Source of the DNA: Candidatus Latescibacterota bacterium
GTDB taxonomy: Bacteria; Latescibacterota; UBA2968
Direction: 5' to 3'
Length of the DNA: 64,000 nucleotides
Assembly (NCBI GenBank): GCA_965207885.1
Contig: OZ242311.1
Location: 6,080,001 to 6,144,000, forward strand
Numbering within the stretch: position 1 is the stretch's first letter; each line of letters starts with the position of its first letter. Of this stretch, positions 1 through 64,000 are shown in pieces. Under the pieces are notes generated by a model, which saw nothing but the letters and a program-made list of their open reading frames with translations, was not told where the DNA came from and made no database searches. The translations under genes were made by a program, and so were the position numbers.

Positions 1-327
1 AGAGGGCTGGATCTTTCCTTCAACAACATATCGGATGTGATGCCGCTATCTAACTTGACCAGTCTGGAAGATCTGTATCTTGACAACAACAGCATATCGG
101 ATCTGGCGCCTTTGGTCGCAAATACGGGATTGGGCAGTGGAGATGTGGTTGATGTACGGAATAATCCGTTGAGTGCGACATCAATCAACACACACATTCC
201 AGCCCTTCAGGGCAGAGGGGTTGATGTGCGATTTGGCACGTCGAAGCCCGCAGTGATAGATAGGTACTTAAAAGAAAAGAGCGAGTCAAAAAGGACTCGC
301 TCTTTTTTTGTCGGTAAATCGGCGTGA
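1..327 (+). CDS. Internalin-like leucine-rich repeat protein, C-terminal part (starts before window)
   Basis: Frame open from base 1: RGLDLSFNNISDVMPLSNLTSLEDLYLDNNSISDLAPLVANTGLGSGDVVDVRNNPLS. LxxLxLxxNxIxDLxPL repeats are followed by the LVANTGLG..NPLS..HIPALQ.RGV.V cap typical of symbiont LRR proteins. Confidence 0.9.
   Translation, partial: RGLDLSFNNISDVMPLSNLTSLEDLYLDNNSISDLAPLVANTGLGSGDVVDVRNNPLSATSINTHIPALQGRGVDVRFGTSKPAVIDRYLKEKSESKRTRSFFVGKSA
271..309. terminator. Bidirectional intrinsic terminator between convergent genes
   Basis: AAAAGAGCGAGTC-aaaaag-GACTCGCTCTTTT perfect inverted repeat flanked by A and T runs. Confidence 0.85.
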
Positions 328-1077
328 TTACCCGGCTAATGCGCGCATGGTTTCGACGCATCGGGTCAGGGCGGGGACGGGGTTTTCGACGTCCGCTTCG
401 TATTCGATGACGGCCATGCCGTCAAAGCCGCTTTTTTCGAGTCCAGCGACAAAGGCCGGGAGGTCGAGCGTGCCTTCGCCGACGACGGTGTCGTGCCACT
501 GGCCGTTGGGGTCAAAGACGAAGTCTTTGTAGTGGATGCCGTAGATTTGTCCGGCGAAGTCTTCTGTCCATTTGACGGGGTTGCCCTGGCGAGGACCAAT
601 TTGCAAGGCCCAGGCTGTGTCGATGCACAGGCCAATTTCGGGCGCGCCAAGGCCGATGAGGTGTTTGAGTACGCCGGGTTGTCCGCCAAAGTGATACCCG
701 CCGTGACAGTGTATGCCCACGCGTATGCCGTATGCCCGACTCCAGGCGCGTACCTGTGTGATGGCTTTGGGATAGGATTCGAGCTGGAAATGGCAGGAGA
801 TGTGTTTGGCGCCGGCAATGGCGGCGCATTCAAAGTAAGATTTTTCAGCGGGGTCGCCCGTGAAGGTTTGTACGCCGATGGAGATGACGGATACGCCCGC
901 GTCGTTGTAGGTTTTGACGATGTCTTTCCATGCGTCGGGGTTTTTGAAGTCGGCGTGGGCCTGGCAGACTTCGATTTTGTCGAGGCCGATGTCTTTTACT
1001 TTTTGGGCGACGTCAGCGTTGTCTTTGAAGTAGCGAAAGCAAAAACTTTGGACTCCGTAATCCAGTGCTGCACTCAT
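328..1077 (-). CDS. Sugar phosphate isomerase/epimerase (AP-endonuclease-2 TIM barrel, IolE-like)
   Basis: IHCHGG, CIDTAW, IHYKD, GEG..D, IEYE motifs. ATG at 1077 with GAAGGAG RBS. Confidence 0.85.
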   Translation of the reverse strand: MSAALDYGVQSFCFRYFKDNADVAQKVKDIGLDKIEVCQAHADFKNPDAWKDIVKTYNDAGVSVISIGVQTFTGDPAEKSYFECAAIAGAKHISCHFQLESYPKAITQVRAWSRAYGIRVGIHCHGGYHFGGQPGVLKHLIGLGAPEIGLCIDTAWALQIGPRQGNPVKWTEDFAGQIYGIHYKDFVFDPNGQWHDTVVGEGTLDLPAFVAGLEKSGFDGMAVIEYEADVENPVPALTRCVETMRALAG

Positions 1078-1104
1078 GTAAAACTCCTTCCAGTGGTTTG
1101 GGTT

Positions 1105-1163
1105 GTCATCGCGGCATGATCCCCGTATAAAAGCACTACGGGGCATGCTTGAGCCGCGATCCA
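1105..1163. repeat. REP-like palindromic element (GTCATCGCGGC...GCCGCGATCCA) with nested hairpin
   Basis: ATCGCGGC 1108-1115 pairs with GCCGCGAT 1153-1160; inner CCCCGTA/TACGGGG 1121-1143; intergenic. Confidence 0.65.
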
Positions 1164-1170
1164 GAAGATT

Positions 1171-2091
1171 TTAGTTGTCATTGCTCCTTTCCAGTTTTTT
1201 GAATACGTCGGCAAAGATGGTGTTGCGGTTGAGTTGCGTGGCTACGCGCATGAAATGCCGACTGGGGTCATGGCTCCAGGTTATTTGATCGGTGAGTATG
1301 GGGCTGTGTACCAGCCGGGTTGTGACCCAGTTTGGGGTGACGAGATAAGCGGTGGCGGAGAGGTCCCAGATTTCTTTTGCCCAGGCGTAGTGGTCTTTGT
1401 GATAGCCGCGTACGGTTTCGGTGAGGAAGTCGCCTATGGCGCTTTTGCCCGCCACATGGGTTTCGAGTTCGGGCAGGGTGGTGAGGAGGTGCGAGGCGAC
1501 ATTGCGGCAGGGGATCTGGACGAGGGGTACGCCGCTGTCAAAGATGATGCGTGCGGCGAGGATGTCTTGTCGCAGGTTAAATTCAAGGGTGTTGGGCCAG
1601 TTGTGTTCGTGGCCGCCGAGCCAGACGACGACGATGTGTTTGATGATTTCGGGTTCTATGAGGATGGCGGAGGCTACGTTGGTTATGGCGCCGATGGCGG
1701 CGACGTAGAGCGGGTCATGAGATGCCATGGCTTTGTCGATGAGGTCGCGCACGGCGTCGTTGTCTTGGGGTGTGTCTGGTCCTGTGAGGTAGTTTGTAGA
1801 GCCGCGGAATACGAGGTTGTTGTCGGGGATGTTGAGGCGGTTGAGGAGGCGGAGGATTTCTTTATAGCTTCGTTCCATGCCGTCGCCCGGTCCGCTGGAG
1901 CGTTGGTTGTGAAAGGGCGCAGCGTAGATGGCTTCGACCGAGATTTTCTCAGGGGATAAGAGCGCGTGTGCTACGGCGAATTGATCATCGACTTCGTTAT
2001 ATGTATCCGTGTCCAGCACCACGCGCACTTTGCCTGATGGCGGTGCTAATCTGTCAATGCGCTGGGCGTGTGTGAGGATGGGAAAGTTCAT
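1171..2091 (-). CDS. Nucleoside hydrolase (IU-NH family)
   Basis: N-terminal DTDxxNEVDDxFA Asp cluster, IGAITN, WLGG, EFN..QD, IWD motifs. Confidence 0.9.
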   Translation of the reverse strand: MNFPILTHAQRIDRLAPPSGKVRVVLDTDTYNEVDDQFAVAHALLSPEKISVEAIYAAPFHNQRSSGPGDGMERSYKEILRLLNRLNIPDNNLVFRGSTNYLTGPDTPQDNDAVRDLIDKAMASHDPLYVAAIGAITNVASAILIEPEIIKHIVVVWLGGHEHNWPNTLEFNLRQDILAARIIFDSGVPLVQIPCRNVASHLLTTLPELETHVAGKSAIGDFLTETVRGYHKDHYAWAKEIWDLSATAYLVTPNWVTTRLVHSPILTDQITWSHDPSRHFMRVATQLNRNTIFADVFKKLERSNDN

Positions 2092-2105
2092 GGATATTTG
2101 CTTTT

Positions 2106-2897
2106 TTAAGCGGCTTCTTGTAATTTCGCGATATTTTCAGGTTCATGTCGTTCTTGCCATCTTATATAATCTGCTCCTCCCGCCTCCAGCGCGTCCATAT
2201 AGTCCTGGTTGATGTTCTTGTCCTGGTCGTTGATAACCGCAAGTCCCGAGACCTGTTTGCCTGTCAACGTCTTTCTATATTCTAAAATATCTTTCCACAT
2301 AAACAGAAAACTGGATAAAGAAGCTCTGTTGATACTGTTGAAGCACTTTAGCACAATTTCCTTTTCCCGGTACGCTACCTGGAAGTCGAAGCTGAATTCA
2401 ATACCCACAGACCCCCTGGAAATGAATTCAGGTGTATAGACTATCATTTTCTCATCCAAATACCCCCGCACATCATCTTTAAAAATATTGACAACCGTGG
2501 GCTTGGCAAGTACGTAGAAGTTGCTGACTTCCAACATCGCTTGAAGCAAATCATGCTTTCTCTGAGGAAAATCGGATTCTCTGTTGGCTTGTGCTACAAG
2601 TTCTTTGCTCTTATTGGTTACCCCATAACTGGACAGGACTCTGTCCAGAAGTTCTCTTCGAGATGACGAGCGGGAAAAAGATACGCCCATTAACTCCAAA
2701 TCGTGGAGTGTCTTGCCGTCATCGGAGAGCATGATTTTATTTCCCTCCTTCTTGGCGTATATTTCCAGTGTGTCATTGAACAGGCCAGTAAAAGGAGTAG
2801 AAATAAGACTCCAATCGCTTTCATCTCCCACGGGAATATAAGTTTTCGATCTGAGCCAGGTATAATACTTGTCTTCTTGTTCAGCAAGCCAGTTCAT
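2106..2897 (-). CDS. DUF1828/DUF1829 protein (phage- or defence-island associated)
   Basis: TPF....ND.LEIY..LSDDGxT N-domain and GSVG.EF.FDF C-domain. ATG at 2897. Confidence 0.8.
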   Translation of the reverse strand: MNWLAEQEDKYYTWLRSKTYIPVGDESDWSLISTPFTGLFNDTLEIYAKKEGNKIMLSDDGKTLHDLELMGVSFSRSSSRRELLDRVLSSYGVTNKSKELVAQANRESDFPQRKHDLLQAMLEVSNFYVLAKPTVVNIFKDDVRGYLDEKMIVYTPEFISRGSVGIEFSFDFQVAYREKEIVLKCFNSINRASLSSFLFMWKDILEYRKTLTGKQVSGLAVINDQDKNINQDYMDALEAGGADYIRWQERHEPENIAKLQEAA

Positions 2898-2898
2898 A

Positions 2899-3018
2899 CT
2901 AAAAATATCTCGCCTTTCCATTTGTCCAACGCCAGGATATAACGTCAACAGGATTGCCCTTTTCTATCACTTTCTTGGGCAATCCTATCAAACGTCTGGC
3001 CTCTTGGTTGGTCAGCAT
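2899..3018 (-). pseudogene. Truncated DUF6978-like gene (usual upstream partner of DUF1828/1829)
   Basis: 39-codon frame MLTNQEARRLIGLPKKVIEKG...RYF* resembles the MLTxxEAxxLxxxxK N-terminus of this family; it stops just before the DUF1828 ATG. Confidence 0.55.
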
Positions 3019-3302
3019 GAGATACTATTCCTCCATCTCTTCACGGAATATTCGCCAATACGGTGCAGTGCCCGATGGCCAACGCGCACGCACCAGATTT
3101 CAGCTTTGGGGTATTGCTTAAGGAGACGCTCTGATGCAGCAAGGGCATTATCGGCAATAATATAGCTTTCAGTATCGATGTCGATAGCAACGACTTTCCC
3201 ATAGTGTGTTGTTTCCACATGGGGACGGATAGCCCGCTCGTATATTTCATCGCCACGCCGCGCTGTTTCCTCGGCTGAATAGCGAGATTGATCAGTTGGC
3301 AT
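3012..3302 (-). CDS. Small DUF5678-like protein
   Basis: EETARRGDEIYE..IR..VE...GKVVAIDIDTESY...RVG pattern; CAGGAG RBS. Confidence 0.7.
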   Translation of the reverse strand: MPTDQSRYSAEETARRGDEIYERAIRPHVETTHYGKVVAIDIDTESYIIADNALAASERLLKQYPKAEIWCVRVGHRALHRIGEYSVKRWRNSISC

Positions 3303-3360
3303 GGTAATTCTCCTGATTGTAGTGGAAAATATCTATTACTAAAGTGGACGGTCATTAAAC

Positions 3361-3546
3361 TCATCCAAGCTCCTCGCTCGCGCCTTGTCCAGCGTTCTCT
3401 TTCAAGGCACTCAGATCTACAACTTTCTGACCTTTCGTCCGCTTTTTGGTTTGGAGATGGGTAACAAGAGCCTCGATATCATACCCATGTTCCTGTGCGA
3501 TGCTGTCTTTGATCTGCCAGAGTTCCTCAATAATTTTGTCAGACAT
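3361..3546 (-). CDS. Small antitoxin-like protein normally paired with an upstream PIN gene
   Basis: MSDKIIEELWQIKDSIAQEHGYDIEALV matches the D.I..E...I.D..A....YD...L family. Its ATG overlaps the PIN remnant stop (ATGTCTGA). Confidence 0.65.
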   Translation of the reverse strand: MSDKIIEELWQIKDSIAQEHGYDIEALVTHLQTKKRTKGQKVVDLSALKENAGQGASEELG

Positions 3547-3607
3547 CTTCGAATACTCCCATAAGTTCTTGAGGTGTGCAAATTTCGGAACTGGTATGCC
3601 CGTGTCC
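3539..3607 (-). pseudogene. C-terminal remnant of a PIN-domain toxin
   Basis: Unlisted frame reads GHGHTSSEICTPQELMGVFEDV*. ICTPxEL is the hallmark C-terminus of this PIN subfamily; an in-frame TAA lies just upstream. Confidence 0.65.
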
Positions 3608-3673
3608 CTTCCACCATTACTCAAAATGCTGTTAAGTCTTTCTATCCTATCTGGTGAAGGACTATGTTGGAGG

Positions 3674-3841
3674 CTACCTCTCTTCTGCAAGACCCTCTCG
3701 TTCTAACACTCTGCGGATATCTTCGAAAACTGCCGAGATATTTCCCTGAGGAAAGCGAATTTGTCCTAATCCCTGGATATTTGAAAATTCTTCGCAACCT
3801 TTCTCTAATAGAATTATGGCACGCTCGAAACCAAGTCGTCC
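3674..3841 (-). pseudogene. C-terminal remnant of a TIR-like nucleotide-binding protein (CBASS Cap12/Pycsar effector type)
   Basis: Unlisted frame GRLGFERAIILLEKGCEEFSNIQGLGQIRFPQGNISAVFEDIRRVLEREGLAEER*; no start, TAA TGA a few codons upstream. Confidence 0.75.
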
Positions 3842-4096
3842 AGGGATAGTGTATTGTCATTAATTGAGCAAGAAAACTAATGTGAGGAGGTGTATGAATT
3901 CTAGCTTGCACTGCTGGCATATCTTTTCCTTTTTTTGCTCTTCATCACCAGTGGCAAAAATAGAGCAGAGCAGTAATTTTTTTGTACAAATTGATTTGTT
4001 GCGCCGGATCAGTTGCTTTAGTCGTTAGGATTCAAGCTACAAACCGGATGAACGAGCGTTGCTTTGAGGCAGAGATTTTGGTAAAGTATTCCGTTT

Positions 4097-5551
4097 TTAC
4101 CCTTTTAATTTAGCTTCAAGGTTTTCATCTAATTTAGCTTCAAGGTTTTCAATTGTTTTTATTGCCTGGGAAATCTCTTTTTTTATAGTAGTAACAATGC
4201 GAGAGTGACTGAGAGGGTTTAGGATAAAGTTTCGATACATTTCGACCTCGTCAATGAGTTCCTGTTCTAAAAAGGGTACATCCTTTGCTTTTCCGTTTTT
4301 AATTGGTTTCCAGAAATCTTCGCTTGTCAAATGTTTTGGGTTGTTGCGGTACTTGACTTGGAGATTCATCTTCTCGCAAAATCTTTTGATTGCCGCTTCA
4401 AAAGCGGTGCGAAGATAAATTACACAGGCTTTGTAGTCGTTGGCTTCGAAATACTTTTTGGCCCTTTCAAGATACGGTTGGTCTTCCGCATAGATCGGAA
4501 TCTCATATTCGTCGGTTTTCGAAAAATAGAATTCGGCGTATTTCCACTCGCTGCCTGCTGTCCGTTGCCTGACAATTTCATACCAAGCGCGATCATAGGT
4601 CATGAGGAATATCTGATAATCTGAGAAGTATTCTTTTATTATATCGATCACCGGCAGGCGGTTTGACATATCTAAGCCAATCAACACATCATCCAGTGCG
4701 AGAATTTTTAAGTCGCTCTCTGGCTGGAGCAAGAACGACGAAAAAGAGATGGCTAAGGCGATAGCAGACAATTTTGCCTCATTCAGAAAGTGGTGAGGCA
4801 AAGGTATATCTCTGTCGAAGAACTTGACTGTCAAGAATATCTGCTGGTTATCAAGCCTCTTATTGCTGCGGTTGTATGTAATACCCTGAAAATTGAAATC
4901 GAGGATAACATTGTAGTCGTCAAACTTACTGAGTATTTCGGATGCCTTCATTCTCAATTCTTCTAATTTGCCAGCCAATCCATTGTTGAAATTCTGTACT
5001 CGATCTTCCAGTGCCTCAATTTGTCTTATTGCATTTCGGCGCGGATTTGTCTCTTGAATATCAGCCCAATCGTCGGCAAAACTTTGCTCCGTCACATCGT
5101 TGATGGTGTTGGCAAGGAGAGTCTTGACCAGCAAATTGAAGACATTCACAGCCCTCTCTTCCTCTTCGCGTTGGGTATAATGCGTTGCCAGAAGTGTCTT
5201 ATAGTCGAGAAAGCCTTTTGTCTTTGATGCATCAATAATCAGAGGATCATCAGTCTCTTTAGCGGTCTTTGACCATTCGTAAGTATACTGTTTTGATCGC
5301 GAATCAGCACGGAGACACAGTTTGATATAACTACTATAACTGTCCTTGATAAAAATATTCTGGTGATCTTTGAATTGATGATTTTTGTTCACAGCGGATT
5401 CCAAAAACAGCTTCAAAGCCAGATACAACGATGATTTTCCACTTCCATTTTCGCCATAAATGAGCAGATTTTTTCCAAATTTGTCCAATTTGATTTGGTA
5501 TAAACCGTAGAAGGCTCTAAAATTTTTAATGTTGATCTCTGTAATTCTCAT
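4097..5551 (-). CDS. ABC/SMC-type AAA ATPase with C-terminal HEPN-like domain (PrrC/RloC-like architecture)
   Basis: I.IKNFRAF start, Walker A GENGSGKSS, degenerate signature FLNEAK, Walker B/D-loop LALDDVLIGLD, C-terminal YLRTAFE...RNFILNPLSH. Confidence 0.8.
   Translation of the reverse strand: MRITEINIKNFRAFYGLYQIKLDKFGKNLLIYGENGSGKSSLYLALKLFLESAVNKNHQFKDHQNIFIKDSYSSYIKLCLRADSRSKQYTYEWSKTAKETDDPLIIDASKTKGFLDYKTLLATHYTQREEEERAVNVFNLLVKTLLANTINDVTEQSFADDWADIQETNPRRNAIRQIEALEDRVQNFNNGLAGKLEELRMKASEILSKFDDYNVILDFNFQGITYNRSNKRLDNQQIFLTVKFFDRDIPLPHHFLNEAKLSAIALAISFSSFLLQPESDLKILALDDVLIGLDMSNRLPVIDIIKEYFSDYQIFLMTYDRAWYEIVRQRTAGSEWKYAEFYFSKTDEYEIPIYAEDQPYLERAKKYFEANDYKACVIYLRTAFEAAIKRFCEKMNLQVKYRNNPKHLTSEDFWKPIKNGKAKDVPFLEQELIDEVEMYRNFILNPLSHSRIVTTIKKEISQAIKTIENLEAKLDENLEAKLKG
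4106..4151. repeat. 24-bp-period tandem duplication at the ATPase 3' end
   Basis: TAATTTAGCTTCAAGGTTTTCA at 4106-4127 and 4130-4151; encodes ENLEAKL twice. Confidence 0.9.
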
Positions 5552-8500
5552 ATCTTATCCTCAATGATGCGGATAATTTTCAAACTATCGAGAAAGAAAA
5601 GGGTTTTTCGCACAGTATGTTTTCTATCAAACAGTTGCTCAAAGATGTCTCGGATTACAGACATTTTATCGCCTGTGATCTCCTTTATTGGGGGCAGATT
5701 CTCGTCCAACAACGGTTTGAAGAAGTATTTGTCAGCGCGATGAAGTTCATCGGTCAAGTAGAGTTCATAGACCAGTCCGTCAATTATTTGCTCAAAATAT
5801 TTGACCATCATGTAGTCTCGGGCATATGCCAAGTCCTTGCCATCTGTAGATGGCTGCTCCTTGAGATAAATGATGTAATCAACTATAGTTGTGATAAGGT
5901 CGTGCTCATCTCTACTTACTTTTGGGTTGATAACGTTGGCTGATAGAGGTTTATCTGCCACGCTCTTGAGAGACTTGGGAACTGCTGTAGCAATTTTGGG
6001 GATGGGGATGGTTTCAACATAAATTTTTTTCCAGAGTAATGTCCCCATACCCGATGTTGGTGCAATCTGTTGGAGATACCAGCAAATTAGTTTCGTATTC
6101 AACACGGCGCAGAGGTATTTGATGCCTTCTCCTGTCATCATGAATGTGTTGGCTTCGCAGTATATGCCACTGTCATCGTAGGCAAAACGTCCAGTGTTGG
6201 ATAATGTAATCCAAACCAACTTTTCTTTGGCGAAGTCTTCGTGGTAGGCAATTGAGTCCTGAGTTTCAAACCACGAATGTTGTGTCTTTTTTCGGGACCT
6301 ACCACCACCAGCCAGATTTTTGCCACTTTGTTCCAATCGATCTTGCCCAAAAGATAGCAGATGGTTCTTTACAGTAGGATAGTCATCAATATCCAATTTT
6401 AGTGAGGGAAAGGTTGTAATCAACCACAAGTTCGACCATTGCACTTGATAGCGTTGAATGTTTTTACCACGTAGTAGGGGCTTGATAATCTCAGCGGTTT
6501 TTGGGTCTGCGGCAACTAATGCCTGCCGAGTCGCATCATCAATGATGAAGGCGTTGTTATAGCCGGTTTTGATTCCAAAATTGATTTTTATATTCCAGTC
6601 TTTCAGCGGTGTTCCCACGGCTTCTATCTTTTCCGTAATGGTCTGTGCTATAGCCGACAGCGCACTCCACGGTCTTTCGTCTTGCGTACGCAACTGTCCC
6701 CAGAGGTTCTCGGCAGGTGGAAAGTCTTTATTGGGCAGACAGTCCATATCCACGGCCTTACCAGTTTCATCGCTTTTGCCGTTGCGTACTATCAGGATAT
6801 TGGTGTCAACAATGGCATTTTCAAAAATGTCCTTGCCTATTTCCAGCAGTCGTAGGGGTGTGTGCTGTTCGGCGAAGTAGCGGCGCGTGGATTTGCCGTA
6901 ATCTGCTCTTAGCCAGCTATTGGAAGTGATAAAGCATAGCAGACCGCGTTGCGGTGTGAGCAGTCCACAGCCTTTTTCATAGAAAAGCTGGTAGATGTCA
7001 CCGGTGCTGGCGAAGGTGTTAAACCCGATGCCCTTATAGTACCGACCGAGTTCGCCGCCATTTTTCTGTAACTGAACATACGGCGGATTGCCGATGATGA
7101 TATTAAATCCTTTATTTTGGTGAAAAATTTCCGAAAAATATATTTCAAAATCAAATTCTGTACGGCCATTTGTGATTTTGCTGATGAGATCGTCAATCTT
7201 GTTTTTGTAGTTATCCTTTTTACTGGTACTGGTTTCGTCAAAGTGTAAAAGTTTCAGTTTTTCAAGTTCTACAAACAAGTGGTTATTGAGAAGATTCTTC
7301 TCAACGCTCAATAGCGAGTCGCCTTGAACGATCTTATAATCCAAGTTCGGCAATGGTTGAATCGTCTCGCGTTCTTCTTCATCTACAATCAGCGAAAGCC
7401 ACAGACGGAGTTTGGCAATTTCCACAGCACTGGGCTCAATGTCCACACCATACAGACAGTTCTGAATCGCATGGCGTTTGAAATGGTATGGGTTGCGTTC
7501 CAAATCGTCGTCCAAGTATGTTGTAAGCGCGTTTCGCACCCTGATAATTTCGTTCATCATCCCGACAACAAACTCGCCGGAGCCGACAGCAGGATCGCAG
7601 ATGCGGATTGTCTCCAGTTTCTCGTCGATGAAATCGGCGTGTTCACGCACACTCTCGGGCAGTTTGAAGGCGTAGCGTTCTGTCTCACGCCCTTCGCTTA
7701 TCACGCGGCTGTCATGCTCTACTACAGCCTCGCCATATTTAATCAGTGTCTCAATTTCTTCTTTCTTCGCTTTGCCCTCAAGTTCGGTCGCCAAGTGGTA
7801 GGCTAAACTTTCCTGACTCATGTAATGGACGATCTCGCGTGGCGTGTAGTAGGTGCCTTTGGATTTGCGGTCTTTTATCTCCAGGAGGTTCTCAAAGACT
7901 TTGCCGAGCATCTCCGGATCAACAGCAACTTCTTTTTCCAACGGCTCGTCTTCTTTGACGGTAAAGTTGTAGCGGTCAAAAATATCCAGAACACCGTTGC
8001 CAATGTCACCTTCTTTGGTTTTGTAATTGTTAGAAAAAAGTTCATTGGGAAGCAATATATCCGTATCTACCCAATCATAGTCGTTCAGTGGATCAAACAA
8101 CCCGCCGTTCAGGAATGGAATCCGACAGTCAAAGCGGCTGTAGTAGTCGCCAGAGCGCTCCAGCCGCAGAGCTTCGTAGAAAAGCGGCTCCAGAATATCG
8201 TTAAAAAAGTTTTCGTAGTCGCCGTGTTGCTTCTCAAAAAGCTCGCGTAAAAAACGCTTAGAGCCAGCCCCCCACTTCTTTCCGCGTGCCACACCAAACC
8301 AGCCTTTTTTTTGCAGAAAATACAGAAATACAATCTGTCCCAAGAGCTTTTTGGCAAAGTCAACAGTATCTACATTTTTCGCTTCAAAGTCGGCTTTGAC
8401 TTTGGAGTCTTGTTTTATGATTGCATCGAGCGATTCCTTGAGGCACAAAAAGAGATCGCGGTACTTTTCAAAAAATTCCTTGGTGACTCGCTCAACGCTG

Positions 8501-9060
8501 AAGGCTTCTTCGAGTTGTGCAAGCGTAGGGTTTTCATCGTCATTACACAAAATGGGCAGAAGACAACTTTGCGCTGTGTGGCTGTGTTCGTTTTTACCAA
8601 CCAGAAAAGAGTAGCGGCGGGCGGGAGTAAAGTCTTCCTTGACCTTGCCCTTTTCATCGAATCTGTATTCCATCTTCACAAAAGAGAAACGCCAGTCATC
8701 GCCATTAGGCGCAACAAATGCCACCAGTGCTGCGTCTTTTAACTCACCACCGCGACTACCATTGAGATATTTCGCAACAAAATTTCTCTGCATTGTCCGG
8801 GCACGTTCCAGCGAAGTCTCTTTTTTCAGATGAATGATGAGAATATCAATGAGTTTTTCATCAGAGTCTTGGTATTTGCCTACGCGCTCTACCGAACGAA
8901 TGGAATCGGCAAAATCATCAAATATGTAGTTACCTCTGTAGGTAAATGGGGCTTCCTCAACATAGTTGAGGATATTTTTTACCAAATAGACAAAGCGATC
9001 TTTGGCGAAAGAATTTTCCAGAGTCTCCTGTACCAGTTTTTGTGCGGCAGTCTTTTCCAT
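5548..9060 (-). CDS. N6-adenine DNA methyltransferase, Eco57I/type IIG-like, with TaqI-C-type target recognition domain
   Basis: FLNGGLF, DPEMLGKVFE, GTYYTPREIV, motif I DPAVGSGEF, motif IV GNPPY, GIKTG/LRGKNI TRD motifs. Confidence 0.92.
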   Translation of the reverse strand: MEKTAAQKLVQETLENSFAKDRFVYLVKNILNYVEEAPFTYRGNYIFDDFADSIRSVERVGKYQDSDEKLIDILIIHLKKETSLERARTMQRNFVAKYLNGSRGGELKDAALVAFVAPNGDDWRFSFVKMEYRFDEKGKVKEDFTPARRYSFLVGKNEHSHTAQSCLLPILCNDDENPTLAQLEEAFSVERVTKEFFEKYRDLFLCLKESLDAIIKQDSKVKADFEAKNVDTVDFAKKLLGQIVFLYFLQKKGWFGVARGKKWGAGSKRFLRELFEKQHGDYENFFNDILEPLFYEALRLERSGDYYSRFDCRIPFLNGGLFDPLNDYDWVDTDILLPNELFSNNYKTKEGDIGNGVLDIFDRYNFTVKEDEPLEKEVAVDPEMLGKVFENLLEIKDRKSKGTYYTPREIVHYMSQESLAYHLATELEGKAKKEEIETLIKYGEAVVEHDSRVISEGRETERYAFKLPESVREHADFIDEKLETIRICDPAVGSGEFVVGMMNEIIRVRNALTTYLDDDLERNPYHFKRHAIQNCLYGVDIEPSAVEIAKLRLWLSLIVDEEERETIQPLPNLDYKIVQGDSLLSVEKNLLNNHLFVELEKLKLLHFDETSTSKKDNYKNKIDDLISKITNGRTEFDFEIYFSEIFHQNKGFNIIIGNPPYVQLQKNGGELGRYYKGIGFNTFASTGDIYQLFYEKGCGLLTPQRGLLCFITSNSWLRADYGKSTRRYFAEQHTPLRLLEIGKDIFENAIVDTNILIVRNGKSDETGKAVDMDCLPNKDFPPAENLWGQLRTQDERPWSALSAIAQTITEKIEAVGTPLKDWNIKINFGIKTGYNNAFIIDDATRQALVAADPKTAEIIKPLLRGKNIQRYQVQWSNLWLITTFPSLKLDIDDYPTVKNHLLSFGQDRLEQSGKNLAGGGRSRKKTQHSWFETQDSIAYHEDFAKEKLVWITLSNTGRFAYDDSGIYCEANTFMMTGEGIKYLCAVLNTKLICWYLQQIAPTSGMGTLLWKKIYVETIPIPKIATAVPKSLKSVADKPLSANVINPKVSRDEHDLITTIVDYIIYLKEQPSTDGKDLAYARDYMMVKYFEQIIDGLVYELYLTDELHRADKYFFKPLLDENLPPIKEITGDKMSVIRDIFEQLFDRKHTVRKTLFFLDSLKIIRIIEDKI

Positions 9061-9077
9061 TATTCGCTGACCTCCGT

Positions 9078-12000
9078 TTATTTGTTGACCAGGTATTTGG
9101 ATAAAATGACTTCCCTCGGTCCGAATGTGTGAGCAGCACTTTCGGCAAAGTGGCTTTCCAGCAATTCATCCGGGATATTGTTCTGTAGAAGTGCCAACAC
9201 CTTTAGCGGATTCGGACCGCCAGTTTTAAGCTCTTTATTGAGTGTACTGAATACAGTACTGGCTGTCTGCTTGGGCAGGGCACCTTCTTCAAATCGATTC
9301 ATGACCCGTTTGAGGTACGCTTCCTGTTCCTCGGTGTATTGCCGAAAATCTCTTAATGCCTTGAGGATTCTGAGTACTCTCATTGTGCTATCTCTGCCGC
9401 CGCGCTGGACTTTGAGTGTGCTATCTTCCTCGGTCGTTGCATCTGCGAAGGCCCGTTTATTCTTCTCCAGCTTGTCATAAAAGTCAGTAGGCAGTGTTTC
9501 GCGCTGCACTTTTGCATCTGCTTCCAGTCGTCCTGCTGCCCTCATAAAGTCAATTTCCTCGGAATCGCCTTTACCAGCAACGAAAAACTTTTGGAGCTTT
9601 CCCTTTCTGAAATAAGTCAACAATTGATTTTCTTTGTCGGCGTGTTTTCTTGCTGTCCGCGCTTTCTTCGGGAGACGCTTCACCTTCTCAAATAAGTCCG
9701 GGTCGTTATCGCGAATGTCTCTGATGACCTGCAAATACTTCAATTCAGTGACCTCTTCCTCGTCTTCCCCTGTAATGATATTTTTCGACATAAGACGGTC
9801 AAAAAGTTCATGCGATTCTATATCTTCACCTTCGGTCAAGAGCCTCGCGTCGGCACCCAAAAGCGTGATGAAAGCCTGTATTTTTGTCTCTGCAGCTTCC
9901 TTCAGTTTTATTTCATCATTGGATTGCTCGGTCGGGAAAAAGTTGAAACTGTAAATCTTTTCAAACTGGGTATCTACACGGTTGATGCGTCCGACGCGCT
10001 GCATAAGCCGCGTAGGATTCCACGGAATGTCGTAGTTGATGACGACATTGGAGCGGTGCAGATTCACGCCCTCGGACAATACTTCCGTCGCGATAAGGAT
10101 TCTGTAATCGTCTTTGGGGACGCGGGCACGCGCGTCAAAGTTCTTAATGACTGTTTCCCTTGTGCCCGCGCTTGATGCACCGGTAAAGGCGATCACTGCA
10201 CCGGGAAATTCGTCCTCCAAACACGCGGCGAGGTAGTCGGCGGTTTCTTTGGACTCGGTAAAGACGATAAGCTTGTTTTTCTTCAAGACAGAGCGGGTTG
10301 AGAGAATCTCTACAAAGGAAAGGAGTTTCGGGTCGCGTTTTACGCTGCGCCATAAGCTTTGTATCTCCTTGAGAATTTGTAGGTCTCTATTCAGGTCCTC
10401 TTTTAGCTCGTCAGAGAAATCCTCTGCCAGATATTCTGATGCTTTATCGCGATCAATGAGTTCCTGAATTGCTTCATCATCGTCTTTTCCCAGTAGTTCA
10501 AATAATTTATTGGCGTGGTCTTTACTGACAAAAACTTTTCCTTTCTCCAGTGCTGCGAGAAACAGTTCATGATTGGAAACGAAACGATCCACTGTATTGC
10601 GGAAGGCGTGAAAACTACTTTCCAGTCGCTTGATGAGCAAAATTTTCATGAATCTACCCAGGTTCTTTTGGGACTGTATTCCGAGTTGGTCCAGTTGCTC
10701 CTCACCCTCGTAATAGAGCATGGGCATATAGCGAGCGTATCTTAATTCTTGTGTGATAAGTTCAACAGTCTCATTGAAAATTTTGTTTTCTTTTATACTG
10801 AGTTGATAGAATAGAGGTTCGGGATCCTCTACTATGGGAAACCGAAACCCTTGCTTGTGCAGATCGTCGGCAAAGTAGGTTTCAATCTCTTGTCTCGTGC
10901 GTCGTACCATCAGATATTTCAGAACATTCTCGCGGATAGTAAGCGCATTGTCCTTGATGGTTTGCAGGTATTCAATACGGTCTCTTTGTCTATCCAAGTT
11001 TTTGATCTTCCGATCTAGTGCTCCAAAGAATGACTCAAGATTCGGCACATTTGGGATGGTGCTTTTCTTCGCGTTTTGAAACAGTTTGATCTGGCTCAAA
11101 ATATCTCTCGGTGTGTTGTTGAGTGGGGTCGCCGTGATCAATGCAACTCTTTTGCCCCGGCAGATTTGAGCGAGTTTTTCATAGGTGACGTTTGTTTCCG
11201 TGCGAAAGCGGTGTGCCTCGTCTATGAATACGTTTTTGTATTTTTCAGTGCCTTGGCGAATAAGTTGATCCAGCTTACCCAATGATCTGTAATCCGCTGG
11301 TACTCTGAAGTCAGAAAAGACATTGGGCCAAGAGCCGGGGTTCGCTGAATCCAGCAATACAGGTGGTGCCAGTACAAGCGTCCTACCGTCCAACTGGCCT
11401 GCTAGCATGGCGGATACATAAGTTTTTCCAAGTCCCACGACATCTGAAATGAAAACCCCGCCGTACTCTTCAAGGATCTTTTTTGCGTTCAAGACAGCCT
11501 GTTCCTGATATTCCAGCCGCTTAAACCCTGTTGGAATATACTTGAAGATTACTTCATCGGTTTGGCGAAGCTCATCCTTGAAATATTCATAGAGAAACTT
11601 GAGATAAAGCTCGTAAGGGATAATGGTATTGTTGAGCCAGGTGTTTTTCTGAATGGTCTCAATATATTTATCTTTCACATCAACGGCGTTTTCCCAGAGA
11701 TATTCAAACTTCTGCCTGGCAAAGTCATAATCGGAGCGCATCTTGAGTTCTACATTGAACTCAAGATTATCTACCAGGCCAGACTGCGTGAAGTTGCTTG
11801 ATCCGGTGATCACACGACCAACGTCACGGTCATCCTCGCCAAAAGACATGATGTAGAGCTTGGCATGGATATTTTCCGTTGGATATGCTTTAATCTCCAA
11901 CTTTCCAATTTTCAGCCATTCCAAAAACTTTGCCACTCCTTGTTCAACCTTCTTGCTGTCTTCGGCATTTGCCATCTCTCCGACAAGTAGATCGGAAAAA

Positions 12001-12272
12001 TGCTCCTTCGTCTCCGCGTGGGAAAATTGAAGCTCTTGCTGACGTGCCTGCTCAATCAGGTTAAGCGTTTGCCTATTCGTGCTGATACCGATGAGAATTC
12101 TGATCTTTTTCGTCTTCTCCAGTGATCGATAAAGCGCGTGGAAGCCACTGGTATAGAAATAGCCGACGAGGACATCAAAAAACTCGGTGTCTTTGATCAG
12201 CACCCTGAACCGCTCAAGGAGATTTTGGCCTTTTTCGTTTGTGACGAATGTGAGGTCGGAATGGGCAGTCAT
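9078..12272 (-). CDS. Phospholipase-D-family nuclease fused to SNF2/SF2 helicase (restriction subunit)
   Basis: VGYF, HAKLY...GSSNFT...EFN PLD motifs; DVVGLGKT, DEAH, TATP, SEGVNL, QRVGRINR helicase motifs. Confidence 0.92.
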   Translation of the reverse strand: MTAHSDLTFVTNEKGQNLLERFRVLIKDTEFFDVLVGYFYTSGFHALYRSLEKTKKIRILIGISTNRQTLNLIEQARQQELQFSHAETKEHFSDLLVGEMANAEDSKKVEQGVAKFLEWLKIGKLEIKAYPTENIHAKLYIMSFGEDDRDVGRVITGSSNFTQSGLVDNLEFNVELKMRSDYDFARQKFEYLWENAVDVKDKYIETIQKNTWLNNTIIPYELYLKFLYEYFKDELRQTDEVIFKYIPTGFKRLEYQEQAVLNAKKILEEYGGVFISDVVGLGKTYVSAMLAGQLDGRTLVLAPPVLLDSANPGSWPNVFSDFRVPADYRSLGKLDQLIRQGTEKYKNVFIDEAHRFRTETNVTYEKLAQICRGKRVALITATPLNNTPRDILSQIKLFQNAKKSTIPNVPNLESFFGALDRKIKNLDRQRDRIEYLQTIKDNALTIRENVLKYLMVRRTRQEIETYFADDLHKQGFRFPIVEDPEPLFYQLSIKENKIFNETVELITQELRYARYMPMLYYEGEEQLDQLGIQSQKNLGRFMKILLIKRLESSFHAFRNTVDRFVSNHELFLAALEKGKVFVSKDHANKLFELLGKDDDEAIQELIDRDKASEYLAEDFSDELKEDLNRDLQILKEIQSLWRSVKRDPKLLSFVEILSTRSVLKKNKLIVFTESKETADYLAACLEDEFPGAVIAFTGASSAGTRETVIKNFDARARVPKDDYRILIATEVLSEGVNLHRSNVVINYDIPWNPTRLMQRVGRINRVDTQFEKIYSFNFFPTEQSNDEIKLKEAAETKIQAFITLLGADARLLTEGEDIESHELFDRLMSKNIITGEDEEEVTELKYLQVIRDIRDNDPDLFEKVKRLPKKARTARKHADKENQLLTYFRKGKLQKFFVAGKGDSEEIDFMRAAGRLEADAKVQRETLPTDFYDKLEKNKRAFADATTEEDSTLKVQRGGRDSTMRVLRILKALRDFRQYTEEQEAYLKRVMNRFEEGALPKQTASTVFSTLNKELKTGGPNPLKVLALLQNNIPDELLESHFAESAAHTFGPREVILSKYLVNK

Positions 12273-12316
12273 AATTATTTGACCTTATATCCTACAGAGA
12301 GCTTTGATGAGAATCG

Positions 12317-13129
12317 CTATGCGGGAACAGTTACGCGATCGACGTATTCCTCAAAGAGCGCAATGTCTTCTTTCATCATGTCGGGATTGTCTTTGAGGAA
12401 GAAGCCGACGAGGGCCACGTCATTTTCGCGCATGGCTTTGCCCATGGTTTCAAAGGCTTCGAGGATGGGTTTGTTGCCACCTGCGAAGACTTTGTAGTGT
12501 ACGACGGGACAGGGGATGGTGGCGATGACGCCGAGCATTTTTGCGCGGTCTTCTTCTTCCCATTTTTCGCCTTTGTCACTGTGGTGCGCGCTGCGAGAGC
12601 GGTCCGTGGGATTGTAATAGCTGCACATCTGGAAATCGGGGTCCAGGTTGTCGCGCACCCATTCGTGTGCCGCGGGTTGATGGGCTGCAAATCCAGATGC
12701 GACGCCTGCATTGGACATTGTGTCGATTGCTTCGTAAAAATTGTCCCACTGTTCTGTGGCATACCAGTTATCGACCACGCCGCCGTGGATATAGGTGCCG
12801 CTTGCGCCCAGTTCGATGGATGCGCGGAGCCATTTGCGCCAGGCATCGGGTTTGCCGCGCTCGATGCATACTTGCGAGAACCACTGGATGCTGCCGCCTT
12901 CATCCCAGTATTCTTCGAGGAGTCCCATGATGTGGTCGTCTGTGCGTCCAAAGAAGGTGTTGATGCCGAGTTCTTCGGCCTGTCGCCAGGTGTCTTTGAT
13001 GCGGCTGGGGGTGTAATAATCGGTCATTTCTTTGCTGCGTTCTCTGGTCTGGTGCGAAAATCCGCTGAACGGGTTGCCGCCAATACAGAGGCCCGAGACG
13101 CTGACGCCGCCTATGTTTGCGTATCGCAT
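12317..13129 (-). CDS. Conserved hypothetical protein, aldo/keto-reductase-like TIM barrel
   Basis: VSGLCIGGNPFSGFSH start and YKVFAGG end; GGAG RBS. Confidence 0.65.
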   Translation of the reverse strand: MRYANIGGVSVSGLCIGGNPFSGFSHQTRERSKEMTDYYTPSRIKDTWRQAEELGINTFFGRTDDHIMGLLEEYWDEGGSIQWFSQVCIERGKPDAWRKWLRASIELGASGTYIHGGVVDNWYATEQWDNFYEAIDTMSNAGVASGFAAHQPAAHEWVRDNLDPDFQMCSYYNPTDRSRSAHHSDKGEKWEEEDRAKMLGVIATIPCPVVHYKVFAGGNKPILEAFETMGKAMRENDVALVGFFLKDNPDMMKEDIALFEEYVDRVTVPA

Positions 13130-13140
13130 GTTTTGCTCTC

Positions 13141-14760
13141 CTATGGACGCATGAAGCCGGAAAAAAAGTCGTTGCCTTTGTCGTCAACGACGATGAATGC
13201 GGGAAAATTTTCGACTTCGATGCGCCATATCGCTTCCATGCCGAGTTCGGGATATTCCTGGCACTCGACTTTGCGTATGGCGTCTTTGGCGAGGCGAGCG
13301 GCGGGACCTCCGATGGAGCCGAGGTAAAATCCGCCGTGTTTTTTGCACGCTTCTGTTACTTGCCGCGAGCGATTGCCTTTGGCGAGCATGATCATGCTGC
13401 CGCCTTCTGATTGGAATGAATCGACGTAGCTGTCCATGCGCCCTGCGGTTGTGGGACCAAATGAACCGGAGGCGTATCCTTCGGGTGTTTTGGCGGGTCC
13501 CGCGTAATAGACGCACAGGTTCTTGAAGTATTGCGGAAGCCCTTCGCCGCTGTCTATGCGCTCCTGGAGTTTGGCGTGGGCAATATCGCGTGCGACGATC
13601 ATGGGGCCGGAGAGGGATAAGCGCGTGCTGACCGGATATTTGCTGAGGGTTTCGCGCACTTTGTCCATGGGCTGGTTGAGGTCGATTTTTGCGACGTCGC
13701 CACTGAGGGCTTCTTCATCGACTTCGGGGAGGTATTTCGCCGGGTCGCTTTCCAGTTCTTCGAGGAAGATGCCTTCGCGCGTTATTTTTCCCAGGATTTG
13801 TCGGTCGGCAGAGCAGGATACGGCAATGCCGACGGGGCAGGATGCGCCGTGTCGAGGCAGGCGAATAACGCGCACATCGTGGCAGAAGTATTTGCCGCCA
13901 AATTGCGCGCCAATGCCGAGTTCGTGGCTCATTTCCAGGACTTGTTTTTCCATTTCGAGATCGCGGAATGCCTGGCCGTATTCATTGCCCTGTGTGGGCA
14001 AGGTGTCGAGATATTTGGCACTTGCGAGTTTGGCGGTTTTGAGGGTGTATTCTGCGGATGTGCCGCCAATGACGAGGGCGAGGTGATAGGGCGGGCAGGC
14101 GGCTGTGCCGAGTTCGCGCAGGCGTTGGTCGATGAAGTCGCGCAGGCGTTCGGGATTGAGCAGTGCTCGGGTTTCCTGGTAGAGCAGGCTTTTGTTGGCG
14201 GATCCGCCGCCTTTGGCCATGAACATGAATTTGTATGTATCCCCTTGCTCGGAATAGATCTCGATTTGAGCGGGCAGGTTGGTTTTTGTATTTGCCTCCT
14301 GAAACATGTCGAGTGGCGCCAGTTGGCTGTAGCGCAGGTTTGTTTCCAGAAAGGCTCTGGTAATGCCCTGTGCGAGCGCGGCTTCGTCGCTGCCGTCGGT
14401 CCACACGCGATTGCCCCTTTTGCCCATGATAATGGCTGTGCCCGTGTCCTGACACATGGGGAGGACGCCGCCTGCGGCGATGTTGGCATTTTTGAGCATT
14501 TCAATGGCGACAAAGCGGTCGTTGTCCGAGGCTTCGGGGTCGTCGAGTATTTTGGTCAGTTGTTTTAAGTGTGCAGGGCGGAGCAGGTGCGCGCTGTCTC
14601 GAATGGCGCGGTCCGCCAGCATGGTGAGGCCCTCGGGTTCGACTTTGAGGATTTCCTGGCCCTCAAATTGTCCCGTTGATATATAATCGGTTGTGAGCAA
14701 CTGGTAGGGGGTTTCATCTTCTCCGAGGGGTATCATTTCGCGGTGTTCGTAGGTGTCCAT
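13141..14760 (-). CDS. fumA: Class I (Fe-S) fumarate hydratase
   Basis: [46 protein letters not shown] motifs. ATG at 14760 with AAGG RBS. Confidence 0.95.
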
Positions 14761-14780
14761 TTTTCCCTTTCTTGTCGGCT

Positions 14781-15869
14781 TTATTGTTCCAGCCATTCGA
14801 GGTCAAAGCGAGCGACGGTGACGTATCGCGTGTCGTTTTGTCGCGTGAAGATCTGGTTTTCGTATATGCAGCATATTGTGCCGTCGGCTGTTTGGGCGAG
14901 GTCTGAATAACTCGAGGGTCCCGGTTCGAGGATTTTGGAGACGGGCCAGGTCTGGCAGTCGTCGGTGCTCATTTTGACGGTGAGGCGTTTGCGGTCGTAA
15001 GAGACGCGGCCCGGTCTGGCAAATTCGCGTTCGAGGTTGTCGGGGTTGGCAAAAATGATGTTGCCGTTTTGGAGTTTGAGGATGCTGCCCATGCACACGG
15101 GTTCGAGCAGGGCGTCGTCAAATTTTAGCTCTGACCAGTTGGTCGCGCCATCGGGGCTGGTGGTGATGAGGCGGCGATGGCGTTTGGATTCCGTGCGGAT
15201 GTTGAATAAGACGCGCCCGTCGTTGCGTTCAACGGGGAGTGTTTCGCTGGGGTTGATGTATTCGCCTTCTGTGCGTACGATAATGTCACTGCGCTGCCAT
15301 GTTTGCGCGTGGTCGTCGCTGTAGATGCCCGCGACTGTGGAGGGGCGATGCCCGAGTTTGCCCGGGCCAAATTCCGTGCCGCCGCCGTCCGACATCCAGA
15401 TGGGTACGATGAGGCGTCCGTTTTGAAGTTGGATGCCGTGCCCGGGTCCAGTAGCGATGACGCGCCAGGGATATTGTTCGCGGAAGGGTGTGAGTGCATC
15501 TGTGATTTCGGTGGGGTCGGACCATGTGGCGCCGTCGTCTTTGCTTTGCATGTAGAAGACGCGGGCGTAGTTGTGACAGTAGAGGGCGTGTACTGCGCCG
15601 TCTTTGCGGTCGGAGATCATGACGAAGTTGCTGATGGGGCCTTCGCCATATGTGTCGCAACGGGCAACGACGGTGGGTGAGTCCCAGGTCTGACCACCAT
15701 CTGCACTTCGCCGCATAAGCACGTCATTGCCGTCCCAATCGCCGCCTCTGCCGCGTCGCGCTTCCGCCGTGGCGAGGAGGATGTTGTTTTGCGTGCAGAG
15801 AATGCCCGGTACGCGGTAGATGTGATATCCGTTTGTTCGACCTTCAAAGAGGTGGGTTTTGTCTATCAT
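14781..15869 (-). CDS. Exo-alpha-sialidase (GH33-like, Asp-box beta-propeller), no signal peptide
   Basis: YRVP (RIP) motif, Asp boxes [40 protein letters not shown]; GPG.GIQL and SYSDL. Confidence 0.9.
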
Positions 15870-15899
15870 GAGATGCTCCGTTTATGTTGAGGAATTTTA

Positions 15900-16045
15900 T
15901 TAGAAAGTATATAATTATACCATAATAAGATAAAGAACAAGCCAAAAAATTGCGAATAGGTTGAGAGATGAACCACATGGAACATATTCCGCTTGTAGAA
16001 AGCAGTACAGATCTTATATTGTTTTCTTGGAAACTACAAGGGAGG
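15900..16045. promoter_or_regulatory. AT-rich divergent promoter region
   Basis: Minus strand: extended -10 TGGTATAAT (15921-15913). Plus strand: TTGTAG-16-TATATT (15993-16020) and GGGAGG RBS. Confidence 0.55.
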
Positions 16046-16049
16046 CAAT

Positions 16050-16889
16050 ATGTCTGCTCCACGTATCGATGACCGCGACTGGTCCGCCCTGACTTCGGGC
16101 GAGCGCATTCGCCAGATTGAGGTTGAGGGCTATCTTCTGATTCCCGATTTGTTGACGCCCGAGCATCTGGCCCGGCTCAAGGCGATAACCGATAGTTTGG
16201 AAACCACTCCGGTGGATTACAGCATCCATCAGCGGGGACGGAGTGACATCCAGTTCCTCGGTGGTGAAATCACCGACCTCATCGCCCATCCCCCGACGGT
16301 CGCCTTTCTGAGGGAACTTCTGGGGGAGGATATCATCCTGTCGCATTACGGCTATGCCCGCTCAGAGCCAGGGCACCCCGGCATTAGCCTCCATACGGAC
16401 GGTCAACCCTACGGTTCGCGCATCTTTGGTTATCTGGGTAGCGTACCGGTCATGGTCCGGGTGCTGTATTATCTGGACGACCTGACCCCAGAGGTCTCTC
16501 CATTCCGCGTAATTCCCCGATCGCACCTCTCCATGCACGCAGACGGCAATCCCTACCAGCGCTTCGAGTCCCATCCAGAGGAGGTCATGGTCACCGCAAG
16601 AGCCGGTTCTGCGATGTTTATTAACCACAAGGTCTTCCATGGCAATTTCCCCAATGTCGGCGACTGGCCCCGCTCGATGCTGGCTATTGCTTACCGCCCG
16701 GCCTGGGCCGGTCCTGTCCAGAAAGTTGAAGGGTGGGATCCGCAGGCCGTCGCCGCGCTGCCCGATGTCGTGAGGCCCTTTTTCGGAGACCGCAACACCC
16801 GCCACTGGACCCCCGAAGGGGACAACAAACCGCCCGACATGGCCAGTCAGGCCCCGGGTATCAATCCCAGCCGATGGGAACGCAAGTAA
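16050..16889 (+). CDS. Phytanoyl-CoA dioxygenase (PhyH) family Fe(II)/2OG oxygenase
   Basis: EGYLLIP, HTD triad start, VIPRSH, FHG..N...R. Confidence 0.88.
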   Translation: MSAPRIDDRDWSALTSGERIRQIEVEGYLLIPDLLTPEHLARLKAITDSLETTPVDYSIHQRGRSDIQFLGGEITDLIAHPPTVAFLRELLGEDIILSHYGYARSEPGHPGISLHTDGQPYGSRIFGYLGSVPVMVRVLYYLDDLTPEVSPFRVIPRSHLSMHADGNPYQRFESHPEEVMVTARAGSAMFINHKVFHGNFPNVGDWPRSMLAIAYRPAWAGPVQKVEGWDPQAVAALPDVVRPFFGDRNTRHWTPEGDNKPPDMASQAPGINPSRWERK

Positions 16890-16898
16890 GGAGAACGA

Positions 16899-17681
16899 AT
16901 GTATCCCAATCCACTTAAACAGAAGCTTAGAAAGGGCGATATCGTGCTGGGGACCTCCCTGCCGGTCCCCTCATCCCTCGTCCTTGGAACCATCGTGCAG
17001 GCCCGGCCAGACTTTGTCTGGATCGATACGGAACACGCCCCGTTCGCCACCGAATCCCTGGACGCTATCCCCGTCCTTGCCAGGCAGAATGGCGTGGCGC
17101 CGATGATCCGCGTGGCGTGGAACGACCCGGCTCTGATCAAGAAGGCCTTTGATGTCGGCGCCGTGGCCGTGATGGTGCCTCAGGTCAATACCGCCGAAGA
17201 GGCCGCTCGGGCAGTGCAATATGCCCGTTACCCCCCTGAAGGACAGCGCGGGCTTTCCCCCATGTGGACCCGCATAGCCGGCGAAGACTGGAACCACGTC
17301 ATCAAAACTGCAAACGCAGAGACCGTATTGATCCTCCAGGTCGAGAGCCAGGAGGCTTACGACAATATCGACGAAATCAAGGAGATCGCAGGCATTGACG
17401 TCCTGCTCGTAGGGCCGCTGGATCTGTCCGCATCGGTCGGAAAGATTACCGAAACCAGCGCCAGGGAAGTTCAGGAGATTATGCGGGATGTTCCCGGGCG
17501 GCTGGAAGGGTCCGGCATTGTCGCCGGCACTACGCTTGTGGATCTCTCCGAGATTCAGGAGAAACTTCGCTGGGGCTACCGCTTTATGAATGTCGGCAAT
17601 ATTCTCGCTTATGGCACGCAGGTCCTGACCCAAAATCTCGAAATCTTACGCGCCAATCCTGGTGGGGGGGCTGAAGAATGA
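16899..17681 (+). CDS. HpcH/HpaI aldolase family
   Basis: WIDTEH, PMIRV, PQV.TAEEA, YPPEGQRG, QVES, GPLDLS. Confidence 0.9.
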   Translation: MYPNPLKQKLRKGDIVLGTSLPVPSSLVLGTIVQARPDFVWIDTEHAPFATESLDAIPVLARQNGVAPMIRVAWNDPALIKKAFDVGAVAVMVPQVNTAEEAARAVQYARYPPEGQRGLSPMWTRIAGEDWNHVIKTANAETVLILQVESQEAYDNIDEIKEIAGIDVLLVGPLDLSASVGKITETSAREVQEIMRDVPGRLEGSGIVAGTTLVDLSEIQEKLRWGYRFMNVGNILAYGTQVLTQNLEILRANPGGGAEE

Positions 17682-18541
17682 CAGAATCACTACGCCTGCT
17701 CTCTATTGGGGCGCATCCGGCCGATATTTTTGACCAGTCGGGCGGCACTATGGCCCATCACGTCAGCCGCGGCGACGATGTGCGGTGTGCGGTGCTGACC
17801 CACGGCGCACGGGTACACGATGCCGTGATCAGCGACGCGATGTTTCACCAGGAGGAAGTGCCGGAAGGGGCCGAGCTTCTGAAGATGATGCAGGAGCGCT
17901 CCGATGTCAAAGCGGCGGAGGTGCGCGCGGCCTGTGCGATTCTGGGTGTAGAAGAGATCTACTTTTTCGGCGCCGATGATTCGGTTCTGCTCGTCAAGGA
18001 CGAGACGGTGAGGCGTCTGGCAAGGCTGCTGCGAGAGCTCCGTCCCGATATCGTCCTGACCCACTTTCCCAAAGAGGGTGACAGCCTGACCAACGCGCAC
18101 GCCACCGCCGGGCAGATCGTGATGCACGCCATCGGGCTGGCCAACAGCGTTGATCCCGGTGACCGAAATCCCCCCCATCGGGTCGCGCAGGTCTTTTATT
18201 TTGGGGGAGGCGGTGGGGGGATTCCCCGGCGGGTCTGGGATTCCGAGGGGGGCTACTACAACGATGTCTTCATCGATATCACTGATGTCGTGGAGAAAAA
18301 GCTGGCGGCGCTGGACTGCCTGGTGAGCCAGGGATACGGCGGTGCCTATGCCCGAAAACGGATCGAGACCAGCGACGGCGCGTTTGGCAGCGCGGGGGGC
18401 TGCGCTTACGCAGAAGGCTTTATCTCCCTGAACGCTGAAACCCATTCCTTCCTTCCGCTGACCGAGCACGCGCTCAGGATTGCCCGTTCATCCGACCACG
18501 AGAATATCAGTCGCAACTCCTACCGCATCCCGGTGGATTGA
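17678..18541 (+). CDS. PIG-L/LmbE family zinc protein (de-N-acetylase, or GalB-like hydratase)
   Basis: GAHPAD..GGT, E...AC.ILG, RPDIVLTH, DITDV.EKK, YAEGF. Confidence 0.82.
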   Translation: MTESLRLLSIGAHPADIFDQSGGTMAHHVSRGDDVRCAVLTHGARVHDAVISDAMFHQEEVPEGAELLKMMQERSDVKAAEVRAACAILGVEEIYFFGADDSVLLVKDETVRRLARLLRELRPDIVLTHFPKEGDSLTNAHATAGQIVMHAIGLANSVDPGDRNPPHRVAQVFYFGGGGGGIPRRVWDSEGGYYNDVFIDITDVVEKKLAALDCLVSQGYGGAYARKRIETSDGAFGSAGGCAYAEGFISLNAETHSFLPLTEHALRIARSSDHENISRNSYRIPVD

Positions 18542-18588
18542 GAAGTTCTGCGAACGGCTCATTGATCCGCCCCACACGGATGGATTCC

Positions 18589-19461
18589 ATGATCAAACTC
18601 GGCTGCACCGCCATGCTGCGGGACGAAGAGAATCCCGGGCAGTTCATCGATGTCGAATCCCTGATCGACCTGATCCACGACCTGAGGCTGGATATTGTCG
18701 ATTTGCACCTCTACAGGGGGTTCCGTTCCAGGAGTTTTGAGTACCTGCGCCAGATTAAGAGAAAGTGCCTGAGGTACGGGCTGCCGATCGGCTATGTGGG
18801 AACCGGAGATGGGTTTGTGGGCGCGGCGACTGGCGCAGACCAGCGCGTGGTCGGCGTTTCTCTGCCGCCGGAGGAACTGCGCAGGCGGGTGGCAGAGGCG
18901 AAAGAGGCCGTGGATGTGGCGGCATTTATGGGTGCGCCCCTGGTCCGCCTGTTCGGGGGTGGCCTGCCAGAGGGGACAGAGGACAGGGAAGCGCTCTGGT
19001 CCGCGATGATCCGCAGTTTCCAGGAAGTCGCCGACTATGCGATTGATAAGGGCATTTTCCTGGGTCTCCACAATCATCCGCCCGCCGTGGCTCCCACCGG
19101 TGACGACATCCTCCGCATTCTGCACGATACCGACCGCGAGAATTTCACCTTCATACTGGATACTGGGCAGTGGTTCGGCTCACCCGGATCAAATCTGGCG
19201 GGGAAATTCGATCCCGGTCTGGCGTTTTACCGCTACATGGAACAAACCGCTCCGTATGCCACCTGCGTGCGTGCCAAGATCTACAAAATCGACAGTGGCC
19301 AGGAAGAATGGCTCGACTATGAGCGCATTGTGCCGATCCTGAAAGCCGTCAACTACAATGGCAATGTGTCGATTATCTTCGAAGACCGCAATAACCGTTG
19401 CAATTACGCCGAAGCGATCGGCCTGGCGGCCAGGTATCTGCGCGGACTGCTCGCGGATTGA
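18589..19461 (+). CDS. Sugar phosphate isomerase/epimerase TIM barrel
   Basis: GAPLVRLFGG, LGLHNH, LDTG, LDY..I...L...NY.G..SI.FE. Confidence 0.82.
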   Translation: MIKLGCTAMLRDEENPGQFIDVESLIDLIHDLRLDIVDLHLYRGFRSRSFEYLRQIKRKCLRYGLPIGYVGTGDGFVGAATGADQRVVGVSLPPEELRRRVAEAKEAVDVAAFMGAPLVRLFGGGLPEGTEDREALWSAMIRSFQEVADYAIDKGIFLGLHNHPPAVAPTGDDILRILHDTDRENFTFILDTGQWFGSPGSNLAGKFDPGLAFYRYMEQTAPYATCVRAKIYKIDSGQEEWLDYERIVPILKAVNYNGNVSIIFEDRNNRCNYAEAIGLAARYLRGLLAD

Positions 19462-19471
19462 GGGCTGTGTG

Positions 19472-20668
19472 TTAGCTCTTAATAACACGTAGCGTATCGC
19501 GTGCGATCATCAGTTCTTCGTTGGTTGGAATGACGAGTACGGATACCGGGGCGGTCTCATGATGAATAGTTTCGTTCATGGGGTTGCCCTCGTTTTTTGC
19601 TTTGTCGAGATGTACGCCCAGGAATCCGAGTTTTTCACAGATGCACTCCCGTATGAGTGGCGCGTTTTCCCCTATTCCGGCGGTGAATACAAGCGCGTCT
19701 ATCCCGTCGAGTACCGCCGCGTATTTTCCGATGTACTGGCGGATGCGGTAGCAGAAGATGTCGATTGCAAGTGCCGCACGCCGATTTTCCTTATAGACGG
19801 CGATTAGGTCTCTGAGGTCTGATCCGATTCCGGATACGCCGATGAGACCGCTTTGATGGTTGAGCATCTGGTCGATTTGATCGGGCGTCATCTGGTGTTC
19901 TCTGATCAGGTAGAGGATGATCGCCGGGTCGATGTCCCCACTGCGCGTTCCCATTACGAGTCCCTGAAGGGGTGTGAATCCCATGCTGGTGTCGATTGAT
20001 TTTCCATTTTCGATGGCGGTGATGCTACAGCCGTTTCCCAGATGGCATGTGATCAGTTTTAGCGTTTTCAAGGGCGAGCCGAGCATTTCCGCTGCACGCA
20101 TGGCGACGTATTGATGCGATATGCCGTGGAAACCGTATTGTCGGATTTGATACTGTTCGGATATCGCGTGGGGCAGGGCATAAGTGTGGGCGTAGTCCGG
20201 GATGGTCTGGTGGAATGCGGTGTCGAATACCGCGACGTGTGGGATGTGGGGTAGTATGGTCTGGCAGGCGCGAATTCCGCGCAGGTTGAAGGGGTTGTGC
20301 AGTGGGGCGAGGGGGGCGCACTGTTCGATTGTTTTTTCGACTTCGGGCGTGATCCGGGTGGAGGCCGCGAAATGGCTCCCGCCGTGTACAACGCGATGGC
20401 CGACTGCGTGGATTTCATCGGGCGTGCGGAGGATTCCCCAGTCCGGGTGGAGCAGGATTTCAAAGATGCGTTGAAATACGGCTTCAGGAGCGGTTTGAGG
20501 TACTGGGATTTGATGGGTGACGCCATCCCGCCGCGTGTAAGACAATTCTGCGGATGCAGAGAGCAACCGTTCGACATGTCCTCTTGCGAGGCATTCTTCG
20601 CTGTGCATGTCGAAGCACTGGTATTTGATGGAAGAACTGCCGGCGTTGATGGTGAGTATTACTGGCAT
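19472..20668 (-). CDS. ackA: Acetate kinase
   Basis: INAGSSSIK, GHRVVHGG, APLHN, FDTAFH, YGFHG.SH, CHLGNG, GTRSGD.DP, FTAGIGEN, PTNEE. Confidence 0.96.
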   Translation of the reverse strand: MPVILTINAGSSSIKYQCFDMHSEECLARGHVERLLSASAELSYTRRDGVTHQIPVPQTAPEAVFQRIFEILLHPDWGILRTPDEIHAVGHRVVHGGSHFAASTRITPEVEKTIEQCAPLAPLHNPFNLRGIRACQTILPHIPHVAVFDTAFHQTIPDYAHTYALPHAISEQYQIRQYGFHGISHQYVAMRAAEMLGSPLKTLKLITCHLGNGCSITAIENGKSIDTSMGFTPLQGLVMGTRSGDIDPAIILYLIREHQMTPDQIDQMLNHQSGLIGVSGIGSDLRDLIAVYKENRRAALAIDIFCYRIRQYIGKYAAVLDGIDALVFTAGIGENAPLIRECICEKLGFLGVHLDKAKNEGNPMNETIHHETAPVSVLVIPTNEELMIARDTLRVIKS

Positions 20669-20678
20669 GGTCAGTCCG

Positions 20679-21533
20679 CTATCTGTGGCTCCATGTAAGG
20701 GATTCATCGCTGTTCGCCTTCAGCCAGGTGCGCAGAGGTACGTCCTCTTCTGAAGGCACATAGTAGCCCGCCTGTTTGGTTGCCGCTCCGAGGAGTTGTC
20801 GGCGAATCGGGCTTAGGTGCTCGAAGAGATGGTCAACTTCCATGATGCACTTGGGCCGGATCCAGCGATATGCATAGCCGTAGAAGAGGACTTTTCTCGG
20901 TCTGTTTAAGTAGTTGGGACTCGAGGCGTGCCACAGTCGCCGGTCGAACAGGACGGCCGACCCGGCGTTGACCCGTATGGGCATGCCGTTGATGGGCATT
21001 TCGTCATCGGAATAGGTGAGTTGCTTATTTGCCTGCTGCCCTGGCGCAATATAGAAGTTCGCCACGCCGACATCAGTGGTGTCGGTGAGGAAGAAGGCAA
21101 CCTTCAGCGATAACATAGGATTCACCGGAAGTCCTTCCATGTCAAGGTCGCCATTGGATCGATTCTGGTCCTGATGCCAGCCTAATTTTTTGCCAGCAGG
21201 CGGGGGCTTGCTCGTTGGCGGCGAAATAACCATCTGCGTGTGGAATAGGTATATATTCCATCCCATGAGGCCCCAGACCTTTGGGAAGGTGGTGGGATAG
21301 TCTATAAGATCCAGAAGCGATGCGTCCTTGCCAATGCAGTCGTGTGCGTTTACTCGCTGCGCCGGACTCATGCCCTCCTCTTGCCGAATTCGTGCGTCAA
21401 TGCGATCGACTGCGGCTATAGCTGTCTCGAGCATCTCTTCGTCGAGTGCGTTTTCTATGACGAAATAGCCGTCGCGCTGAAACTGCTGGCGTTCCTCCTC
21501 TGTGAGTCTGTGGTCCAGGCAAGATCTATCCAT
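20679..21533 (-). CDS. PhyH family dioxygenase
   Basis: LTEEERQQF..DGY, WHQD, LKVAFFLTD, FDRRLWH..R. Confidence 0.88.
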   Translation of the reverse strand: MDRSCLDHRLTEEERQQFQRDGYFVIENALDEEMLETAIAAVDRIDARIRQEEGMSPAQRVNAHDCIGKDASLLDLIDYPTTFPKVWGLMGWNIYLFHTQMVISPPTSKPPPAGKKLGWHQDQNRSNGDLDMEGLPVNPMLSLKVAFFLTDTTDVGVANFYIAPGQQANKQLTYSDDEMPINGMPIRVNAGSAVLFDRRLWHASSPNYLNRPRKVLFYGYAYRWIRPKCIMEVDHLFEHLSPIRRQLLGAATKQAGYYVPSEEDVPLRTWLKANSDESLTWSHR

Positions 21534-21576
21534 TTGTCAATCCTCTGTAATGTCTTAGATGTCTTCTACCAGTTCC

Positions 21577-22335
21577 TCATCTCTCTATACTTCCTCCGAT
21601 TTTTTTTAACTGCTTAAGCCACTCGGTATATTCTTGTTTTGCTTCTTCGTTCATCGGGTGGTATTTCGCCACATTTCCGGTTTCCCGGATCTTCATCTTC
21701 TCAAATATCTCCCGGTCTTCTTTGGGCTGACACCATTCGATGACTTTCTCCGCTATCTTCGGCGGCACCACCACGGCTCCATCATCGTCTGCTACAATAA
21801 TGTCGCCGGGGAATATCAACACGCCGCCACAGCCTATGGGCAGGTTGTAATCCCAGGGGTACATCTCGAAAAACCCGGCATTGGCCGGTGTCCCTCCCCG
21901 GGCGAACAGAGGTAATCCCAGATCGAGCGCGCTGGGCAAATCCCGCAGGCATCCATCTACTACGATCCCTTTTCCCCCGCGTGCCTGCACTCCCGTCATC
22001 AACATTTCTCCCAAACAGCCCGTTTGCATGTGTCCCCGGGCGTCAATTGCCAGCACGTCGCCCTGTTCGATCGACATAATTGACGCCCATAGTGCCGATG
22101 TTTTTTCTGTTTGTTCCTCGCCCAGGCCCTCGATAATATCCTCCCGTTTGGGCAAGAACTGCAGGGTCACTGCCGTGCCCACGGCTTTCATCCCGGGTGT
22201 CAGGGCTTTTGGTCCCAGCATAGCATGCCTCAATATTCCCTGGCTGCGCAAAAACGTCGAGATGCTGGCTACGCTGATGTCCCAAAAAGGATATACCAGT
22301 TCGCGGGAGGGGCGAGTTATTTCTCTGTTATTCAT
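21577..22335 (-). CDS. RraA family protein (HMG/CHA aldolase-like)
   Basis: G.AVT, GCLGE, GIVVDG.LRD, GGV...PGDIIVADDDG.VVVP. Confidence 0.88.
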   Translation of the reverse strand: MNNREITRPSRELVYPFWDISVASISTFLRSQGILRHAMLGPKALTPGMKAVGTAVTLQFLPKREDIIEGLGEEQTEKTSALWASIMSIEQGDVLAIDARGHMQTGCLGEMLMTGVQARGGKGIVVDGCLRDLPSALDLGLPLFARGGTPANAGFFEMYPWDYNLPIGCGGVLIFPGDIIVADDDGAVVVPPKIAEKVIEWCQPKEDREIFEKMKIRETGNVAKYHPMNEEAKQEYTEWLKQLKKIGGSIER

Positions 22336-22347
22336 GGGAGTTCCCTT

Positions 22348-23709
22348 CTAAGGTAGCACGCGTACGCGTTGCAGTCGCTGTTCCTCTTTGATATGTGTGT
22401 ACTGCGTCTGTTGAATCCGGTGCGTCAGCAGTCGCTGCACAAGATCCAATGTTACATGTTCGTAACCAGCTACGCCTGCCAGATTTTGCTGTTCCAATGG
22501 ATCCACTGCCAGGTTATACAGGTGCTGTACGCCACCCTGTTCCGGATCGAATACCAGTTTCCAGTTTCCGGTGCGCACCATCGCACATGTAGCCAGTTCG
22601 GCAAATACCGCGTTTCTCCCAATGTGCGGTTTCCCCCGGACCAGGGCCGGGATATCCAACCCGGGCCGGCGGCGGTCGAACGCGAGCTTAGCCCCCGCAA
22701 GCCGAAGTATCGTCGGATACAGGTCGAGGTGAGACACCAGCGCCTTGCTCACCCGCGGCCCATTCATCCTTTCTTCTTTTGGGATTCCCGGACCGCACAT
22801 CAAAAACGGCACGCCAGCACTGTTCTCGTAGAAATACCTCTTGTCCAATATCCCGTAATCGCCCAGACAATCTCCGTGGTCCGAAGTAAAGATGATTACC
22901 GTATTATCGTATATCCCCTTCGCTTTCAGCGTCTCTACCAGTTGGCCCACATAAGCATCGATTAGCGCGCATTTGTCCATATAGTGTGCCCGTCTCAGTC
23001 GCACCGACGCTTCGTCCGGTGCTCCCAGGGGTGGCGACATCGCCTCGGGGTCGTGTTGCAATTCGCCCGGATGCCACATCGGCGGATGCGGCCCGATAAA
23101 TGACAGATTCAGATAAAAAGGCCGGTCCTCTATATAGTCCTCCACGAATCGGATCCCGTTTACCCCGATAAATCCGTCGGCCGTCTCGTCTGGGTCGTCG
23201 AACACGTGCCGAAATCCCCCTTTGCGAAGCGCCTCTCGGAACGTCTCCAGCTTTCCTTGTTTTTTCAGGTAATTCGTGTACTCATCGTCATTGTGTCCGT
23301 TTTCTCCGTCGTCCTGAACCTGAAATATATAGTCGAATCCATAACGTCTCAGTTCTTCGTCGTTCTCCGTTACATCAATGCAGTACCCGTAGCTGTCAAT
23401 ATAATGGTGCTTGCCAATCATTGCCGTATAATATCCCGCCTGCTGGAGGTGGTGCATAAACGTATCGTCCCGAAGCTTCGGGTGAATCACATCGGCCTGG
23501 TTCCCGCATACTCCCGTTTGCGATGGGTACATCCCGGTGATGATCGATATCCGCGATGGCCCGCACAGTGGCGTGGCGCAATACCCGTTGGTAAACTGCG
23601 TTCCCTCTGCGGCTAAAGCCATCAAATTGGGCGTGCTCTTTCCCAGCGCATCGCGCCGGAAATGATCGGTAAGAATGAGAATAATATTAGGGTGTTTGGC
23701 AGTGGACAT
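22348..23709 (-). CDS. Cys-type (formylglycine) sulfatase, no signal peptide
   Basis: PNI..ILTD, CGPSR, GKHH, TSDHG, VPF, DLYPT, LYNL..DP.E..NL. Confidence 0.92.
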   Translation of the reverse strand: MSTAKHPNIILILTDHFRRDALGKSTPNLMALAAEGTQFTNGYCATPLCGPSRISIITGMYPSQTGVCGNQADVIHPKLRDDTFMHHLQQAGYYTAMIGKHHYIDSYGYCIDVTENDEELRRYGFDYIFQVQDDGENGHNDDEYTNYLKKQGKLETFREALRKGGFRHVFDDPDETADGFIGVNGIRFVEDYIEDRPFYLNLSFIGPHPPMWHPGELQHDPEAMSPPLGAPDEASVRLRRAHYMDKCALIDAYVGQLVETLKAKGIYDNTVIIFTSDHGDCLGDYGILDKRYFYENSAGVPFLMCGPGIPKEERMNGPRVSKALVSHLDLYPTILRLAGAKLAFDRRRPGLDIPALVRGKPHIGRNAVFAELATCAMVRTGNWKLVFDPEQGGVQHLYNLAVDPLEQQNLAGVAGYEHVTLDLVQRLLTHRIQQTQYTHIKEEQRLQRVRVLP

Positions 23710-23758
23710 ACAACGCACTCCTCTTGTGTTTGTTTCCAGGGAAATGGGTTGTTCAATC

Positions 23759-26035
23759 TCAATCAGGCTTCAACTCCAGATCCAGAAACGCCTGTTTCTC
23801 TTCTCCCGAGTGCAGGTCTTTCACCCGCATATTCAGCCGGAAATCTCCCTTCCCGGCATTGCTCAGGTCCAGCGCCAGATACTCCGCAGAATCGGGGGTA
23901 TCTCCCAGATATTCTACTTCTACGGAGGTTGTGGGTTTGTCCTTGCTGCCGAAGATCCTGAGCAAATTCTCGAGTACCGTATTCGTTTCTTTTTCGATTT
24001 TTGCCACCGTATATTCGATCGCAAAAGACGTCGTCCCGAACTCATCGGGTGTCAGATTATAGACCTCGAAATACACATACATCGGCCGTGCCGGATCGAA
24101 CCGCCGCGTCGGATTGGGTACCAGGCGGTGGTCGCGGAAGGCAAATCGGCCGGAATCCGCAGCCGCAATTTCATAGGCCGGTACAATGCTGCTCACATCC
24201 AGCCGTACCTGCGAAAATGCCGGTACCTCCAGCGTTCCTTTCCACCCTCCGAAGCGTCCTTCCCGGGTCTGTTGAATAAAAAAGGCATTGTTATAGGTAT
24301 CTGGCTCCACCCGAAATCGAATCGTGCCGAGTCCCATCCCCTCAAACCAGCGCATATCCTGTCGGATCACGCCTTCCCGCTGCTGGACGACCCGGTTCCA
24401 GTTTCGATCGTGCAGCGTCATGCCATATTCGTAAACCGCAGACGTATCGGCCAGGTTCTCCAGATTTTTATCCGACAGCGGAACCCCGTAAAAACACACG
24501 GCATCCGTCTTCTCTTTCCCTTTGAAAAATCCGATATACATATGAAAAGGGAGCGGGTCAATATCCAGCCACGTATGGCGGTCCGTACGCAGCGCCACAT
24601 CCACTGCCTGCCGACTCTGCAGGGTAATCTCATTTTGAATCTGCATCTGGTAGAGCGGATCCTTGAACCGTTCCGGATACAGATAGGGCGGCCCCCACAT
24701 GTCCCGGTCCTCCAGCGTGGGCGGATAGGGTGCCAACCGCCAATTGTTCCGCGTCCCGTGCCGGTCGATATTAAAATGGAAAATCATCTGGGGCAGAGCG
24801 GGCGTCGGGTCGTAGAACCAGGACTCGTTTTGAATCAGATCCTGGTCGATGGTCCGGGCACGGTCGGCCGGATCCCCGTGGCGAATATAGATCAGCCCTT
24901 TGTCGTTCAGCCGGTCGTTGAGCGCAAAAGCCGGCGGGAAATTGAATACGCTCAGTTTGTCGGGATTGTTGAACCACGCGCGCAGTCCGTCATACCGGTA
25001 GTACGTCTCGGCCACCATTAAACGCCTGTAATGTTCTGCCAATCGGGCGTTATGCGACAGGGCCGGTGTGGGATCTCTGCGAAGCCAGAAGCGTCGAAAA
25101 AAGTCAGCATAATCCTCAGGTGTGACCAGGGACAGGAACCGTTGTAGTTCCCTATCTGTCACAATATACTTCACATCCTCGAAAATCAGTTCGGCATCCA
25201 GGCGGTTGCGGATATGATCGACCGCTTTAAAGAAAAACCCCTCGGCCATTTGCGGCGAACTCAGGGTGTAGTACACCCGGGCAAGAGACAATCTTGCCGG
25301 CGCCGGGCTGATGGCCGAATCCGATGCTAACCAGGCCTTCAGCGCCCCGCCAGCCGCTTCCAGATCCCCAGATAGTCGTTCAGCTTCTCCCACAAAATAG
25401 TCCGCGTGCTCGGTCTCTTGAGTCTCCAGCCAGCCTTTCGCTTCCACTGGATCCCCGTGGTCCAGCAGGTAGCGGTAGAGCCGGAATAGTCCCCGCTGGA
25501 TGGCCGTCAGATGCGGCTTTGTCGCTGCCTGTCTGTGTCCGAGATAAATCGCCTCTCGGTACTTTTCTCGGTACCGTTCTAATGTTGCATACTGATAGAA
25601 TCCGTCCAAGTAGAGCGAATCTGCCACAATGAGCCGCTTAAAGTATCTCTCTGCTTTGTCCCATTCCCGCTTCCGAAACAGCGTCGCCTTGAATTTTCCC
25701 GTTTCGCGGTGGCTAATAGCCAGGTTGTAAAGTGCCTCCGGGTCCTCTGGAATCGTTTTTAGAACCTTTTCGTACCACTTCTTCGCCTTGCCCCAGTCCT
25801 CCTGGAGAACTCCCACCTTCCCCAGACCCTTTATCGCCGGGACCAGCTTTCGATCCCGTTTCAGGGCACGCTCAAACGCATCCTCGGCCTCGCGGAACTG
25901 TTTCTGCACAATCAGTGCATGGCCTTCATCCACCAGCCGCATGGCCTGAAGGGTCCCCGTCTCGTCAGCCTGCGCTATGCCGGACGCCAGGACCAAAACA
26001 ACAAACACGCGAAACCAGAAGTGCCAGATATCCAT
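23759..26035 (-). CDS. Exported TPR + GWxTD-like domain + beta-sandwich protein
   Basis: Signal peptide (..IAQA), TPRs, FW..RDPTP...N.RL.EHY.R, DKG.IYIRHG.P, ESW.Y, C-terminal VPNP...YFEVYNL. Confidence 0.8.
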   Translation of the reverse strand: MDIWHFWFRVFVVLVLASGIAQADETGTLQAMRLVDEGHALIVQKQFREAEDAFERALKRDRKLVPAIKGLGKVGVLQEDWGKAKKWYEKVLKTIPEDPEALYNLAISHRETGKFKATLFRKREWDKAERYFKRLIVADSLYLDGFYQYATLERYREKYREAIYLGHRQAATKPHLTAIQRGLFRLYRYLLDHGDPVEAKGWLETQETEHADYFVGEAERLSGDLEAAGGALKAWLASDSAISPAPARLSLARVYYTLSSPQMAEGFFFKAVDHIRNRLDAELIFEDVKYIVTDRELQRFLSLVTPEDYADFFRRFWLRRDPTPALSHNARLAEHYRRLMVAETYYRYDGLRAWFNNPDKLSVFNFPPAFALNDRLNDKGLIYIRHGDPADRARTIDQDLIQNESWFYDPTPALPQMIFHFNIDRHGTRNNWRLAPYPPTLEDRDMWGPPYLYPERFKDPLYQMQIQNEITLQSRQAVDVALRTDRHTWLDIDPLPFHMYIGFFKGKEKTDAVCFYGVPLSDKNLENLADTSAVYEYGMTLHDRNWNRVVQQREGVIRQDMRWFEGMGLGTIRFRVEPDTYNNAFFIQQTREGRFGGWKGTLEVPAFSQVRLDVSSIVPAYEIAAADSGRFAFRDHRLVPNPTRRFDPARPMYVYFEVYNLTPDEFGTTSFAIEYTVAKIEKETNTVLENLLRIFGSKDKPTTSVEVEYLGDTPDSAEYLALDLSNAGKGDFRLNMRVKDLHSGEEKQAFLDLELKPD

Positions 26036-26052
26036 AAATATCTCCAAAGGAG

Positions 26053-26829
26053 TCAACGCGTTTCTGCAACTACCGGATTGCGCAAGATTCCGATCCCCGA
26101 AATCTCAATCTCGATCGTATCGCCGGGGGCAAACGGCCCCACTCCAGACGGTGTTCCGGTCATGATCACGTCGCCCGGCAGCAGGGTCATCGCCTCGCTG
26201 ATGTAGGAAATCAGCTGGGCAACCGAAAACAGCAGGTCGGATGTATTGGCCTGCTGCCTGACCTCACCGTTCAGCCGAGTGGTCACGTCCAGATGGGTCG
26301 GATCCAGCCCGGTTGCAATCACCGGACCGAGGGGACAGAAGGTATCGAATCCCTTCCCGATGAGCATACAGCCCAACGCCATTTCAGCCGCCTGAATCAC
26401 GCGTTCGCTCACATCGTTGCCGCAGGTATAGCCCAGTACGCAGTCCAGGGCTTCAGCATCCGACACTCTTCGGGCCGTCTTCCCAATGACAACGGCCAGT
26501 TCGCATTCGTAATGGATCTCCTTGCCTTGATGGGGATAGATGATCGGCTCTTCGGGGCCGATGACTCCGGTAGAAGGCTTCATAAACAGCATCGGAAACG
26601 GGGGCGGATCCTGGCCGCTTTCGCGGGCGTGTTCTGAGTAGTTCAAACCCACTCCGATGACCCTGGGGGCTTCGACCGGTGCGAGTACACGCACCTGGTC
26701 CAGATGTGTAACTACATCGCTGGTATCCAGGCTTTCGAAGGGAGAATCGATTAGCCGACGAACTGTACCATCCTCCTCCAGAATGCCGTAATGGATTTCC
26801 CCATCGGCGCTATACCGCAGAATCTTCAT
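26053..26829 (-). CDS. Fumarylacetoacetate hydrolase family protein
   Basis: VGLNY..H, FMKP, HYECEL, GYT..NDVS.R, KGFDTF.PLGP, GDVI.TGTP.GV. Confidence 0.92.
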   Translation of the reverse strand: MKILRYSADGEIHYGILEEDGTVRRLIDSPFESLDTSDVVTHLDQVRVLAPVEAPRVIGVGLNYSEHARESGQDPPPFPMLFMKPSTGVIGPEEPIIYPHQGKEIHYECELAVVIGKTARRVSDAEALDCVLGYTCGNDVSERVIQAAEMALGCMLIGKGFDTFCPLGPVIATGLDPTHLDVTTRLNGEVRQQANTSDLLFSVAQLISYISEAMTLLPGDVIMTGTPSGVGPFAPGDTIEIEISGIGILRNPVVAETR

Positions 26830-26841
26830 TTTTTTTTCCTT

Positions 26842-27783
26842 TCAGACATTGTCCTGTTCAGACCGGTCAGCGCTTTCCACAAAAGACCGGTAGCATGTGT
26901 TCACATCTGCCTCCTCTGCATCACCGTCGTGAACAACAACCCGCACGGCCAGATCCAGGACCTCATTCCGGTTGATTGCCATTTGTTTTTTCGCAAACGG
27001 ATTCAACGACAGGATGCCCCAATCGGAAACGTACCAGGTCTTGCAAGCAGTAGCCGGATAGGAAAACAGAGCCACACCTGCCCGCCTTTTAGCTGCAATC
27101 GTTCCCGAACAATCTACCCAATCGGCGCGTTCTCCCGAAATCACCTCGCTGCTGGAACGGCCAGCAGAATCGGTCAATCTCCCCCCACTGGTTGCCCGCA
27201 ATGCCTCTGCCATGCGGACTCCGAAATAGGCGTGTCGCGTAGGACCAATATGGATATCCCAATCAGTCGGTCGTAACTGCGAGTGGATGTCGATCTGATT
27301 ATTTACTTCGCCGGGATAGATATTGATCGTCCTTTTTTCGACGAGCAGGGTGCGCCCCTCGGGAGCGGCCCACTCGGAGGGTCCCTGCCAGTTGAGCGTC
27401 TGAATCAACCGGAGATGCGCTTGCGAGACCTCTGTACTTTCGACCGACACGCTCAGAATGCGTCCGGGGGCGCGTCCCTGGAAGGTTTCGTTGACGTAAA
27501 AGTTATAGGTAGCTTCCTCATAGGTGCTCGTGGAGAAAGGCAGGCGGCAATGCACATGGTCGGCGCCGATCCAGAGCGAATTGTGGTGCGGGTGATCTAC
27601 CGGACTCTCGGTGGTCACGGCAAAGCCGGAAGGCGTGTACACCGGGAAGAGATAAGCGCGGAATGCCCCCTGGCTCAGGGACGCAATATCCCGTCCGCGC
27701 CAGCGCACGTTCAGCCGATGGGACCTGGCCCAGGCTCCTCTGGACAGAGAGACGACGTCGTCTTCAACGGAGAAGAACGGCAT
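26842..27783 (-). CDS. DUF6807 (PmoA-like) family protein
   Basis: YL.PV.TP.G, DHPHH..LW, FGVRMA, WVD.SG, W...D.G..NPF. ATG at 27783 with AAGGGG RBS. Confidence 0.75.
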   Translation of the reverse strand: MPFFSVEDDVVSLSRGAWARSHRLNVRWRGRDIASLSQGAFRAYLFPVYTPSGFAVTTESPVDHPHHNSLWIGADHVHCRLPFSTSTYEEATYNFYVNETFQGRAPGRILSVSVESTEVSQAHLRLIQTLNWQGPSEWAAPEGRTLLVEKRTINIYPGEVNNQIDIHSQLRPTDWDIHIGPTRHAYFGVRMAEALRATSGGRLTDSAGRSSSEVISGERADWVDCSGTIAAKRRAGVALFSYPATACKTWYVSDWGILSLNPFAKKQMAINRNEVLDLAVRVVVHDGDAEEADVNTCYRSFVESADRSEQDNV

Positions 27784-27866
27784 GTTCACCCCTTTCATTA
27801 GTCCTTTTTTTTGATTTAAAAATAATTCTGTACGGGTCATTTGCACAGATCTTTTCAGGTCTCCAC

Positions 27867-29018
27867 TCAGAGCACTTCTACTGTCCGTCGCTCTATTTCC
27901 TCCCAGTCCAGTTCCACACCCAATCCCGGTCCCTGCGGCACAATCAGGTACCCCTCTTCTATCTGTATGGGATTCTTCACGAGCGGATCCTCGGTCGGTG
28001 CCTTGGGATTTACGCCGTTCAATTCAAAAAACTCGCAGTTGCTCATCGCGGCCAGCGCCTGTGCATGGGCAAAGCAGAACATTGGTCCGCGCTCGTGTAC
28101 CTCGCACGCCACTCCGAATGCTTCGGCCACATGCGCTACCTTCATCAATCCCGTAATTCCGCCCGATACGATCGCGTCTCCCCGCACAATATCCGCTGCG
28201 CCTTGAGCCAGTAGCGTCGCTACATGGTGAGATCCTCCGAATACCCATTCCGATGCCGCTATTGGAATATCCAGGGTATCGCACAGTTTTTTGAGTGCTG
28301 TAATGTCCCACTCCTGGAGCGGTTCTTCCAGCCATTTGTAGTTCAATTCCTCCAGTGCCCGCCCCACTTGCACTGCTTCCGGATAGGTGTAGATCTGAAC
28401 GGGATCGTGCATCAAGGTGAACCCATCACCCAGCGCTTCTCGCACGTTTCGCGCGACCTGGATATCCGCTTCAGGTCCCAACCGGCTGTGTAGTTTGTAA
28501 CCCTTGTACCCCTCTTCCTGTACTTCCAATCCAAACTCTACAAATCGCTCCGGGTCTGGATAATTTCCCGAACTCACATACGTCGGTATTCGGTCGCGAA
28601 ACGCTCCCAGAAGTTTGGCCACGGATAGCCTGGCATATTTGCCGGCGATATCCCACAGTGCCACGTCTGCATAGCTCATATTCCACGGGTGTAGCCAATT
28701 GAAGCGGTTGGCGAACCACAGCTTTTGAAAGATGTATTCCCGGTCCAGAGGGTCTGCGCCCACCAGTTCGTGTCGGAATGCATCCAGCCAGGTCTCTGCA
28801 AAGGCCCGGGCTGGTCCCCAGGTATAAAATGCCGTGGACCAGCCCTCGATCCCGGTGTCGGTAATTACCCGGATGAAACACAATTGGTTCGGCTCATGAC
28901 CCGGCGTTGCCCGCCTGTCGAATTGAGACCGAAGCTGTCCGGGTATTACGAACATAGTTCTTATAGGGCGTTTCCCTTCCATCTCTATGAGATGGATTTT
29001 GACCTCTTTGATTAGCAT
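27867..29018 (-). CDS. Mandelate racemase/enolase superfamily enzyme (acid-sugar dehydratase-like)
   Basis: TD.G.EG, D.ALWDI.GK, KGYK, D, WLEEP, E, GGITG..K, H, P.GPGLG. Confidence 0.9.
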   Translation of the reverse strand: MLIKEVKIHLIEMEGKRPIRTMFVIPGQLRSQFDRRATPGHEPNQLCFIRVITDTGIEGWSTAFYTWGPARAFAETWLDAFRHELVGADPLDREYIFQKLWFANRFNWLHPWNMSYADVALWDIAGKYARLSVAKLLGAFRDRIPTYVSSGNYPDPERFVEFGLEVQEEGYKGYKLHSRLGPEADIQVARNVREALGDGFTLMHDPVQIYTYPEAVQVGRALEELNYKWLEEPLQEWDITALKKLCDTLDIPIAASEWVFGGSHHVATLLAQGAADIVRGDAIVSGGITGLMKVAHVAEAFGVACEVHERGPMFCFAHAQALAAMSNCEFFELNGVNPKAPTEDPLVKNPIQIEEGYLIVPQGPGLGVELDWEEIERRTVEVL

Positions 29019-29040
29019 TGCGCATACCCTCCGTTGGAAA

Positions 29041-30498
29041 TTACTGGTGGACCTGCCGCAAGCGGTCGCGAATGATGCGTTTTCTGTCTGCGGGATCCTC
29101 TGTTGGGAATTGCATGCCGATGCGGGTGAACAGGGGTTTGTACCCGCGGGCGTGGTTGAGTTGCGTGTCGGTGAGAAATGTCAGGAGTCTGTTGCGGAGA
29201 CGCTGGGCTGTGTCTGCATGTGCGGGCGACTGGGCCAGGTTCTGCATTTCATGGGGGTCGTTTTGCAGGTCGAACAGGCGTTCATTTTGAGCCTGGATGG
29301 ACCATTTCCACCGGGCGTCACGGACCATGTAGCAGAACTGGTCGTTGCGGGAGATTTCAGAGAAGACAGCGTCGTGAACGCTGTCGGTTTCGCCTCTGAC
29401 AATAGGTAGGAGTGAGGCTGCCTGGCAATAGTCCGGGATTTCTGCGCTTGCCAAGTCCAGGAAAGTCGGGAACAGGTCCAGGAAGGAGACGGATGAGGCG
29501 TTGCGGTGTCCGCTGGCGACGGGCGCAGCTGGTCCGCTGATGATTAGGGGTACGCGTGCCGATCCCTCTTCGAAGCCGGTTTTGGAGACGAGGCCGTGCT
29601 CTCCCATGCGTTCTCCGTGGTCAGAGGTAAATACGATGACGGTGTTTTCCCAGTTGCCGCGTTTTTTCAGGGCGGCTATGATTTCTCCTATGCGGTCGTC
29701 GAAATGGGTGATTTTGCCCATGTAATGGGCGGTCATTTCGGCGATGGCCTGCCGACCGTATTTGCAGCGTTTTTCGTTGTAGTTTTCTGGGAGGACGATA
29801 TCAGCAGGGTCGTACATTTTGGCGTATTTTCCGGGCGCGTCCAGAGGTGTATGGGGTCCGGGGAAGCTGGCGAAGAGGAATAGGGGTTTGTCGGTGGGTG
29901 CGCGGTCGAGGTACGCCAGTGTTTGTCGGCATACGTAGCCGTCCGGCGTCATGTCTGGCGGTAGGGGCGAGGGAAGGGGGGTGTATTGTCCATCTACGTA
30001 GCGGTCGCCAATGTCGGTGATGAAGGTGTCGAGGAGTCCCTCTTTTTTTAGCAGGCGGCTGTAGCCCGTGTTCAGGAAGGGTCCCTGAAATGGTGTCGAG
30101 GTTTCTTCGGCCCAGTCCAGTCCGAGCTGGTCGTAGTAGTCGCGATAGTCTTCGTAGTCCTGGCCCCATTCCAGGCTGAAGTAGTGGTATTTTCCGATTT
30201 TTGCTGTGGTGTAGCCGGCTTCTTGCAGGCAACGGAAGAGGGTGACTTGTTCGGGTGGGAATAGTTTGCCGGTGTAGTTGCAAAAGAATCCGTGCGCGTG
30301 CGGGTAGAGGCCGCTGGCCAGCGATGCGCGCGCTGGCATGCACACGGGCGATGGCGTGTAGGCCGCGTCGAAGATACAGCCTTCGGCTGCAAGTGCGTCG
30401 AGGTGCGGGGTTTGTACTTGCGGGTGTCCTGCGCATCTTAGATATCGCGCGTTCCACTGGTCGGAACAGATGAAGATAATGTCGGGGCTGGTATTCAT
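29041..30498 (-). CDS. Cys-type sulfatase (choline-sulfatase-like), no signal peptide
   Basis: PD...I.SDQ, TPHLD.LA, CMPAR, GKYH, TSDHGE..G.HG..K, LFDL..DP.E..NL. Confidence 0.92.
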   Translation of the reverse strand: MNTSPDIIFICSDQWNARYLRCAGHPQVQTPHLDALAAEGCIFDAAYTPSPVCMPARASLASGLYPHAHGFFCNYTGKLFPPEQVTLFRCLQEAGYTTAKIGKYHYFSLEWGQDYEDYRDYYDQLGLDWAEETSTPFQGPFLNTGYSRLLKKEGLLDTFITDIGDRYVDGQYTPLPSPLPPDMTPDGYVCRQTLAYLDRAPTDKPLFLFASFPGPHTPLDAPGKYAKMYDPADIVLPENYNEKRCKYGRQAIAEMTAHYMGKITHFDDRIGEIIAALKKRGNWENTVIVFTSDHGERMGEHGLVSKTGFEEGSARVPLIISGPAAPVASGHRNASSVSFLDLFPTFLDLASAEIPDYCQAASLLPIVRGETDSVHDAVFSEISRNDQFCYMVRDARWKWSIQAQNERLFDLQNDPHEMQNLAQSPAHADTAQRLRNRLLTFLTDTQLNHARGYKPLFTRIGMQFPTEDPADRKRIIRDRLRQVHQ

Positions 30499-30553
30499 AG
30501 GAGTTCCTCATTTAGCTCTGGTTGTTGGGTTATATTCCTTTTGTCCATCTCGC

Positions 30554-32554
30554 CTACCACGAATAAACATGGTGCCCGCGTTCCGGGAACCAGATGACAT
30601 CTACCAGGCAACTGCACCCCACCGCGAACACGTATCCCACGATTAGCCCGTAGCAGCAGGGCAATACACGGCGGTAAAGCTCGATCCCGCCCAACCTCAG
30701 CACTGCCAGCTTGGCGACCCACACGAGAAATACGTTTAGCATGTAGAATTGCAAATAGTGCATCCCAAAAAGCATCAGTCCCAGCGGATGTGCCGGCCAC
30801 CACAGCACCCGGGTCTGCAGTACTCCGAATAGCACGACCAGTAGCCCTCCCGTCAACCAGATTCCCATCTTATAGGGATCGAATACCGTTCGCTCTGTTT
30901 CGGCTAACATACCTGCGGCGCGGTTATAGACGTTCCGGGCCGCCCCCTCCGTGTTCCAGTAATCCAGATTGGCGCCTCCGTCCGCGTAACAGAGCCAGAT
31001 GGTGGAAAGTGCCGAGGTCAATAGCCCTACCAGCAGGCCGATACAGATTAGCCGCACGCTTCCCTTTGTTTTGCCCCAAATTCTGGCTATCTGGGGCAGC
31101 GCTGGCGGCACGCGCCAGCCAGCCAGGCTGCGGGGGTGAACCACCTGCAGCCCAACCAGGCTCGAGTTCGACATTCCGGTTGTGCCCAAAAGCGTCATGG
31201 TGTTGTTTTTGGACAGGCCGCTCCAAAAGGGATGCACAAAGGCGTATCCGCTGACCGCCAGAAGTTTCATGGTCGCAAGCAACACCATGCAGAAGCTGAG
31301 CAGAAAGAACGCGATTACCAGGGGATCGTAGCCCACATTGTGCAGCCAGGAAGCCATGTAGATCAGGCCACCGGCCAGGGCTACTACCGCCATCCTGGGA
31401 GAAAGTACCGCTGTCTCTGGTGCCTCGCCCGGAACGGGCGCGGCGATTTGCCGAAATACGCGTTTCAGATGACCTCGCGCGGTCCAGATCGCCCAGACCA
31501 CCAGTCCCGCGATTGCGCCGTTTGCAAAGATGGGTGCCGCTCCCCAGTAATCCACCTGTTGTCCACTCAATCCCACGGCGATCCCGGTTCGGTTCATCCA
31601 GTACTGAATGGCACATCCCACGACGTACGGCGCCCAGATTCCAAAAAGGATATCCAGATTGCACAGAAACGTAAATGCGGTCAGCGTGGGCAGGATGCGG
31701 TAGGTCAGCGCGTGAATCGAGAGATAGCGGGATAGATGAATTTTTCGCCTTGCGTGATGGTCGTAAATGGAAATCCGGGGAAAACCCGGTACCCAGTATG
31801 TCGCGATGTTCCAGAGTACTGGAAAAGCCGAGGCCGCAAATCCCACCCAGAACGCCCGGGTTCGCACAAATGGCGGCCAACCCCGGCGCCGGTCAAATCC
31901 CTCGGTTAGCGACAGGGAGATATCCGCCAGCGGAAACGCCAGGCGTTCGTGCTGCACCCAGTGTTTTTGAAACAGTGCCGTCAGCCCAAGACCAATCGCG
32001 GTAATTGCCAGTGCCGTGGTGACTGACCAGAAAAGCGGCATTGACCAGGCCCCCCAGGGGACACTTCCGCCAGGTCCCAGACCCTGGTAGAATCCCTCCA
32101 GTACTCTGGGGGCGTTGATCGGGTACATCCACCAGGGCAGGTGGTCGAAAATCAGTTCCTCCCAGCGGTTCTCGGGCGACGCCAGATACCTCGGTCCGGC
32201 CATCTGTCCCACCCATTGGCTCGCCCAATTGTACCCGACGAATAGCCCGCCGATCCAGAGCACGCAAAGCATTAATCGAAGTTCCGCAGAGGTCAGCGAA
32301 AAGCGCGGCATGAACCGCTTCAACAGTGTATTGCCCAGGAGCCAGAACACAAATGGCAGCAGCGCGGTCATCGGCAGGTTGGATACGGCCATTCGCACAG
32401 ACCTGGTTCTCATTTCCAGGTACATAGACGCTATGCAGCCCAGTGCCAGGGTGGCTACCGCAATCAGCACTATTCCCCACCGCACCCGCCCGGCTTCGGC
32501 CACCGCTTTTGCCGCTTGAACTTCGTGGCTCAACGCTCCAGATGGCTGTGCCAT
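30554..32554 (-). CDS. DUF6785/DUF6784 polytopic membrane protein (putative transporter), copy 2
   Basis: Many TM segments; Y.A.PEN.W, FY.GL..G..VPW..W, W..HERL.FPL, WWP.HPLG, LR.GG..LY, GLI.G. Confidence 0.82.
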   Translation of the reverse strand: MAQPSGALSHEVQAAKAVAEAGRVRWGIVLIAVATLALGCIASMYLEMRTRSVRMAVSNLPMTALLPFVFWLLGNTLLKRFMPRFSLTSAELRLMLCVLWIGGLFVGYNWASQWVGQMAGPRYLASPENRWEELIFDHLPWWMYPINAPRVLEGFYQGLGPGGSVPWGAWSMPLFWSVTTALAITAIGLGLTALFQKHWVQHERLAFPLADISLSLTEGFDRRRGWPPFVRTRAFWVGFAASAFPVLWNIATYWVPGFPRISIYDHHARRKIHLSRYLSIHALTYRILPTLTAFTFLCNLDILFGIWAPYVVGCAIQYWMNRTGIAVGLSGQQVDYWGAAPIFANGAIAGLVVWAIWTARGHLKRVFRQIAAPVPGEAPETAVLSPRMAVVALAGGLIYMASWLHNVGYDPLVIAFFLLSFCMVLLATMKLLAVSGYAFVHPFWSGLSKNNTMTLLGTTGMSNSSLVGLQVVHPRSLAGWRVPPALPQIARIWGKTKGSVRLICIGLLVGLLTSALSTIWLCYADGGANLDYWNTEGAARNVYNRAAGMLAETERTVFDPYKMGIWLTGGLLVVLFGVLQTRVLWWPAHPLGLMLFGMHYLQFYMLNVFLVWVAKLAVLRLGGIELYRRVLPCCYGLIVGYVFAVGCSCLVDVIWFPERGHHVYSW

Positions 32555-32602
32555 GGCACAATCTCCGGTGATACTTTCCAACACGCTTGCCGTCGAATAA
32601 TG

Positions 32603-33460
32603 CTAATCCCTGGGTACTCCTGCTTCTTTGAAAGCGTTGCTCAGGGCTGTGTAGGAACGGCGCGCGGTATCCACGGTATCGAATCTCTTCTGTGACCAGA
32701 TACGGGCGCTGACCTCCAGGGTGATATAATCGTCCCAGCCAGCTTGCGCCATGGCCCGCATATAGGCGGTAGAATCGAGTTCGCCGTCACCCAGAACGCG
32801 AAAATCAAACGAACCATCCGCATGGCGTTGCGCATCGGTGATGTGGGTGTGCCCGGTGACGGGAACCAGATCCCTGACGCACGCTTCGATGGAATCCCCG
32901 GCAAGGTAAAAGTGAACAATATCAAAATGGAGGCGAAGGTAGGGGCTATTCACTTTTTGAATGACCTCCAGCGCCCGCACCGACCGGTCAACGCCCGCGC
33001 CGCAGTGAGCCTCTCCCGCAATGACAATCCCTTCTTTCTCGCCCAACTCTGCGTAATCCCGAAGTCGGACGACGATTCCATTTTTGTCCCTGTCCCAGGC
33101 TTCGGTCTTCCCGCCAATGCCAATGGAAATGACGATGGGTTCGCGGTATCCGAAGTCTCGCGCCAACTGCACGGTCTCCCGGGTTGTCTCCAGATTTCGA
33201 GCGTGGAGATCCGCATCGGGCTCCCAGGCTTTGGGCCCCACCAGCATCAATGCCGGCACGCCGAGTTGTTGTGCTTCGAGTATTTTCCGAATGTTGCTTC
33301 GTCTGGTAGAATTGTAATCGGCGGGAAGTGCATTCTCGTGCTTATCTCCAATGTAGATCTCAACACCGTCATACCCAATGGACCGAATCAGTGGAATTGC
33401 CTGCTCCAGGGGTATGTCGGGCATGGCGTAGGTGCCGTAGGCAATTTTCATGGCGTTCAT
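32603..33460 (-). CDS. Sugar phosphate isomerase/epimerase TIM barrel
   Basis: GYDGVEI, GEAH, FDIVH, HTHITD, GDG.LD, TLEVS. Confidence 0.88.
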   Translation of the reverse strand: MNAMKIAYGTYAMPDIPLEQAIPLIRSIGYDGVEIYIGDKHENALPADYNSTRRSNIRKILEAQQLGVPALMLVGPKAWEPDADLHARNLETTRETVQLARDFGYREPIVISIGIGGKTEAWDRDKNGIVVRLRDYAELGEKEGIVIAGEAHCGAGVDRSVRALEVIQKVNSPYLRLHFDIVHFYLAGDSIEACVRDLVPVTGHTHITDAQRHADGSFDFRVLGDGELDSTAYMRAMAQAGWDDYITLEVSARIWSQKRFDTVDTARRSYTALSNAFKEAGVPRD

Positions 33461-34542
33461 TCAATCAAAGGCACCTTTTCTACATTTCCGCTCGCTATGG
33501 AAGCTGCGATGGCATGGAGCAGTGCTGTGGTGCGGGCCGCATCTGCAAAATCCGATCGGATTGCAGAGGACAACGAAGGGTTGCGGATGGCGTTTAAAAA
33601 TACTTCTATTTCTTCAAAATGTGGGGGATCGGGTGGATCTTGCGGTCGTCGGTTGGGGTGGATTTCGCCGCTTCGCCCCATGGCTGGTCCCTGTGGAAAT
33701 TGTTCGGTAATGCTTTTGGGTTTTTCATCTGGTGCTCCGACCATACCTTCAATTCTGGGGGGGATGGTGGAAAGCGAGAGCCGAATATCCCTGCCGAAGA
33801 AGGTGATGTCGTCCCGCCTTTGTGCACAGGCCCAGGATAGGAGAACACAGCCGATTGCTCCGGAGGAGAATTGGAGATTGATCGACATGCTGTCTTCGAT
33901 GGTGAAGCTGTCGCTGATGGGGATTGTCAGGTTGCTGCCAAAAGCGTGTACAGCGTCAATATTACCTGCGATATAGCGGATTACATCGAGGGTGTGGATC
34001 GTGTTGTCGAATAGCGACCCACCTTTTTCTTTGAGGTAAAACCAGTCGGCTCCGAGATTGCGGGTCAATCCCGGGCTGGTTATTACCGCGGCATCTACCA
34101 GATTGATCTGTCTGCCTTCCAATAGCTCCATGCATCGATCTACAGAGGGCGCATAGCGCTGGTTAAAGCCGACGCTGTGAATTAGTCTGGTGTTCTGCAG
34201 GAGTGCGACGATTTCACGCGCTTCTCGCAGGGATTGGGCGGGCGGTTTTTCGCAGAGGAAGGGTACATTGTATTGCACGGCGGCCTGTATGACTGGCTTG
34301 CGAAGAACGGGAGGCGTGCAGATGAGTATCGCATCCAGGTCCTCGATTTCATCAAAGATTTTTTCCCAATCTGTGTATGCTTGCGCCCCGTAAGCAGCGG
34401 CTTTGGCGCGCGCCAGGTTTTCGTCCAGGTCGCATATCGCGGCGATGCGATTGCCGCCGAGAAATGCGAGGTTTTCAAGGTGTCGCGTGGCGATGTTTCC
34501 CGCGCCTATTACGGCTATGTTGATAGATCTCTCTCGATCCAT
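33457..34542 (-). CDS. Gfo/Idh/MocA NAD(P) oxidoreductase
   Basis: IGAGNIA..H, CEKP, VGFN.RY, GG...D..IH.LD. Confidence 0.9.
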   Translation of the reverse strand: MDRERSINIAVIGAGNIATRHLENLAFLGGNRIAAICDLDENLARAKAAAYGAQAYTDWEKIFDEIEDLDAILICTPPVLRKPVIQAAVQYNVPFLCEKPPAQSLREAREIVALLQNTRLIHSVGFNQRYAPSVDRCMELLEGRQINLVDAAVITSPGLTRNLGADWFYLKEKGGSLFDNTIHTLDVIRYIAGNIDAVHAFGSNLTIPISDSFTIEDSMSINLQFSSGAIGCVLLSWACAQRRDDITFFGRDIRLSLSTIPPRIEGMVGAPDEKPKSITEQFPQGPAMGRSGEIHPNRRPQDPPDPPHFEEIEVFLNAIRNPSLSSAIRSDFADAARTTALLHAIAASIASGNVEKVPLIE

Positions 34543-34554
34543 AGTTTCCTCATA

Positions 34555-35325
34555 TCAGAATTCTCGCACGCCTTCAAATTCTCGCCAGATATCTGTCAGC
34601 ACTTCGGTCCCGTTTTTCTGGATATCTACGTGGTTTAGACGGAAGATCACTGCATACCGGATATGCGGCGACAGATTGGGTCCGGCTGCGTGTACCATCT
34701 GGTGATGCACCAGCACTGCGTCTCCTGCTTTTGCGGTGATCTGCACCGGGCGATGGGGCAATTCTTCTCTCAGTCTGGGCAGGTCCTGGAATAACTGGCC
34801 GTGTCCGTTTGTGCGAAAATACGACTCCAGATAATGGTGGGATCCCGGCCATACTGTAAAATTGCCCATATACGGCTCGGGCAAGTCCGACAGCATTACC
34901 ACGCAAATAGCGGTAAAGTTTCGCCAGAATTCTCCTTCGGGCACTTTGGTTTTTTTGCCGCCCATTCCGTCGATGTGTCCCGATAGTATCACAGATGCCC
35001 GGTCTTCCATCTTGGGAAATGGCAACGCGATCTGTCCGCTTCCAATTGGTCGGAGTTTCCCTTTTCCCATCAGGGATTCGGCTATCTTGAAGATCGGCGT
35101 CTCATTTACCAGACTGGCGTAGAATGGGTCTGGATGATTCTTGTGAGAGTAATACCCATTGTACAGTGTAAGCGGATAGTCTCCTCCCGGAATCATCCCT
35201 GTGCTGCCCAATTCATGGTTAATTTTTTTTACTGCTTGTGTCACCATGTGCTCTGGAATCACGCCTTCTATCTTGAGATAGCCCTGTGCTTTGAAAAATG
35301 CTTTTTTTTTGGCGGTCATTTTCAT
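34555..35325 (-). CDS. PhyH family dioxygenase
   Basis: F...GY, HIDG, LSD...GNF.VWPGSH, AGD..L.H...VH...N...R. Confidence 0.88.
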   Translation of the reverse strand: MKMTAKKKAFFKAQGYLKIEGVIPEHMVTQAVKKINHELGSTGMIPGGDYPLTLYNGYYSHKNHPDPFYASLVNETPIFKIAESLMGKGKLRPIGSGQIALPFPKMEDRASVILSGHIDGMGGKKTKVPEGEFWRNFTAICVVMLSDLPEPYMGNFTVWPGSHHYLESYFRTNGHGQLFQDLPRLREELPHRPVQITAKAGDAVLVHHQMVHAAGPNLSPHIRYAVIFRLNHVDIQKNGTEVLTDIWREFEGVREF

Positions 35326-35340
35326 GTTTCAGCCTCCTTG

Positions 35341-37188
35341 TTATGGACATCCCGCGTGAAAATTTCCAATGGCTTCCGATGTGCGCAAGTATCGGTTGTA
35401 TATCCGCAGGGCTTGAAGTCCGGGGCCGATTCGAAGCGTTTCAGTCCCGTTGGCGTGTCTTAGATTTGGACTGAACCGCCCCCAACCAAACTGGCGATTT
35501 TCACCTCCATCGCAGAGTTTGCCATCTACCACAAATGTGATGATCCTGGGACCGCCATCTACAATTGCCGCAATGTGGTGCTGTTCGCCTGTGCGCAGAT
35601 AACCGGAATCGCAGTCCCACCGGTTTTCGGTTCGCCCGTCGTTTAATACAATCTCGACGGTACCCCGCTCTGTGGTCTGCACGCACATTCCCTGTCCGTT
35701 CTCCAGCCTGCTGTCCAGCAGTATCTGTCCAGCATGCAGTGATGGTAGTCTTAGCCACAGATCAATGGTAAATCCCTGTCGAAGATCTCGCGTTGCATAA
35801 GGACTGGCGCTGTCTCGCTCGTTGAATGCTGGCAAATCCGGCATTTTTGCCTCGCTCGAATCTGGCAGGGACAGGTCCAGTAAGAGACCTTCGGTGGCTA
35901 TTTCCCTATTTTCAGCCTGTTCCCACAAGCTCTCCAGCAGGGAGGTGTCCAGCTCGTGTACGCGAGCTATGTCCTTCTGGGTTTCCGTAAGATAATACTT
36001 CCCGCCGTCTTCCACCAGGTCTGGATAGCTCATGCGGATGTACGGGTCGTCGTCGTAGAGCGCGATTTCTGGTTGTGACCACTGGATTATACGGCCTTCT
36101 GGCGCGTCTGCTTCGACTCCGCTGCACAACCACACCGGGTTGCGGTCCTGATAAGATATTGAGCGCCGGTCCGGGTGCTCTCCGATAAACCGCCCTCCGT
36201 GGTTGTGAAACCAGTAGAGAAATTTTCCATTTTCGCATTGCCACGCGAAATTAGCCGCTCTCGGATGTTTCATGCGTCGTCCGTCCGCAAAGCACTGATA
36301 TACCGGCTCTGTCCATGTATGTCCGTTGTCCCGGCTGTACGCGCATACCGGGTACCCATCAATTGAACGGTACACGCTGTAAAACGACCCATCGCTCAAG
36401 CGGCTGTAGCTGTGTTCTTCGGAGACTGGACCTCCCCCCGGTGGCGTCCGCAGCCCTGCATCGCCATCTGGAAGTGTTTCCCAGGCTATTTTCTGCGGGT
36501 CCTGTTCTGTCAGGATATTTTCGCTTTTTAGGAGTACGCCTTCCGAACGGGTGAAAAATCCCATCCCGAATCCTCCCACTTTGTGCAGCGATACGTACGC
36601 GGCCCGATCATCGGCAATCGCTTTGCCCACGTTCCAGAAATACCGCAGTTTGCCCCCGTCCGCATTCTCCCGGTCAATCGCCATTTCTCGCACCGCAATC
36701 GGGTAACGTTGCGCCGACCAGGTCCGCCCGTGATCGTCGCTGTATTTGAACACAAAATGTCCCAGCGAATCTACCCGGGTACAATATCCGTCTCTATAAG
36801 GTGGGTTGTCTCCTTTCACTTTTCGGACATTGTCCGTGTTGTGATTGTAAAATACGTAAATCCGTCCGTATGGGACCTTCAGCACTACTGCATACGATGC
36901 CTCAGGTCCGTGTGCAGGCTCCACATCGACCAGATCCGTCCAGGTCTGTCCGCTATCGGTACTGCGCGTTGTCACTACGTGCTGCCCGTGCGCGCCTTCT
37001 CGACCCGTTCCCGTTGTCATAACACATAGCCAGGCCCCGTCATCCGTTTTTACCACATAGGGCTGATCGCAATATCCTTTGCTGGGAATTTCCCAGCCGT
37101 TTGCAATGTGACGCCAATCCGGAATCTCGGAGATGGTTTCTGCGGTCAGGCTCTGGTCTGCAAGTGCTGCGTTCTGATTTTTAGGCAT
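35341..37188 (-). CDS. Asp-box (sialidase-like) beta-propeller with C-terminal LamG/concanavalin-like domain
   Basis: STDSGQTW, SDDHGRTW, SRDNGHTW, MSYPD; C-terminal FTI.LW..HHIA.IVDG...VDG..IYNR.L. Confidence 0.78.
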   Translation of the reverse strand: MPKNQNAALADQSLTAETISEIPDWRHIANGWEIPSKGYCDQPYVVKTDDGAWLCVMTTGTGREGAHGQHVVTTRSTDSGQTWTDLVDVEPAHGPEASYAVVLKVPYGRIYVFYNHNTDNVRKVKGDNPPYRDGYCTRVDSLGHFVFKYSDDHGRTWSAQRYPIAVREMAIDRENADGGKLRYFWNVGKAIADDRAAYVSLHKVGGFGMGFFTRSEGVLLKSENILTEQDPQKIAWETLPDGDAGLRTPPGGGPVSEEHSYSRLSDGSFYSVYRSIDGYPVCAYSRDNGHTWTEPVYQCFADGRRMKHPRAANFAWQCENGKFLYWFHNHGGRFIGEHPDRRSISYQDRNPVWLCSGVEADAPEGRIIQWSQPEIALYDDDPYIRMSYPDLVEDGGKYYLTETQKDIARVHELDTSLLESLWEQAENREIATEGLLLDLSLPDSSEAKMPDLPAFNERDSASPYATRDLRQGFTIDLWLRLPSLHAGQILLDSRLENGQGMCVQTTERGTVEIVLNDGRTENRWDCDSGYLRTGEQHHIAAIVDGGPRIITFVVDGKLCDGGENRQFGWGRFSPNLRHANGTETLRIGPGLQALRIYNRYLRTSEAIGNFHAGCP

Positions 37189-37193
37189 ATTTT

Positions 37194-38558
37194 TTACTGA
37201 CTCTCTTTCCAGTTCGGGTTGTACAGTTCTCCTGGCATTGTCGAGTGTATCAACTCATACACGCCGTAGCGCCGCCGGTCTTGAAATACGAAGAGATACC
37301 GCTTTGACCGATCGTAAGTCCATTTTTCTATTGCGCCTGCAAAATTCTCTGACGACTGTTCGAAGTCCCGATCGTCGGGCGGGCCGTATTTGATGTACAC
37401 GCGGCCCTTGTCCGTATCTGAACCTCGTTTATGGGCCTCTGACCCAAAGTGTTCATCTGCAAACTGAATCCGGGTCATGTGTTCTCGCAATCGTTCGTTC
37501 AACGGCGTGCCGGGCGTTGGATCCATCTTTTTCCAGAATGCTTTTAAGAAGTCCATGCGTTGCGCTTCAGTGGTCAGCCCTGCATAGCTGTTGAGATCTT
37601 TGCTCGGTGCTATATACCGGATGTCCTTAAAATACCGGAGCTGATCCTGTGCCTCTTCGCTCAACTCATCGGAAAACAGGAAGATCGCCCTGCGCTGTCG
37701 CACATGCTCCCGAGTGCCCCGGTCAAATGCTTCCACTTGAAAAAAATAGACGCCCGCATTTAGTCCGTCTGTCTCGATTGTCTCTGTCTTGACAAAACTC
37801 TCTCCCGATACCCGGATCCGGCGAGAAGGAAATTTTTTTATCTGCATTCCGGAAGAGTCGGTAAAGCTGTATCCCAGAATCAGCGGCTCTGCAGGTTGGT
37901 CTTTTTGGCGTTTCAAATTGTAAATTTCAAAATAAACGCGCACAGGTTCGCCCACCCGGTACCGATGGCTGACATTGGGTACTATATTCCACCCGTTTTT
38001 TACAAATTTTCCAGCTTCCCCTTGTGGCGTGATTTTTGTGGCAAATAACAAATCGCTGATCGACAGGTCTTTTCGATCAAAATTTCGCACTTGAAGCCAC
38101 TCCTCAAAAGTCCCCGTCTTTCCGCTGTAAGTATCCTCGGCCAATAGCTCAAGCCGGTAGGTTTTTGGGGGCAGGTCCAGTCCCACTATCTCCCGAACCA
38201 CGGCACCTTCTTGTCGGGGTGCGTTCATATCTGGAACTGAGATATTCTGCGTCCAGGTTTTGACCTTTGCCTTTTGTCCAGTTGAATCCGATAGGGTTAC
38301 TGCATACTGCAACTGAGCTACAAATGCGTCTTCCTGGGGTACAAATTGGAGCGACTGGGCATCTACTACCGTGCAGATATCTACTCGTGTGAATCCTTTT
38401 GGGCCTCGAAATCCCGTTGTTTCTACAACGATTTGCAACGCTTCAGGGGTCTTTAACGATGGGTCTTGAATATCCTGTGCCCTAACGGACGAGATACCCG
38501 ACAGATGGATGAGTACGGCCGGAACGATTGTAAACCAGACCACATAATAGAGTTTCAT
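37194..38558 (-). CDS. Exported protein: beta-sandwich domains + C-terminal GWxTD-like domain
   Basis: Signal peptide (..VRA-Q), LSISDL...IVPN...YFEIYNL, FW...DPTP.TP.NE...EH..R...A...F, GSDTDKGRVYIKYGPPD, E.W.Y. Confidence 0.85.
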   Translation of the reverse strand: MKLYYVVWFTIVPAVLIHLSGISSVRAQDIQDPSLKTPEALQIVVETTGFRGPKGFTRVDICTVVDAQSLQFVPQEDAFVAQLQYAVTLSDSTGQKAKVKTWTQNISVPDMNAPRQEGAVVREIVGLDLPPKTYRLELLAEDTYSGKTGTFEEWLQVRNFDRKDLSISDLLFATKITPQGEAGKFVKNGWNIVPNVSHRYRVGEPVRVYFEIYNLKRQKDQPAEPLILGYSFTDSSGMQIKKFPSRRIRVSGESFVKTETIETDGLNAGVYFFQVEAFDRGTREHVRQRRAIFLFSDELSEEAQDQLRYFKDIRYIAPSKDLNSYAGLTTEAQRMDFLKAFWKKMDPTPGTPLNERLREHMTRIQFADEHFGSEAHKRGSDTDKGRVYIKYGPPDDRDFEQSSENFAGAIEKWTYDRSKRYLFVFQDRRRYGVYELIHSTMPGELYNPNWKESQ

Positions 38559-38596
38559 GGTTTACCTCCAGCGCTGGATGCAGATACGGGTCGAAA

Positions 38597-40582
38597 TCAC
38601 CAGCTGTGAATCAAGTGCCCTTGGTCCGGGAACCAGATAAAATCGATTAACGCTCCCACAGCCAGCGATAAAATAAATCCCACAATTAAACCATAGCAGG
38701 CCGGTTTGAGTCGTCGGTAAAGCTGAATTCCCCCGAATCGCAAAACGATAAACTTGGCCAGCCACACGAGGAAGATATTCAGCATGTACACGCGGATCGG
38801 ATATAGCGTAAACAGCATCAGTCCCAGGGGATGGGCGGGCCACCACGGCAGTCGCGCCTGTAAGAGTCCAAATAGTACGGCTACCGCACCCCCTAAAATC
38901 CAGGTCGTGGCTTTGGCCAGGTCAAATACTGGGCGTTGCGTATTGGCCACCTCGCCAGCAATGCGGTTGAGGGTGCTTCGAGGTGCCCGCCGCATTAACC
39001 ACTCGTCCATGTGAATGCCGCCGAACTGATAACACAGCCAGACTGTGTATATAATGGTGACCAGCATGCCCAGGATCACCCCGCCCCAGATCAATCCCGA
39101 TGTGTTCCGGACACCTTCCCGGAGCCTGGCCACGTGGGGGATGGCCTGTGGCACCCGCCAGCCAGCCAGCAGATGGTTGTTCACCAGCCCCTGTCCCACC
39201 AGTGAAGATTCCGAAAACCCCCGCGTGCCCAGCAGGCTCAGGCTGTTCGCGGGAAAGGGGGGATAAATGTAGGGAAATCCACTGGCTGCCAAAAATTTCA
39301 TCGCCGCAAATAGCCCCATCGCAAATAGCCCCACCCACAGAAGTGCCAGATGCGGTTCGTACCCTGCGTGCATTACCCAAAAAAATAAATACAAAAGGCT
39401 TCCCAACAGGATAGCCAATGCCATCCGGGGCGATAGTATCGCTGTCTCGGCCTCTTCTCCCGGTACCGATGTTCGGACCTGCTGGAATACCCGCTTCAAG
39501 TGTCCTCGTGCCACCCACACAGCCCATACTACCAGCCCCACCATCGCTCCGCTGGTAAAAATATTCAGAATTTCTGCGCCATCGGCCGTTTGTCCGGCCA
39601 GTCCGATGGAAAATCCCGTGCGGTTCATCCCGTACAGCGCCGTCATTGCTATCGCATAGACCGACCATATTCCAAAGAGGATGTCTAAGTTGCACAAAAA
39701 CGTAAATCCCATCAAGTTGGGCAGCAGGCGAACCTGAAGCGTATTGGGCGGCAAATGCCGCGATATGTCGATCAATCTCCGCTGGTGAATTACCCATAGC
39801 TCGTTGCGGGGAAAATCCGGCACAAACCACGATACCATATCCAACAGTTCCGGCAGGGCCGCAATAAAAAATCCCACCCAGAACGCCCAGGCGCGCATAA
39901 AAGGCGGCCACCCCCGGCGCCGGTCAAACCCGGCGGTCAGTTCCTGCGCCACTTCTGATAGGGGAAAAGCCAATCGCTCGTGCCGCGCCCACTGTTTTTG
40001 AAAAATCGCGGTCAATCCCAGTCCAATGCCCGTTATCGCCAGCGCGGCTGACATGGCCCAGAAGGCTGGCGCCACCCACGCGGCCCACGGCACGGCTTCT
40101 CCGTATTCCAGGCCTTCGTAAAACCCCCGTAGGACGCCGGGCGAGTCCGCCAAAAACATCCACCAGGGCAGGTTGTCAAAGATCAATTCCTGCCAGCGGT
40201 TCTCCGCGGATGCGAAATACCGCGCCGCCCCTACCCGTCCAGCCCAGGCCGTGGCCCAGTTGGTGCCCGGAAACACGCCACCTACCCACAGGGTGCAAAA
40301 TAACAAGCGGAGTTCGCCCGAAGACAGCGATACTCCGGGCCAGAGCCGTTTGAGCAGGCTGTTGCCCAGCAGCCAAAAGACAAATGGAAATAGCACGGCC
40401 ATTGGCAATGTCGCCATTCCCATTCGCACGGTGCGGGGTTTCATCTCCACATACGTCGCCATTACGCAGGCGAGAATTAGTGTGATACCCGCTACCAGCC
40501 AGACTTGCTTGCGCACGCCCAGAGATTCAGGCGGAGCAATTGCGGCGGTATTGCGTCTCAGCGTTTCAGAAGGTTGAGCCAT
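38597..40582 (-). CDS. DUF6785/DUF6784 polytopic membrane protein (putative transporter), copy 1
   Basis: Same motifs as 30554-32554. Start MAQPS chosen by paralog alignment (alternative ATG at 40621). Confidence 0.82.
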   Translation of the reverse strand: MAQPSETLRRNTAAIAPPESLGVRKQVWLVAGITLILACVMATYVEMKPRTVRMGMATLPMAVLFPFVFWLLGNSLLKRLWPGVSLSSGELRLLFCTLWVGGVFPGTNWATAWAGRVGAARYFASAENRWQELIFDNLPWWMFLADSPGVLRGFYEGLEYGEAVPWAAWVAPAFWAMSAALAITGIGLGLTAIFQKQWARHERLAFPLSEVAQELTAGFDRRRGWPPFMRAWAFWVGFFIAALPELLDMVSWFVPDFPRNELWVIHQRRLIDISRHLPPNTLQVRLLPNLMGFTFLCNLDILFGIWSVYAIAMTALYGMNRTGFSIGLAGQTADGAEILNIFTSGAMVGLVVWAVWVARGHLKRVFQQVRTSVPGEEAETAILSPRMALAILLGSLLYLFFWVMHAGYEPHLALLWVGLFAMGLFAAMKFLAASGFPYIYPPFPANSLSLLGTRGFSESSLVGQGLVNNHLLAGWRVPQAIPHVARLREGVRNTSGLIWGGVILGMLVTIIYTVWLCYQFGGIHMDEWLMRRAPRSTLNRIAGEVANTQRPVFDLAKATTWILGGAVAVLFGLLQARLPWWPAHPLGLMLFTLYPIRVYMLNIFLVWLAKFIVLRFGGIQLYRRLKPACYGLIVGFILSLAVGALIDFIWFPDQGHLIHSW

Positions 40583-40587
40583 GTCGT

Positions 40588-40646
40588 AAAAAAAAGAAGC
40601 GTATCCCCTGCGATAGCGCATACCAGGTATGGCTCAGGATACGCTC
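40588..40646 (-). terminator. Terminator-like hairpin plus U-tract in the leader of the 21-kb gene run (candidate attenuator)
   Basis: Minus strand AGCGUAU-CCUG-AGC-CAUAC-cug-GUAUG-c-GCU-aucg-CAGG-gg-AUACGCU then UCUUUUUUUU, ending 5 nt before the AUG. Confidence 0.55.
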
Positions 40647-40688
40647 TGGCTGTGATTTATGCAAAGGAAATCCAGAGAAATCAGCGCC

Positions 40689-40890
40689 AATATCCATAAA
40701 TTTTACTGCGATTGCAACTGTTTATTTTCTTATATGAGATATTAATAAAATTCTTGCATCGTGTAATAATGTGAAATATATTATTGGCAGATTATCATTA
40801 TTTAGTCAGTTATATATGTCTTTTTTAAGTATTAAAGAAATATAATTTATATGGCATATATTACTTATTTTTTATTTTTTCAGGAGGAAA
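40689..40890. promoter_or_regulatory. Very AT-rich divergent promoter region
   Basis: Plus strand: TTGCAT-17-TATATT (40754-40782). Minus strand: TTGCAA-17-GATATT (40717-40689). AGGAGG RBS before 40895. Confidence 0.6.
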
Positions 40891-40894
40891 TCTT

Positions 40895-43800
40895 ATGAAA
40901 AAAATTGCAATAGTGTTTCTCGTTATTCTGTGTTCGGCATCGGTGGTATATGCCGGCACAACCGGTAAACTTACCGGGACCGTCAAAGATGCAGCCGGGC
41001 AGGTTTTGCCCGGTGCAAATGTCGTCGTCCAGGTAGAGGGTATTCTGGTGGGTGCTTCTACCGATGCGGACGGACAGTTCTTCATTCTGGCCGTTCCGCC
41101 AGGCCTGCATACCGTCAAGGCATCGATGGTCGGATACCAGGATGTCACGCAGACCGAGGTTCGCGTGAAAATCGATCAGACCTCAACGCTGAATTTTAGC
41201 CTCCGCGAAGAGGTCCTCGCTGCCGAAGAAATGGTTGTTGTGGCCGAACGACCACCCGTCGAAGTCGATTTGACCGGCAGCAAAGCCGTCATGTCATCAG
41301 TCGAACTCGACCGGAGCTTTGTCGCCAATATCAAGCAAGCTGTAGATACGCAGCAGGGCGTCAACTACAATGGCGGCATCCGCGGTGGGTTCGGTCTGGA
41401 TGTTTCCTATTATGTCGATGGTATGGAGTTGCGCGATGGTGCGTCCAACTCCAACTGGACGGGTATCAACACTTCCACAGTGCAGGAACTGGAGGTCCTG
41501 TCGGGAGGGTACAATGCCGAATACGGCCGCGCCAATGGCGCTGTGATCAATATGGTGACCAAATCGTCGAGGACCAGGGTCCACAGTACGCTCGATTACA
41601 AAATGCGCCCCGCTGGCATCTATCACTGGGGCGGGCATATTTACGGCCCTGAGCGCTACGAAAACCGCGTGATGAGCAATCCGGATTGGTGGAATAATCA
41701 CCCACCACCCGGCTGGTTCGGGACGGGCCACGTCACTGCGGCAGACGAGTACAAGAAAGGGCTTCGCGATAATCGCGATGGCGTGAATACGGCCCTGGCG
41801 CAGCACTGGATCATGAACTACCTGACTGCGCCCTGGATACAGGATTTAAAAGAGTACGACAAACGCACGCAGCACGGATATGAAGGCACGCTCTACGGTC
41901 CCCTGACCAAAAGGGCTTCTTTTATGGCTTCGGGCAGGTACTACAAGGGCGTTCCCAAATATCCTTCCGCATTGAATTACAACCCGGAATGGAACTTACA
42001 GAGTTCCCTGACTTTTGATGTCACTCAGAATTCAAGGGTTAAACTTCAGGGGATGCACGGCGGGTTTAACAACACGGACCAGTTCCGCACGCTGTACGGT
42101 TCCAGCGAGGACAATGGCTTGTGGCAGAACCGCAGCGGTGCGCATATTGCGTATCCCTCCAATAGCTGGAAATTTTTCCCCTTTGTGGCTCAGGGCACCC
42201 CGAGCCCGACCCCCCGAGCTCCCGAATACGTGCGGATGTGGAGCGGGCAGGCAAAGCTGACCCATATCTTTGACCCCAGAACATTTCTGGATGTCAATTT
42301 GAGCTACTTCTGGTATTTCCGCGAAGCCAATTACAGGCGGGACAATTTGTGGAAGACCAGCCACGCCGCCTATTCGAAGGGTTTTGACTGGAACGAAGTG
42401 CTGGTTGAGGAGGAAAACAAGCGCCTGACCAGGGGCCTGCCATTTCACGGCGTTGGCAGAATCTCCGGGATTCCCGGTTGGGGCCTCAACTACCCCGGCG
42501 ACCACGCCCAGGATTACGCCAAGGCCTATAACTATACCATCAAGGCCGATTTTACCAAGCAGGTCGATGATGTGCATCAACTGAAGGCCGGGCTATACGG
42601 ATCTTACCAGTTTTTCGACCGGTACTTCCACTTCGGGTATATCAGCACAGCCTGGGTCACAGATCCGATTGCCCGGGATACCAATCCCTATGAAGGTGCG
42701 ATCTATATTCAGGATAAGATCGAGACCATGGGCATGATCGTAAATGCCGGGCTGCGGGTGGATATGTACAATGTCAATGCTTATGTCAGCGATGACGTCT
42801 TCGACCCGCTTCGGATCGATCAGGATACGCCGGGCAATGTCAAACAGAGCGAGATATCCATCGGCGATCCCTATGGGTATAAGAATATTTCCAGTACTGA
42901 CGAGTTTGCAGAACACACGCCCACGCAGTGGGCAATCTCGCCCAGAATCGGTATTTCCCACCCCATTACAGATAGGACCGTGCTGCACTTTATGTACGGG
43001 CATTTCAATCAGCGGCCTTCGTGGCAAAAGATGACCAACACGCCTTTTATGCAATTGAGGCCCTATCCCGAGACTGATCCCATCCTCACACCGCTGCCAG
43101 CGGACTACGGACAGAAGCACGGCTATTCTTATACGCACTGGGCAGGTGCCGGAAATCCCGGTCTGGAGTTCGAAAAAATGATCCAGTATGAGGTCGGCTT
43201 CGATCAGAATATCGCCGATTTGCTCAATCTGGACGTGACCCTGTATTACAAGGATGGCAAGAATCTGACGGCCGCCGGATTCAGGAATGATGAGAGTTTT
43301 CTCGCCTATTACGGGACATATACCGGTACGGGCCACCGCTTGTTCCCCGATTTTAACGGCCTGGGATCCAGGGGACCGGGCAAGAGCGGGAGTCTGGTGG
43401 TTAACGGCAATATGTTTTTCCAGGATGTGCGGGGGTTGGAAATAACGATGGATAGCCGCTTCCAACAGTATGCCCACTTCAAGTTCCACTACAATTTGTC
43501 TTATTCGAATACCGGCATCTATGGACTGCGGAATGTCTATCGCGTTCAGCCGGATGGGCAGAAGGCGCGTCCGGACAGCCGTCACGGTGCGAACAACAGG
43601 GACAAGGGGGTATCTGGCAGAGACAACGCGTACTGGAATCCTCGGAACAGTGCCAAATTGACGGCTACGGTGTTTACACCGGCGAATTTTGGGCCTGTGG
43701 TGGGCGGTTGGAGACCCCTGGGCGATTGGAACGTGAACCTGCATTCCACCTGGAATCAGGGCTTCAAATATACCTACCACTCGCCGGGCGATCCATCTAC

Positions 43801-44104
43801 TGAGCCATTGAACATGCGGTGGAAACCCATGTGGAATACCAACATGATGGTCTCAAAGGGATTTGACAATATCATTCCGGGTGCGCGAACGGAAATCAAT
43901 GTCACGGTGGTCAATCTCTTCAATCAGAAACAACTGCGCCTCCCCTCGGGCAACAATCTGCAGCAATACCACGAGAACGGCAGGCTGCCATTTGTCGTGT
44001 ATGGCACTGGCGAATTCCGAGAGGAAGAGGACGATGTCTGGCGTTGGTACAACCAGCGGCAGATGCCGCGCGAGGTGATATTTGGCGTTCAGGTGAGGTG
44101 GTAG
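40895..44104 (+). CDS. TonB-dependent outer-membrane receptor with N-terminal CarboxypepD_reg-like domain
   Basis: Signal peptide, GTTGKL.G.V.D...LPGANV, plug ELEVLSGGYNAEYG, Y.QDK.E, N.GLR.D, SPR.G.S.PIT, C-terminal IFGVQVRW. Confidence 0.93.
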   Translation: MKKIAIVFLVILCSASVVYAGTTGKLTGTVKDAAGQVLPGANVVVQVEGILVGASTDADGQFFILAVPPGLHTVKASMVGYQDVTQTEVRVKIDQTSTLNFSLREEVLAAEEMVVVAERPPVEVDLTGSKAVMSSVELDRSFVANIKQAVDTQQGVNYNGGIRGGFGLDVSYYVDGMELRDGASNSNWTGINTSTVQELEVLSGGYNAEYGRANGAVINMVTKSSRTRVHSTLDYKMRPAGIYHWGGHIYGPERYENRVMSNPDWWNNHPPPGWFGTGHVTAADEYKKGLRDNRDGVNTALAQHWIMNYLTAPWIQDLKEYDKRTQHGYEGTLYGPLTKRASFMASGRYYKGVPKYPSALNYNPEWNLQSSLTFDVTQNSRVKLQGMHGGFNNTDQFRTLYGSSEDNGLWQNRSGAHIAYPSNSWKFFPFVAQGTPSPTPRAPEYVRMWSGQAKLTHIFDPRTFLDVNLSYFWYFREANYRRDNLWKTSHAAYSKGFDWNEVLVEEENKRLTRGLPFHGVGRISGIPGWGLNYPGDHAQDYAKAYNYTIKADFTKQVDDVHQLKAGLYGSYQFFDRYFHFGYISTAWVTDPIARDTNPYEGAIYIQDKIETMGMIVNAGLRVDMYNVNAYVSDDVFDPLRIDQDTPGNVKQSEISIGDPYGYKNISSTDEFAEHTPTQWAISPRIGISHPITDRTVLHFMYGHFNQRPSWQKMTNTPFMQLRPYPETDPILTPLPADYGQKHGYSYTHWAGAGNPGLEFEKMIQYEVGFDQNIADLLNLDVTLYYKDGKNLTAAGFRNDESFLAYYGTYTGTGHRLFPDFNGLGSRGPGKSGSLVVNGNMFFQDVRGLEITMDSRFQQYAHFKFHYNLSYSNTGIYGLRNVYRVQPDGQKARPDSRHGANNRDKGVSGRDNAYWNPRNSAKLTATVFTPANFGPVVGGWRPLGDWNVNLHSTWNQGFKYTYHSPGDPSTEPLNMRWKPMWNTNMMVSKGFDNIIPGARTEINVTVVNLFNQKQLRLPSGNNLQQYHENGRLPFVVYGTGEFREEEDDVWRWYNQRQMPREVIFGVQVRW

Positions 44105-44136
44105 AGCCTTTTATAGATGAAAGGAGAGGATGATTT

Positions 44137-46254
44137 ATGCGCTCATATTTCAGGCGGTTTAGATGGGCACTGTTGACCTCACTGCTCGGGTTGGCGGTTG
44201 CCGCGTCCGCAGTGCGGGCACAGAATGTGAACAATGAGGCCCTGACACGGGCGAAAATGTGGATGGAATCCTATGAAGCGGGTATCCCAGTTTCGGGCAG
44301 TATTGCAGGATGCGGACAGATCTCGTATCCCGGTTATCAGGGGAGTCTCAAAAATTCTTTGAATGGTGCGGGTTCCTGGACCACAGGCTCAGTGCGGGCG
44401 GTGCGGAACGACACTGCCTTCGTGCATGGGTTTGATGGCAACCAGTACCAGCCTCCCTGGGTCAGCATCGGCGAACCCACGAGGGTTATTAAGAATTACA
44501 ATTTTGTCGAAAGGGGTATCCATTTTCCGGAAGAGGTTATGGAGGGGGGGCTGATTTCGAACCATACCGGATGGCCCCCTGGAACCGAAGCAGATAACCT
44601 GAAGTATATTCTCAGGTCCAGAAGTATGGTCTGGAGCATTCCCAAATACGACGATTTCGTCATTACGGAATACACGATTATCAATGACGATTTCGCTCCT
44701 TTTCGCAATATGTTCTTCATTCACAGCTTTACGGTGCAGGTCACGCGGCAGGGCCGCGTTGGGGAGTTGAAAACCCAGTATGATACCGAGTATATCTGGG
44801 ATGAAAAACGAGGGGTTTTTGTTTTCTACGATGACAACTCCATTCCGATCAATACCGAGCAGGCAGTCACTTACGACATCGCACCGGGTAATGTCACGGG
44901 AGATGTCGGAGATCCGGGCAATATCAAGAGCCAGGGATCAATCGACTATCAGCTCTATTCTCCCCAGGTCGTCGGACACGGATTTGTGGATGTGCCGCCA
45001 AATGCGTTCGGCGAGTCCAGGGTACACCACTCAATCACCAATTACGACTGGAGCCTTTCCCCCACTGGTGTACATCCGGCGGCTCCGGAGTCGGAAAACG
45101 CAAAATGGGTGTGGGGAGGAGGTCGTCCTAATGTGTTAAACCTCGATAGATTTTCGGATATGCCCAGTCCGTTCGCCTTTTCCCAGTCGAAAATGAGCTA
45201 TCGAGCAGCCGCACAGGATCCAACGACCTCAGATGGTGGCATATACGAACGGTGGCCGGTCTATGCTATGGGCATCGGACCGTACAATCTGGCCCCTGGA
45301 GACTCGATCACATTTACCCGTATCATGTGTGCCGGGGAAATGGACCGCAACCTCGCCATGCTGGGCGGCGAAGCGGCCACGAGACTGATCGACATGGACT
45401 TTGCAAGTGAGGTGGAAGGGGCGAGTAATGAACACGCTTCTATCAAGGAATTTCGCAAGAACTGGGACGCGGCAATAGAATTGATCGAAACCAGGAACGC
45501 GACGGGTTTTTACACGCCAACTGCTGTTCCTCCACCTACCGTGGGCAATCCGCCCAAGATGCTTTTGGGTGATGAACTGGAAGCGGAGATTTTTAAATCC
45601 GAGGAAGGCGGGTCGTTCAAGTCCGGCGTCGAACTCCGGTGGATACCCGTTCCGAGCAATTATGTGGATCCGCTCACGGGCGAAGCCGATTTTGCAGGCT
45701 ACAAGGTGTATTCGTCCCCCGTCGGCATCGAAGGTCCCTGGGAGTTGCGGGCCACCATCAACAAAGGCCAGGAGAACATTCAGGACGGGCGGGTGGTTTT
45801 CCAGCTTGAAACCGATCCCGGCATTCCACTGCGCTATGGCGTGACCAGTTTTGATACGCAGGGATTGGAAAGCGGCATGACGGCTTATACCTACGATTCG
45901 ATCACGTCGAAGCGAGCACCCTCAAATGATTTTGCAGATGTGCGCGTGGTGCCCAATCCCTTCCGCCAGGTCAGTGGACACCCCGATCCCGGGCAGGCAA
46001 AGCGGTTGACATTTGTGAATGTGCCGTCGCAATGTACTATTCGCATCTACAATCTGGCGGGAGATTTGATTCGCACCATCCAGCACGACGATGGATTCGG
46101 CGAAGAAGCCTGGGGATCTACCACGGATAACGATTATATGCTCACGCGGTTTTTCCACAATGTGATGCCAGGGCTTTATATTTATCAGATAACTTCTGAA
46201 GTGCCCGGACATGAAGGCGAATCTGCTATGGGCAAATTCGTCGTCATCAAATAA
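44137..46254 (+). CDS. Exported protein with FN3-like module and T9SS-type C-terminal sorting domain
   Basis: Signal peptide (..VRA-Q), DFAGYKVY, C-terminal VRVVPNPF...F.N.P..CTIRIYNLAGDLI.TI...W...GLYIY...GKFVVIK. Confidence 0.8.
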   Translation: MRSYFRRFRWALLTSLLGLAVAASAVRAQNVNNEALTRAKMWMESYEAGIPVSGSIAGCGQISYPGYQGSLKNSLNGAGSWTTGSVRAVRNDTAFVHGFDGNQYQPPWVSIGEPTRVIKNYNFVERGIHFPEEVMEGGLISNHTGWPPGTEADNLKYILRSRSMVWSIPKYDDFVITEYTIINDDFAPFRNMFFIHSFTVQVTRQGRVGELKTQYDTEYIWDEKRGVFVFYDDNSIPINTEQAVTYDIAPGNVTGDVGDPGNIKSQGSIDYQLYSPQVVGHGFVDVPPNAFGESRVHHSITNYDWSLSPTGVHPAAPESENAKWVWGGGRPNVLNLDRFSDMPSPFAFSQSKMSYRAAAQDPTTSDGGIYERWPVYAMGIGPYNLAPGDSITFTRIMCAGEMDRNLAMLGGEAATRLIDMDFASEVEGASNEHASIKEFRKNWDAAIELIETRNATGFYTPTAVPPPTVGNPPKMLLGDELEAEIFKSEEGGSFKSGVELRWIPVPSNYVDPLTGEADFAGYKVYSSPVGIEGPWELRATINKGQENIQDGRVVFQLETDPGIPLRYGVTSFDTQGLESGMTAYTYDSITSKRAPSNDFADVRVVPNPFRQVSGHPDPGQAKRLTFVNVPSQCTIRIYNLAGDLIRTIQHDDGFGEEAWGSTTDNDYMLTRFFHNVMPGLYIYQITSEVPGHEGESAMGKFVVIK

Positions 46255-46284
46255 CCCTGTTACGGATAATTGGAGGACAGACTA

Positions 46285-47352
46285 ATGAATCGCCATTTCT
46301 ACATCTTATGCGCAATATTGGCCGTGTTCTTCCTGCCGCACAGGGCCAGCGGGCAGACGACCTACGGCGAACAGGAATTTGGTCTGGGCATTTCGCCAGC
46401 GCCTTTTGAACGCGTTGGCATGTCCGGCTGGCAATTTCTGAAAATTCCGACCAGCGCCCGCATCGCTGCAATGGGTGGTGTTGCTACCGCCATTAGCCAC
46501 GGCGATGCCAGTTTTGCATTCAACAATCCGGCTTCTACAACAGATGTTGAAGACTTAGATGTTTTTGTGGGTAGAATCAACTGGATTGCCGATATCGGAT
46601 ACAATGTGGGCAGTGTTGTCAAAAACCTGGACCAATGGGGCTATGTGGGGATCAACGCGACCGCTCTGGATTACGGCACCATGTACCGCACAGAAAATAT
46701 TGAAGTTCTGGATGCTGCGGGCAGGCGCACTGGCAACGTATCCATCAATCTGGACGAAGGCACATTTAGCGGCGGCAATCTCTCCATTGGCCTGACTTAT
46801 GGCAGGAAAGTGACAGATCGGTTGCAAATTGGTGGTAATCTGCGCTATATGGAAGAACAGTTAGACGATGTGCAGGGGGCCAAAACAGCCAACTGGGCGC
46901 TGGATATCGGCACTGTGTATTACACGGGGATCAAAAGTTTGCGGATTGCAATGGTCGGTCGGAATTTCGGTCCGGATACGCAGTTCTCCGAATACGACGA
47001 ACGCATCCAGACGCCTCCGGTCAATGTCCGCATGCCTATGTCATTTTCACTGGGTGCAGCTATTGATTTGTTCGAGGATGAAGAAGATCCGCATTTCATG
47101 ACCCTCGTGGGCGAGTTTGTACACCCGAACGATGGTCGGGAAAAATTGAATTTTGGTGCGGAGTACACTTATAATAATATGGGGATTTTACGGGCTGGAT
47201 ACAGGTACAACTACGATGAGGAGGGGTTGACGATTGGGGCAGGTGTTCGGCACAGTACCGGACAACTGGGTCTGAGGGTGGACTACGCGCTCGTGGATTT
47301 CGGGCGGTTGAACTATGTGCATCTCGTAACGCTCGGTATTAGCTATAAGTAG
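46285..47352 (+). CDS. PorV/PorQ-like (UPF0164, FadL-fold) outer-membrane beta-barrel
   Basis: G..FLKI..SAR.AAMGG...A, F.NPA, DIG..Y.TG, NFG, GAEY, LRAGY, DYA...FG.L..H. Confidence 0.88.
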   Translation: MNRHFYILCAILAVFFLPHRASGQTTYGEQEFGLGISPAPFERVGMSGWQFLKIPTSARIAAMGGVATAISHGDASFAFNNPASTTDVEDLDVFVGRINWIADIGYNVGSVVKNLDQWGYVGINATALDYGTMYRTENIEVLDAAGRRTGNVSINLDEGTFSGGNLSIGLTYGRKVTDRLQIGGNLRYMEEQLDDVQGAKTANWALDIGTVYYTGIKSLRIAMVGRNFGPDTQFSEYDERIQTPPVNVRMPMSFSLGAAIDLFEDEEDPHFMTLVGEFVHPNDGREKLNFGAEYTYNNMGILRAGYRYNYDEEGLTIGAGVRHSTGQLGLRVDYALVDFGRLNYVHLVTLGISYK

Positions 47353-47376
47353 AATCGTTCGAGATTTTCAAATATG

Positions 47377-47418
47377 CAAACGCCAGTGCAGGTCTTTGTT
47401 GCACTGGCGTTTGTTTTT
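47377..47418 (+). terminator. Intrinsic terminator of the TBDR-CTD-PorV operon
   Basis: CAAACGCCAGTGCA-9 nt-TGCACTGGCGTTTG followed by TTTTT. Confidence 0.9.
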
Positions 47419-47426
47419 GTCTGCTG

Positions 47427-47540
47427 TTAGGTATCTGTCAATACCTGACGATCTAAAACGCGCACCTCGGCCTCCAATCGCTCACCGAGGCGATCTTTCT
47501 CCAACTCCAAATTGTAGCGCGTCTGCAGATTGAGCCAGAG
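47427..47540 (-). pseudogene. higA: C-terminal remnant of HigA (VapI) antitoxin
   Basis: Frame reads LWLNLQTRYNLELEKDRLGERLEAEVRVLDRQVLTDT*, matching the FWLNLQxxYDL HigA signature; HTH part absent. Confidence 0.8.
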
Positions 47541-47551
47541 TAGTATTTCTT

Positions 47552-47698
47552 TTACGCCTCAGATTCCCTTGATAGGAGCGTTCCGACTCTTTGTAAAACC
47601 GCATCCACTATCTCTGTGGGCAAAGGACATATCAACGCTGCATTTCTCGCCTGCCAATCCATGTTCTTGACCTGATCTGACAGAATAACACCCGTCAC
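47552..47698 (-). pseudogene. mazF: C-terminal remnant of MazF/PemK toxin
   Basis: VTGVILSDQVKNMDWQARNAALICPLPTEIVDAVLQRVGTLL matches G.IL.DQVKS.DW..R of MazF; the N-terminal catalytic half is absent. Confidence 0.8.
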
Positions 47699-47816
47699 AT
47701 GAGTAGTAGATACAATGAAGATACATTGAAAATCGAATTTATCAAGGCCGATTTTGCATATCGCTCACGCAGTGGCAATGCGCGGTATTGCGTGCCATAT
47801 ACCAATGACAGAAAAC

Positions 47817-47845
47817 TGGACATGACCCGTTTTGGTGGGTACCTT
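47817..47845 (+). promoter_or_regulatory. Sigma70-like promoter
   Basis: TGGACA-17-TACCTT upstream of AAAGGAG RBS and ATG 47888. Confidence 0.45.
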
Positions 47846-47887
47846 ATCAGTAGTTCGCGGTTTGTTATTTCAAAAGGAGAAATACCT

Positions 47888-48784
47888 ATGTCTGAGCCAT
47901 GTTATTTTATCTCTGCTGGCGAATTGCGCGCGATTATTGGAGACGATACCGATCACGGCGCCGGGCAGGATCAACACAGCGGGGTCTGGTTTTTGACTTC
48001 GACCAAAGACGGTCATACTGCTGTGTCTCAGGGAAATGGGGTGCTGCTTTTCGGCCACCACCGAGGAAGACGGCCTGCGGTGAGGCGGGTAGATGAGACT
48101 GCGGTGGAGTTGTTTAAGGAGGCGTCAGAGGCCAATAATTTCGTGGAGACGCGGGGGGTCTATCGACTGGTCCCGCCACACTATATCGACTATGAGATGA
48201 CTGCCACGGCCCGAGAGGGGCACAGGCCACAGGAAGACTATTCCTTTGGCTGGTGTTGCTATGTCAATTCTCCGCTGGATGGCGGCATTCATTTTATCGA
48301 GAAGGGGCTGTGGACTTATTATTACAATCCGATTCACGGACAGGGGGCGATGATTTTTCCGACTGATCTGCCGGTGGATGAACGCGAGCCCTGGGGGCGG
48401 GATGCAGCTACGACATTTCTGGATGGGAAGCGGAATTTCAGCCATTCGGATTCGGGACATACTTTTGATCATCCCTTTTATTTTGGCATTATCCGGGGCA
48501 TGATGTTTTTGATTATGGCGGATGATTATCCGGGATTTCGGTTCTATCTTTCTCCTTCGGGTGCTGGCGGATCAATTGTTCCGGGGCAGAGTAGCCCCGC
48601 GTGGGATTTTAACTGGCAGGTGAACGCGCTTCCCGTGGATGAACCACAGGTGCTCCATGTGCGTGTGGCGTACAAGCGGCTGGAAAAGACAGAGGCGGTT
48701 CCAAACGGGTACGCGGCAGACCACGCCTATTGGGAATTCCAGAAGTTTCGGGAGATTCATCCTATTCGGGGAGCACGCGATTAA
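47888..48784 (+). CDS. Conserved hypothetical protein, possibly galactose-mutarotase-like beta-sandwich
   Basis: Strong RBS; L.A.IGD....G.HSGVW.L, PHYID, W..Y.N.P, PFYFG, SPSG.G...PAWDF. Confidence 0.6.
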   Translation: MSEPCYFISAGELRAIIGDDTDHGAGQDQHSGVWFLTSTKDGHTAVSQGNGVLLFGHHRGRRPAVRRVDETAVELFKEASEANNFVETRGVYRLVPPHYIDYEMTATAREGHRPQEDYSFGWCCYVNSPLDGGIHFIEKGLWTYYYNPIHGQGAMIFPTDLPVDEREPWGRDAATTFLDGKRNFSHSDSGHTFDHPFYFGIIRGMMFLIMADDYPGFRFYLSPSGAGGSIVPGQSSPAWDFNWQVNALPVDEPQVLHVRVAYKRLEKTEAVPNGYAADHAYWEFQKFREIHPIRGARD

Positions 48785-48803
48785 GGGTTCACTGCCCAGG
48801 AGG

Positions 48804-49622
48804 TTAGAGATGCGACCGCAGAAAGGTCAGGCTCTGGTCCATCCAGTCGGCGTGTTCGGCGCTGCCGGGCGGCAGCCGCAGTTTGATGCAGGCAGTGGTC
48901 TTTTCCGGATCGGGAAGCCGTTCGGATAGCATCGGCAGAAGTGTCTCAAAATCGACCGAGCCTCGCCCGATCGACGTTCCCCAGATTGTCACGTCGTTCG
49001 AGCGATGGGGATAGATCTGTACGTCTTTGAATGCCACCGCCACCGCGTGGGGCAACACCACCTTCGCGGCAGCTACTGGTTCTTCGCAGACCGGAAAGGG
49101 ATTGGCGGTATCGAACGCCATCATCAGGTTCGGGTGGCACACCTTCTCCATTACCGATACCATTTCGTGGCTCCGATAGTCCAGGTGGGGCAGCAAGGAG
49201 AGTTGGATGTCTCTTTCCGACGCCGCTTCTGCCACCGGTCTCAGGTGATCGGCCGCCAGGCGCAACTGGTCGGCCAGCGGGGGCTGTCGCGTAAACCGGT
49301 TGTGAAGGCTCCCTCTCCCAAAGATTACGACCGTTTTCACCCCGCCGATACTGGCTTGGTCAAATGCCCGCTCCGCCCGCTCTCGCAACCGGATTTCACC
49401 CCCGTCCGGCGTTACGAAATCCTCGCTCCAGTAGCCCACCCACGTCACTCCCAGATCGGCCGCTTTCTCTTTGACTTCCTTCGGATGGTCCGTCCCCGAC
49501 AGGGGCAGCGGCGCCTCCAGAGCCTTCAGGTCGTATTCCGCGCAGCGGTCCAGCAACCACAATAGCGGCGCCTGCTCGGGAAGTATGCCGCTGTAGGTTG
49601 GCGATGCCAGTCCCAGGATCAC
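48804..49622 (-). CDS. Xylose-isomerase-like TIM-barrel protein with degenerate metal ligands
   Basis: FDTAN..V.EEP, KD, G.G.VD retained; LPH instead of ENH, AFKD instead of HxKD, IKL instead of xExx. GTG start with AAGGA. Confidence 0.7.
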   Translation of the reverse strand: MILGLASPTYSGILPEQAPLLWLLDRCAEYDLKALEAPLPLSGTDHPKEVKEKAADLGVTWVGYWSEDFVTPDGGEIRLRERAERAFDQASIGGVKTVVIFGRGSLHNRFTRQPPLADQLRLAADHLRPVAEAASERDIQLSLLPHLDYRSHEMVSVMEKVCHPNLMMAFDTANPFPVCEEPVAAAKVVLPHAVAVAFKDVQIYPHRSNDVTIWGTSIGRGSVDFETLLPMLSERLPDPEKTTACIKLRLPPGSAEHADWMDQSLTFLRSHL

Positions 49623-49663
49623 TGTTTTTTTCCTTTAGATTTCCAAATGTCAGCGTGTCCCGC

Positions 49664-49734
49664 AAAGTACGGGCGTGACAAATGGGTGTCAACGGAAATC
49701 CTCTCTTGTTTTAGCAGACATGACACACTATCTT
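49664..49734. promoter_or_regulatory. Back-to-back sigma70 promoters with overlapping TGACA-N6-TGTCA palindrome
   Basis: Minus strand: TTGACA(49692-49687)-17-TACTTT. Plus strand: TTGTTT-17-TATCTT (49706-49734). Palindrome at 49676-49691. Confidence 0.55.
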
Positions 49735-49801
49735 GCCCCTGGATTCTTCCATTAGACCTGCCCCCTACGGCGATTTCATCCTATGTGTCAAGGAGCATTC
49801 T

Positions 49802-50830
49802 ATGCGACCTATATCCTTTGAAGACGATCTTTCTCGTTTGATCGATCAGGCGCAGCCATCCCTTCTGTTTGAGGGTGCGACTAAGGAGGATTTTTGCGCC
49901 TGGCAGGAGGGGTTTCGAGATGTGCTGACCGGGCTGATTGGCCCGCGGCCCGAACGGGCTGCGCTTTGTCTTGAGTTTGAGGAGGAGATCGATTGCGGTC
50001 TGTACGTGCGCAGGCGGATTTCCTATCAGACAGAGTCGGGGGTTTTTGTGCCGGCTTATCTTCTGGTGCCGAAGGGGCTGGCGCAGGGGGATAAAGCGCC
50101 GGGTCTCCTCTGTATTCACGGACACGGGCATTTTGGGAAGGATAGTGTGGTCGGGCTAAATGATACGCCCGAGCGGCAGGCTGAGATCGATAAGTGCAAT
50201 TACGATTTTGGGCACGGGTTTGCAGAACAGGGTTATGTGGTTCTCGCTCCGGATCTTCGGGGGTTTGGAGAGCGCAGGCCCGGCTATCCCGGTCCCCGGA
50301 CTGATTTTTGTCCCCGGAATTATATGTGTGCTACTTTGCTGGGTACTACTGTGGTGGCGCTCCATCTCTGCGATTTGGAGGCTGCTCTGGATGTTTTACA
50401 GGCACTTGATTTTGTCGATGAGAACCGGCTGGGGTGCGCGGGGCTGTCGCTGGGGGGGCGGATGACGATGATGATTTCGGCTTTTGATTCCCGGATTAAG
50501 ATCGCGGTTCCGTCCGGGTGTATGAATTTGTACCAGGAACGCTATCAGGCTCTGAGTCAGTGCGGCGCGCAGTTGATTCCCGGTCTGCTCCGCTATGGCG
50601 ATACGCCGGAAATTTTTTCTTTGATCGCGCCCCGGCCTATGGTGATTGAGATTGGGACGCGGGATCGGCTTATTCCCCACGATTGGGCAGCGCGCGGTCT
50701 GGCGCGGATTCGGAAGGCGTATCGGGCTGCAGGTGCTATAGAGGATCTGTTTGTGGATCGGTTCGACGGGGGGCATCAGTTCAATATGACCGTGGCCCAG
50801 AGGGTTCTGGGAAGGTTGCGCAGAGGATGA
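49802..50830 (+). CDS. Alpha/beta hydrolase (dienelactone hydrolase/esterase-like)
   Basis: VPAYLL.P, HGHG, GYVVLAPD.RGFGER, GLSLGG nucleophile elbow, LIAPRP, GGH. AAGGAG RBS. Confidence 0.88.
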   Translation: MRPISFEDDLSRLIDQAQPSLLFEGATKEDFCAWQEGFRDVLTGLIGPRPERAALCLEFEEEIDCGLYVRRRISYQTESGVFVPAYLLVPKGLAQGDKAPGLLCIHGHGHFGKDSVVGLNDTPERQAEIDKCNYDFGHGFAEQGYVVLAPDLRGFGERRPGYPGPRTDFCPRNYMCATLLGTTVVALHLCDLEAALDVLQALDFVDENRLGCAGLSLGGRMTMMISAFDSRIKIAVPSGCMNLYQERYQALSQCGAQLIPGLLRYGDTPEIFSLIAPRPMVIEIGTRDRLIPHDWAARGLARIRKAYRAAGAIEDLFVDRFDGGHQFNMTVAQRVLGRLRRG

Positions 50831-50905
50831 TGAGTTGGCATTGCGCTTTGGTGAGGTTTGTCGGATATTGTCTGCGCGTGTGAATTGCAAGATAGGACAA
50901 AAGTG

Positions 50906-51793
50906 ATGACGCGACTTCAACTTCTCTGTACCGGTACTCCTGCCCCGCTCGCGCACCGCGGCGGCTCCAGCTATCTCGTCCAGACGGGTGACGAAACCCT
51001 GATCTTCGATTGCGGTCCGGCGTCGGTGCGGCGCATGCTCGAAGCGGGTCTCGCTCTGCCCTCGATTGACCATTTATTTCTGACCCATTTGCACTACGAC
51101 CACTGCATTGATTTTGCCTATCTGGTGCTGACGCGCTGGGATCAGAGCGTCGGCCAGATACCGGAGTTGCAGGTGTACGGCCCGGCGCCAACAGCGCATA
51201 TGGCACACCGGTTGTTTTCTGCCGATGGCGCCTTTGGTCCGGATCTGGCGGCCCGCACTTTGCACCCGGGCAGCCACTTTGTGTACGAGGCGCGCGGCGG
51301 CACTATGCCGCGGAAGAGGCCCAATCCACAGGTGCGCGAGGTCGGTTCCGGAGATCGGATTGAGACCGATAATTGGCAGGTTGATGTGGCAGAGGTAGTA
51401 CACGTGCAGCCCCAACTCACCTGTCTGGCATATCGTTTGACCACACCTGATGGTACCATCGTATTCGGCGGGGACACAGCGCCAGTGGATCGGCTTACGG
51501 ATCTGGCAAGAGGTGCGGATGTGCTGTTGCACATGTGCCACTTTATCAATGGCGTGGTCGATGACGAACGCCTGACGAGTTGCTGTTCCGGTCACCTCGA
51601 TGCGGCGACTACGGCGCGGGATGCCGGCGTCGAGACGCTGGTTCTCGTTCATTTGACGGAGCAGTTGGAAACGCCCGGCGTGCGGGAGCGGGTGCTGCAC
51701 GAGGTGGGAGAGGTTTTCGACGGTCAGGTGATCTTGGGAGAGGATCTGCTGGAGGTGCCGATGGGTACTATTGATACGGAGCCGGTGCGATGA
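50906..51793 (+). CDS. MBL-fold hydrolase, RNase Z/AtsA-like
   Basis: L.TGTP, FDCG, THLHYDH, VH, GDT, ADVL.H, H, LVH. Confidence 0.87.
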   Translation: MTRLQLLCTGTPAPLAHRGGSSYLVQTGDETLIFDCGPASVRRMLEAGLALPSIDHLFLTHLHYDHCIDFAYLVLTRWDQSVGQIPELQVYGPAPTAHMAHRLFSADGAFGPDLAARTLHPGSHFVYEARGGTMPRKRPNPQVREVGSGDRIETDNWQVDVAEVVHVQPQLTCLAYRLTTPDGTIVFGGDTAPVDRLTDLARGADVLLHMCHFINGVVDDERLTSCCSGHLDAATTARDAGVETLVLVHLTEQLETPGVRERVLHEVGEVFDGQVILGEDLLEVPMGTIDTEPVR

Positions 51794-53508
51794 ATAATGC
51801 TATGGAGATTCTTACTGATCCCGACGTGTGGGTGCCGATGCGCGATGGGGTGCGGATGGCGGCACATGTGTTCCGTCCCGATGCGGAGGGGCGCTTTCCT
51901 GGAATTTTGCTGCGCACGCCATACGGCCGTCCAAAGTCCGGATTTGAGCGCTATGTGCGCGCCGGTTACGCCGTGGTGAGTATGGATTCGCGCGGGCGCT
52001 ACGGGTCTGAGGGCGATTGGGTTCCGTTTACCGAGGTGCATACGGGGGATGCCGAAGATGGCTACGACTCTGTGGAGTGGTTGGCTGCGCAGCCCTGGTG
52101 CAACGGCAGGGTGGGTACTCTGGGAGCCTCTTATAATGCCTGGATGCAGTGGCAGTTGGCCAAATTACGTCCGCCGCATCTGGTGGCGATGTGTGCGTAC
52201 ACGATTCCCCTGGAATTGACAGAGGTGGATTGGCCGGGCGGGTTTCGCCCGGGACGGCGTATCAAGTGGTGGCTCACTTCCATGGCTCCAGACCTTCGGC
52301 GACGCCAGGGATTGCCGCCGCCGCACACGCCAGCGGAGGCGCTGCAGGAATGGAACGAGGATGTCGAAAAACAATGGCTTGACTACCTTCCGTGGCTCGA
52401 TTTTCCGCGCCACTTGCCGCCGGGGCTGGCGGAGTACGCGAGAGACTGGCTGGCGCATCCAAACCGGCGGGCATGGCGGTTCGACGAGGTACACGGGGAA
52501 GTTGCGGTGCCAAATCTCGATTTCAGTGGCTGGTATGACCACTGCAATGGCTCGATGCGGCATTTGCGACTGATGCAGCGCAACGGCCGCACCGAGCAGG
52601 CGCGGTCGCAGACAAAGCTGATCGCCGGTCCGTGGAATCATCCGAGTCTCGGTCGCCAGCAGGTGGCGGGATTCGACTTTGGTCCGGATGCTGAGCTCGA
52701 TTTGCCTGGCATGATCATCCGTTGGTTCGACTACTGGCTCAAAGAAGACGACAATGGTATTGATCGCGAGCCAGCAGTGCGCTATTTCGCGATGGCGGGG
52801 AAGGGGGGATATTGGCGCGAGGCCGATACCTGGCCGCCGCCGAATACGACATCGCGCGCGTATTTGTTGAGCAGCGACGGAAATGCCGGATTTGGCGGCT
52901 CCGGGCAGCTGTCAGTTGACGGTGGAAATGACGGTGTTGATCGCTTTGACTACGATCCTCACGACCCGGTGCCGACTTTGTGGACGAAGGAGTTGTTTAC
53001 GGGTCCGTCGGATCGGCGTCTGCTGGAAGATCGCGATGATATTCTCTGCTACCGCTCCGCGCCTCTGACTGAAGCCGTGGAGGTTGCCGGCTATCCAGAG
53101 GTTGTTATCTATGTCAGTTCGTCAGCGCCAGATACGGACTTTTTTGCGCGTCTGGTGGATGAGTACCCGCCCACAGACGGGGATCAGGCGCCCGCGCTGG
53201 AGATGTGCTATGGCATGGTGTGTGCGCGTCACCGCAATGGCCTTGATATTGAAGAGCTGTTGGGATTGGGAGAGGTGGTGGAATTGCGCATCCAACTCGG
53301 TCCAACAGCCTGCCGTTTCGAGCCGGGCCATCGCATTCGCCTGGAGATCACATCCAGCGATTTCCCCAACCACGACCGCAATCACAATACGGGAAGGAAC
53401 GATCTGGCAGATACCGAGCTTGTGAGGGCGACGAATGCCGTACATCACTCGGCAGCCCACCCTTCGCGGCTTGTGCTTCCCACTATTTCCCACCCGACTG
53501 CCGACTGA
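51790..53508 (+). CDS. CocE/NonD family hydrolase (peptidase S15)
   Basis: MRDGV......RP, RTPY, RGR..SEG, GASY, GWYD, GPW.H, GHRIRLEITSSDFP...RN.NTG. Confidence 0.92.
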   Translation: MNNAMEILTDPDVWVPMRDGVRMAAHVFRPDAEGRFPGILLRTPYGRPKSGFERYVRAGYAVVSMDSRGRYGSEGDWVPFTEVHTGDAEDGYDSVEWLAAQPWCNGRVGTLGASYNAWMQWQLAKLRPPHLVAMCAYTIPLELTEVDWPGGFRPGRRIKWWLTSMAPDLRRRQGLPPPHTPAEALQEWNEDVEKQWLDYLPWLDFPRHLPPGLAEYARDWLAHPNRRAWRFDEVHGEVAVPNLDFSGWYDHCNGSMRHLRLMQRNGRTEQARSQTKLIAGPWNHPSLGRQQVAGFDFGPDAELDLPGMIIRWFDYWLKEDDNGIDREPAVRYFAMAGKGGYWREADTWPPPNTTSRAYLLSSDGNAGFGGSGQLSVDGGNDGVDRFDYDPHDPVPTLWTKELFTGPSDRRLLEDRDDILCYRSAPLTEAVEVAGYPEVVIYVSSSAPDTDFFARLVDEYPPTDGDQAPALEMCYGMVCARHRNGLDIEELLGLGEVVELRIQLGPTACRFEPGHRIRLEITSSDFPNHDRNHNTGRNDLADTELVRATNAVHHSAAHPSRLVLPTISHPTAD

Positions 53509-53516
53509 GCACGTCT

Positions 53517-54899
53517 ATGTCCCAATCCGGACCGGCTTCCCGCACGTCTGCAACTCCCATAGATCAGACGCCTGTTCTGCCCCAGGTCTGGGCTATTGCC
53601 TGGCCCGTGGTGGCCGCTTCGATGCTCGATGCCATGGAGGGCCTCATCGATATTTCCATGGTCGGGCAACTGGGTCCTGAAGCAATTTCAGCGGTGGGCC
53701 TCAGTCGGCAAATTCTGTTTCTGACGATGGTGATGGCGATGTCGATCAGTACCGGGTCGCGTACTCTGGTTGCCCAATTTTACGGGGCCGAGCGCCACGA
53801 GGACCTCAGTCATACGGCACAACAGGCGATTCTAATGGGGGCACTGCTGGCCGTTGTTATGGCCCTGCTCGGGGGCTTGATCGCCCGCCCTACATTGATC
53901 TTGTTGGGAGCACAGCCCGAGGTGCTCGGCCATGCCGTGCCGTTCCTGCGCATCTATTTTGGCGGCGTCATTTTTATGATGCTCAATTATCTCATCAGTG
54001 CGATTTTTGGCGGTGCTGGCGATACCCGAACGCCGTTAAAAATTTCGTGTCTTATTATAATTTTGAAGCTTCCCCTCACCTATGGCTTGATCTTTGGCGC
54101 CTGGGGGCTGCCACAGATGGGGGTTTGTGGTGCTGCAGTTGGTACGCTCGCGTCGCGGGCTGTCGGTTGTGTTGTGGGTTTCTGGTTGCTTACTTCCGGG
54201 CGCTCGCGTGTGCATATGCGCTGGACCTGGCGTCTGTCTTTTAACCGCGATATTATCGGGCGGATGATGCGAATCGGGGTGCCAGCGGGAATTCAGGGTT
54301 TTTTCCGCAATGGTGCTCGCATCCTGTTTTATCGGGTGGCGAGTTGGACCTCGCAGCCCACGACTGCGGTCGCCGCGCTGACGATTGGGCTGCAGATGCG
54401 GATGATCGGCATTATGCCGGCTCTGGCTTTTGGCGTAGCGGCAACTGCTCTGGTTGGCCAGCGGTTGGGCGCAAAGCAAATACCGCAAGCAGAACGCTTT
54501 GGAGCAAGTGCGATCCGGCTCTGTATGGTGTTTATCGTTGTTTGCGCCATTATCATTTGTGCCTTCGCTCGGGAAATCGTCGATTTGTTCACCGATTCGG
54601 TGGCTGTCATTGATATGGGCTATGTCATGCTCTGGTTTTTTACGATTGCACAGGTTTTCTCCGCGTTGTCCATCGTGTCCGCAGGTGTCCTGGCAGGTGG
54701 CGGTGAGACCAAACCTCCGCTCTATTACACGATTTTGGCGCAGTGGATGGTTATGCTGCCGTTGTCCTATGTCCTATCTTTTCTGTTTGGGATGGATACC
54801 CTCGGTATCTGGATTGCCTGGCTGATTGGCGGCATCCTTCAGGGTGTTCTGGTCTGGGCGTCCTATCTAAAGGGTAGATGGAAACAGACAGTGATATGA
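53517..54899 (+). CDS. MATE family efflux transporter
   Basis: D..MVG.LG, GDTRTPL, LIFG..GLP.MG..GAA..T, G.P, LVGQ.LGA, G.LGIW. Confidence 0.92.
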   Translation: MSQSGPASRTSATPIDQTPVLPQVWAIAWPVVAASMLDAMEGLIDISMVGQLGPEAISAVGLSRQILFLTMVMAMSISTGSRTLVAQFYGAERHEDLSHTAQQAILMGALLAVVMALLGGLIARPTLILLGAQPEVLGHAVPFLRIYFGGVIFMMLNYLISAIFGGAGDTRTPLKISCLIIILKLPLTYGLIFGAWGLPQMGVCGAAVGTLASRAVGCVVGFWLLTSGRSRVHMRWTWRLSFNRDIIGRMMRIGVPAGIQGFFRNGARILFYRVASWTSQPTTAVAALTIGLQMRMIGIMPALAFGVAATALVGQRLGAKQIPQAERFGASAIRLCMVFIVVCAIIICAFAREIVDLFTDSVAVIDMGYVMLWFFTIAQVFSALSIVSAGVLAGGGETKPPLYYTILAQWMVMLPLSYVLSFLFGMDTLGIWIAWLIGGILQGVLVWASYLKGRWKQTVI

Positions 54900-54901
54900 G
54901 G

Positions 54902-55717
54902 CTATACGGTAAGCGCGATGTTGTTCCGTGTTGCGATTTCTTTTTTGTCCTGATAACCCGCGCGTGCTGTGAGTTCAAGCGTTTCTGGAGAGAGGCGTTG
55001 TTGAATGGCCTGGGGCAATTCTGATCTCCCTGAGTATTGGGGGTGATAGCGCAAGACGAGGATCATCCGCATGCGATCTTTTGGCGTCCAGGGCAGGGCG
55101 CCGTGGGTGACGAGTTCGTTCATGACGATGATGTCGCCGGCTCTGGGTGTGATGTTGACCACGCCTTCGGGGATGTGGTCGCGGTTTTCGACCAGGCCGT
55201 TTTGAAAAAGGTGCCGTGGGCGATCAAACATGCTTTTGTGCGAGCCGGGGACGACCAGAAGGCCCCCGTCGCCTGGATGTACGTCGGTGAGGTAGGGAAA
55301 ACAGACGGTGTTGTCGCAAAAGATGCGTCCGTTGCGGACTTCGTAACGGGTGGCGTCCCAGCCGAAATCGTCGCGGGCGCAGTGCAGGCGGAGTGCTTCG
55401 TCGTTTTGATCGGGGATGTTGACCTGAAGCGTGCCGCTGGTGAGGCGAGGCCGGCCATTGGTGAGTTCTGTGACGATGGGCCAGGTCGCGGGATGCACGG
55501 TCAGGCGTTCGAGGGCTTTGTCGAATGCAAAGCCGTGCAGGTGGCGTTTGCCGTTTTTGTCAAAGCCTTCGGGTAGTTCCGATTCGGGGGTTGTGACGTA
55601 GCGTTCGGCGGCTTTTCGCGCGGCGTTCAGTTCGTCGTCAGAGAGGGCATTGCGCAGGTGCAGGTACCCGTTGAGGTCAAAGAGGTAGCGCTGTTCAGGG
55701 GTCATCATGGTGTTCAC
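54902..55717 (-). CDS. PhyH family Fe(II)/2OG enzyme with HxA motif (candidate halogenase or non-canonical oxygenase)
   Basis: YLFDLNGY, LHCARDD, YLTD...GDGG..VVPGSHK, AGD...E...HG..PW...R. Confidence 0.8.
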   Translation of the reverse strand: MNTMMTPEQRYLFDLNGYLHLRNALSDDELNAARKAAERYVTTPESELPEGFDKNGKRHLHGFAFDKALERLTVHPATWPIVTELTNGRPRLTSGTLQVNIPDQNDEALRLHCARDDFGWDATRYEVRNGRIFCDNTVCFPYLTDVHPGDGGLLVVPGSHKSMFDRPRHLFQNGLVENRDHIPEGVVNITPRAGDIIVMNELVTHGALPWTPKDRMRMILVLRYHPQYSGRSELPQAIQQRLSPETLELTARAGYQDKKEIATRNNIALTV

Positions 55718-56541
55718 TTTCTTTCCGGGATGTCATCGCCGTTGGGACGGGGGACGTGTTGCCAGTATCCCGAAGGATCAATGCCGCGGCATAAGACCGC
55801 GGGTGAATGGTCGGTTTCTCGGGTGCGGACTTCGGGGGGCATGTAGCGCAGGGTCAGGCCGCAGCGACGCCGTTGCGAGGTGTTGGGTCTGGAGCCGTGT
55901 AGCAACAGGTCGGAGTGGATGGAGATTTGCCCGGCTTTCATGATTAAGGGTACGGGGTCGCCAAATTTTTCGGCGTGTTGAACAGATTGTCCGAGGACAT
56001 TATTTTCTTCTGGTGTGCTGCGTTCAAAGGGTATTTGTCCGTGGAGGTGCGATCCGGGTATGACTTCCATGGGGGCATTTGCGAGGTCAACGTCGTCAAT
56101 GGCGAGCCAGACGGTTACGGTTTTGGAGGGTGTGAGGGGCCAGTAGGATGCGTCTTGATGAAAGGCGACTTTTTTGCCGTCTCCGGGCATTTTGCTGAAG
56201 TAGTGGGTCATGCGCGAGACGAGGTTGGGTCCGAGCAGGTCTTCGACGTAGTCGAGGATGCGGTTATCGACGAGCAGGTCGTAGATGCCTTTGCAACTGC
56301 GGTGCCACCCGTTGATTGAGTAGCTGTTTTTGCCCGCTGCCTGTGTTTTGTCCATGAGTTTGTCAAAGTACGCGCGGTTGGCTTCGACTTCTTTTTTTGA
56401 GAAGACGTCGAGGGGAAAGATGTATCCCTTTTCGTTGAATTGCTGGATTTGCGCGCGCGTCAGTTTTTTGGGCGCGTTATTTTTTGCTGGGTAAAATTTC
56501 AGTTCCCGTTTCATGTCGGGCAGGGCGTCGGTTATGGACAT
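55714..56541 (-). CDS. PhyH family dioxygenase
   Basis: F.EKGY..P, HQDASYW, TVWLAIDD, IPGSH, HGS.PN.S..RR.G. ATG at 56541 with AAGGAG RBS. Confidence 0.9.
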   Translation of the reverse strand: MSITDALPDMKRELKFYPAKNNAPKKLTRAQIQQFNEKGYIFPLDVFSKKEVEANRAYFDKLMDKTQAAGKNSYSINGWHRSCKGIYDLLVDNRILDYVEDLLGPNLVSRMTHYFSKMPGDGKKVAFHQDASYWPLTPSKTVTVWLAIDDVDLANAPMEVIPGSHLHGQIPFERSTPEENNVLGQSVQHAEKFGDPVPLIMKAGQISIHSDLLLHGSRPNTSQRRRCGLTLRYMPPEVRTRETDHSPAVLCRGIDPSGYWQHVPRPNGDDIPERK

Positions 56542-56554
56542 GGGGTCTCCTTTT

Positions 56555-64000: not shown

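Follow-up and report, generated by a model that had tools for sequence, protein, structure and literature searches.

SusD-less loci built around a TonB-dependent transporter (TBDT) are already known outside Bacteroidota. Proteobacteria such as Xanthomonas carry CUT loci of this type, which, like the Latescibacterota locus described here, combine a TBDT with catabolic enzymes and a secondary transporter of the inner membrane; unlike it, they use MFS-type transporters and are not known to contain a pair of a CTD protein and a PorV-like barrel. With the SusC/SusD PULs of Bacteroidota the locus shares a TBDT of roughly 1000 aa with an N-terminal CarboxypepD_reg domain, a following gene for an exported and presumably surface-located partner, and neighbouring genes, under a common control region, for degradative enzymes and an inner-membrane transporter. 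It differs in that its TBDT is not of the SusC/RagA type and SusD is missing, the partner is all-beta and would be anchored through a CTD lodged in a PorV-like barrel rather than through a lipid, and the sulfatases are predicted to be cytoplasmic instead of periplasmic. In the T9SS pairs (PorZ/PorQ, PorU/PorV, and type B CTD proteins with PorP/SprF), as here, a gene for a PorV/PorQ-family barrel adjoins one for a protein with a C-terminal beta-sandwich, which in our models is likewise predicted to sit in the barrel. In contrast to those pairs, the host is a member of Latescibacterota and not of Bacteroidota, a TBDT always precedes the pair and a DUF6785 transporter usually follows it, the CTD scores below family cutoffs, and the barrel scores below both the PorV and the PorQ equivalog cutoffs. 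Excerpts of a review describe PorV-like barrels that retain their cognate CTDs (PorZ with PorQ; type B CTDs with PorP/SprF) and the clustering of cargo and cognate barrel genes (PMC10202324). The fourth comparison is with the OPT/Yellow Stripe-like family (PF03169), represented by barley HvYS1 (7wst, 7wsr), a proton-coupled, elevator-type symporter (PMC9691689). Its overall fold and length (about 650-700 aa) are common to the DUF6785/DUF6784 membrane proteins of our locus, for which proton-coupled elevator-type symport may by analogy be assumed. The latter nevertheless have no detectable sequence similarity to OPT proteins and are filed in Pfam as two separate DUFs, the genes around them suggest organic compounds that are sulfated or oxidisable rather than peptides or metal chelates, and some paralogues are operon-coupled to a TBDT.

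On balance, we lean towards reading the locus as a Latescibacterota nutrient uptake-and-catabolism locus in which a recurring four-part envelope module is combined with cytoplasmic enzymes. Given the OPT-like fold of DUF6785 together with a TBDT, a surface protein and a PorV-like barrel, the locus probably serves the uptake and degradation of sulfated organic compounds by a route not yet described. New here are the OPT-like fold of DUF6785/6784, the recurrence of a gene trio beside DUF6785, and the predicted docking of a 705-aa protein's CTD into a PorV-like barrel.

Organization of the Locus

The window, that is, the whole stretch of 64 kb that was analysed, contains two divergent arms. The minus-strand arm is a run of 16 ORFs (19472-40621 on the gene map) with 15 intergenic gaps of -29 to +55 bp. 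No terminator-like sites were found between its genes, every minus-strand site being intragenic; the scan returned 21 terminator-like sites against a shuffle mean of 19.3. The plus-strand arm consists of three genes (40895-44104, 44137-46254, and 46270-47352) and ends in an intrinsic terminator (47376..47414, plus strand) whose stem of 16 pairs includes 8 GC pairs and is followed by a T-rich tail. Between the arms lies an AT-rich divergent intergenic region (40622..40894; 273 bp, sequence read directly), with promoter-like hexamers, as consensus matches only, on both strands at 40742-40809. The true start of the first DUF6785 protein is probably M14, and because this residue is invariant in alignment A2, the spacer probably measures 312 bp rather than 273 bp.

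The tightly spaced co-oriented run, the AT-rich divergent region and the terminated operon of TBDT, 705-aa protein and PorV-like barrel had all been noted in the preliminary description, and the gene map, the sequence and the terminator scan confirm them; its domain calls were likewise all reproduced with Pfam or NCBIfam. These searches found two DUF6785+DUF6784 proteins, two GWxTD proteins, a BNR_2+LamG protein, two sulfatases, two PhyH proteins and single Gfo/Idh/MocA, AP_endonuc_2 TIM-barrel, MR_MLE, DUF6807, FAH, RraA-like and ackA products, with a TBDT (CarboxypepD_reg plus Plug) and a PorV/PorQ-family protein in the plus-strand arm. SusD, ABC, MFS, TRAP and SSS models had no match in the 19 locus proteins at E <= 0.01. 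The earlier statement that the locus has no importer therefore stands as regards these models, but is true by name only, as DUF6785/6784 has a predicted OPT/YSL transporter fold.

The Outer-Membrane Trio

The TBDT (1069 aa; 40895..44104, plus strand) carries a CarboxypepD_reg domain at its N terminus and also a plug (PF13620, 72.7 bits; PF07715, 30.8 bits). Membership in SusC/RagA was considered and rejected: the protein is SusC-sized, but reaches 65.2 bits with TIGR04056 against a cutoff of 368. No Pfam barrel model matched its barrel at E <= 0.01, and a PDB sequence search gave only plug-level matches, to YncD and PqqU. Plug-bearing TBDTs normally import, siderophores being their classical cargo.

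The next gene (44137..46254, plus strand) encodes a 705-aa exported all-beta protein that matched no Pfam or NCBIfam family and has a Sec signal peptide without a lipobox. In its AF2 model (pLDDT 76.6, pTM 0.78), residues from about 30 to 460 form a beta-supersandwich, residues 480-575 an Fn3-like domain and residues 605-705 a CTD-like beta-sandwich. Foldseek matched the model to the N-terminal sandwiches of GH94, GH149 and GH116 enzymes and dextran dextrinase (E 1.7e-7 to 1e-4), at a low TM of about 0.26 that speaks for fold and not for binding function, as well as to Fn3 domains and to PorU (6za2_A, E 1.1e-4). We propose that the protein is a surface-exposed, ligand-binding partner of the TBDT. 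For the earlier label "CTD-bearing" there are sub-threshold matches only: TIGR04183 gave 20.0 bits over the last 107 residues (E 5e-4), below its curated cutoff of 23, and the Pfam model Por_Secre_tail gave E 0.11. Across the 31 members of the 705-aa family, TIGR04183 matched three and the PorU model five (E <= 0.01).

The third gene (46270..47352, plus strand) encodes a 360-aa outer-membrane beta-barrel of the PorV/PorQ family (NF033709, 169.5 bits, cutoff 90), whose family profile matches Flavobacterium johnsoniae PorV (6h3i_F, E 3.7e-11); its scores lie below the equivalog cutoffs for PorV (45 versus 250 bits) and PorQ (106 versus 220 bits). This barrel is the predicted docking site for the CTD-like domain of the 705-aa protein: complex models of the two reached an ipSAE of 0.88 in three of three runs, against 0.00 for the best of three controls, and the runs agreed in at least 82% of contacts, with a partner pLDDT of 70-73. 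Among 157 solved complexes 116 attained this ipSAE mark, as did 2 among 215 mismatched pairs; these counts are only rough because own alignments were used. Since like complexes are already solved, the pass may reflect likeness to known PorV/CTD assemblies. The earlier suggestion that the CTD protein and the PorV-like barrel act at the surface is supported at the level of a predicted complex.

Recurrence of the Trio Beside DUF6785

Of 333 stretches that matched, the best 80 were used, giving 76 related loci; the counts cover 90 DUF6785 genes. Homologues of the 705-aa protein and the PorV-like barrel occur in 20 of these 76 loci, in addition to the window, and both lie within six genes of 26 of the 90 DUF6785 genes. 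The trio-linked DUF6785 genes form four separate, well-supported clades of 5, 6, 13 and 2 rows, with stem branches of 0.36-1.05. In three of these groups the trio lies directly upstream of DUF6785 on the same strand, in the order TBDT, 705-aa protein, PorV-like barrel, DUF6785; only in the group of the window is the arrangement divergent. The 705-aa paralogues diverge in step (phmmer scores of 1600, 400, 78 and 52 bits). The TBDT, 705-aa and PorV-like genes are thus a fixed trio accompanying DUF6785 in four deeply diverged paralogue groups, and the linkage of the two arms across genomes that had been postulated earlier is found in 20 of 76 loci from the best 80 of 333 stretches. As the trio loci come from a single phylum and include many orthologues, the independent observations number four groups, not 20.

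The two arms could also be mere neighbours without a common substrate. The trio operon would then be a self-contained outer-membrane device, for other uptake or for a T9SS-type surface or adhesion structure, and the long operon an ordinary cytoplasmic catabolic cluster, porin-fed and with inner-membrane transporters of its own. This is what the divergent orientation in the window and the strong terminator of the three-gene operon would suggest, and within the best 80 of 333 stretches 64 of the 90 DUF6785 copies have no trio within six genes, one 50-row clade being entirely without it; additionally, the excerpted review links PorV-family proteins to secretion and not to uptake (PMC10202324). 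We nevertheless consider an unlinked pair of arms unlikely, in view of the trio directly upstream of and co-directional with DUF6785 in three further deep groups and the parallel divergence of the components. The trio also adjoins DUF6785 in 20 of 20 trio loci, a count biased by the selection of loci via their DUF6785 gene.

DUF6785/DUF6784 and GWxTD Proteins

The long operon opens with DUF6785/DUF6784 protein "a" (674 aa; 38597..40621, minus strand; DUF6785 255.8 bits, DUF6784 63.8 bits in Pfam) and includes a second OPT-like transporter, "b" (676 aa; 30554..32584, minus strand; PF20581 246.2 bits, PF20580 57 bits), about 52% identical to "a" and in a separate clade of the tree. Both are single polytopic membrane proteins. 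The AF2 model of "a" (pLDDT 89.0, pTM 0.90) had two PDB matches at E <= 0.001 in Foldseek, both to barley HvYS1 (Yellow Stripe 1, OPT family; 7wst_A, E 2.6e-8; 7wsr_A, E 4.2e-8; prob 1.00), which superposes with TMq 0.57 and TMt 0.62 over about 690 aligned columns at an identity of 12-13%; all remaining matches had a TM of about 0.1. By sequence, the Pfam OPT model gave no match even at E <= 10, and a PDB search gave none. An atlas feature comparison that excluded the DUF6785/6784 clusters returned, as leads only, "peptide transporter family" (0.80) and an OPT cluster (0.78) with PF03169 on 31% of members. From the confident model and HvYS1 as its sole significant PDB match, we propose that DUF6785/6784 is the "missing" inner-membrane importer, a secondary transporter with an OPT/YSL fold; import direction and substrate are pure inference. 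The modelled fold is that of a transporter and not of a polymerase or GT-C, the alternatives raised in the preliminary description, and because it is the OPT/YSL fold, the inner-membrane step is predicted to use a known transporter superfamily and no new principle. DUF6785, DUF6784 and GWxTD are not mentioned in the literature searched.

Each genome has many DUF6785 paralogues in different catabolic contexts. In the best 80 of 333 stretches these operons include sulfatase with AKR, Kelch with ABC and TonB, DAO with amidase, and PhyH with TauD, and a sulfatase or PhyH/TauD dioxygenase lies within three genes of 33 of the 90 DUF6785 copies. MacB/FtsX-type permeases repeatedly occur downstream of one DUF6785 group, and one 2120-aa protein is a fusion of MacB/FtsX to DUF6785/6784.

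A GWxTD-domain protein of 454 aa (37194..38558, minus strand; TIGR04514 87.5 bits, cutoff 28; PF20094 34.8 bits) begins 38 bp downstream of DUF6785 "a". It has an N-terminal signal-like sequence, read as a signal peptide, and no sequence relative in PDB, and is predicted to be located extracytoplasmically. A 765-aa TPR and GWxTD protein with a signal peptide (23759..26056, minus strand) reaches 53.3 bits with TIGR04514 (cutoff 28), 117 bits with jackhmmer and a sub-cutoff 23 bits with the Pfam GWxTD model, alongside TPR matches. A regular-expression search found the motif GWxTD itself in none of the window's three GWxTD proteins. Their TPR parts weakly resemble PrsT, BcsC and PilW (E 1e-9 to 1e-6, far below cutoffs). 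The earlier description gave GWxTD a periplasmic place in the architecture. A general role as a constant partner is not borne out: within the best 80 of 333 stretches it lies within six genes of 25 of 90 DUF6785 genes, and besides the window just 13 of 76 loci contain it. We propose that these are exported accessory proteins in a subset of modules.

Could DUF6785/6784 instead be an exporter or flippase, acting in the outward direction or handling a lipid-linked or polymeric compound, so that the trio in the outer membrane and the exported TPR and GWxTD proteins would serve envelope or exopolymer assembly and not nutrient import? The likeness of the TPR parts to proteins of exopolysaccharide and pilus systems and the MacB/FtsX associations would fit. 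We judge it improbable all the same, as the sole structural relative is an importer, the genes are surrounded by those for hydrolases, dioxygenases and sugar-acid enzymes of the cytoplasm, Pfam and NCBIfam searches of the 19 locus proteins revealed neither a glycosyltransferase nor a polymerase, and the accompanying TBDT bears a plug. Import of a metal chelate (metallophore), suggested by HvYS1 (an Fe-phytosiderophore transporter and the best and only structural match) and by the classical role of TBDTs, is very improbable given many paralogues per genome in different catabolic contexts, operons rich in sulfatases, dioxygenases and sugar-acid enzymes, and no metallophore synthesis gene, reductase or metal regulator among the 43 window proteins scanned, even though B12 and iron complexes are the sole cargo for which the excerpted text of a published analysis of Latescibacteria predicted TonB-dependent import (PMC4454575).

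Catabolic Enzymes and a Proposed Route

The remaining genes of the minus-strand arm encode the putative degradative enzymes. A 615-aa BNR_2 propeller with LamG (35341..37188; PF13088 49.7 bits, PF13385 34.9 bits) lacks an N-terminal hydrophobic leader or signal peptide and is probably a cytoplasmic glycosidase-like enzyme; the "sialylated" substrates suggested earlier depended on this single weak BNR_2 match and are not sustained. It is followed by a PhyH-family Fe(II)/2-oxoglutarate dioxygenase (34555..35325; PF05721 36.6 bits), a Gfo/Idh/MocA oxidoreductase (33457..34542; PF01408 77.8 bits; best NCBIfam match iolG-like, 129 bits, below cutoff) and a xylose-isomerase-like TIM barrel of the sugar isomerase/epimerase type (32603..33460; PF01261 106.2 bits). 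Beyond DUF6785 "b" come a Cys-type sulfatase with a CMPAR motif (29041..30498; PF00884 180.8 bits from residue 5), an enolase-superfamily (MR/MLE) acid-sugar dehydratase-like enzyme (27867..29018; PF13378 181.8 bits) that in NCBIfam comes closest to talarate/galactarate, arabinonate and galactonate dehydratases without reaching any of their cutoffs, a DUF6807 protein (26842..27846; PF14100 160.5 bits) and an FAH-family hydrolase of the 2,4-didehydro-3-deoxy-sugar-acid hydrolase type (26053..26829; PF01557 235.6 bits; NF053535 192 bits, below the cutoff of 500). The arm continues past the 765-aa protein with a second Cys-type sulfatase, with a CGPSR motif (22348..23718; PF00884 164.7 bits from residue 10), an RraA-like/HMG-aldolase-family protein (21577..22335; PF03737 105.5 bits; NF006093 228 bits, cutoff 208) and a second PhyH-family dioxygenase (20679..21533; PF05721 58.1 bits), and ends with an acetate/propionate kinase, ackA (19472..20707; PF00871 486.6 bits; TIGR00016 492.7 bits, cutoff 293). 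Signal peptides are lacking in both sulfatases, whose domains begin at residues 5-10, and in the BNR protein, so desulfation is predicted to be cytoplasmic. Our guess is that the enzyme set serves a sulfated sugar or deoxy-sugar-acid route.

In the uptake-and-catabolism reading, the 705-aa protein would be exported and stay attached to the cell surface because its CTD-like domain is retained and plugged into a dedicated PorV/PorQ-like barrel, in the manner of PorZ/PorQ or of type B CTD proteins with PorP/SprF in the excerpted review (PMC10202324). There it would catch ligand for the adjacent TBDT, taking the role of the SusD or SGBP lipoproteins of Bacteroidota, and an oligomer-sized compound would pass via the TBDT into the periplasm. 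The DUF6785/6784 transporters would bring it, still sulfated, into the cytoplasm on the proton gradient. Degradation there could proceed by the sulfatases, the PhyH dioxygenases, the Gfo-type dehydrogenase and the TIM-barrel isomerase, and the dehydratase, FAH hydrolase and RraA-type aldolase set would lead to pyruvate-level products and, with ackA, acetate.

The gene pattern exceeds chance, because it is repeated in other genomes and inside the 64-kb window. A third module of the same kind lies beyond the locus on the minus strand (54902..64000; Pfam, with GWxTD by jackhmmer), comprising DUF6785/6784 "c" (62513-64000, truncated where the window stops), an M60 peptidase (59131-61557), a TPR and GWxTD protein (56555-59029; jackhmmer 145 bits) and two PhyH proteins (55714-56604 and 54902-55717).

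Gene Content and Operon Organization

Pfam and NCBIfam scans of 19 proteins, combined with an ORF map, match the preliminary description of 19472..47352 almost gene by gene and confirm its gene-level observation of a co-oriented run facing a divergent, terminated and SusD-less trio. The run descends from 40621 to 19472 on the minus strand and comprises, in order, DUF6785/6784 copy a (38597-40621), a GWxTD protein (37194-38558; TIGR04514, PF20094), a BNR_2+LamG protein (BNR_2, 49.7 bits), PhyH, Gfo/Idh/MocA, a TIM barrel, DUF6785/6784 copy b (30554-32584), a sulfatase, an enolase-superfamily enzyme, DUF6807, FAH, a TPR+GWxTD protein (23759-26056; TIGR04514), a second sulfatase, an RraA-like protein, a second PhyH and, last, ackA, which ends at 19472. 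Its sixteen genes are separated by fifteen gaps of -29 to +55 bp, and no intergenic terminator-like sites were found within it. A 273-bp AT-rich spacer divides it from three plus-strand genes, namely a TonB-dependent transporter (TBDT) of 1069 aa (40895-44104; CarboxypepD_reg and Plug), a 705-aa protein of no known family (44137-46254) and a PorV/PorQ-family barrel (46270-47352; NF033709, 169.5 bits, cutoff 90), whose operon is ended by a strong terminator (47376-47414). At the Gfo and TIM genes of the window the ORF caller preferred antisense ORFs (410 and 134 aa), an error that does not affect the Pfam-based map. In the remaining window 24 further proteins were scanned, making 43 in all.

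The TBDT is SusC-sized and carries an N-terminal carboxypeptidase-regulatory-like domain. Against the SusC/RagA model TIGR04056 it scores 65.2 bits (cutoff 368.25), with only residues 25-216 matching, and a paralogue in L046, a related locus from another genome, scores 67.3 bits; in PDB sequences it matches the plug regions of YncD and PqqU only. Models for SusD and for ABC, MFS, TRAP and SSS proteins gave no match in the 19 locus proteins (E <= 0.01). Because both the SusC/RagA cutoff and the SusD neighbor fail, the locus is not a SusC/SusD polysaccharide utilization locus (PUL): in those, a SusD lipoprotein lies beside SusC, whereas here the neighbor is a predicted all-beta protein of 705 aa without a lipobox. 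SusD-less TBDT loci exist in Proteobacteria, and the present locus works like a TBDT-centered utilization locus; here and throughout, functional statements are inferred from folds, signal peptides and gene order.

Beyond the trio terminator, a 361-aa protein without a Pfam or NCBIfam family is encoded at 47699-48784 (+), and L001 has a homologue in the same place. At the other end, the flank (14781-19461) shares the enzyme repertoire of the run: it encodes a leaderless BNR_2 sialidase-like protein and, on the plus strand, PhyH, an HpcH/HpaI aldolase, a PIG-L deacetylase and a TIM barrel, a gene set that converges on ackA across a 10-bp gap. The catabolic island may extend past 19472..47352.

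DUF6785/6784 as a Predicted OPT/YSL-Fold Transporter

Both DUF6785/6784 proteins of the run exceed the gathering scores of PF20581 and PF20580 (255.8 and 63.8 bits for copy a, 246.2 and 57.0 bits for copy b), and a third copy, c (62513-64000, minus strand, truncated at the window end), reaches 265.9 bits for DUF6785 and 75.4 bits for DUF6784. Pfam and NCBIfam searches at E <= 10 returned nothing besides these two DUF models, the OPT profile PF03169 gave no match to the proteins searched (P0001 and P0002) even at E <= 10, and a PDB sequence search gave none at the same threshold. All 113 DUF6785 homologues found are unnamed or "hypothetical", and the literature searched yielded no mention of DUF6785, DUF6784 or GWxTD.

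Structure prediction was more informative. The AlphaFold2 model (pLDDT 89.0, pTM 0.90; 37-sequence alignment) is all-helical, and a Foldseek search of the PDB returned exactly two matches at E <= 0.001, both to barley Yellow Stripe 1 (HvYS1): 7wst_A and 7wsr_A, with E-values of 2.6e-8 and 4.2e-8, probability 1.00, TM-scores of 0.57 (query) and 0.62 (target), and about 690 aligned columns at 12-13% identity. The remaining folds in that search had TM-scores near 0.1, none above about 0.13. A protein-language-model search, with DUF6785/6784 clusters set aside, placed a "peptide transporter family" (0.80) and an OPT cluster (0.78; PF03169 in 31% of members) at scores that, lying below 0.9, serve as a lead only. 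The predicted structure identifies DUF6785/6784 as an OPT/YSL-fold transporter, from which we infer transport itself, and the fold match implies that the two Pfam DUFs would correspond to opposite ends of a single OPT-like transporter. The preliminary description had named a non-transporter fold for DUF6785 as an outcome that would count against its scheme; checked against the PDB, the model instead matched the HvYS1 transporter. Its statement that no importer is present holds for ABC, MFS, TRAP and SSS families, but an importer of predicted OPT/YSL fold does appear to be encoded, annotated as a DUF.

The family is large, with 7785 clusters at 50% identity in a profile search at E <= 1e-3, 5842 at E <= 1e-10 and 3051 at E <= 1e-30, and an OPT/YSL-type fold would provide a testable function for thousands of "hypothetical" membrane proteins. 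An earlier Latescibacteria genome analysis, in the portion available, described conventional symporters and ABC systems only and predicted TonB-dependent import for B12 and iron only (PMC4454575); DUF6785/6784 as a transporter would fill an apparent gap in organic-matter uptake in Latescibacterota. Among long family members, three proteins (P0204, P0234 and P0241) have about 200 additional residues separating the DUF6785 part from the DUF6784 part, an insert that may be an extramembrane domain, and P0221 is a 2120-aa fusion of MacB/FtsX with DUF6785/6784, the sole such fusion among them, which may be real or a gene-call run-through. These long members are uninformative on substrate.

A Candidate Outer-Membrane Complex Encoded by the Trio

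The 705-aa protein has a Sec-type signal peptide and lacks a lipobox cysteine. Its AlphaFold2 model (pLDDT 76.6, pTM 0.78; 31-sequence alignment) is all-beta: a large beta-supersandwich is followed by an Fn3-like domain and, at the C-terminus, by a beta-sandwich. Foldseek matched it to the N-terminal sandwich domains of GH94, GH149, GH116 and dextran dextrinase (E 1.7e-7 to about 1e-4), domain-level matches only given TM-scores of about 0.26, as well as to Fn3 domains and to PorU (6za2_A, E 1.1e-4); no catalytic domain is apparent. The last 107 residues reach 20.0 bits for TIGR04183 (cutoff 23, E 5e-4) and 13.3 bits for PF18962 (cutoff 27), and the C-terminal part also has a sub-threshold match to the C-terminus of PorU. 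Among 31 family members at E <= 0.01, the PorU model matches five (best E 1.4e-6) and TIGR04183 three. The protein had been described as a CTD-bearing exported protein; export is consistent with the signal peptide, but the C-terminal domain misses both cutoffs, and we therefore call it CTD-like rather than filing it as a member of TIGR04183 or PF18962.

The barrel falls short of the equivalog cutoffs for PorV (NF033710; 45 vs 250 bits) and PorQ (NF033711; 106.1 vs 220 bits), and its family profile matches PorV 6h3i_F at E 3.7e-11; by sequence profile it is a true PorV relative. A model of barrel residues 29-360 together with the last 110 residues of the 705-aa protein gave an ipSAE of 0.88 in each of three runs, against 0.00 for the best of three controls; at least 82% of contacts agreed between runs, and partner pLDDT was 70-73. 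Of 157 solved complexes, 116 attain this ipSAE mark, as do 2 of 215 mismatched pairs, a rough calibration since in-house alignments were used. Assemblies of PorV with cargo domains have already been solved, and the docking result may therefore reflect likeness to them rather than binding of this pair.

Type IX secretion (T9SS) offers the nearest parallels: in the available text of a T9SS review, PorQ holds PorZ, whose CTD is kept, PorV holds PorU, and type-B CTD proteins require cognate PorP/SprF barrels whose genes lie next to theirs (PMC10202324). Components of the T9SS core (SprA/Sov and PorK/L/M/N or GldK/L/M/N) were not seen among the 43 window proteins scanned, and nothing on type IX secretion in Latescibacteria was found in the literature searched. 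We propose that a T9SS-style CTD would dock in a dedicated PorV/PorQ-like barrel, in place of the lipid anchor of SusD or a surface glycan-binding protein (SGBP), and that this docking would hold a ligand-capturing protein beside the TBDT. If the trio works as proposed, the surface partner of a TBDT is held by something other than a lipoprotein, and PorV-family barrels acquire a non-secretion job, outside Bacteroidota.

Linkage of the Trio to DUF6785

Scanning one genome per species turned up 333 stretches with DUF6785 relatives, the best 80 of which were kept as 76 loci; the query consisted of 21 closer sequences, since the 37-sequence alignment lacked a conserved stretch usable as a query. 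All loci were selected via their DUF6785 gene, and the trio frequencies given here are those beside DUF6785 only. ORF calling in these loci plus the window gave 1290 ORFs, which were labeled by window proteins and then clustered; Pfam was run on one representative of each cluster with at least three members (94 clusters), and NCBIfam on 23 proteins, mostly unnamed by Pfam. Four loci on Latescibacterota/Latescibacteria chromosomes (L001-L004) are 96-97% identical to the window and share its gene order, which places the window in that phylum, and nearly all remaining loci are likewise labeled Latescibacterota.

Homologues of the 705-aa protein and of the PorV-like barrel number 22 each, window included, and adjoin in every case. 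The trio or the pair is present in 20 of the 76 loci and in the window, with the TBDT preceding the pair wherever the locus reaches far enough. Counting the 90 DUF6785 genes of at least 450 aa (L070, where the gene was lost to an antisense ORF, was dropped), the pair lies at most six genes away from 26 and the trio at most two genes away from 20. In a FastTree phylogeny of the 90 proteins, with SH-like supports and flagged long-branch joins that are less reliable, the trio-linked genes form four separate well-supported groups of 5, 6, 13 and 2 rows, whose stem branches measure 0.36-1.05 changes per site. The trio label requires 4 changes on this tree, against a mean of 22.7 with shuffled labels, a difference that shows clustering only. 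Three groups have the order TBDT > 705-aa > PorV-like > (one gene) > DUF6785 on one strand, and the divergent arrangement is found in the window's group only. The 705-aa paralogues diverge in parallel across the four groups, with phmmer scores against the window copy of 1600, 400, 78 and 52 bits. The same arrangement has thus been independently retained four times, in 14 assemblies of one phylum. The trio is absent throughout a 50-row DUF6785 clade, where the contexts are a divergent sulfatase with an aldo-keto reductase (AKR), Kelch with an ABC system and TonB, or DAO with an amidase. Together, the trio-linked groups and this trio-free clade argue that DUF6785 is a family of general inner-membrane transporters, with coupling to the outer-membrane trio confined to one part of it.

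Two elements appear to be new, the OPT/YSL fold predicted for a large DUF family that would serve as the inner-membrane step, and the conserved TBDT/CTD-like/PorV-like trio that seems to replace a lipoprotein partner. No published account of the latter arrangement was found in the literature as available, including work on sulfatases and TBDTs in Latescibacterota and on PorV or PorV-like proteins with TBDTs, PULs and Gemmatimonadota. A joint reading, which we offer tentatively and consider somewhat less probable than its negation, is that the trio represents an undescribed class of outer-membrane uptake complex and that DUF6785/6784, with its 7785 or more clusters at 50% identity, forms a large unrecognized OPT branch importing sulfated or otherwise modified organics, the two together forming a two-membrane route specific to Latescibacterota and relatives.

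Enzymes, Site of Chemistry, and Likely Substrate

Both sulfatases are of the Cys type (PF00884, 164.7 and 180.8 bits), with the C-x-P/A-x-R motif reading CGPSR (residue 52) in one and CMPAR (residue 53) in the other. Their catalytic domains begin at residues 5-10, with no leader, and the BNR/LamG protein likewise has none; desulfation would therefore take place in the cytoplasm, and the substrate should still bear its sulfate when it crosses the inner membrane. Such import of intact sulfated compounds bears on the turnover of sulfated organic matter. A sulfatase or a PhyH/TauD dioxygenase lies at most three genes from 33 of the 90 DUF6785 genes. Enolase-superfamily dehydratases, FAH hydrolases and RraA-type aldolases are enzyme types of non-phosphorylative sugar-acid pathways, and Gfo/TIM-barrel pairs are typical of oxidative sugar modification. 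By sequence, the dehydratase, FAH and RraA-type genes of the run resemble such non-phosphorylative routes, and the best match of the FAH protein, below cutoff, is 2,4-didehydro-3-deoxy-L-rhamnonate hydrolase. A sulfated sugar or deoxy-sugar is a reasonable guess for the substrate; use of sulfated fucans and ulvans was predicted in the available portion of the Latescibacteria analysis (PMC4454575). The "sialylated" substrate suggested earlier had the one BNR_2 match of the run (49.7 bits) as its sole basis and is not supported.

GWxTD Proteins

The GWxTD protein at 37194-38558 scores 87.5 bits for TIGR04514 (cutoff 28) and 34.8 bits for the Pfam model (cutoff 26.9), and the one at 23759-26056 scores 53.3 bits for TIGR04514 and 23 bits, below cutoff, for Pfam. 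All three window copies have signal peptides and lack the literal GWxTD motif. A PDB sequence search gave one chance match (E 2.2), and an Atlas search returned GWxTD clusters only, with no structure among them. Because phmmer "TPR_GWxTD" labels were partly driven by the TPR, proteins were counted by jackhmmer seeded on the GWxTD part, which found 16: the window's three, and one in each of 13 loci among the 76. They span five DUF6785 paralogue groups, those of window copies a, b and c and two more, one with the trio and a TPR-GWxTD protein, the other with glycerate-kinase-like, PhyH and TauD genes. A GWxTD gene lies at most six genes from 25 of the 90 DUF6785 genes and is directly adjacent to 12. 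The association is real but partial, and the GWxTD proteins would be candidate components for a periplasmic hand-over. In one paralogue group, a 489-aa protein encoded between the PorV-like barrel and DUF6785 was considered as a hidden GWxTD protein and rejected (hhalign probability 0.6%); it has no signal peptide.

Other DUF6785 Contexts and Neighboring Regions

A third module in the window (54902-64000, minus strand) contains the truncated DUF6785/6784 copy c, an M60 enhancin-like peptidase, a TPR+GWxTD protein and two PhyH genes. The peptidase hints at glycoprotein or glycopeptide substrates for copy c, and such substrates would suit an OPT-like (oligopeptide-type) transporter. In L073-L076, an operon at about 4100-12030 (+) encodes TPR-GWxTD, a glycerate-kinase-like protein (DUF4147/MOFRL), PhyH, TauD and DUF6785, which suggests a sulfonate or a sulfate ester as the substrate of this paralogue. 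Downstream of one DUF6785 paralogue group, pairs of MacB_PCD/FtsX permeases of about 811 aa occur with methyltransferases (L043, L046-L048, L050, L051, L058 and L069). An AKR and a Kelch propeller lie upstream of DUF6785 in L006, L007, L011, L018, L022, L024 and L025, and also in L027, L028, L036, L037, L061 and L062; in this set an ABC ATPase, an NMT1-type binding protein and a permease adjoin DUF6785, TonB and a GBBH-like_N protein are close by, and a gamma-glutamyltranspeptidase follows a few genes on.

Mobile or misplaced sequence was also encountered. A TnpB/IS605 OrfB-type gene (Cas12f1-like TNB domain) sits between TPR-GWxTD and a second DUF6785 in L044 (8787-9920) and in L055, and is absent in the orthologues L045 and L069. 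Two short contigs, one of 3.8 kb titled Holophagales (L067) and one of 1.6 kb titled Gammaproteobacteria (L071), carry DUF6785 genes nearly identical to Latescibacterota copies; between the L067 gene and window copy b the identity is 98%. Transfer is a less likely cause than mis-binning. Finally, a minus-strand stretch at 2106-12272 has a low GC content (40-46%, vs about 55% elsewhere) and encodes a DUF1828/DUF1829 protein, an SMC/AAA ATPase, a 1170-aa Eco57I/MmeI-type methylase and a 1064-aa PLD and SNF2 helicase protein, and it looks like an acquired restriction or defense island.
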